Shown: positions 1-24,978 of the stretch, one piece after another
Layout of the letters: each line of letters starts with the position of its first letter
Position numbering within the stretch: the stretch's first letter is position 1
Position numbers and translations under genes: made by a program
Source of the DNA: a virus
Taxonomy: Duplodnaviria > Caudoviricetes
DNA: 24,978 nt
Strand: one strand, 5' to 3'
Virus record (IMG/VR): IMGVR_UViG_3300037420_002492
Location: 1-24,978 of that record
Notes under the pieces: model-generated
The model's input: the letters and a program-made list of their open reading frames with translations, nothing else
Told to the model about the DNA's origin: nothing
Databases searched by the model: none

Positions 1-1767
1 TTAAAGCAGTGAAAATAGGTAGGTGGACTCACGCCCTTCTCTACTAGAATCACTAGGTTTAGCTCTATTCTCTCTAGCAATAGCCTCCAGTAAGCTGACA
101 TTCATTCCACTGGCTGCATTAGGAACAAAGCTTCCACTAGTATTAGTCTTAAACTGACCCCCTATGCCTGGAATCTTACTAAGTAAGTCAGTAAACCAGT
201 TTTTAATGGAGTCGAAGGTGTTAGAAGCTGCTGAAGTGATGTCATTCCACTTCGAACCAAGGAAGTTAGTCAGTTCACTAAACTTAGAGCCTATGAAACC
301 AGTGAACTCTCCTAGCTTGCCTGAGATGTAGCTAACGACTGAATTCCACACATTCATTGACTCTCTAATGTAAATGTCTGAGAGATTTTTGAGTGTGCTT
401 CCAATCAGATAGGCAAGGCCAATGAGTGCCCCGTCCACTACAGTCAACAGAACTTCTACAACTTTAAGGTAGTCGATCGTCTTGATATAACTGACTAAGC
501 CCTCAATAATTCCTCTGATGACATTATTGATTGTGCCTCCTAAAGCTAACCAGTTGATAGATTTGAAAAGGGAGAGTGCCCCTTCTAAGATTTGGTTAGT
601 TAATTTAGCTGAATTTTCACCTAGTCCTTTGGAGAAAGGAATAAAGTTGATTTTGCTTAATTGACTTAGGTAATTAGAAAAGGAATCTTGGAAATAAGTG
701 ACTATCCCTTTTCTCAGTTTGAAGTAATCAATCTTCTCATCTTTGGATTTAGGAGGAAGAAAGGTTTGATTAATGTCTTTTACAAAGTCCCTTAGAGATT
801 TAATGGTGCTATTGAATTTGAGAATTCCATTTCTGAGAGCCAGCATAGGGTCAAAAGTGAGCCCTAATGATTCAAGTGTTTTGGATAATTCAGTTAATAG
901 CCCATCATCCCCAATTAATAGGGAGAGAGATTCGTTGATGGCAGTCAGTACGGTCTGATTCCCTTTAGTTTTGGAATCCAAATCCCGCATCAATCCGAAT
1001 AAACCATTCGTTGGGTCGAATAGGTTCGATTTGAGAGATTCAATCAGTCCACTCACCGATCCTGAAGCAGCTTTAATAACTTCTGGAGTAACAAGCTGTT
1101 CACTAACTGCTTTCAGGATTTCTTTCCTCTCTTTAAGAGTTAGCTGCTCTAGCTTCTTTCCAGTACCCTCTAGTCTTTTCTCGACTAGGGCTAGGAATCC
1201 AGTATTGTTTTCAGCAAATAGTAAATTCTTTAATTCGGAGAGAGAGGCACCTCCTAGGAACTTGCCAGCGAACTTAGAAACATCCTTGGCAGCAGTTTGG
1301 CTAGAGGCTCCCAGAACCTCCATCCCTTTGGTGATCGTGATTAGTTCTTCCTCAAACCCTTTGGAATCAAAAGCTCCTGAAGCATCCTTAAAGGCCGGAA
1401 TGAGATTGTCTTGGATTCCTAAAGCTAAGGTTTTGTAGTCTTGGGTAGCTCCTGGTAGAGCTGCTGCCACTTCACCTAGTCTGGAGTTGAGACGATCGAT
1501 AAACTCCTCTCCATCGGAAAAGCTTTTACCCGTCAAGGCTGCAAATGTTCCGGCTGCTGAAGCATTATTCAACTGGAGTTCTGCAGCTTCTCCAAGACTC
1601 TTGGTGAGACTGCTTACAGCAGAGGTAGCAGCTCCGATCGCTGAAGTAATACCACTAGCCATTAGGTTTGCAGCTAAAGCATTTCCTCTAATGGATTCTC
1701 CTAGCTTTTTGAAAACAGGTGAGAAGGAATCCTGAGCAACGATCTCTGTAAAGATCTTATTAGTCAT
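1..1767 (-). CDS. Tail tape measure protein (588 aa, possibly C-terminally truncated)
   Basis: Follows tube and chaperone. Ala/Ser/Leu-rich helical sequence with ~11-residue W/F periodicity near the C-terminus (VWNSVVSYISGKLGEFTGFIGSKFSELTNFLGSKWNDI). SD AAGGAGG upstream. Confidence 0.8.
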   Translation of the reverse strand: MTNKIFTEIVAQDSFSPVFKKLGESIRGNALAANLMASGITSAIGAATSAVSSLTKSLGEAAELQLNNASAAGTFAALTGKSFSDGEEFIDRLNSRLGEVAAALPGATQDYKTLALGIQDNLIPAFKDASGAFDSKGFEEELITITKGMEVLGASSQTAAKDVSKFAGKFLGGASLSELKNLLFAENNTGFLALVEKRLEGTGKKLEQLTLKERKEILKAVSEQLVTPEVIKAASGSVSGLIESLKSNLFDPTNGLFGLMRDLDSKTKGNQTVLTAINESLSLLIGDDGLLTELSKTLESLGLTFDPMLALRNGILKFNSTIKSLRDFVKDINQTFLPPKSKDEKIDYFKLRKGIVTYFQDSFSNYLSQLSKINFIPFSKGLGENSAKLTNQILEGALSLFKSINWLALGGTINNVIRGIIEGLVSYIKTIDYLKVVEVLLTVVDGALIGLAYLIGSTLKNLSDIYIRESMNVWNSVVSYISGKLGEFTGFIGSKFSELTNFLGSKWNDITSAASNTFDSIKNWFTDLLSKIPGIGGQFKTNTSGSFVPNAASGMNVSLLEAIARENRAKPSDSSREGRESTYLFSLL

Positions 1768-1799
1768 GAAAGCCCTCCTTAGTGAGGGAGGGGTTGAAT

Positions 1800-2087
1800 C
1801 TAGTATTCATTGATTAATTCTTCGTATTCAATTTCCCCTAACTCAACTAGTGAAGGGTCAGTAGAGGTGGTTTGTTTATTCGTTTTCTTTTGTACAGAGA
1901 TGAATCTCTCCAGATGGAAAAGAGCTTCACTTATTTCAAGCTCTAATAACTGGAAGTAGGCCGGAGTGATAAAGCCTTCAGTCGAACAAAGAAATGATTC
2001 ACAAAGATCGGTAGCCGTGAAGACTCTATCCTGAACACTAAACAGGATTTTGTTTGTCTTGCAATTTACGAACAGCTCGAAAGCAAG
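1800..2087 (-). CDS. Start-less 95-codon frame; probable frameshift extension (lambda T-like part) of the tail assembly chaperone
   Basis: Open from 2087 to TAG at 1802-1800 in the +1 frame relative to 2038..2463. Contains no ATG/GTG/TTG and fills the gap before the tape measure gene. Confidence 0.65.
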   Translation of the reverse strand, partial: LAFELFVNCKTNKILFSVQDRVFTATDLCESFLCSTEGFITPAYFQLLELEISEALFHLERFISVQKKTNKQTTSTDPSLVELGEIEYEELINEY

Positions 2088-2463
2088 TTAGGGCAGAACC
2101 CACCCTCTCAATATCTTCAACCTCTAAAGTGTCTAGAAAATCCTCAAAGCTAGGAACAGTGCTCAATTTAGAGTTAAGGGGAATGTAACTCACCATGCAG
2201 GTATGAGCTAGCTTGATAGAACTGAATACATCCGATCGGTACTCTTCAGGAGCACTCTGATACCAGCTTTGGATCTGTAGAAACTGTTTGCCTTTAGGAG
2301 ACTTCAACTCAATTTGAGTGCCGTCATAAAGCTGAAAAGTAACTCTGTTTTCTAGCTCATCAAATTGAAGATTCACCGGATAACCTTCTGGGTTTGATTC
2401 CGGTTCAGTAGCTTCAGGGATCGGAGCCTGCTGCTGTTGGGGCTTATTTACTTTTAAGGGCAT
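2038..2463 (-). CDS. Tail assembly chaperone (lambda G-like, 141 aa)
   Basis: Small acidic protein between tube and tape measure, overlapped by a downstream start-less frame. Confidence 0.7.
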   Translation of the reverse strand: MPLKVNKPQQQQAPIPEATEPESNPEGYPVNLQFDELENRVTFQLYDGTQIELKSPKGKQFLQIQSWYQSAPEEYRSDVFSSIKLAHTCMVSYIPLNSKLSTVPSFEDFLDTLEVEDIERVGSALTCFRAVRKLQDKQNPV

Positions 2464-2509
2464 TTTATTTAACTGTTTACCTGATTGATATGGAGAGGAG
2501 GATTAAAAA

Positions 2510-2992
2510 TTAGAGATTAGAAGTGCTAGTGATGCTATTTGAATTTCCAGCAATGGAAACTTGATCAACACTAAAAACCATTTTGAGTTCGACGACCGAA
2601 TCACCGGAGCCAGTATCCATTGACTCAAAAACAGACCACTCAGAAACTCGACAGCCTGAGAGACTCCAAGCTGATTTACCTCGGAATTCCATCTGACCAC
2701 ATCGTTTCACCGGTCGGACGGTCATACTGAATGGCTCACCACATTCATGAGATTGCAGAAAGTCCAGAACTGGACCATCTCGATCGGGGTCATAAGCTTT
2801 GCTGAGGGTAACTTGCTCGATTTCTTGTGCTCCACTGGGAGCGCTCTTCTTGATATTGCTCAAGCCATCAGAGTACATGGCTCGATTGAATTTCTTTTTG
2901 ATGCCTGAGAATTTCGACCAATAACAGCTCAGCTCGTCCACCAGAAACAAGGCATCGGCATTGGTCATCGGAGTGGAGTTATCCAACTTCAT
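2510..2992 (-). CDS. Tail tube protein (160 aa)
   Basis: Directly downstream of the sheath. Size and beta-strand pattern (VTLSKAYD ... WSLSGCRVSEW ... VVELKMVFSVD) fit T4 gp19-like tubes. Confidence 0.75.
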   Translation of the reverse strand: MKLDNSTPMTNADALFLVDELSCYWSKFSGIKKKFNRAMYSDGLSNIKKSAPSGAQEIEQVTLSKAYDPDRDGPVLDFLQSHECGEPFSMTVRPVKRCGQMEFRGKSAWSLSGCRVSEWSVFESMDTGSGDSVVELKMVFSVDQVSIAGNSNSITSTSNL

Positions 2993-3023
2993 AAAAAAAA
3001 TTATCCTTAAATATAGGTATTTG

Positions 3024-3045
3024 AAGGAACCGATCGGGGTTCCTT
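3024..3045. other. Intergenic stem-loop AAGGAACC-N6-GGTTCCTT between sheath and tube
   Basis: Perfect 8-bp inverted repeat with no U-tract; possibly an mRNA stability or processing hairpin. Confidence 0.45.
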
Positions 3046-3058
3046 AGCTTGTATTTAA

Positions 3059-4516
3059 TTAGGCAGCTAAACCAGCTTGAGCCGATTCTTGTACCTGTCC
3101 GATCGGTACTTTAATGGTATTGATCAGAATTCTTTCTACACCTGGGCTGGTAGCTGCATAAACTTCCACCAGGACATTACCAAGCTGGAGATCGGCTGGA
3201 TCATTGTTAGTGAAGGAGCAAACAACTACGAAGGCATCCTGCTCAGTCTCTCCAAATAAGGCTTTATCCAGCCACAATCTTCGTAGAACTGCTCTAGCAG
3301 TACTCTCAATTCGAGTTAGAAGGACAGCCTGACCATCAATACTGGTAAACAAATCATTGTCAAAGGCAGATCGGAGAGTGCCATTGATGACATTCATGAT
3401 CACTCGGCTGACCGTTTGAATGTAAAGGGTGTCCGTCGATCGGGTTCTCATACCCCAAACCACAATTCCCTTATTCCTCAACGATCGGATCACATTAATG
3501 CCCGCAGGATTCAGAACTTCCTGATCCTGATTTACGTATTTGACATTGACGGCCTTCACTCCCTGGACTGGGTATTTGGCTCCTGCCATTGGTTGCTGGA
3601 AACCTTGTTCCTTAAATCTCTTGGTAGCTACTCCAGCTACTGCTGCTGAAGCTGGAACTACTCCACCTTCCAGATCGGAGAGGTAGGGAGCATAGTAAGC
3701 TGAATGACCTTTGGGGCTTGCATAAGTGGCTGCTTCAGCTTGTAGTTGAGCCACTGTTTGGATAGCTGGACCACAATCTGCAAGGTGCATCCAGTCATAG
3801 CCTTCAGCAGATACTAGATTCTGACATGCACTGTAAACAGCTAGACGATCGGAGGCTGAAGTTAGAAGCTGATAGGCTTCAGGTGCAATCAGAAACCCTT
3901 GAGCATAATCATCATCTACATCAAAGCTGTGCTCGATCGAATAGACATAATCTACTGACGAGGGAGTGGTAGCAGCAACAGTAGTAACAGTCATTGCTCC
4001 GGCTGAAGCTGTAACTGTAAGGACTGCTGCAGGATCGTCAGCTACAATAATCAACTCATCAGAAGCACTTCCTGCAATGGCTGTAACAGCACTGGAGACT
4101 AGGTTAGAAGTGTTAATGGCATCAATTAACCCTGACACAATAGAGTCTTTAGTAGGGCTTGAGGGAGCTGTATAGGTAACAGCACTTCCATTAATGGTTA
4201 GGGTATAAGCTCCTGCTGTAGCCGTGTCGATGACCACTTTCTTTCTAGCTGCAATATTACTTCTGACAAAGTAAAGGAGCCCACTCCAATCATTTCTGAA
4301 GTAGAGTTTGACTGATGCCTCAGAAGGAGAGTTGCTGAACTGATTCGTGAAATCTTCTAACGATCGGACTAGGGTTGGGGTGTTGTATGCTCCACTTGAA
4401 GCACTCCCGATCATGTAAACAGTTTGAAAGCTGGCTAAGTCGGTGGGAGATGACCCTGCCGAAGTCTCTACCACCTTGACTCCTGGTCGTTTGAAGTTTG
4501 AGAAAAGAATAGACAT
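3059..4516 (-). CDS. Contractile tail sheath protein (485 aa)
   Basis: N-terminal RPGVKVVE; PTLVRSLEDF; PASAAVAGV; LNPAGINVIR..GIVVWGMRT; LWLDKALFG..AFVVVCSFTNN..LQLGNVLVEV, all typical of phage sheath families. Confidence 0.93.
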   Translation of the reverse strand: MSILFSNFKRPGVKVVETSAGSSPTDLASFQTVYMIGSASSGAYNTPTLVRSLEDFTNQFSNSPSEASVKLYFRNDWSGLLYFVRSNIAARKKVVIDTATAGAYTLTINGSAVTYTAPSSPTKDSIVSGLIDAINTSNLVSSAVTAIAGSASDELIIVADDPAAVLTVTASAGAMTVTTVAATTPSSVDYVYSIEHSFDVDDDYAQGFLIAPEAYQLLTSASDRLAVYSACQNLVSAEGYDWMHLADCGPAIQTVAQLQAEAATYASPKGHSAYYAPYLSDLEGGVVPASAAVAGVATKRFKEQGFQQPMAGAKYPVQGVKAVNVKYVNQDQEVLNPAGINVIRSLRNKGIVVWGMRTRSTDTLYIQTVSRVIMNVINGTLRSAFDNDLFTSIDGQAVLLTRIESTARAVLRRLWLDKALFGETEQDAFVVVCSFTNNDPADLQLGNVLVEVYAATSPGVERILINTIKVPIGQVQESAQAGLAA

Positions 4517-4548
4517 TTTATTTAACTAATAAATAAATTAGGGATGGA

Positions 4549-5184
4549 TTAGTTTGGATTGGTGAGGTGAATCTCTCTATCCAACTCATAATCGGAGGGG
4601 CTATTAAGATTGAAGTTAATCTTGGCTTTGTTAATCTTGAGTGCTAAGTCACTCACAACAAGAGGAGGGGCATCTGGATTAGGAACTGGGGGTTCAAAAT
4701 CTGGATTCAGTTCTAGTGAGGTGACATTGAACTCAAAGCTAAAGCTGAAGTTGCAATAGGCTAGCCAATCTCCCTGATCGCCCTCCTCACGAGAAATGAC
4801 CAAAGGATTATTGTTGGCTTCAAACTGAACGCTAGAGATTGAGCATCCAGGATTTTCGAGTAGAGCCTTTCCTTGAATGTATTGAACAAGGGACTCTAGT
4901 TCACTGAGGGGCAATTCATCTAGCGTAAGCTCATCCGAATACCTAAAGACGATCGAGTAAGGGAAGGTACCCGATCCTTTTATTGAATTAGAACCTGTCC
5001 GAAAGTAAAGTAGATTTTCTACTGGATATTCAATACCGGTATTAGCAGGAAGGAGATTAAGTTCGGTTGAGTGAATTGAATAGAGTTCTCTAGGAGGATC
5101 GGCATCCCAACTATCGATTCTGATTTGAGTTTGAAGCCAAGCCTTTACTTGAATCCTCACCTCTTTAATGTTGGAGTCAGCCAT
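4549..5184 (-). CDS. Putative tail terminator / neck protein (211 aa)
   Basis: Position between neck genes and sheath; stop/start overlap at 5184. Function inferred from synteny only. Confidence 0.5.
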   Translation of the reverse strand: MADSNIKEVRIQVKAWLQTQIRIDSWDADPPRELYSIHSTELNLLPANTGIEYPVENLLYFRTGSNSIKGSGTFPYSIVFRYSDELTLDELPLSELESLVQYIQGKALLENPGCSISSVQFEANNNPLVISREEGDQGDWLAYCNFSFSFEFNVTSLELNPDFEPPVPNPDAPPLVVSDLALKINKAKINFNLNSPSDYELDREIHLTNPN

Positions 5185-5621
5185 TAGTCCGTCTCCTTGG
5201 CAAGAATTAAAGAGAATACGATCGGATCAGAGTCCATCAAGTGAATAAGCTTGCAAGGAATTCCACCCTCAATAGATTTGGTGACTTGATTTGAGTAAAC
5301 AACGGCACCAGTTGAATCTAGAGGGGGGTCGATAATGAAACTGACTCTTGCCTTGGTAGGACTGATAAACGTGGAAAGGGGATAGACCCTGGGAATCTCT
5401 ACTTGATAGTAAGAAGCTTTGATAGTGACATTCCCTACAGGCAATCCAACTAATCTAGGGCTTACATTCGTGATGTGGCTTGAGATCAGGGTGTCTTCAG
5501 GAAGTTTACCTTGAAGCTGATTTCTAGCCAGTAGGAACCTACGTTGAGGAAGCCCTAAAACACTTTCCACTTTGTTGAGATTCACTTCAAGCTGGGCCAG
5601 CTTCTCGAATAATTTGGTCAT
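5184..5621 (-). CDS. Putative head-closure / neck protein (145 aa)
   Basis: Tightly packed in the head-tail joining block; function from synteny only. Confidence 0.45.
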   Translation of the reverse strand: MTKLFEKLAQLEVNLNKVESVLGLPQRRFLLARNQLQGKLPEDTLISSHITNVSPRLVGLPVGNVTIKASYYQVEIPRVYPLSTFISPTKARVSFIIDPPLDSTGAVVYSNQVTKSIEGGIPCKLIHLMDSDPIVFSLILAKETD

Positions 5622-5623
5622 TT

Positions 5624-5947
5624 CTAACTAAGGGCTTTTGGAATATTTCGATCGAGCTGTAGGTTGAGAAAGTCTTGGATTTGAGCTTCCGATCGGAACA
5701 TCATTCCCACTCTCCTCTCTACATAGGGGGCGTATTTAACCTGATTGAAGATACTGATCGAGTCAGTACCTTGCTTAGCAGATTCCCACCCCCTTCTCAA
5801 ATTGCCAGTTCTGACAGGAGTTCGATCTTGAATCAGTCCCTTGCCATACTGGGCTGTTTGATTGAGAGAATCATCTACTGCTTTTTTGAAATGAGAATTA
5901 GGATTTTGATGAAGGGGGCCGGTAGCTTTGAAGGTGACTTGAAGCAT
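5624..5947 (-). CDS. HK97 gp10-family neck protein (107 aa)
   Basis: Signature TPVRTGNLRRGW followed by NQVKYAPYVE. Confidence 0.85.
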   Translation of the reverse strand: MLQVTFKATGPLHQNPNSHFKKAVDDSLNQTAQYGKGLIQDRTPVRTGNLRRGWESAKQGTDSISIFNQVKYAPYVERRVGMMFRSEAQIQDFLNLQLDRNIPKALS

Positions 5948-6319
5948 TTACCAGTAACTCACATGACCTGAGGGTTGAGGGCAATATTTACTTCTAGCAA
6001 TGGGAATACCAGTCATCTGTGAGATCTCTTGAATGGCTCTATTCCCTTCAGATTTCAGTTGTGAGACATGAGCAAAATAGTTTAGTTTGGCACTTCTACT
6101 ACCTTGCACATAGCTAAGCTCTCTGGCTTCTTTGATTTGGGTGTCGATCGTAGCAATCTCATCTAAAAGGTTTAGAGCCTGCTCATAGACAGCTAAAGTG
6201 TATTCTTGCTGTAGAAAAGCATTCATTCTATTGAGATTTACTTCTGCAAACTGTTGAGTGGAACCCCCATACCCCAACACCATTAGAATTTTGTCAATGT
6301 CAAGTTGATTAAATTGCAT
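5948..6319 (-). CDS. Putative head-tail adaptor (123 aa)
   Basis: First gene after the capsid; small and helical; synteny. Confidence 0.5.
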   Translation of the reverse strand: MQFNQLDIDKILMVLGYGGSTQQFAEVNLNRMNAFLQQEYTLAVYEQALNLLDEIATIDTQIKEARELSYVQGSRSAKLNYFAHVSQLKSEGNRAIQEISQMTGIPIARSKYCPQPSGHVSYW

Positions 6320-6320
6320 A

Positions 6321-6353
6321 AAAAGTAAATTGGCTAGAGGATGAGTCTAGCCA
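6321..6353 (-). terminator. Probable intrinsic terminator after the major capsid gene
   Basis: TGGCTAGA-N7-TCTAGCCA (6331-6353) followed on the minus strand by ATTTACTTTTT. Confidence 0.55.
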
Positions 6354-6369
6354 TTTATAAAATTAGAAA

Positions 6370-7356
6370 TTAAGCTGTAACTCCAGTAATGACACCTACA
6401 GATCGTCTTTCCATTAATGCAAGTTGGAACATTCCATAGAGAGCAAATTTAACTTCTTGAGGGTTATCACTGGGCATCTCTTTTGCATAAATCAGCAAAC
6501 CTGCTTCAGGTCTATCTTGAGATCCACCTTCATTAGTCTGACGGAAGCTATAGAGTCTCAAGTCATTCTCATTCACAAAGTAAATGACTCCATCTGGAAC
6601 TGAGACATCTTCTACAATGGGACGACCTTCAAAAGTCAGTCCTCTTACCCCCAAATCTGCAGGACTGGTGTAATTAGCAGAAATAACAGTAGCTCCATCA
6701 AATGCTCCTGCATAAATCAAAGCAGTTGCAGGATTCATCACTAAAGCCGTGAAAGTAGCTGGAACTCCAGTCGTAGTGCCTTGTCTATAATCTGCAGAGA
6801 AAGCTCTCAATTTAGCTTTAGTCAGAGAACCAAAAGTTGTAGAAACTAGAGTAGTCCAAGCTGCATCCACAGCAGGATCTAAACCAGCATAAGCAACAGT
6901 AGACTTTTTAGCTGTTACTGCACTATGTAGAGAACCTAGACCTAGCACTCCACCATAGTTACTGCCAGTTCCTAGAAAGATACCAGCACCTAAAGTTTGT
7001 AGAATTTCTCTCTTAGCCCCTTCTGAAGAGAGATTAATCAGATTACCCAAAGGAGCTTCACCTTGAGAAGCCATTTCAGCAATCTGAACTTCATTGATTG
7101 AAAAGCTAGAACGCACTCTGTAAGTGCCAATAGGTAATTGAGCAGGCTTAATGGTATCTGCACTAGTAGAAGTAACATCTGCTGTTACTAATTCAGTACT
7201 AGCAGTAGCACCTGCTACATTGACGTTGTACTTTACTGCTGTCTGTGCAGTGCTATATCTAGAAATTCGACCTAGCATAGGGCAATTCAATTGGTCTAGT
7301 TCAGCCAATTTAGGCTCAATAGAAAGATTGATTGTTCCCGAAGTATAAATAGCCAT
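6370..7356 (-). CDS. Major capsid protein (HK97 fold expected, 328 aa)
   Basis: After scaffold. GIFLGTGS...GVLGL, LVMNP and LTFEGRPIVEDVSVPDGVIYFVN patterns typical of phage capsid proteins; strong codon bias. Confidence 0.85.
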   Translation of the reverse strand: MAIYTSGTINLSIEPKLAELDQLNCPMLGRISRYSTAQTAVKYNVNVAGATASTELVTADVTSTSADTIKPAQLPIGTYRVRSSFSINEVQIAEMASQGEAPLGNLINLSSEGAKREILQTLGAGIFLGTGSNYGGVLGLGSLHSAVTAKKSTVAYAGLDPAVDAAWTTLVSTTFGSLTKAKLRAFSADYRQGTTTGVPATFTALVMNPATALIYAGAFDGATVISANYTSPADLGVRGLTFEGRPIVEDVSVPDGVIYFVNENDLRLYSFRQTNEGGSQDRPEAGLLIYAKEMPSDNPQEVKFALYGMFQLALMERRSVGVITGVTA

Positions 7357-7389
7357 AAATATTTAAAAATTAAATGGAATTAAAGAAAA

Positions 7390-7995
7390 TTATTTGTTGA
7401 TAATTGCACCAGCAATTGCTGATCCAATTGAATTGTTATTAGAAACAGATTTGGTTGTAGCAGGAGCAGATTTACTTTCTGTAGATCCAGATCCATTCAC
7501 GTTTGAAGGAGGAAGGAACAGCTTCCCGTCTTCACTGGAGAGATAGCTATTCAAAAGATCGTCAAGAAACTGAGCTTGACCGTCTTCTGACTTGTAAATC
7601 CACCGATTGTTTTCCTGTTCAAGGGAAGCCTCATACTCCACCGAAAAGAGCTTTTGTAGGACATGCTTGTTAGTAGCTTTGGAGCCTGCTATTGCCTCAG
7701 AAATGGCAGCTTTTCTTTGAGCCTCTAAGGCTTTTTGCTCCTTCTGTTGCAACTGATTGTTTAAATCAGCAATCTGTTGATGAAGAACTTTGAGGGTCAG
7801 CTTACTCTCTTCTTTCTCAGGATCTTCCGATCGTTGAGCTTCAGGTTGACTGACTCTTTCCAGCTTCTTAGTCACATCCTTAGTAAGTGAAGCAGCAAAC
7901 TTGCCGTTCTCCTTACGGACTTCAGGAAGGAGCATTTCTTCAATCAGGCTTGGAAATACTTCCTTGAAAATTTCGATAATCTGTTCTTTGTCCAT
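7390..7995 (-). CDS. Capsid scaffold protein (probable start ATG at 7995, 201 aa)
   Basis: Between portal and capsid; Glu/Lys/Gln-rich coiled coil with a C-terminal NGSGS low-complexity tail. Confidence 0.7.
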   Translation of the reverse strand: MDKEQIIEIFKEVFPSLIEEMLLPEVRKENGKFAASLTKDVTKKLERVSQPEAQRSEDPEKEESKLTLKVLHQQIADLNNQLQQKEQKALEAQRKAAISEAIAGSKATNKHVLQKLFSVEYEASLEQENNRWIYKSEDGQAQFLDDLLNSYLSSEDGKLFLPPSNVNGSGSTESKSAPATTKSVSNNNSIGSAIAGAIINK

Positions 7996-8087
7996 GATCG
8001 TTTTCTTATGAAAATAAGTGTTTGCCGTTAAGACCCCTGGCAATAAGGGGTATCTGGTACTGTTAGCCTCACAGTTGGCTAGACATT

Positions 8088-8112
8088 AAAAAAGCTCCGA
8101 TCGTAAGGAGCT
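8088..8112 (-). terminator. Intrinsic terminator after the portal gene
   Basis: Minus strand AGCTCC-TTACGATC-GGAGCT followed by a T-run. Confidence 0.55.
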
Positions 8113-8123
8113 AAAGAAAGTGA

Positions 8124-9617
8124 TTAAGTACTCGACATCTGTTCAATCTCGGCTTCTAACTCAGCTTGAAGTTTGGGAGGAAGGTTCCCGATCATGAAGT
8201 CACTGAGCCTAGAATAAACAGACTTAAACAAGATCGGAGGTAAGTTAGCCCGGAGAGAATCAATATTAAGGTCGGACAACACCTGCACTTGGCTGATGAA
8301 GGTGTCAACATGATCGGATTGGAATCTGTTTAAGCCACTGACGGAGAGCTGAGGATTGACTCCTTGTGATCTAGCAACTAGCTGGTAGACATCTTCCAGG
8401 ACATCAACGAGGAAGGTTCCATAGCTCTTGAGGGTGTCTTCCTGCTCCTGAAAGTCAAAAGCCTTGGATAAGCCACTCTGCTCGACAGCACCTTTGGTGG
8501 AACCACTCACTCCACCTTGATTGATCAACGATCGGACTTGAGCCTCTAACTGCTCCAGGGATTTCTCCAGTTGAGGAAGAATCTTACCTTCAGCTTCCTT
8601 CCAATCAAAATCACCTCCTTGAAGTACATACTGCAATCCGGTCGGAGGTGGAGATCCATCAACGTAAGAGGAACTCAGATCGGAGTCAGGAGTGAGTTGA
8701 GGCTTCCAGGTTCGTTGAACGTAGAGGAAGGTTTCCAGATCATGCTTATGGCAGGAAACCCTCAGGTGGGCTAAAGCAATATTGACAACCTGATCACCTA
8801 CCCACAGATCAGCAGGAAGCTCAGCCAGAATCAGAGGTGTCGTTCCTAAGCTATGAGAGACTGGCTCAGACTCTAAGGGGATCTTAGTATCCTTGTTGAT
8901 CGGAACAAACTCACCTTTTGAATCCAGGATAGAAACAATCTGACCATCCCGACTAAACTCAAAGATGCCACTGTACTTGACGATCGATTGATTGTCGATG
9001 AAAGTCCAAGTGACCTTGTTCAGTGGAGGCTTAAGGGGGCTTTCCTGATACACAGAGACTTGCCTTAGCTTGACCCACTTAGGCTTATGAGGACCTTCCA
9101 ATTCCCAAGCAATCACCTGATCGGCAGGATAGAGATTGATGTAAGGTCTTAGTCCGAGTGCTTCTTCCTGAGCTTTGTTTGTCGGTCGGATCGGACTGAA
9201 GGGTTTTTCGACATGCAGCCAAACTCGTTTGAACTTCAGACACTCCGAAAGGATTTCAGCAACTAGTTCTTTCTCATCACGTTTTCCATAGAGGTCAGTT
9301 GCCGATCGGAATGTCTGCCAGAAGTCAGCATCTGATTCAGCAGTCATAACCTCTAGGCTTCCATTCTCCAGCTTAGAGACTTGGCTATTTAGGGTTGAAG
9401 CAAGGAGGTTGATATAGAGGAACTTACTGAGCCGGTGCTTGTAAATTTGAGGGTCTTCACTCGGCCGTTGAGGAAGGTACTCAGCTATTCGAGACTCAAG
9501 CTGGTGGCCTCCTTGGTACAAGTCATTGATTTTCGTGAAGGTAGGGAGTAGATCGTTGAACTCAGGTGAAGTGGTTTCTAGGGTGGAGAGTTCTAATTCA
9601 GTGGGATAAACGAACAT
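8124..9617 (-). CDS. Portal protein (497 aa)
   Basis: Immediately after terL. DLYQGG...YLPQRPSED..IYKHRL N-terminus and EQSGLSKAFD motif typical of portals. Confidence 0.85.
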   Translation of the reverse strand: MFVYPTELELSTLETTSPEFNDLLPTFTKINDLYQGGHQLESRIAEYLPQRPSEDPQIYKHRLSKFLYINLLASTLNSQVSKLENGSLEVMTAESDADFWQTFRSATDLYGKRDEKELVAEILSECLKFKRVWLHVEKPFSPIRPTNKAQEEALGLRPYINLYPADQVIAWELEGPHKPKWVKLRQVSVYQESPLKPPLNKVTWTFIDNQSIVKYSGIFEFSRDGQIVSILDSKGEFVPINKDTKIPLESEPVSHSLGTTPLILAELPADLWVGDQVVNIALAHLRVSCHKHDLETFLYVQRTWKPQLTPDSDLSSSYVDGSPPPTGLQYVLQGGDFDWKEAEGKILPQLEKSLEQLEAQVRSLINQGGVSGSTKGAVEQSGLSKAFDFQEQEDTLKSYGTFLVDVLEDVYQLVARSQGVNPQLSVSGLNRFQSDHVDTFISQVQVLSDLNIDSLRANLPPILFKSVYSRLSDFMIGNLPPKLQAELEAEIEQMSST

Positions 9618-9619
9618 AG

Positions 9620-10882
9620 TTAAGCGGCGTTTCTATTCAGGTCGTGTTTCATCTCAACGATCGGGATGACATATCTAAACGAGTCCAGGTCATGGTCAGA
9701 TTGACCGTCAGCAGGCTTTTCCAGGACGTTACCTTCCCGGTCTTGAGCCTTGTGATAAGACCGAATGTTCTGAATCAACTGCTCTAAAGGTCGATAAACA
9801 AACAATCTGTTTTGGTAGAAAAGACTGTTGATAATTCCGATCCCCTCCAAGACACCAGGCTTATTTCGAGGAGATGTGACCGCTCTCTTCAGTCCCGGAA
9901 TATCTCTGGCATTACCTAGTCTTCTAAGAGCAATGACAACTGAGGGTCGATCGTCAGGAACATAAACCCGATGGGCATTATGTTTTACACATAGGTTGAG
10001 AACAGCTTGATTGACTTCATCCGAGGTTATTGGAGATTGTGGATGGGAGTTATACCAGGCATCAATCAGAAAGTAACGATCGGAACTGATTCCGATCACT
10101 GTAGCTGCCGGATTAGTCTCTCCATGATCCAGACCCACCAGAACATCATCGAAGGAAGGTAGGATGTCCACGATATGGGAATCATCGAACTGATCGTAAA
10201 ACTGACCAGAGAAAGTCTCCCAGCTAGCTTCAAACTCCTGTGAGTAGGTTTTAGGTGGCAGGATAAGCTTGGCTTGTTCCCTGAGTGACCGAGGATGAAA
10301 AGGGTTGTCAGCAGAAATGAAGCTGAAGTAAGCCCAGTTAGGAGTCTTCAAAGCTCGAAGATGAAACTGGTAAAAGAAGGAACTCTTACCTTTTGGTGTG
10401 CCTACGATCGTGGCTCCAAACTGACCTGTCGGATCTCTAAAACAAGGGGTAATGATTTCGTCCCAAGTGCTAGAAGGAAACAGTTGGAACTCTTCAGCAC
10501 CAGCCCAAACTAAATTCTTACCTCGAATCTTTTCACCACCATCATCCACACCAGCTAGGGAAAGGATTGGTAGATCACCGTGAAAGTAAATCTTGTAGCC
10601 ACTCCGATCGATCCTCTTAGTGACTGGACAGTTCTCAAACAAAGCCAGTAGGCTATCCCAGTGGAGGGATTTGCACATCTTCAAGGTCGGAGCAATCAAG
10701 CAAACCTCTTGAGGAGATTCAGGGTCGAATTTACCCTTGAAGGTGAAGATGGCTTTGATGGCTTCAGCTCTAAGCAGCCGACTCTTCCCCCAACCCCGAC
10801 CGGAACAAATCACTTTGACATTAGCAGGGTGATTCAGAACCTCGTATTGAGAGGAATGCAGGTTGATAGAAAGCTTATTCAT
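9620..10882 (-). CDS. terL: Terminase large subunit (probable start ATG at 10882)
   Basis: Walker A GRGWGKS; IRG..LVWAGAEE Walker B region; GTPKG coupling motif; nuclease VGLDHG and DHDLDSFRY. Start overlaps the terS stop. Confidence 0.93.
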   Translation of the reverse strand: MNKLSINLHSSQYEVLNHPANVKVICSGRGWGKSRLLRAEAIKAIFTFKGKFDPESPQEVCLIAPTLKMCKSLHWDSLLALFENCPVTKRIDRSGYKIYFHGDLPILSLAGVDDGGEKIRGKNLVWAGAEEFQLFPSSTWDEIITPCFRDPTGQFGATIVGTPKGKSSFFYQFHLRALKTPNWAYFSFISADNPFHPRSLREQAKLILPPKTYSQEFEASWETFSGQFYDQFDDSHIVDILPSFDDVLVGLDHGETNPAATVIGISSDRYFLIDAWYNSHPQSPITSDEVNQAVLNLCVKHNAHRVYVPDDRPSVVIALRRLGNARDIPGLKRAVTSPRNKPGVLEGIGIINSLFYQNRLFVYRPLEQLIQNIRSYHKAQDREGNVLEKPADGQSDHDLDSFRYVIPIVEMKHDLNRNAA

Positions 10883-11357
10883 CAACACCTTCTTCCAGCT
10901 CAGGAGGTTCAGCAAGCCCGAATATGACCTGGAAGGAATTACCGGTATTCTGATCGTCCGATTTAACCTGACCTAGTACCCTTTCTAGAATTTGAGGAGT
11001 CGGTAGCACCTGTTCGACCGATGACAGTTGATGCACTACACCATTCCGATCGAGCACCTCTCTCATAGACCAACGAAAAGCTTTACCAGCTAGAACGTTG
11101 TGAATGTAACTCTCAGCCAGTTCTTTCTGAGCACCGAGTTGACTCTGCTTAAAGGTTAAAAAGTCTTGACGGGCTTTCTCAACATTCTCATTAAATTCAG
11201 GGTAGAGAGAAATCCATTTGTAAAAGGTTTGATGACTGACATCATTCCTTTCATAACCAAGACGATCGGAGCCAGTCTCCCGAATAGTTTGGCAAATAGC
11301 TTCTACAAGGTCTGAGGTATATCGACTCTTTCGACCTCCGGTTTTGGGTTTAGTCAT
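10875..11357 (-). CDS. terS: Terminase small subunit (160 aa)
   Basis: GRKSRYT..LVEAIC, then HTH-like VSHQTFYKWI..YPEF...VEKAR; directly upstream of terL. Confidence 0.8.
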   Translation of the reverse strand: MTKPKTGGRKSRYTSDLVEAICQTIRETGSDRLGYERNDVSHQTFYKWISLYPEFNENVEKARQDFLTFKQSQLGAQKELAESYIHNVLAGKAFRWSMREVLDRNGVVHQLSSVEQVLPTPQILERVLGQVKSDDQNTGNSFQVIFGLAEPPELEEGVDE

Positions 11358-11470
11358 AGGGTGGGATATCTTGTCGAGCTTTCAGGGCGATCGTGGGGTG
11401 AGTAGGTGGTACCAAGCAGCTAAAAGCTCAGTTTTTAAGAGGGAGAGGGGTAAATACTGGTAAATAAGAG

Positions 11471-11527
11471 TGGCTCCTGTTCGATCACCTTGCTTTAAAA
11501 ACAGGTAGAGGGATCGAACAGGAGCCA
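11471..11527. repeat. Perfect 16-bp inverted repeat upstream of terS
   Basis: TGGCTCCTGTTCGATC (11471-11486) and GATCGAACAGGAGCCA (11512-11527). Confidence 0.85.
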
Positions 11528-11619
11528 AAATTAACAACTTAAATATGAGAAGCAGGTAGGGAGTAACCTTAATTCCAAGCAAGGCTCCCCTACCATATAC
11601 AGGTGTTCTAATTTGAAGG

Positions 11620-12468
11620 CTAAATCACCTTGAGTAACAGATCGGAGAGTAGGGTTAAAGCCTCAATGAGGATGGTGGATTGGTAGCTATTAAGGTCGAC
11701 GTGGTGGCTCTGGTGGAAGTGTGAGTAGAAGCTGGCTTCAAGTTCTAGAGGGGCCGATGAAAACTGGTATCGAAGGACAACCTGCTGTTCTTGGCTTAGT
11801 TGACTGAGACAGTCTTGAAGGGTGGCTTCGTCAATCAAGCTCCAAAGGGAATTTACCGGATTTAGTTGAGATAGGGGTCGATAAATCCGATCGAGCAGGT
11901 GGTCACAATCGTTTAGGCTCCCGGCATAGAAGGCTACTAGGACGGCTTGAAGGTCTTCCAGGTTGATGTAGGAGGTAGAGGAGACAGAAGAAGCTGAGGT
12001 AGGAATAAAGGAGGATTCAGGGTCGACTTGAATGTACTGGTATTGCTGACCGTAGAGAAGCTGGTAGCCTGCTTCAAGACGATCGTTCAAGTAAGAGGAA
12101 TAGGTCAACAGCTCATCTAGAGGGTAGTCTCTACAGCATTCAGCACGAGTCAGTCGGTCTTCCTGGCTAGCTGTCATTAGGTTATTGTCGACCACCAAGG
12201 CTGCTATGTTTTGCTTGATCCACTCCTCGACCTCCGATCGTTCAGACTCAGTGAGGGTGAGGAGGATTTCCTTTCTTAGGACGTGGAGCAGGCAGCCCTC
12301 TTGACCTCGTAGGTTAGCTAGGAAGCAGGGACCGAATTCACGACTCATTCGATAGTGGAGAGTTGAAGGGGTTACTCCCAATTCTTTAGCTAAAGATCGT
12401 AAGGAAAGGTCAGGATTAGTAGCAAGACGATCGTAAGCTGTTTGAATATGAGAACGATTAAGTTTCAT
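11620..12468 (-). CDS. HTH DNA-binding protein with a degenerate sigma-70 region 4-like C-terminus (282 aa); candidate late regulator
   Basis: N-terminal HTH LSLRSLAKELGVTPSTLHYRM; C-terminal LQDCLSQLSQEQQVVLRYQF; lies directly upstream of the morphogenesis operon. Confidence 0.55.
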   Translation of the reverse strand: MKLNRSHIQTAYDRLATNPDLSLRSLAKELGVTPSTLHYRMSREFGPCFLANLRGQEGCLLHVLRKEILLTLTESERSEVEEWIKQNIAALVVDNNLMTASQEDRLTRAECCRDYPLDELLTYSSYLNDRLEAGYQLLYGQQYQYIQVDPESSFIPTSASSVSSTSYINLEDLQAVLVAFYAGSLNDCDHLLDRIYRPLSQLNPVNSLWSLIDEATLQDCLSQLSQEQQVVLRYQFSSAPLELEASFYSHFHQSHHVDLNSYQSTILIEALTLLSDLLLKVI

Positions 12469-12603
12469 AAGGATGCACTATTTGGAATTAAGGTTGTTTA
12501 TTCCTTTAAATCAAATAAGTGATCGTGTTATGTAAGCTTTATTCAGGGCAGATTTCAGGCGATTTTAATTAAACCGATCGAATCGGTAACTATTGCCTAG
12601 AAG

Positions 12604-13347
12604 ATGTTTGGAAAGGGAGAAACAATGAGGTTAGTTAAAACAAATTCCTATAAGAAAATGGCAAGCTCTAAAAACAGTTTTCATAATTGCAGATACCCTT
12701 ATACATACTTCAGTTCGAAATTCGGTTTTAAAGAACCTTTTTACTGTTCTAACAATATGAATATCTATCCCTACGAGGTTATGGATGAAGCCCTCCGATC
12801 GTATATTCAGGAATATCGTCACGATTGGGAAATACTTTGGAGTCTAGTCATCTTTTCCCAATCCGATCAGCAGGTAGCAACGACAATCAATCAGGATAGA
12901 AAATACGTGAGAAGACGATTAGCAAAGTTTACTCACTTCATTAATAAATTTATTGCAGGTAAAGAGATCGGTACCTTTCAAAAGGGCTGGACTTTTTATA
13001 AAGAAATCACTAGGCAAGCAGTATTTAACAGGTTTGAGAACCGATCGATCGATTTGGATTCAATTAAGCTTAAAAAGGTTGATGGTGTGAAAAGAATTTA
13101 CTTCAAAACACTAAGTCAATTACTGGTCACCGATTACGGATTGATCAGAACGTGGATTCAAAGGGATTTAGATCTTAGTCAGGTGCATACCGAGTTTAAG
13201 ACGATCATGATAAGAAGAAAGCCAGTAGAAATGCCCTACTACTCCCTGACTTACGATCAAGCTGTCTTGATTGCTAAGAAACATGAGTATCCTGAAATTG
13301 TAAATGCAGCAATTACTGAGCTAAACTACATTTTTAGTAAGAATTAA
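12604..13347 (+). CDS. Putative regulator: HTH plus Rha/AntA-like C-terminal region (start uncertain)
   Basis: SDQQVATTINQDRKYVRRRL is HTH-like; EMPYYSLTYDQAVLIA resembles Rha/antirepressor C-terminal motifs. Confidence 0.45.
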   Translation: MFGKGETMRLVKTNSYKKMASSKNSFHNCRYPYTYFSSKFGFKEPFYCSNNMNIYPYEVMDEALRSYIQEYRHDWEILWSLVIFSQSDQQVATTINQDRKYVRRRLAKFTHFINKFIAGKEIGTFQKGWTFYKEITRQAVFNRFENRSIDLDSIKLKKVDGVKRIYFKTLSQLLVTDYGLIRTWIQRDLDLSQVHTEFKTIMIRRKPVEMPYYSLTYDQAVLIAKKHEYPEIVNAAITELNYIFSKN

Positions 13348-13349
13348 AT

Positions 13350-13637
13350 ATGACTGACTTGAAATTAATGAAAACCCTGAGAGGTCGGGCCGATTTTCTG
13401 ATGAATTGCAGCTGGAAAACAGAAAAGCAGTACCTCGATTGGGTGTATGAACTATACAGAACAGGAATTGCTTTCGATTACCTGGAGGGCCCTGATACTC
13501 ATGCACTTAAACTCGATCGTTGGATCGATAAATTCACAAAAGTAGCTCAGGAAAATAATCAATCAATCGAATTAACCCTGGCTAGAATCCAAAAAGTACA
13601 ATCCGATTGGAAAAGGGTCAGGTTGAGGAAGGATTAA
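13350..13637 (+). CDS. Hypothetical phage protein (95 aa)
   Basis: Starts directly after the upstream stop; same strand; plausible composition. Confidence 0.6.
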   Translation: MTDLKLMKTLRGRADFLMNCSWKTEKQYLDWVYELYRTGIAFDYLEGPDTHALKLDRWIDKFTKVAQENNQSIELTLARIQKVQSDWKRVRLRKD

Positions 13638-13750
13638 CGGTTATTGATCCGTTTGGAAATGAAATTATCTTGACTGAAAAGGCTAGACCTAAGGCTAAAG
13701 GATTTGGTACCGATCGGAGTAAGAAGAAGACCAAACTTAAGGTGGCTTAG
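13607..13750 (+). CDS. Small basic ORF (47 aa, TTG start) or frameshifted tail of the upstream gene
   Basis: LEKGQVEEGLTVIDPFGNEIILTEKARPKAKGFGTDRSKKKTKLKVA; ends shortly before the operon terminator. Confidence 0.35.
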   Translation: MEKGQVEEGLTVIDPFGNEIILTEKARPKAKGFGTDRSKKKTKLKVA

Positions 13751-13806
13751 CTATAATTTAAGGGCAAGTAGCAAGTTGCTATTCTGGCAGTATTCAGTAA
13801 AGGAGA

Positions 13807-13837
13807 GGCTCGGAGTTTTGATACTTCGGGCTTTTTT
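13807..13837 (+). terminator. Intrinsic terminator of the 12604-13750 operon
   Basis: GGCTCGGAGT-TTTGAT-ACTTCGGGCT with G-U pairs valid on the + strand, then a T-run. Confidence 0.7.
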
Positions 13838-14425
13838 GTTGGTTATTTTGTACTGATACGCTATATATGGTGTAGAAGGTCTGAAAGGAAGGCTGAAACA
13901 CTAGGATTTAGAAGACTTAGACTTAAATCGATCAGGAAGATCACTCAAATTTGTGAAAGGTCAATTCATACCAGAAGCAAGCTGAACAGGGTTTAAACAG
14001 GCACTCAGACCCCTCAGATTGAACGATCACTGAAAGTAAAGTTGGTTATGTAAATTAGCCAAGTGAAAATCGGTCGGCCCCAAGCTGGTTTGAAAAAGTC
14101 ACGAGTCGGGGATTGGCTAGTGTTGGGGCTTATCCCCAGTTATAAGACAACCGGCCTTGAAACCCTTACAAATCAAGGGTTTTTTTTGCCCAGGTTCCCT
14201 TTTTTAGCCCGATCTTTTTACCCTGGGCGGAAGAATAATAGTGATTTTCAATCTGATCGTTCAGCTAGCTCTCTTTACCTGCTCACCACTAGATGTGGTC
14301 TTAGCTCCTTTTAACTGCCGATCATTTTGAGTGATGGATCGATCGTAGTCGATCCTAAGTTTAAATATGCCTTTTATTTTCAATGGTTCCTGTTAAGCAA
14401 ATTCCCACTTTCTTCCCGTTTCCTT

Positions 14426-14462
14426 TGTTATATTAATACGGTAAAGAAAACGAAAGAAAACG
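14426..14462 (+). promoter_or_regulatory. Putative extended -10 promoter and tandem operator for the HTH-polB operon
   Basis: TGTTATATT at 14426-14434; exact tandem AAAGAAAACG at 14443-14452 and 14453-14462. Confidence 0.45.
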
Positions 14463-14477
14463 ATTGAAAATCAAACA

Positions 14478-14684
14478 ATGACTATGACTAACGAAGTTAT
14501 TCCTACCGATCTGATCTCGACTAAAAAAGCTGCTGAAATGTTTGGATTTAAAGACGGTTCTGCTGTTCGATACTACGTCACTACTAATCGAATCAAGGGC
14601 TACAAGAACAGAAAAGGGTTTATGTTCATTTCCGAATCTGAATTTAGAGATGTGCTACGTCCCGACTTCCAATCGGTCAATTAA
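14478..14684 (+). CDS. Excisionase-like (HTH_17/MerR-type winged helix) DNA-binding protein (68 aa)
   Basis: LISTKKAAEMFG...SAVRYYVTTNRIKGYK....MFISESE fits the Xis/HTH_17 pattern. Confidence 0.7.
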   Translation: MTMTNEVIPTDLISTKKAAEMFGFKDGSAVRYYVTTNRIKGYKNRKGFMFISESEFRDVLRPDFQSVN

Positions 14685-14732
14685 CTGCCTAGGAAATGCC
14701 ACCTCCGATCGTCTAGAAATAATCGGAGATGT

Positions 14733-14847
14733 GAAAAACCCACCTCTCCTTGCCGGGAAAGATGGGTTCAGAAAACCTAAATAATTGCTCAACTGAATAA
14801 CTAGTCACTCGGACAACTGAATAACCAATTACTCTGACAATTGAATA
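14733..14847 (-). ncRNA. Predicted antisense RNA (~115 nt) against the polB leader
   Basis: Minus-strand extended -10 TGTGCTAAAAT (14863-14853). Minus-strand hairpin AACCCATCTTTCC-CGGCAA-GGAGAGGTGGGTT plus T-run (14768-14734), whose two G-U pairs form only on the minus strand. Confidence 0.5.
14790..14847 (+). repeat. Imperfect 24-bp tandem repeat (about 2.4 units) before the polB start
   Basis: CAACTGAATAACTAGTCACTCGGA / CAACTGAATAACCAATTACTCTGA / CAATTGAATA at 14790, 14814 and 14838. Confidence 0.75.
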
Positions 14848-14849
14848 CT

Positions 14850-17636
14850 ATGATTTTAGCACAGAATTCTGCTCAAGAAACGGTCAAAGTTCAAGCTGCA
14901 TCTACCTCTCAAGTTACAGATGCTAATACTGAACTAAAAGAGAAGATTTACCTGGCGATCGATGCTGAATGGGACCCTTCAAAGAACCTTGATCTCTGCT
15001 GTACGATGAGCCTTCAAGGTGGTCCTAAAGCCGTGTTTTTGAACAGCTACATTCAAGATCATGTCTCTCCTGAAGTCTTTGATCGTATTCGAGCTATTGC
15101 TTCTCAGTGGGCTCAACAACGGGGTGTGAATCTGTATTGGCTTCCGTTCGACGATCGGATGGATTTGATCAACTACTTTCTTTCTGACATCAGCCTCGAT
15201 GTCAAGAATGTGAATCTGAGAATGTTCTACTCACCTAGAGATCTGACCATTGGATTTGGTTTTGATCAAGTGAAAGACTATTACAAACGGAACTGTTCCA
15301 GAACCGGTATTCAGCAACGTCGTAATGTCTCTGCTTATGCCCTTCCGATCGGTGACTATAAGTTTACTATCATGGATCTGAAAGGTTTGCAGCCGATCGG
15401 AGGTCTAAAGGATTTGGCTAAATCTGTCGGATATGAAATGCAATCCAAATCGGACATGGATGAGTACAAGAGCAACATGCTTGAAGGTTTAATTCAAGAA
15501 ACTGAGAAGTTTTTGGATTATGCTTTAGCTGATGCTGAAGACTTGCATATCATCCACGATCTTTTCAACATGTATGTTCGGGATAAGGTGTGTAAGGACA
15601 TCCTCGGTGTTGAATTTGTTGATGATATTCCAATGACGACCGGTTCTTTGGAGGCTAGAGTTTTCCAGCAGTGGCTTCATAACCTTGCTGGCAATAAAAA
15701 TGCTTTTGAATTTGCCATTCGAAAGCTTGGTCTATTAAATACCGGTTCTAAAACTGCTAAGAAGGATCGGATCAAGTTCAACGAGGTGATTGATAGCATT
15801 ACTTCTGTTGTTGACTTGGATGCTAATCCTGAAGCTTCTCTTGACCTGAGCCGTATTGATTTTCAATCGAACGGATATTCTCAGGCTTCTGTACTGTCTC
15901 TAGCTCGACACTCTACGACTGCTGCCTTCAATGCCCTTGTTCACGGTGGAAGATGTAATAACGAAAATCCTTTTGCCTTTTCAATCGACTGTGCTGGAGC
16001 CGATATCGACCTTCAGGGCTGTTATGGAAACTCTCTAGCTAAGTTTACCTATCCAATCGGATTACCTACCTTGTGGGGTTTTACTGAGAATCAGAAACGT
16101 CTTACCCTCAAGCAATGGTTAGACAAGAATGAATCCGATCTTCATCTTGGTTTGTGGCAAGTCGTTGTCTCAGGAGAGCTTCCTTTCTCACAGGACTTGA
16201 TTTATTCCAAATTGGTCTCCCTCAATCAGATTCACAAAGTTGCTTTTGGTGGATGGGAAAAGGAGGAGAACCATGTTGGAAGTAGTGAAATCCGGGACCA
16301 CGATCTGCAACATATTCCTGGTGAGTTTGCTTTGATCCGTAATGAGCTTGAAAACGGCATTATTACCAGTGATTTACTGCAAGCCATCCGACAAGTTTCT
16401 ACCGATCGTGAGTTGAATGCTTGGATGAAGCTTGAAGTCGTTTGTGCTGCAGGTTATAAGCTCAGTGATCAGGTTGAAACTATCGACGAATGGAGTGCTG
16501 CCGTCATTTCTGATAAGGGTCAGTACGAAACGGTGAAGGGTAATGCAGCCCTTATCAAAGACGAAAGAACCAGAAAGTGGGTTGGAATTCCGATTGGAGA
16601 TTTTATTGGTCCGTTAGTCAGTAAACGATTGGGTATTAAGCAGTTGGCTAAATCCAATAAGGATCTGAAGTCTCTGGATTTGATGCTTAAATTGTTCATC
16701 AACACCTTGTATGGTTGTCTGGCTTCAATTTACTTCCCGATCGGCAATGCTATTGTTGCTAATAACATCACAGGTCGTGCTCGATTGGGAGCTTGGATGA
16801 TTAATAAAGCTCTTTGGACTAGACAATCGATCACGGATGGTGGGATTTACCAGCTTTCTGAGGTTCCTTTTCTCACTAACTCCGATCGTTTACCTGGCTT
16901 TGATGTTTTATCCGACTGTAGTAGATGGATTGATCACCGTAGAAAGAATAGAACGATCGGAAGCTTAGGAAATATCGACTGGAATTCCCGTGTCTTCAAA
17001 GGAATGACCGAAGCCCTGAAGGATCTTTCCGAGGAAATTGATGGGATAGCCCTTCAGCATATCAACCAGTTTTGGGGTAGCTACGATCTTCAGCTTCCTT
17101 TCAACGTTGAGCATAAAGAGGAGCACTTCTTCACCCGTGCTGCTTACTGGTCAAAAGCTCACTATGCTTTGGATTTGGTTCAGCCTTGCCTTAATAAGTA
17201 CACGGGTGAATTTACCGATCGTCACTTCATCATTCGAGGAGTCAAGACCTACAAAGAAGACTCCGGGCTTAAGATGAGTCCCGTGTTTGACTTGCTATCC
17301 AACATTCTTGAGGGTGCTGACGGATTTCCGATCGACCTGGAATACGATCACTTTTACCTGATGAGGGTTGGGAAGTATGCCCAGCTTCAGAGTAGCTCCA
17401 GTGAATCTGAGCTTAAGAGTAAGCGGCCTGGTGATGAAGTCATTGAAGAGAGAATTCAACGATTCAACAACACCCACCTTCCGATTGCTTCGATTGCTGA
17501 GTTTCGAAGCCGAACTGATCGGAAGACCTTCAGAACTTCTAAGGGAGAGAAGGTGAGGATTCCATTCTTTGAAAAGTTCGGTCCGAAAGGAATTTCCTAC
17601 GTTCACAGGATGATGTTGGACGATCGACTCAAGTAA
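14850..17636 (+). CDS. Family B DNA polymerase with 3'-5' exonuclease, piPolB-like (probable start ATG at 14850, 928 aa)
   Basis: ExoI YLAIDAEW; ExoII-like FYSPRD; ExoIII YALAD; HGGR; motif A DIDLQGCYG; motif B KLFINTLYG; motif C SITDGG; KAHY. Confidence 0.85.
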   Translation: MILAQNSAQETVKVQAASTSQVTDANTELKEKIYLAIDAEWDPSKNLDLCCTMSLQGGPKAVFLNSYIQDHVSPEVFDRIRAIASQWAQQRGVNLYWLPFDDRMDLINYFLSDISLDVKNVNLRMFYSPRDLTIGFGFDQVKDYYKRNCSRTGIQQRRNVSAYALPIGDYKFTIMDLKGLQPIGGLKDLAKSVGYEMQSKSDMDEYKSNMLEGLIQETEKFLDYALADAEDLHIIHDLFNMYVRDKVCKDILGVEFVDDIPMTTGSLEARVFQQWLHNLAGNKNAFEFAIRKLGLLNTGSKTAKKDRIKFNEVIDSITSVVDLDANPEASLDLSRIDFQSNGYSQASVLSLARHSTTAAFNALVHGGRCNNENPFAFSIDCAGADIDLQGCYGNSLAKFTYPIGLPTLWGFTENQKRLTLKQWLDKNESDLHLGLWQVVVSGELPFSQDLIYSKLVSLNQIHKVAFGGWEKEENHVGSSEIRDHDLQHIPGEFALIRNELENGIITSDLLQAIRQVSTDRELNAWMKLEVVCAAGYKLSDQVETIDEWSAAVISDKGQYETVKGNAALIKDERTRKWVGIPIGDFIGPLVSKRLGIKQLAKSNKDLKSLDLMLKLFINTLYGCLASIYFPIGNAIVANNITGRARLGAWMINKALWTRQSITDGGIYQLSEVPFLTNSDRLPGFDVLSDCSRWIDHRRKNRTIGSLGNIDWNSRVFKGMTEALKDLSEEIDGIALQHINQFWGSYDLQLPFNVEHKEEHFFTRAAYWSKAHYALDLVQPCLNKYTGEFTDRHFIIRGVKTYKEDSGLKMSPVFDLLSNILEGADGFPIDLEYDHFYLMRVGKYAQLQSSSSESELKSKRPGDEVIEERIQRFNNTHLPIASIAEFRSRTDRKTFRTSKGEKVRIPFFEKFGPKGISYVHRMMLDDRLK

Positions 17637-17722
17637 TCCAATCGAAGGGGCTTTCTAACCCCTCCGATCGATTCTGTTGATCAATGCTATTTTGAAATCC
17701 AGTAAAGCATTATGGTTTTGGC

Positions 17723-17756
17723 GGGGGTCATGATCGGTAATCATGACCCCCTTTTT
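17723..17756 (+). terminator. Intrinsic terminator downstream of polB
   Basis: Perfect 12-bp stem GGGGGTCATGAT-CGGTA-ATCATGACCCCC followed by TTTTT. Confidence 0.85.
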
Positions 17757-17887
17757 CATTTACCGGTAACTTGGCTCACCTGTCCGACCGTCCTTAACAA
17801 GCAACATTGGTTAAATACCGGTAACTTGGGCGATCGAGCCAGCCGACCTTAATCCGACCGATAAGTAAATACTGGTATTTACTAGTG

Positions 17888-18008
17888 AGGTAGCTTAAAT
17901 TCTCTTGTCAATGTGTAATTTATTTTTGTGGGTGGAACATTAAGCACGTCCAAATAGTTAGGTAGAGTAGGTTGGGGTTTTTGGCTATGTTCCCCAGCCT
18001 ATTTTTTT
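17888..18008 (+). repeat. Copy 1 of a diverged ~120-bp direct repeat ending in a terminator (sRNA-like)
   Basis: Aligns with 18338-18456; ends TAGGTTGGGG...CCCCAGCCTA-T7. Confidence 0.75.
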
Positions 18009-18337
18009 GTTGGAGTTTTGGGTGCTACAGGGAAAACTATCAAGGTGCCTTAAAACTGCCTAACCCTCATAAAATAGGCAGCACCATCAGCACGATCGAT
18101 TAGCCTGCCCCGATCAGGGCCTTAATAGGTCACCAGTAATTTACCGGTAAATCAGCTTTGACGAGTCTTTTACACGACCCGTCAATCGTTTAGCTGAGTA
18201 GCTTGATTTGACCAGAGCTAGAGCATTTCCCCCGGAGGGGGCCAATCACCTCAGTAACCCATTCCGGTAGAACGATCAGCCAGCCCTTCAGCAATCTAGC
18301 TTACGAATAAGTGATAGATAGTCGAGATTAATCAGCA

Positions 18338-18456
18338 AGGTAGCTTGAATCCTCTTTCCATTGTCTAATCCTGCTAGAACAGTGGAACGTTAAGCAAATC
18401 CAATTAGTTAGTCAGCGAATAGGTTGGAGTTTTGACTTTTCCCCAACCTATTTTTT
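18338..18456 (+). repeat. Copy 2 of the ~120-bp direct repeat (450 bp downstream)
   Basis: Shared blocks AGGTAGCTTRAATYCTCTT, GTGGAACRTTAAGCA..TCCAAWTAGTTAG and TAGGTTGGRG...CCCCARCCTA-T6. Confidence 0.75.
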
Positions 18457-18635
18457 CTGCAAGAACCTTGACTCGTAATGTGTTTCAGCCGTCTACTTGC
18501 CAGCTAGCCAATCGGTTCTACTCTTTCTGCTTTTTGAGTACAATTACTTACCTTAAATTTGATCTAGAAGGTGCCTGTTTTTGAGTCAAGGTATGATTCA
18601 TCCTTCAAAAAGGAGCCTTGATTAACCGATCGGAC

Positions 18636-18878
18636 TCATAAAGCACCCAACCTCACCCACATCTCTTTTTCTTCAGCTAGGTCTAAACATTCCTCATGAG
18701 TTAATTCGACCGTCACTGTCATTTGACCTTGGCTAGTATGGTTTGTGAACATCCGAATGTGACCCCCGATCGATGAGTGTGCCCCCGGAGGTTGCTCTAG
18801 CAAGTTTTTCATCACTTGCTCTAGAAAAGCACCTGCAATAGTAAAGTGCTTGCCAGTCGTTTCTATCGTTACCTTCAC
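18636..18878 (-). CDS. Hypothetical protein (80 aa) downstream of the integrase
   Basis: GTG start 14 bp after the int stop with AAGGAG upstream; probably co-transcribed with int. Confidence 0.6.
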   Translation of the reverse strand: MKVTIETTGKHFTIAGAFLEQVMKNLLEQPPGAHSSIGGHIRMFTNHTSQGQMTVTVELTHEECLDLAEEKEMWVRLGAL

Positions 18879-18892
18879 GATCGGGCTCCTTT

Positions 18893-20071
18893 TTAATCCA
18901 CAGGTTTGATTGATTTCAGCTTCAGGACATCGGCATAGACCCGCTCGATCATTTCAACACTGCTATCAACCCACTTAGCTAGGACAAAAGCCGAAACACC
19001 TTTCAGCAATTGCAAGGTGATGAAGGTATCCCTAGTGTTGTAAAGAGTCGTGCCAGGTTTGATCGGATCGACTAACCGAACCCAGGCTGTCTTGGCAAAA
19101 TTAGACCGATTAATGGGACCACCTCTCTTACCTGGAAAGATCAGTAAGCCTGGATTGACTGAGGCAGGCTTAATACTAACTAAAAGAGCTTGAAGCTTGG
19201 GAGAACACGGAAAGACACGAGTTCTGTTGTTTTTGGAGCCTGCCGTTTGTATCCACCTGTTATGCGAATAGATCAGTGAACCGTTGAACTCGATTTCATC
19301 ACAATCGGGCGATACATTCCCCCACTTCAAACCAATAACCTCCGAAGTACGAGCACCAGTCAGAAAGAGGGTTTTGACAAGGGGAGTGTAGTAGCTATAA
19401 CGGTGTCCCGTGTGGATTTTTCCGTTCCAGTTACCCCGGTGTTGTTCAAAAGCCTGGATTACCGATTGCATCTCCTCTTCACTAAAGGCATTCGGCTTGG
19501 GACTGAGTTGATAGTTAAAGGCTGGCAGCTCGGCAGCCATACCAGCATAAGGACTGAGATGGGTATCCACGATCAGTTTGTGTTTAATAGCCCACTTCAC
19601 GGCTGCATTAAGCTCAATCAGAATCCTTTTAGTTTGATGATTCGTAGTGATGGATTGGAGCTGCTCTCTCACCACAAGGGCATCTAAGCAATCTAAATGA
19701 CCGATCTTGGCAATCTGACGACCGTACCACTCAATGAGGATTTGAGAGGTTTCCTTACGACTTACTTGCTTGTATTTCTGGTATCGTTCCCAAAGTTCTC
19801 CCAACGTAAGGGGTTTGTGGATCACGATCGGAGTTTCTACCTTGCTAACTTTGTACTTCTGCAAGGTGGAATCAAAACATCCATTCAGGTAATCCAGTTC
19901 CACTTGTTTGGAAATCTGTTCTGCCAAAATCCAGTTTTCACGAGCGTCACTCAATCCTAGAGTGAAACGTTTCTGCTCTCCACCAAACCATTCACGGGGA
20001 AGAGTCAGTCTTAATCTGCCGGAATTCGACTGCACATTAACTCTACCCTTAACCCTCTTTGATACCTTCAT
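18893..20071 (-). CDS. int: Tyrosine recombinase / phage integrase with cyanobacterial arm-binding N-terminus (392 aa)
   Basis: GRLRLTLP...KRFTLGLSD arm domain; LFLTGARTSE (Arg I), SKN (Lys), YNTR (Arg II), MIERVY (Tyr); adjacent to a tRNA. Confidence 0.93.
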   Translation of the reverse strand: MKVSKRVKGRVNVQSNSGRLRLTLPREWFGGEQKRFTLGLSDARENWILAEQISKQVELDYLNGCFDSTLQKYKVSKVETPIVIHKPLTLGELWERYQKYKQVSRKETSQILIEWYGRQIAKIGHLDCLDALVVREQLQSITTNHQTKRILIELNAAVKWAIKHKLIVDTHLSPYAGMAAELPAFNYQLSPKPNAFSEEEMQSVIQAFEQHRGNWNGKIHTGHRYSYYTPLVKTLFLTGARTSEVIGLKWGNVSPDCDEIEFNGSLIYSHNRWIQTAGSKNNRTRVFPCSPKLQALLVSIKPASVNPGLLIFPGKRGGPINRSNFAKTAWVRLVDPIKPGTTLYNTRDTFITLQLLKGVSAFVLAKWVDSSVEMIERVYADVLKLKSIKPVD

Positions 20072-20209
20072 CGATTTAGCTTGAGTCCGATTGGAATACC
20101 ATAACCGGACTCAAACTTTCATTTTTGGGGTAAATGGAATCGAATAGAGTCGATCGGACGAGTATGAGAGATCGTCTGAAAGCCTTATGTCAGAAGGATT
20201 GTGTGAATA

Positions 20210-20280
20210 AGCGGGCAGCGAGAATCGAACTCGCATCAATAGCTTGGAAGGCTATGGTTTTACCACTAAACTATGCCCGC
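20210..20280 (-). tRNA. tRNA-Gly (anticodon TCC); probable prophage att target
   Basis: Reverse complement GCGGGCA TA GTTTAGTGGTAAAAC C ATAGC-CTTCCAA-GCTAT TGAT GCGAG-TTCGATT-CTCGC TGCCCGC T forms a full cloverleaf; CCA not encoded. Confidence 0.97.
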
Positions 20281-20305
20281 ACACGCATTTAACCAAGCAG
20301 TTTTA

Positions 20306-20316
20306 ATCTTAGCACA
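20306..20316 (-). promoter_or_regulatory. Putative extended -10 promoter of tRNA-Gly
   Basis: Minus strand TGTGCTAAGAT about 25 bp upstream of the tRNA 5' end. Confidence 0.5.
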
Positions 20317-20360
20317 GTTTTAGCATCTGGGAATAGATGGGCAAAAAATATGTTTGCTCT

Positions 20361-21509
20361 TCAAGGCGACAGCTGCACCCGAATCGACGTCTCCCAATCC
20401 GATGCGGGTGCTTTATTGCCTTGATTCGTTTCGACATCAACCTGAAACTTTGCCTGGTAAAAAGCTTGAGCTACAGCACCCTCAATCAGTCCTTTATCAA
20501 TCTCTGGGTAGGCTCTAAGGGTGGGGCTATCCTCAAGAACTTTGAGATCTAAAACGCTGCCGGACTCATTATCAATGACCAAACTAATGCGTAGATCTAA
20601 AACCCGAGTAGGAAGCTTTACCGGATAGGCTAGGTTTATGTCGATCGGGCTTATTAGTTTTGCCGCTTTTGCACTAGTTTGATTTCGAGCGGCAGCAGGA
20701 ATTTCTAGCTTACTTGTGAGTTGAACCCCTAAGTTTGAATACCCTTCTAAAGACGTATCGGAACGGCTTGGCGCTGATGAAGTACCCGTATTTTGTGTTC
20801 CAGCGGGAGGTGCATTGTCCTTAGCGTCACTTGGATTAGAACCTGACGAGCTAGACGAGCCAGAATTTACCTTTCCGGGAAACTGCGAACTCGAATCTGG
20901 AGATGGAGACGCTGATGGAGTGCCGCTTGAAGAGGCTGGAGAAGATTGTGGTGTGGGAGATGCCGAACCTGGACTAGAAGGAGGGGGACTGCTAGTGCGT
21001 TGTTTTCCCGCTCCAGCAGGCTCGACAGGCTGTTGTCTGTCCTGGGGCGGCATGGATTGTGGAGGTATGGTCTGATTCTTTTGCTGTGGCGGATTAGTTT
21101 GGGATGGGGATGGGGAGGATGAGGGAGATACACTAGGACGCGGAACGTTTGGAATAATGCGCGGCGTCGAGTTTTCGAGAATAGGGGCATTCAGAGAACT
21201 CTGAGAATCTTCGGAGGAATTATTAGCAGGTGGGGAAGCTACTTGTGACAAAGGCGTGTTCTGAGTGGCAGAAGGCGAAACAGACTTCGGAGGTTGAGAA
21301 CCTGATGCGTTTGGGTCAATTTCAACGAATTCAACTGATGCGGTAGAACTGCCTGCTGCCTGTAAGTGTGAAGGCAGCGTCAGATACCATCGCCCAATCA
21401 GCAAAATGACGAGATGCATCGTCAGGGATGCCGCAATCAAATATAACCAAAAGAGCGGCGATTCGCGGTGATATTTAGATCGATCGTCGGTCGAAAAAGA
21501 CTGCGCCAT
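20361..21509 (-). CDS. TonB-like Pro/Ser-rich membrane-anchored protein (382 aa, host)
   Basis: N-terminal TM helix with the S-x3-H motif (AASLTMHLVILL), long Pro/Ser linker, C-terminal alpha/beta domain resembling TonB_C. Confidence 0.6.
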   Translation of the reverse strand: MAQSFSTDDRSKYHRESPLFWLYLIAASLTMHLVILLIGRWYLTLPSHLQAAGSSTASVEFVEIDPNASGSQPPKSVSPSATQNTPLSQVASPPANNSSEDSQSSLNAPILENSTPRIIPNVPRPSVSPSSSPSPSQTNPPQQKNQTIPPQSMPPQDRQQPVEPAGAGKQRTSSPPPSSPGSASPTPQSSPASSSGTPSASPSPDSSSQFPGKVNSGSSSSSGSNPSDAKDNAPPAGTQNTGTSSAPSRSDTSLEGYSNLGVQLTSKLEIPAAARNQTSAKAAKLISPIDINLAYPVKLPTRVLDLRISLVIDNESGSVLDLKVLEDSPTLRAYPEIDKGLIEGAVAQAFYQAKFQVDVETNQGNKAPASDWETSIRVQLSP

Positions 21510-21618
21510 ACCAACCCAAGAAAACAGGGACTCAGTAGATGAATGTTATCTCTGATGATCAAACTTCTTCAGATTCAATTCTCTTTTATCCTAGTCCCTG
21601 ATCTCGAATTTCTGTTCC

Positions 21619-24600
21619 CTAGGCGATCGCTCTGAGGGCTTCTACATAGGGATTGACCGAGAACGTCAGAACTGTCTCATCAACCCCTTTGAGCTTCAGG
21701 GGGCTTTCCTTGGTCATGATATCTTCATCCAAATAGTCAGCCACCGCAGCAGATACCAAAATGGCACCGGGTTGAGCCGCTTCTTGAAGCCGAGCTGCAA
21801 TATTGACACTAGGACCGATCGCCGTGTAGTCGGAACGCTCATCACTGCCAAACATCCCAACCACGGCGGTTCCTTGGTGAATGCCGCAGCGGAACTGAAC
21901 GCGGTTAATCCCTTGAGCTTCCCAACGCACATTCAGCTCATCCAGTTCAGCATACATTTGACGGGCGGCGGCGATCGAGCGTCGCACCTGTTCATTGGGA
22001 GAGAGTTCTTCCGGTGCCCCAAAAATTGCCAGAATTGCATCTCCCATAAACTTATCGACTGTGCCTCCGTTATCGAAGATCGCCCGCGTCATCTTGGCTA
22101 GATATTCGTTGAGTAATTCAGCCACACGGCGCGATCGTAGGGTATTTGAGAGCTGAGTAAAGCCCACAATATCGCTAAATAGAACCGTCACCATGCGCGG
22201 CTCTGGGCGTAAATCTAAGGACAATTCACCTTTTGCTGCCCGTTGTACCAGCGTCGGCGGTAGGAAACGGCTTAGGACTGACCCGGTAAGATACGTATTG
22301 AGCTGAGACATTCGGTACTCATTTTCCTTGAGAGCCAGCAGGTTTCTCACTTCTGCTAGGAGTTCACGATCGTTGAACGGTTTAGACAAATATGCATCTG
22401 CGCCCCGCTCGACGCCTTCAATTCGGGTATCTTCATCAGCTTTTGCCGTCAACAACACCACTGGAATGCCCTTCAAATCCTCCTGTTCTCGAATCATCCG
22501 AATCATCTCTAGACCCGACACTTTGGGCATCATCAGATCCGTTACGATCAGCGAGGGGTGAAGGGTTTGAGCTTTCTCAAATCCTTCTGCACCGTTGCGA
22601 GCCGTCCAAACTAAGTAGCCTTGATGACGCAAAATTCCCGATACATAGGAGCGGAGGTCAGGATTATCATCGACCACCAAAACTCGTGGTTGATTGGGAG
22701 ATTGAGCACCGTTCAATTCTGGATCGGGCATTCCCGATTCTGCACCGTCCTGAAGCTCCATCTCCAAATCTGCTAATTCAACAGAGGCACGATTCGACTG
22801 AAGTTCAGCAAGCGTATCTTGAACCTGATCCAACGGTAGATGGTTTGAGCCAGTCTGGAGTCGAATCGTGAAGGTCGTGCCCTCGCCATAGGTAGACTCG
22901 ACAAGAACCTGTCCGCCGTGCAGTTCTACCAATTCTTTCACGAGGGCAAGTCCTAATCCTGTCCCTTCGTAGCTGCGGTTTGCCGAGCCTTCTGCTTGGC
23001 GAAATCGCTCGAATAAGTGAGGCAGTTGGTCGGCGCGAATGCCAATGCCCTGATCGCACACCTGCAAAACGCAGTGTTCGCCATCTGGGCGGAGTATTAC
23101 GCGAATGCCCTTTCCGGCAGGCGTAAATTTCATGGCATTGGATAGCAGGTTATACAGGACTTTATCAAATTTCTCCAAATCGAGATACACCGCAGGACAG
23201 TCGCTGAATTCGGTGGAAAGTACCAGTCCTTTTTTATCGCAGTAAGCCCGGAAGGTATCGACAATTTGGCTAACAAACTCCGTTAAGTTGCAGGCATGAA
23301 ATTTCGGCTGCATTCGACCTGCATTCAGGCGCTGTAAATCTAGCAGTTGGTTCACCAAGCGGAGCAGACGGCGAGAATTACGCAGGGCGATCGTCGATTG
23401 CTCCAAGGATAACCCCTGCTGTTGAGCGACCGCACTTTCCAACGGTCCGACCATGAGCGTCAGCGGGGTGCGAAATTCGTGGGAGATATTTTGGAAAAAC
23501 TCTGTTTTCTGGCGATCGAGTTCGATGAGCTTCTCGGCTTGTTCCCGCGTGGTTTGGTATAGGCGGGATTGTTGCACCGCGATCGCAGCTTGGGATGCCA
23601 CCGATTGAGCTAGCTGAATTTCAGACGCCTGCCAATGCCGGGGATGATAGTTCTGCCGCAGAGAAATACTGCCAATGATTTTGCCATCGGTGATTAAGGG
23701 AACGACCAACAGCGCACAGGTCGGCGACCGAAACTCGGAGTGGCTTCGGTCTGGATGATTGTCGAGGCTACTTAATATGACGGGCTGCTGAGTGGCAATG
23801 AGCTGTTGCAGCACCGGATTACCCGCGATCGGAATATTCGATTGCGGCAATTCGTGCTGATCAGGCGCAGTTTGCCAATTCACATCATGCAAACCGACAC
23901 ACTGAACAAATTCATCCTCTTCTGTCCACAGCGATAGAACACACCCATCGACCTGCAATCCCTGTCCGAGTTGTTGGGTAATGGCAGAAAAAATCTCCTG
24001 GGGATCGAGGCTAGATCGAATTGCTGTCGTGATGGTATTGATCAATGCCTCACGTTTTGCCAGTGCCCGGACTTTCTCATAGGCACGGGCTTGAGACAGC
24101 GCCAAGGCAGATTGGTCTGCCACCATTCCCATCAGTTCTACTTCGTCATCTTGCCATTGCCGCGCTTCACCGCAGACATGCAGCGCCAATACTGCTAGTA
24201 GTTCGTCCTGAAGCACGATCGGCACGATTAAGCTAGAGCGAATTCCAGCGTGCTGATAGACCTGCTGATACGCCGCTTGTTGCTGAATCCGAGCGTCCGT
24301 TTCTGTGTCGTGAATCACCTCAATCTGCTGCGTGTCCCAAACCGTCTGAGCTAGGAAAGAAGAATCTTCTAAGCTTGCTTGGGAAAATTCAAACCATTGC
24401 GGCTCAAACTGCCTGCCTTGCAGAGGACACACGATCGCATGGCTGACCTCTAGGGTGCTGCCAATCTTCTCCACGATCGTCTGTAGAATTTCCTCATAGC
24501 TTAAGGCGCTGCGAATGGTGCCCGTAATCGCATTGAGCAGGGATTCGCGTCGAAGTGTGCGCCGAAGTTCTTGAGTTCTGGCTTTGAGTACATTGTGAGT

Positions 24601-24978
24601 ATCAGCGGCTTGACGCACGACCAGCTTGAGTTCGTCGTCATTCCAGGGCTTGGTGACGTACTTAAAGACTTTGCCAGAATTGATGGCTTCTACTAAGTCT
24701 TCGACATCGGTATAGCCCGTTAAAATAATCCGAATAATGTCCGGATACTTGGCGGCTGTGAGACTCAAAAATTCTGTACCACTCATCAGCGGCATTCGCT
24801 GATCAGAGATGATCACCGCTATATCGCCCTCTTGCTCCAACAGGTCTAGCGCCGCCGGACCATTTTCTGCCCGCAGCACTCGAAACTCGCGGTGGAAGGT
24901 GCGATAGAGCAAATCAAGATTATCTGGCTCGTCATCAACTACCAGTAGTTTCTGCTTTTTCACGCTCTGAGATGTCAT
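21619..24978 (-). CDS. cyaC: Hybrid sensor histidine kinase / class III adenylate cyclase (REC-GAF-GAF-HisKA-HATPase-REC-AC, 1119 aa, host)
   Basis: REC (VVDDE, ISDQRMP), two GAF domains, H-box SHEFRTPL, N/G boxes NLLSNAMKF, DQGIGI and GTGLGL, second REC, cyclase motifs LFSDIVGFT, DKFMGDA and GPSVNIAARLQ. This architecture matches cyanobacterial CyaC. Confidence 0.93.
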   Translation of the reverse strand: MTSQSVKKQKLLVVDDEPDNLDLLYRTFHREFRVLRAENGPAALDLLEQEGDIAVIISDQRMPLMSGTEFLSLTAAKYPDIIRIILTGYTDVEDLVEAINSGKVFKYVTKPWNDDELKLVVRQAADTHNVLKARTQELRRTLRRESLLNAITGTIRSALSYEEILQTIVEKIGSTLEVSHAIVCPLQGRQFEPQWFEFSQASLEDSSFLAQTVWDTQQIEVIHDTETDARIQQQAAYQQVYQHAGIRSSLIVPIVLQDELLAVLALHVCGEARQWQDDEVELMGMVADQSALALSQARAYEKVRALAKREALINTITTAIRSSLDPQEIFSAITQQLGQGLQVDGCVLSLWTEEDEFVQCVGLHDVNWQTAPDQHELPQSNIPIAGNPVLQQLIATQQPVILSSLDNHPDRSHSEFRSPTCALLVVPLITDGKIIGSISLRQNYHPRHWQASEIQLAQSVASQAAIAVQQSRLYQTTREQAEKLIELDRQKTEFFQNISHEFRTPLTLMVGPLESAVAQQQGLSLEQSTIALRNSRRLLRLVNQLLDLQRLNAGRMQPKFHACNLTEFVSQIVDTFRAYCDKKGLVLSTEFSDCPAVYLDLEKFDKVLYNLLSNAMKFTPAGKGIRVILRPDGEHCVLQVCDQGIGIRADQLPHLFERFRQAEGSANRSYEGTGLGLALVKELVELHGGQVLVESTYGEGTTFTIRLQTGSNHLPLDQVQDTLAELQSNRASVELADLEMELQDGAESGMPDPELNGAQSPNQPRVLVVDDNPDLRSYVSGILRHQGYLVWTARNGAEGFEKAQTLHPSLIVTDLMMPKVSGLEMIRMIREQEDLKGIPVVLLTAKADEDTRIEGVERGADAYLSKPFNDRELLAEVRNLLALKENEYRMSQLNTYLTGSVLSRFLPPTLVQRAAKGELSLDLRPEPRMVTVLFSDIVGFTQLSNTLRSRRVAELLNEYLAKMTRAIFDNGGTVDKFMGDAILAIFGAPEELSPNEQVRRSIAAARQMYAELDELNVRWEAQGINRVQFRCGIHQGTAVVGMFGSDERSDYTAIGPSVNIAARLQEAAQPGAILVSAAVADYLDEDIMTKESPLKLKGVDETVLTFSVNPYVEALRAIA

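Follow-up and report, generated by a model that had tools for sequence, protein, structure and literature searches.

A tailed prophage with a PolB_SITDG polymerase as its only recognisable replication gene

Gene content and boundaries of the element

The stretch of DNA analysed here (the window) comprises 24,978 nt, the entire virus record IMGVR_UViG_3300037420_002492. It carries a single element in the order myovirus head-tail operon, two regulators, excisionase-like gene (xis), 928-aa family B DNA polymerase (PolB), integrase and tRNA-Gly, and the host of this integrated tailed virus is probably a cyanobacterium. A sequence-only reading had proposed this layout, and our searches placed all of the genes where it had put them.

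By PHROGs, the window encodes terminase, portal, capsid, sheath, tube and integrase, as expected of a temperate myovirus. The operon lies on the minus strand and encodes the small (10875..11357; phrog_1482, 2e-8) and large (9620..10915; phrog_2, 2.5e-31) terminase subunits, portal (8124..9617; phrog_145, 4e-32), scaffold (7390..8043; PF06810, phrog_206) and major capsid protein (6370..7356; phrog_9953, 2e-13). Four neck/connector-region genes follow (4549..6319; 211, 145, 107 and 123 aa), the 107-aa ORF being HK97-gp10/Neck1; all four are conserved, in the same order, in sister prophages. The contractile tail sheath (3059..4516; phrog_17610, 7e-50; phrog_23, 2e-30) and tail tube (2510..2992; phrog_35249, 1e-9) precede a putative tail assembly chaperone (2038..2463), which lies between tube and tape measure and matches sister prophages at 35-48%.

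The tape measure (1..1767, minus strand; PHROG 58, 7e-13) is C-terminally truncated. Its 588 aa compare with 635-717 aa in six of six relatives, making it about 50-130 aa shorter and ruling out a gene merely cut by the window edge, and its alignment with these relatives diverges near residue 574. In sequencing run X1, bases 1-47 sit on a 1,299-bp contig at depth 147 versus 41. These bases appear to be the end of an insertion sequence that probably truncated the gene, which may block particle formation by this copy. The record ends inside the truncated gene, so that the left part of the prophage lies beyond it; baseplate and fibre genes were found in two related prophages, G001 and G299.

At the head of the late operon is an HTH regulator (11620..12468, minus strand; HTH_24, 3e-5) with full-length homologues in G299 (31%) and in a further prophage, G423 (38%). 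The genes from here to polB are on the plus strand. A putative second regulator (12604..13347, 247 aa) had no Pfam or PHROG match and only sub-threshold Atlas leads (sigma-r4-like, Rha/AntA-like), with a homologue in G423 (27%). A 95-aa ORF (13350..13637) likewise matched nothing in Pfam or PHROGs and had no homologue in the loci compared. The xis-like HTH gene (14478..14684; HTH_17, 0.003) is 49% identical to an ORF at locus L031 that matches PHROG excisionases and 43% to one in G299. Next is polB (14850..17636), with intact exonuclease and polymerase motifs but without the TPR2 insertion; its frame is open over 14841-17636, and the 928-aa version was taken from the collection.

The non-coding stretch behind polB (17637..18635) contains hairpins and two imperfect direct-repeat pairs (D1, D7). 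Positions 17640-18000 have a folding z of -3.3, and a 45-nt segment matches sequence downstream of the G299 polB at 84%. We regard this stretch as a candidate replication origin. An 80-aa ORF (18636..18878, minus strand; no Pfam or PHROG match) and a tyrosine integrase (18893..20071, minus strand; phrog_1, 9e-33; PF00589) complete the region. Across the window, Pfam (22 ORFs) and PHROGs (21 ORFs) gave zero family matches to a primase, helicase, SSB, clamp or initiator, in agreement with the earlier reading, which had recognised none between the small terminase gene and the integrase.

The integration target is tRNA-Gly(TCC) (20210..20280, minus strand), and its 3' part probably forms a 59-bp att core (20208..20266, minus strand). 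In one run, possibly the source of the window, this 59-bp piece reached depth 84 versus 41-44, and a contig with other sequence enters at 20208. GC content is 0.37-0.47 left of the tRNA versus 0.50-0.52 in the flanking two-component gene. A recombinase and a direct repeat at a tRNA are thus present, as in pipolins.

Relatives and the slot behind xis

Three further prophages with related head genes encode a PolB of this group. G001 is a 38.4-kb provirus with an integrase, the same head-tail genes and a PolB 41% identical to ours, and G299 (contig C23) and G423 share the layout in which the regulator reads toward the small terminase gene and xis reads toward polB. The co-occurrence of PolB with virion genes that the earlier reading had asked about is therefore found, although in one set of 21 portal relatives just 2 carry the PolB. 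Primase and helicase families, which might have been encoded elsewhere in the prophage, were absent from the ORFs scanned in these three fuller relatives. A single portal sequence found nothing among viral contigs, whereas a portal alignment found 18.

These relatives bear on whether the window is an assembly chimera or a tandem of two insertions, a separate PolB-integrase island and the remnant of an unrelated prophage. Tandem insertions of pipolins and prophages are on record (PMC11551731), integrase-polB islands L001, L003 and L004 lack virion genes, and in G002 polB and phage genes lie on separate contigs. The assembly graph of run X1 branches at 14248, with no bridge from 14245 to polB among the contigs listed; 60% of this run was read, and its lack of cover over 16451-20207 and beyond 20266 carries no weight. 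However, depth stays near 41 to either side of the branch. Within the window the tRNA-Gly 3' end has no second copy, other matches reaching at most 10 nt, so polB and the structural genes are not separated by an att repeat. The regulator-xis-polB order recurs beside the small terminase gene in G299 and G423, and at L031 the xis homologue precedes an alternative, non-PolB gene. A tandem insertion or chimera is improbable, and the view of one contiguous element is upheld.

Ten sister prophages carry a different, PolA-like gene in the polB slot, and among sister phages PolB and other large replication-like genes are mutually exclusive. The PolA label is unconfirmed: Pfam and PDB searches gave nothing, hhalign to E. 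coli Pol I reached P 4.7%, in the motif C region, and no matching PolA subfamily appears in the available part of PMC10201439. Judged by sequence comparison, polB is a swappable module in the slot behind xis. The window and G423 share 79% identity in TerL but only 26% in PolB, and the four phage PolBs occupy three places in a FastTree phylogeny of PolB_SITDG sequences (piPolBs left out), requiring three changes. The idea of one pipolin-phage hybrid lineage does not survive these results; the best reading is that a stand-alone replicase of plasmids entered temperate phages on repeated occasions. The nearest TerL matches are the cultured cyanophages Mic1, Lbo402-yong5 and Nostoc N1/A-1(L) (29-35%), and tblastn with PolB found no match in 50,697 phage records.

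Placement of the polymerase among family B enzymes

PolB_SITDG was named by Kazlauskas et al. in 2020 from 10 sequences of cyanobacteria and algae; the available part of that paper (PMC7544198) gives neither function nor genomic context. The window PolB belongs to this group, which is classified separately from piPolB. It shares the SITDG motif C, and its identity is 40% to P0011 and 42% to P0014, over 96-100%. We equated these two proteins with two rows of Table S2 of that paper from their organism and length, rather than from the letters themselves. We found that the group extends to 1,536 clusters on plasmids, integrative elements and prophages.

In an alignment of 63 members, motif C (S660-I-T-D-G here) has I in 57 and T, D and G in all 63. 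Its first aspartate is thus replaced by Ile, as it is by Thr in piPolB (ITDG versus SxTTDG). Exonuclease residues are kept (D38 and E40, 59/63; D131, 50/63; Y224 and D228, 62/63). E754 and K756, conserved in 62, align with the ExK strand in piPolB, where the lysine functions in priming (PMC5695915). The piPolB signature KH-X8-KTRG, a loose criterion that is complete in just 2 of the 18 piPolB rows used, is absent from the window PolB, which has E-H-K...KAHY...IRG instead (leading Lys, 62/63). All 63 sequences lack TPR2: the distance from the Gly of motif B to the Asp of motif C is 41-46 aa, compared with 63-68 in piPolB, 67-88 in protein-primed PolB (pPolB) and 46-56 in RNA-primed PolB, and the profile alignment has an 18-column gap there. 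Strand displacement of the phi29 type depends on TPR2. The insertion between motifs A and B is long (210-276 versus 127-192 aa), in a poorly aligned TPR1 comparison.

With hhalign, the group profile matched piPolBs at P 99.3 and E 2.5e-20 over 499 columns, whereas pPolB gave E 2e-6 and RNA-primed PolB 9e-7; these profiles were 18, 5 and 7 rows deep, respectively, and did not include the characterised E. coli piPolB. Sixteen of the 18 piPolBs outscored every other PolB tested, and the stretches YKxxM...P..F..YA..D and PxTxGS are common to both groups. In the reverse search the piPolB profile matched 33 of 63 members and the RNA-primed profile 32. Judged by profile, piPolB is the PolB group nearest to the window PolB. 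In PMC7544198, CLANS clustering linked PolB_SITDG to RNA-primed PolBs (PolBmain), not to pPolB plus piPolB. NCBIfam and PDB matches of PolB were archaeal PolB and Pol alpha, phmmer against the PDB gave 0 matches, and the Atlas structure model has pLDDT 0.61.

The description of this enzyme as piPolB-like therefore holds for its closest profile group, but not for membership, against which its separate classification and the missing TPR2 and signature speak. Nor is pipolin membership of the element supported. Both share the altered motif C, a tyrosine integrase at a tRNA (or lone circles) and no primase, but pipolins encode no virus-specific proteins (PMC5695915, PMC11551731), whereas this element has full head and contractile-tail genes. 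The string "cyanobacteri" occurs 0 times in the main texts of those two papers. A protein-primed polymerase was also rejected. The protein-primed phages phi29, PRD1 and Bam35 are likewise small, with one PolB that gives a weak profile match, but here TPR2 is missing, no terminal protein was recognised, and the element integrates and is terminase-packaged.

Small circles and the start of replication

We examined 25 small circles of 4.0-10.2 kb (22 contigs with 82-127-nt end repeats and three PLSDB plasmids), and all carry a full-length PolB_SITDG homologue. In 20, no other ORF reaches 200 aa, leaving PolB as the sole large gene; the whole gene content of pSTA7437.05 is PolB, TnpB and a 98-aa gene. 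Twelve circles share a conserved 90-117-aa ORF, a possible initiator. Scans of the small circles and prophages detected no clamp, primase or Rep family. Because PolB is the sole recognisable DNA-copying gene in the window and the sole large gene of many tiny circles, this enzyme is likely to replicate the virus with little help from other proteins, and it may begin chains without a primase.

PolB might instead be an accessory passenger, used in repair or inactive, in a phage with an unrecognised initiator. The replaced motif C aspartate and the 247-, 95- and 80-aa ORFs without a family would fit this, but piPolBs lacking the same aspartate are active, exonuclease and polymerase residues are near-invariant across 63 divergent sequences, and both the circles and the mutual exclusivity among sister phages speak for a replicase. 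We consider a passenger role very improbable.

On balance we favour a tailed prophage whose PolB_SITDG polymerase, likely acquired from small plasmids or integrative elements, would replicate the circle formed on excision, probably by self-priming. Excision at the att core, whose repeat was seen in one run, would be carried out by the integrase together with the Xis-like protein. Replication would begin in the non-coding stretch behind polB, with the polymerase, whose proofreading and catalytic residues are conserved by alignment, making its own primer as piPolBs do. We give self-priming itself a roughly even chance. Without TPR2, unwinding might fall to host helicase and SSB or to the long motif A-B insertion. 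The terminase, portal and sheath genes suggest that the DNA would then be packaged into a myovirus particle.

A less probable but serious alternative is a primer-dependent replicase that takes its 3' end from host DnaG, an RNA polymerase transcript or a hairpin nick. At ColE1, Pol I extends an RNA polymerase transcript. The motif B-C region, being without TPR2, resembles that of RNA-primed PolBs, to which the CLANS link to PolBmain also points. Hairpins adjoin polB, and a protelomerase-family gene is paired with PolB at eight loci, where hairpin ends could prime. The stronger profile similarity to piPolB, from exonuclease through motif C, and the absence of clamp, primase and Rep families from the scanned circles and prophages argue against it.

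We suggest, at slightly less than even confidence, that PolB_SITDG is a second large self-priming PolB lineage, sister to piPolB but without TPR2. It would be the single replication enzyme of a cyanobacterial mobilome (also in Planctomycetota and algae) of 4-kb circles, integrative elements, hairpin-ended plasmids, phage-plasmids, a capsid-only satellite, and myo- and siphoviruses arising through at least three captures. The present findings assign a biological role to an orphan polymerase group, and the pipolin papers do not report tailed temperate phages in which the sole recognisable replication gene is for a plasmid enzyme related to piPolB. Since PolB_SITDG has the lysine of the piPolB priming strand but lacks TPR2, a single assay can ask whether self-priming preceded phi29-type strand displacement or evolved independently of it, and where between the RNA-primed and protein-primed PolBs piPolB belongs. 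The 4-kb circles could serve as a minimal test replicon and perhaps as new vectors for cyanobacteria, and an enzyme that both proofreads and self-primes, if confirmed, would be useful in DNA amplification.

N15 is a linear phage-plasmid with a RepA primase-helicase. Loci L011, L012 and L054 resemble such elements in combining a protelomerase-family gene, terL and a PolB_SITDG polymerase, whereas the window element uses a tyrosine integrase.

Gene content and family of the polymerase

The window is a virus record in its entirety (24,978 bases). From its left, the minus strand encodes tape measure, chaperone, tube, sheath, four neck-region genes, capsid, scaffold, portal, TerL, TerS and an HTH regulator. 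The plus strand then carries a 247-aa ORF, a 95-aa ORF, an Xis-like HTH and PolB, beyond which lie an 80-aa ORF, a tyrosine integrase, tRNA-Gly and host-type genes of higher GC. The 247-aa ORF gave sigma-r4-like and Rha/AntA-like leads only, all below the Atlas bar. A short inverted-repeat motif 5' of xis (14158-14208) is also present in the PolB-bearing relative G423 (79%) and in locus L135. The sequence-only reading had recognised no primase, helicase, SSB, clamp or initiator, and searches of 22 ORFs against Pfam and 21 against PHROGs likewise returned none in the window. Named homologues of PolB and of the portal suggest a cyanobacterial host.

Motif C of PolB reads SITDG. Kazlauskas et al. 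2020 (PMC7544198) gave the name PolB_SITDG to a cluster of cyanobacterial and algal sequences, keeping it apart from the protein-primed (pPolB) and primer-independent (piPolB) enzymes, with a distant tie to RNA-primed PolBs. Their Table S2 has ten PolB_SITDG rows, two of which we matched by organism and length to our homologues P0011 and P0014; these share 40-42% identity with the window PolB. We found 81 homologues among 8,000 candidates scored, and the profile extends to 1,536 clusters (50% identity), 761 of them at E 1e-30. Across 63 divergent members, exonuclease residues D38, E40, D131, Y224 and D228 (weakest D131, 50/63) and polymerase residues D387, K614, N618, G622 and D663 are invariant or nearly so. 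Algal and liverwort members (P0052; PMC7544198, Table S2) are from Mesostigma (38% identity), Carteria, Mallomonas and Neotessella, with a fragment from Marchantia; that they come from organellar plasmids is a guess.

In the literature searched, which excludes most subscription papers, PolB_SITDG was not seen described from any plasmid or phage. The main text of PMC11551731 reports only prophages adjacent to pipolins, and its supplements could list cyanobacterial elements. We regard the observation as real, a new form of self-replicating element built on a polymerase previously named but uncharacterised.

Relation to primer-independent polymerases

The enzyme had been read as piPolB-like, and by profile comparison piPolB is indeed the closest of the PolB groups compared. 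Using hhalign, PolB_SITDG matched a piPolB set of 18 rows (pLME300, staphylococcal plasmids and homologues, the E. coli enzyme left out) at P 99.3 and E 2.5e-20 over 499 columns, compared with E 2e-6 for protein-primed (n=5) and 9e-7 for RNA-primed PolBs (n=7); the control, piPolB against pPolB, gave 2.4e-11. With the SITDG profile, 16 of the 18 piPolBs (26-61 bits) outscored the best RNA-primed (19.5) and best protein-primed (8.9) enzymes. When the search was reversed over 63 members, the piPolB profile matched 33, the RNA-primed profile 32 and the pPolB profile five, and the window PolB scored 21.5, 8.8 and 1.8 bits, respectively. Among Atlas structural neighbours of a weak model, the top named was a proteobacterial PF03175 cluster (TM 0.52), with PF00136 rows at 0.36-0.45.

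However, two of the features that define piPolB (PMC5695915) are not shared. Motifs B and C lie 41-46 residues apart in 63/63 members, whereas this spacing is 63-68 in piPolB, 67-88 in pPolB and 46-56 in RNA-primed PolBs; PolB_SITDG therefore lacks TPR2, the subdomain on which phi29-type strand displacement depends. The KH-X8-KTRG of piPolB is also replaced, although E754 and K756 (62/63) correspond to the piPolB ExK strand bearing the priming lysine. By definition the window PolB is not a piPolB, but we infer that it may function like one. Priming by its nearest characterised relatives, and the lack of an accompanying primase or Rep gene, suggest that PolB may prime its own synthesis, a reading to which we give roughly even chances. 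Host-primed synthesis by the same PolB is the main rival, possible and distinctly less probable.

Virion genes, slot exchange and stand-alone circles

A portal alignment search recovered 18 IMG/VR records and 4/401 genomes of the phylum. PolB was found in two of 21 portal-found relatives (G001 and G299), where the records are 8-89% complete; in a third genome, G002, it lies on a separate contig from the phage genes. A further search added G423, which carries PolB. The linkage of PolB to virion genes, whose absence among homologues would have refuted the first reading, is real and holds in all three prophages (G001, G299 and G423). The order terS, regulator, xis, polB is common to the window, G299:C23 and G423, with a full myovirus tail in G299 and a lambda-like tail in G423. 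G001 has integrase, PolB and a myovirus module in rearranged order. A tandem island or chimera, joining unrelated polymerase and virion modules, fits poorly and is very unlikely. In G001, G299 and G423, the ORFs not yet paired with a window protein were scanned, apart from a few smaller than 100 aa, and none hit a primase or helicase family. HNH genes occupy the junction in G001 (L027, L030), where the tail operon is split and inverted about the int-polB segment. G423 has three HNH genes between terS and the regulator (L160), and its 757-aa TerL (L160:1204-3477) has a putative intein-like internal insertion.

The polymerase occupies an exchangeable slot. Identity to the window is 79% for TerL and 26% for PolB in G423; 62% for TerL, 71% for capsid and 29% for PolB in G299; and 39% for TerL and 41% for PolB in G001. 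Three of the four PolB-bearing phages cluster on the TerL tree. The PolBs do not support a single pipolin-phage hybrid lineage: among 38 PolBs placed by FastTree, those of the four phages require three changes, forced by well-supported branches, and the G001 enzyme is nested among Nostoc integrative and circular forms (both trees by a quick method). Ten sister prophages, in two groups, have a single 484-912-aa gene in its place, with palm motifs resembling those of PolA (such as L031:8422-9918, L125:2667-4247 and L132:2980-5718, plus seven more). These genes gave no family match and their PolA identity is putative; they possibly encode an undescribed primase/polymerase. Truncated PolA primases known in other mobile elements (PMC10061031) offer a lead only. 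In L031 the gene lies immediately 3' of a xis homologue (49%), and L119 has a UL9-like helicase (PF02399). A gene of the cobalamin adenosyltransferase family lies in the early region of two sister prophages (L119:4156-4812, L125:4983-5633).

The family also occurs outside phages. Of 112 loci, 22 have end repeats of 82-127 nt and were taken as circles, several possibly from related samples. Each of these and of three PLSDB plasmids (25 circles in all) encodes a homologue of 911-1037 aa, which in 20 of them is the sole ORF reaching 200 aa. A passenger role for PolB fits poorly and is very unlikely. A 90-117-aa ORF conserved on 12/25 small circles (e.g. L022:3476-3754) had no PHROG match (three scanned) and may act in copy-number control or in initiation. 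Plasmid matches numbered 10/72,556, every one cyanobacterial, and a search with the full-length profile detected members in 8/401 genomes.

A tyrosine integrase flanks PolB, with no recognisable virion module, in L001, L003, L004, L010, L038, L069 and L096. In eight loci the flanking gene is of the protelomerase family (four via Pfam PF16684, four via a shared PHROG): L013, L044, L046, L053, L079 and, with terL in addition, L011, L012 and L054. These are likely hairpin-ended plasmids and phage-plasmids. A satellite-like element of Planctomycetota (L007:7964-15482) has integrase, xis, PolB_SITDG, a lone major capsid gene and tRNA-Val.

Ends and assembly of the prophage

The tRNA 3' end is not repeated within the window, where the longest other match is 10 nt, so polB is not separated from the structural genes by an att repeat of the kind that would have refuted the first reading. 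Assembly depths come from X1, a public run containing the stretch and possibly the source of the record, and are therefore not independent evidence. In this run, 20208-20266 (59 bases) is a piece at depth 84, compared with 41-44 alongside, and another contig of different sequence joins at 20208. This is as expected for an att core present twice, the second copy lying outside the window. The genome would excise at this core, and PolB would then replicate the circle from a structured non-coding stretch (17637-18635), with unwinding possibly through host factors or the enzyme's long A-B insertion.

Bases 1-47 belong to a 1,299-bp contig whose depth is 147. Near residue 574 the tape measure protein diverges from 6/6 relatives, and it falls 47-129 aa short of them. 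Bases 1-47 are probably the end of a 1.3-kb higher-depth element, an IS insertion truncating the tape measure gene, and this prophage copy may therefore be defective. At a depth of 41, a single contig covers 18-14245. Short pieces make up the xis-polB part and the assembly branches at 14248, and so run X1 alone gives no bridge from terS to polB. The branch offers a 255-nt alternative path whose start resembles sequence near 17870, and depth climbs across xis and the start of polB, a hint of another, related module in the sample.

Follow-up and report, generated by a model that had tools for sequence, protein, structure and literature searches.

A PolB_SITDG-family DNA polymerase encoded in a tailed-phage provirus, a candidate self-priming replicase

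The polymerase locus and its prophage setting

The window considered here is the whole of a 24,978-nucleotide stretch of the viral record IMGVR_UViG_3300037420_002492 (Duplodnaviria; Caudoviricetes), which is classed as a provirus and listed as 36% complete (G000; the value for G003 is 57%). From position 1 to 11,357 the minus strand carries a myovirus-like structural operon encoding the small and large terminase subunits, portal, scaffold, capsid, neck, sheath, tube and tape measure proteins, with the tape measure gene cut by the window edge. Two low-GC open reading frames (ORFs) of 247 and 95 amino acids lie between 12,604 and 13,637; neither has a convincing Pfam or PHROG family, nor a homologue in related loci. 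On the plus strand, a 68-amino-acid HTH_17 protein (14,478–14,684; Pfam E 0.003, below the cut-off) is likely an excisionase or regulator, and in G298 a homologue precedes a related polymerase. The DNA polymerase gene (P0001; 14,850–17,636, plus strand) encodes 928 amino acids from an ATG codon, or 931 from an alternative TTG start at 14,841. A hairpin with a 12-bp stem downstream of it (17,723–17,751) is a candidate terminator or origin element, and the 1-kb non-coding stretch between the polymerase and integrase genes holds a 120-bp duplication in the form of two imperfect direct repeats (17,888–18,007 and 18,338–18,456; 73%) with no Rfam match. An Rfam scan of the window returned a tRNA only, the tRNA-Gly(tcc) at 20,210–20,280 (minus strand), which is the likely integration site of the adjoining tyrosine integrase (18,893–20,071, minus strand; phrog_1, E 9e-33). 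The GC content is 43% before this tRNA gene and 51% beyond it.

The polymerase gene is situated between the leftward structural operon and the integrase, and its GC content equals that of the operon (43.4%). The prophage is read as cyanobacterial; the hexamer CGATCG, the core of a cyanobacterial repeat, occurs 74 times in the window. A second provirus (L028) carries a polymerase 40% identical to the query together with homologues of five tail-region proteins of the window; because this pairing of polymerase and tail module recurs, the gene appears to be part of the phage rather than a neighbour of it. No Toprim, Prim-Pol or DnaB domain was detected in the record of the window or in that of L028, both of which are incomplete, and the Toprim model detected a primase in a third record that served as control. 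A search for DNA motifs common to the non-coding flanks and the related loci found none (best E 0.02), and no origin could be assigned.

Domain architecture and catalytic motifs

The AlphaFold model of the 928-residue protein (pLDDT 91.5, pTM 0.90) has family B DNA polymerases as its top structural matches; a Pfam search with the query returned no family, PF00136 being without a match, and phmmer found no match in the PDB. All motifs described here are encoded on the plus strand. The chain begins, with no long N-terminal domain ahead, with a 3'-5' exonuclease domain (14,946–15,605; residues ~33–252) that finds matches among exonuclease folds. The acidic residues that the initial annotation had recorded for it can be placed at D38-x-E40 (ExoI), D131, D176 and D228, the last accompanied by Y224 in ExoIII.

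Residue conservation was counted across 195 homologues, from which rows of 780 amino acids or fewer had been removed beforehand. The GGR pre-A motif and motif A (15,945–16,025) were correctly located as HGGR (residues 365–368) and DLQGCYG (387–393), and the motif A residues D387 (194 homologues) and Y392 (all 195) are nearly invariant, but H365 is His in only 14 of 103 homologues and Gln in 59 of the 103. Motif A is followed by a large β-rich insertion at the TPR1 site (16,047–16,592; residues ~400–581 of the model), for which the structural matches of the model suggest a possible TPR1-like fold. In a whole-chain comparison, phi29 polymerase aligns with the query model over 496 of 571 residues. 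The distance between motifs A and B, earlier put at about 220 residues, is 227 from the motif A Asp to the motif B Lys.

Motif B (K614-x3-N618-x2-Y621-G622; K614 in 193 of the 195) and an eight-residue loop span 16,689–16,748, the loop joining model helices 604–625 and 634–655. The TPR2 insertion of primer-independent (piPolB) and protein-primed (pPolB) polymerases is situated between the motif B Tyr and the Thr of the Tx2G/AR motif. In the query this interval, from Y621 to T641, is 20 residues long, as it is in 22 of 22 circle-borne copies, and TPR2 is absent. An insertion is thus present at the TPR1 site, where 206 residues separate the motif A Asp from the pre-B Arg, but not at the TPR2 site.

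Motif C, SITDGG (16,827–16,844; residues 660–665), contains a single Asp, D663. T662 is conserved in 193 homologues, and D663 and G664 each in 194, whereas position 661, aligned with the first Asp of the canonical YxDTDS, mostly holds Ile (183; Val 9, Ala 2, Tyr 1) and holds Asp in none, which upholds the initial reading of a motif C without its first Asp. Thr is likewise found at this position in none of the 195, and the piPolB-type SxTTDG is not encountered. Downstream, E754-H-K756 (17,109–17,117) would place its Lys in register with the piPolB lysine of priming and translesion synthesis (TLS). K756 is present in every ungapped row: 193 of 195 homologues (two gaps), 24 of 25 (one gap) and all 22 copies borne on circles. 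The KAHY sequence (17,154–17,165; residues 769–772) does occupy the KxY site, with its Tyr conserved and a small residue at the position of the KxY Lys, but H771 is His in 70, Asp in 105 and Asn in 17 of the 195. The free variation of H365 and H771 rules out either His as a family motif, and the proposal that KAHY is a Lys/His motif of the piPolB type had chosen the wrong motif. From its fold and full motif set, the query is an intact-looking family B polymerase with predicted proofreading activity.

The PolB_SITDG family

With S660-I-T-D-G664, in which a hydrophobic residue replaces the first motif C Asp, the query fits the definition of PolB_SITDG, and its sequence almost certainly places it in this family. 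PolB_SITDG is a cluster from cyanobacteria and algae with 10 members in Table S2, tied by CLANS to the main primer-requiring group and omitted from the phylogeny (Kazlauskas et al. 2020; PMC7544198). Three homologues (P0013, P0014 and P0054), identified with Table S2 entries by length and by the first 60 residues given there, are 34–42% identical to the query (E 1e-126 to 1e-200). An earlier study (Lee et al. 2016; PMC4814812) had grouped homologues of Pp6859 orf4-orf5 in a “novel POLBc” clade, with members from a planctomycete, Marchantia mitochondria, a plasmid of a red alga, and the genomes and plasmids of cyanobacteria. Shared taxa, and a maximum length of 1,242 amino acids that is also that of the L039 protein, indicate that this clade is probably PolB_SITDG. 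The family is already known as a sequence cluster, with a name that dates from 2020 and a probable first notice in 2016. In their available sections, the two accounts do not assign the family a tested function, connect it to piPolB, or report it from prophages or minimal replicons. A literature search, outside which lay most subscription journals and bioRxiv supplements, found no functional study of PolB_SITDG and no link of the family to piPolB, prophages or one-gene replicons; among the papers listed, “SITDG” in the polymerase sense appeared in PMC7544198 only.

The family far exceeds the published lists, as the query profile retrieves 875 clusters (50% identity) at E <1e-30. Its distribution is patchy, with members in 8 of 401 cyanobacterial genomes and also in planctomycete assemblies. 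The closest named homologues of the query are cyanobacterial, and a search of GenBank phages returned no match to it. Like the query, the published cluster has a hydrophobic residue where motif C would carry its first Asp, and it is known from cyanobacteria and from algal and liverwort organelles. The members in planctomycete assemblies (L007, L008 and L010) lie near tRNAs, and in L007 an integrase, an HTH protein, the polymerase and a capsid gene are found within ~8 kb in a satellite-like arrangement. Fragments of PolB_SITDG genes amid psbA/psbD-type and secA genes (L194–L196) probably belong to algal plastid genomes.

Relationship to other family B polymerases

In profile-profile comparisons PolB_SITDG is nearest to the piPolBs (E 1.6e-21 and 2.3e-24), ahead of RNA-primed polymerases (rPolBs; 1e-6) and pPolBs (5e-5), and the region of the query that best matches a piPolB is the exonuclease domain. 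The tree, built from an automatic alignment of 416 columns with 42 of 77 reference rows, separates PolB_SITDG and piPolB as distinct clades (values 100/98 and 99/95). With small reference sets (10 rPolBs and 12 pPolBs, archaeal and eukaryotic enzymes being absent), 1000 bootstraps group PolB_SITDG with rPolBs in 545, with piPolBs in 453 and with pPolBs in 1, and an AU test rejects neither the rPolB nor the piPolB sister placement (p 0.47). PolB_SITDG is a clade apart from all three groups. A profile search of the PDB that ranked Pol alpha and archaeal PolBs on top was rejected as evidence for rPolB kinship because a true piPolB profile also puts archaeal PolBs first, and no listed entry is named piPolB.

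The likeness to the piPolBs of pipolins extends to a single motif C Asp, colinear exonuclease and palm motifs, an insertion at the TPR1 site, a Lys two residues after the post-C Glu, and occurrence on integrase-bearing elements and small circles (PMC5695915). K756 is the putative equivalent of piPolB K613, an invariant Lys for priming and TLS (PMC5695915), by sequence register rather than by superposition on a piPolB model. The differences are a motif C of ITDG against TTDG, a TPR1-site insertion of 206 against 130–145 residues, and a post-motif-B spacing of 20 against 36–38 residues (two piPolBs, judged by eye), together with the separate clade and the residence of PolB_SITDG in tailed prophages and hairpin plasmids. 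The KH-X8-KTRG motif was sought in the query and is absent, with E-H-K...K-A-H-Y in its place and neither KH nor KTRG. The query is not a piPolB, given its own clade and its lack of a TPR2 insertion and of KH-X8-KTRG. The initial placement on “a branch of or near” piPolB consequently holds for nearness, by profile score, the register of Lys756 and the primase-free minimal replicons described below, and fails for membership, against which the divided support for a sister group also speaks.

It is improbable that the polymerase is nonetheless a true piPolB of a cyanobacterial subclade, carried by a pipolin that co-integrated with the prophage. The best profile match, the single-Asp motif C, the integrase beside a tRNA and the reported precedent of pipolin-prophage co-integration (PMC11551731) would agree with such an origin, but the two clades are separate, TPR2, TTDG and KH-X8-KTRG are all missing, the same tail module accompanies the polymerase in L028, and gene and operon are of one GC content. 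Moreover, pipolins are described as a piPolB with an integrase and no virus genes (PMC5695915), whereas a head and tail operon is present here and also in L028. Among the 401 cyanobacterial genomes no clear piPolB was found; two of three weak matches are PolB_SITDG genes.

The tightest whole-chain superposition of the query model is with phi29 polymerase, and pPolBs (phi29, PRD1, Bam35) share with it the N-terminal exonuclease and an insertion after motif A. Priming by a terminal protein in the manner of phi29 would also be consistent with viral fold matches and with Atlas matches to PF03175, which for residues 360–680 score <0.9 and serve as leads only. This explanation is nevertheless highly improbable, as pPolBs attract the family in a single bootstrap, their post-motif-B interval is 44–63 residues against 20, and the query lacks TPR2, DTDS and the KxY Lys. 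In addition, pPolBs serve linear genomes with terminal proteins; the query is integrated and its relatives reside on circles and telomere-resolvase plasmids, which offer no free 5' ends for such a protein.

The rPolBs (T4 gp43, E. coli Pol II, Pol alpha/epsilon) share with the query motif B, the 20-residue link to Tx2G/AR and a Lys three residues before the KxY Tyr. The query differs from them in its lack of a long N-terminal domain, its single motif C Asp and a post-motif-A insertion 135–150 residues longer, and PolB_SITDG differs in that primase, helicase and clamp genes are usually absent nearby. A cyanobacterial PolB of ~690 residues, present in two copies in one genome (L146 and L151, G294), has an intact DTDG, groups with a Salinibacter phage rPolB and also carries E-x-K (as E-x-K-H), so a Lys of the K756 type is not diagnostic.

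Small circles, hairpin-ended plasmids and other relatives

A search of 72,556 plasmid records gave 10 matches, all cyanobacterial. Four of these are circles of 4.6–5.9 kb whose sole large gene, one TnpB aside, is the polymerase. Two linear plasmids carry an annotated telomere resolvase, a third a homologue 62–70% identical, and one plasmid recorded as circular a protelomerase. Among 110 further loci, many of them cut windows of longer contigs that are unable to close, 22 close into circles, and 16 of these 22 contain an intact polymerase and no other ORF of at least 200 amino acids. Identity above 80% is seen in just two pairs, and each of the 22 copies retains the 16 residues that were checked. 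A domain scan of 328 chosen ORFs of related loci (133, 96 and 99; six are polymerases themselves), a selection rather than all ORFs, found many integrases and telomere resolvases and no Pfam Rep family.

It is quite improbable that the enzyme has an accessory role in repair or lesion bypass, or is cargo, while the host replisome copies the element. Lesion bypass is known for piPolB (PMC5695915), and some copies of the gene are chromosomal beside integrases and some are broken (L010 and L003), but its standing as the sole large gene on many circles devoid of a Pfam Rep, with the checked residues intact in all 22, speaks against this.

On 17 of 27 circles there is also a basic protein of ~95 amino acids that belongs to no Pfam family and could be an origin-binding, initiator or copy-number protein. 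It is missing from the other 10, including L009 and L167, the two closest to the query, and no homologue was matched in the window. Its example at L033:3598–3882, with relatives in 29 loci, has a GRP-rich N-terminus. In L029, a 152-kb low-GC phage record, the polymerase adjoins DnaG and two helicases, lying on the strand opposite to an operon of ThyX, DnaG, and PIF1-like and DEAD helicases. A HerA-type ATPase is present in L169, and weakly matched ATPases in L014, L021 and L002 could be helicases.

Elements of ~5–27 kb that combine the polymerase with a telomere resolvase or homologue (L037, L038, L040, L039, L013, L014, L030, L173, L179, L180, L191, L197 and L202) look like hairpin-ended phage-plasmids or satellites. 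The named ones are cyanobacterial, several carry a terminase large subunit, none has a capsid detectable by Pfam, and three of the contigs have terminal inverted repeats. Conserved proteins of 145–200 amino acids adjoining the polymerase (L037:8378–8812, L038:4316–4765, L040:9036–9476, L014:3431–3943 and L026:5846–6361), some acid-tailed and with no Pfam match, appear by eye to be possible single-strand binding proteins. A patatin with a DncV-like nucleotidyltransferase, a CBASS-like pair, lies ~7 kb from a related polymerase (L001:19928–22630).

Proposed role in replication

The polymerase is very probably the dedicated replicase of its own element. Many 4–6 kb circles have no other large gene, so the polymerase likely copies the element that bears it, and it may start strands without a separate primase. 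Circles and hairpin ends are unlikely to use a terminal protein, and a primase accompanies the gene at one locus only, which leaves self-priming or priming by the host or a partner. That the enzyme starts DNA strands by itself, in the manner of piPolB without being one, has about an even chance.

Upon induction, the integrase and the small HTH protein would excise the element from tRNA-Gly as a circle. The metals would be coordinated by D387 and by D663, the sole Asp of motif C, one such Asp being sufficient in piPolB (PMC5695915). Lys756 may stabilize the first nucleotide as a DNA primer is laid on exposed single-stranded template, possibly at a site in the non-coding stretches flanking the polymerase gene, and the predicted exonuclease would proofread. 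As TPR2 is lacking, unwinding would have to come from the enlarged TPR1-site insertion, the thumb or a host helicase. The terminase and portal would package the product.

On small circles, host DnaG or a transcript can supply the primer. A replicase that needs a primer from outside, whether from host DnaG, a transcript or R-loop, or a nick or hairpin end opened with the aid of a small partner, is a serious if less probable alternative. The split tree, with its 545 of 1000 bootstraps toward rPolB, the rPolB-like spacing that leaves no TPR2, the CLANS link, the non-diagnostic Lys found also in a DTDG-type PolB, the DnaG and helicases beside L029, and the ~95-residue partner of 17 of 27 circles all count against self-priming and in most cases speak for such a primer. 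Conversely, profile kinship to piPolB lies ~15 orders of magnitude above that to rPolB, 10 of 27 circles lack the partner, which is also unmatched in the window, and a wholly host-primed circle would presumably have less need of an intact 3-kb polymerase.

Beyond self-priming itself lies a broader proposal, held tentatively and at somewhat less than even confidence, that PolB_SITDG is a fourth major PolB lineage between the primer-requiring and primer-independent groups, that it primes de novo without TPR2, and that it may constitute the whole replication apparatus of an unrecognized class of cyanobacterial replicons that takes in one-gene plasmids of 4–6 kb, linear phage-plasmids with hairpin ends, and tailed prophages.

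Implications

De novo priming has been reported for one PolB group only (PMC5695915). If shown for PolB_SITDG, it would make the family a fourth PolB lineage and a second deep lineage capable of such priming, one that mixes the piPolB-like TPR1-site and lysine features with an rPolB-like post-motif-B link. It would provide a direct test of the parts required for priming and strand displacement, bear on how the ancestral PolB was primed, by RNA, by protein or not at all, and open hundreds of diverse, predicted proofreading enzymes to amplification work. The natural 4.6-kb plasmids lend themselves to in vivo tests and could serve as a minimal replicon in cyanobacterial vectors. Even if self-priming fails, the family points to a way in which Rep-less cyanobacterial plasmids may be copied.
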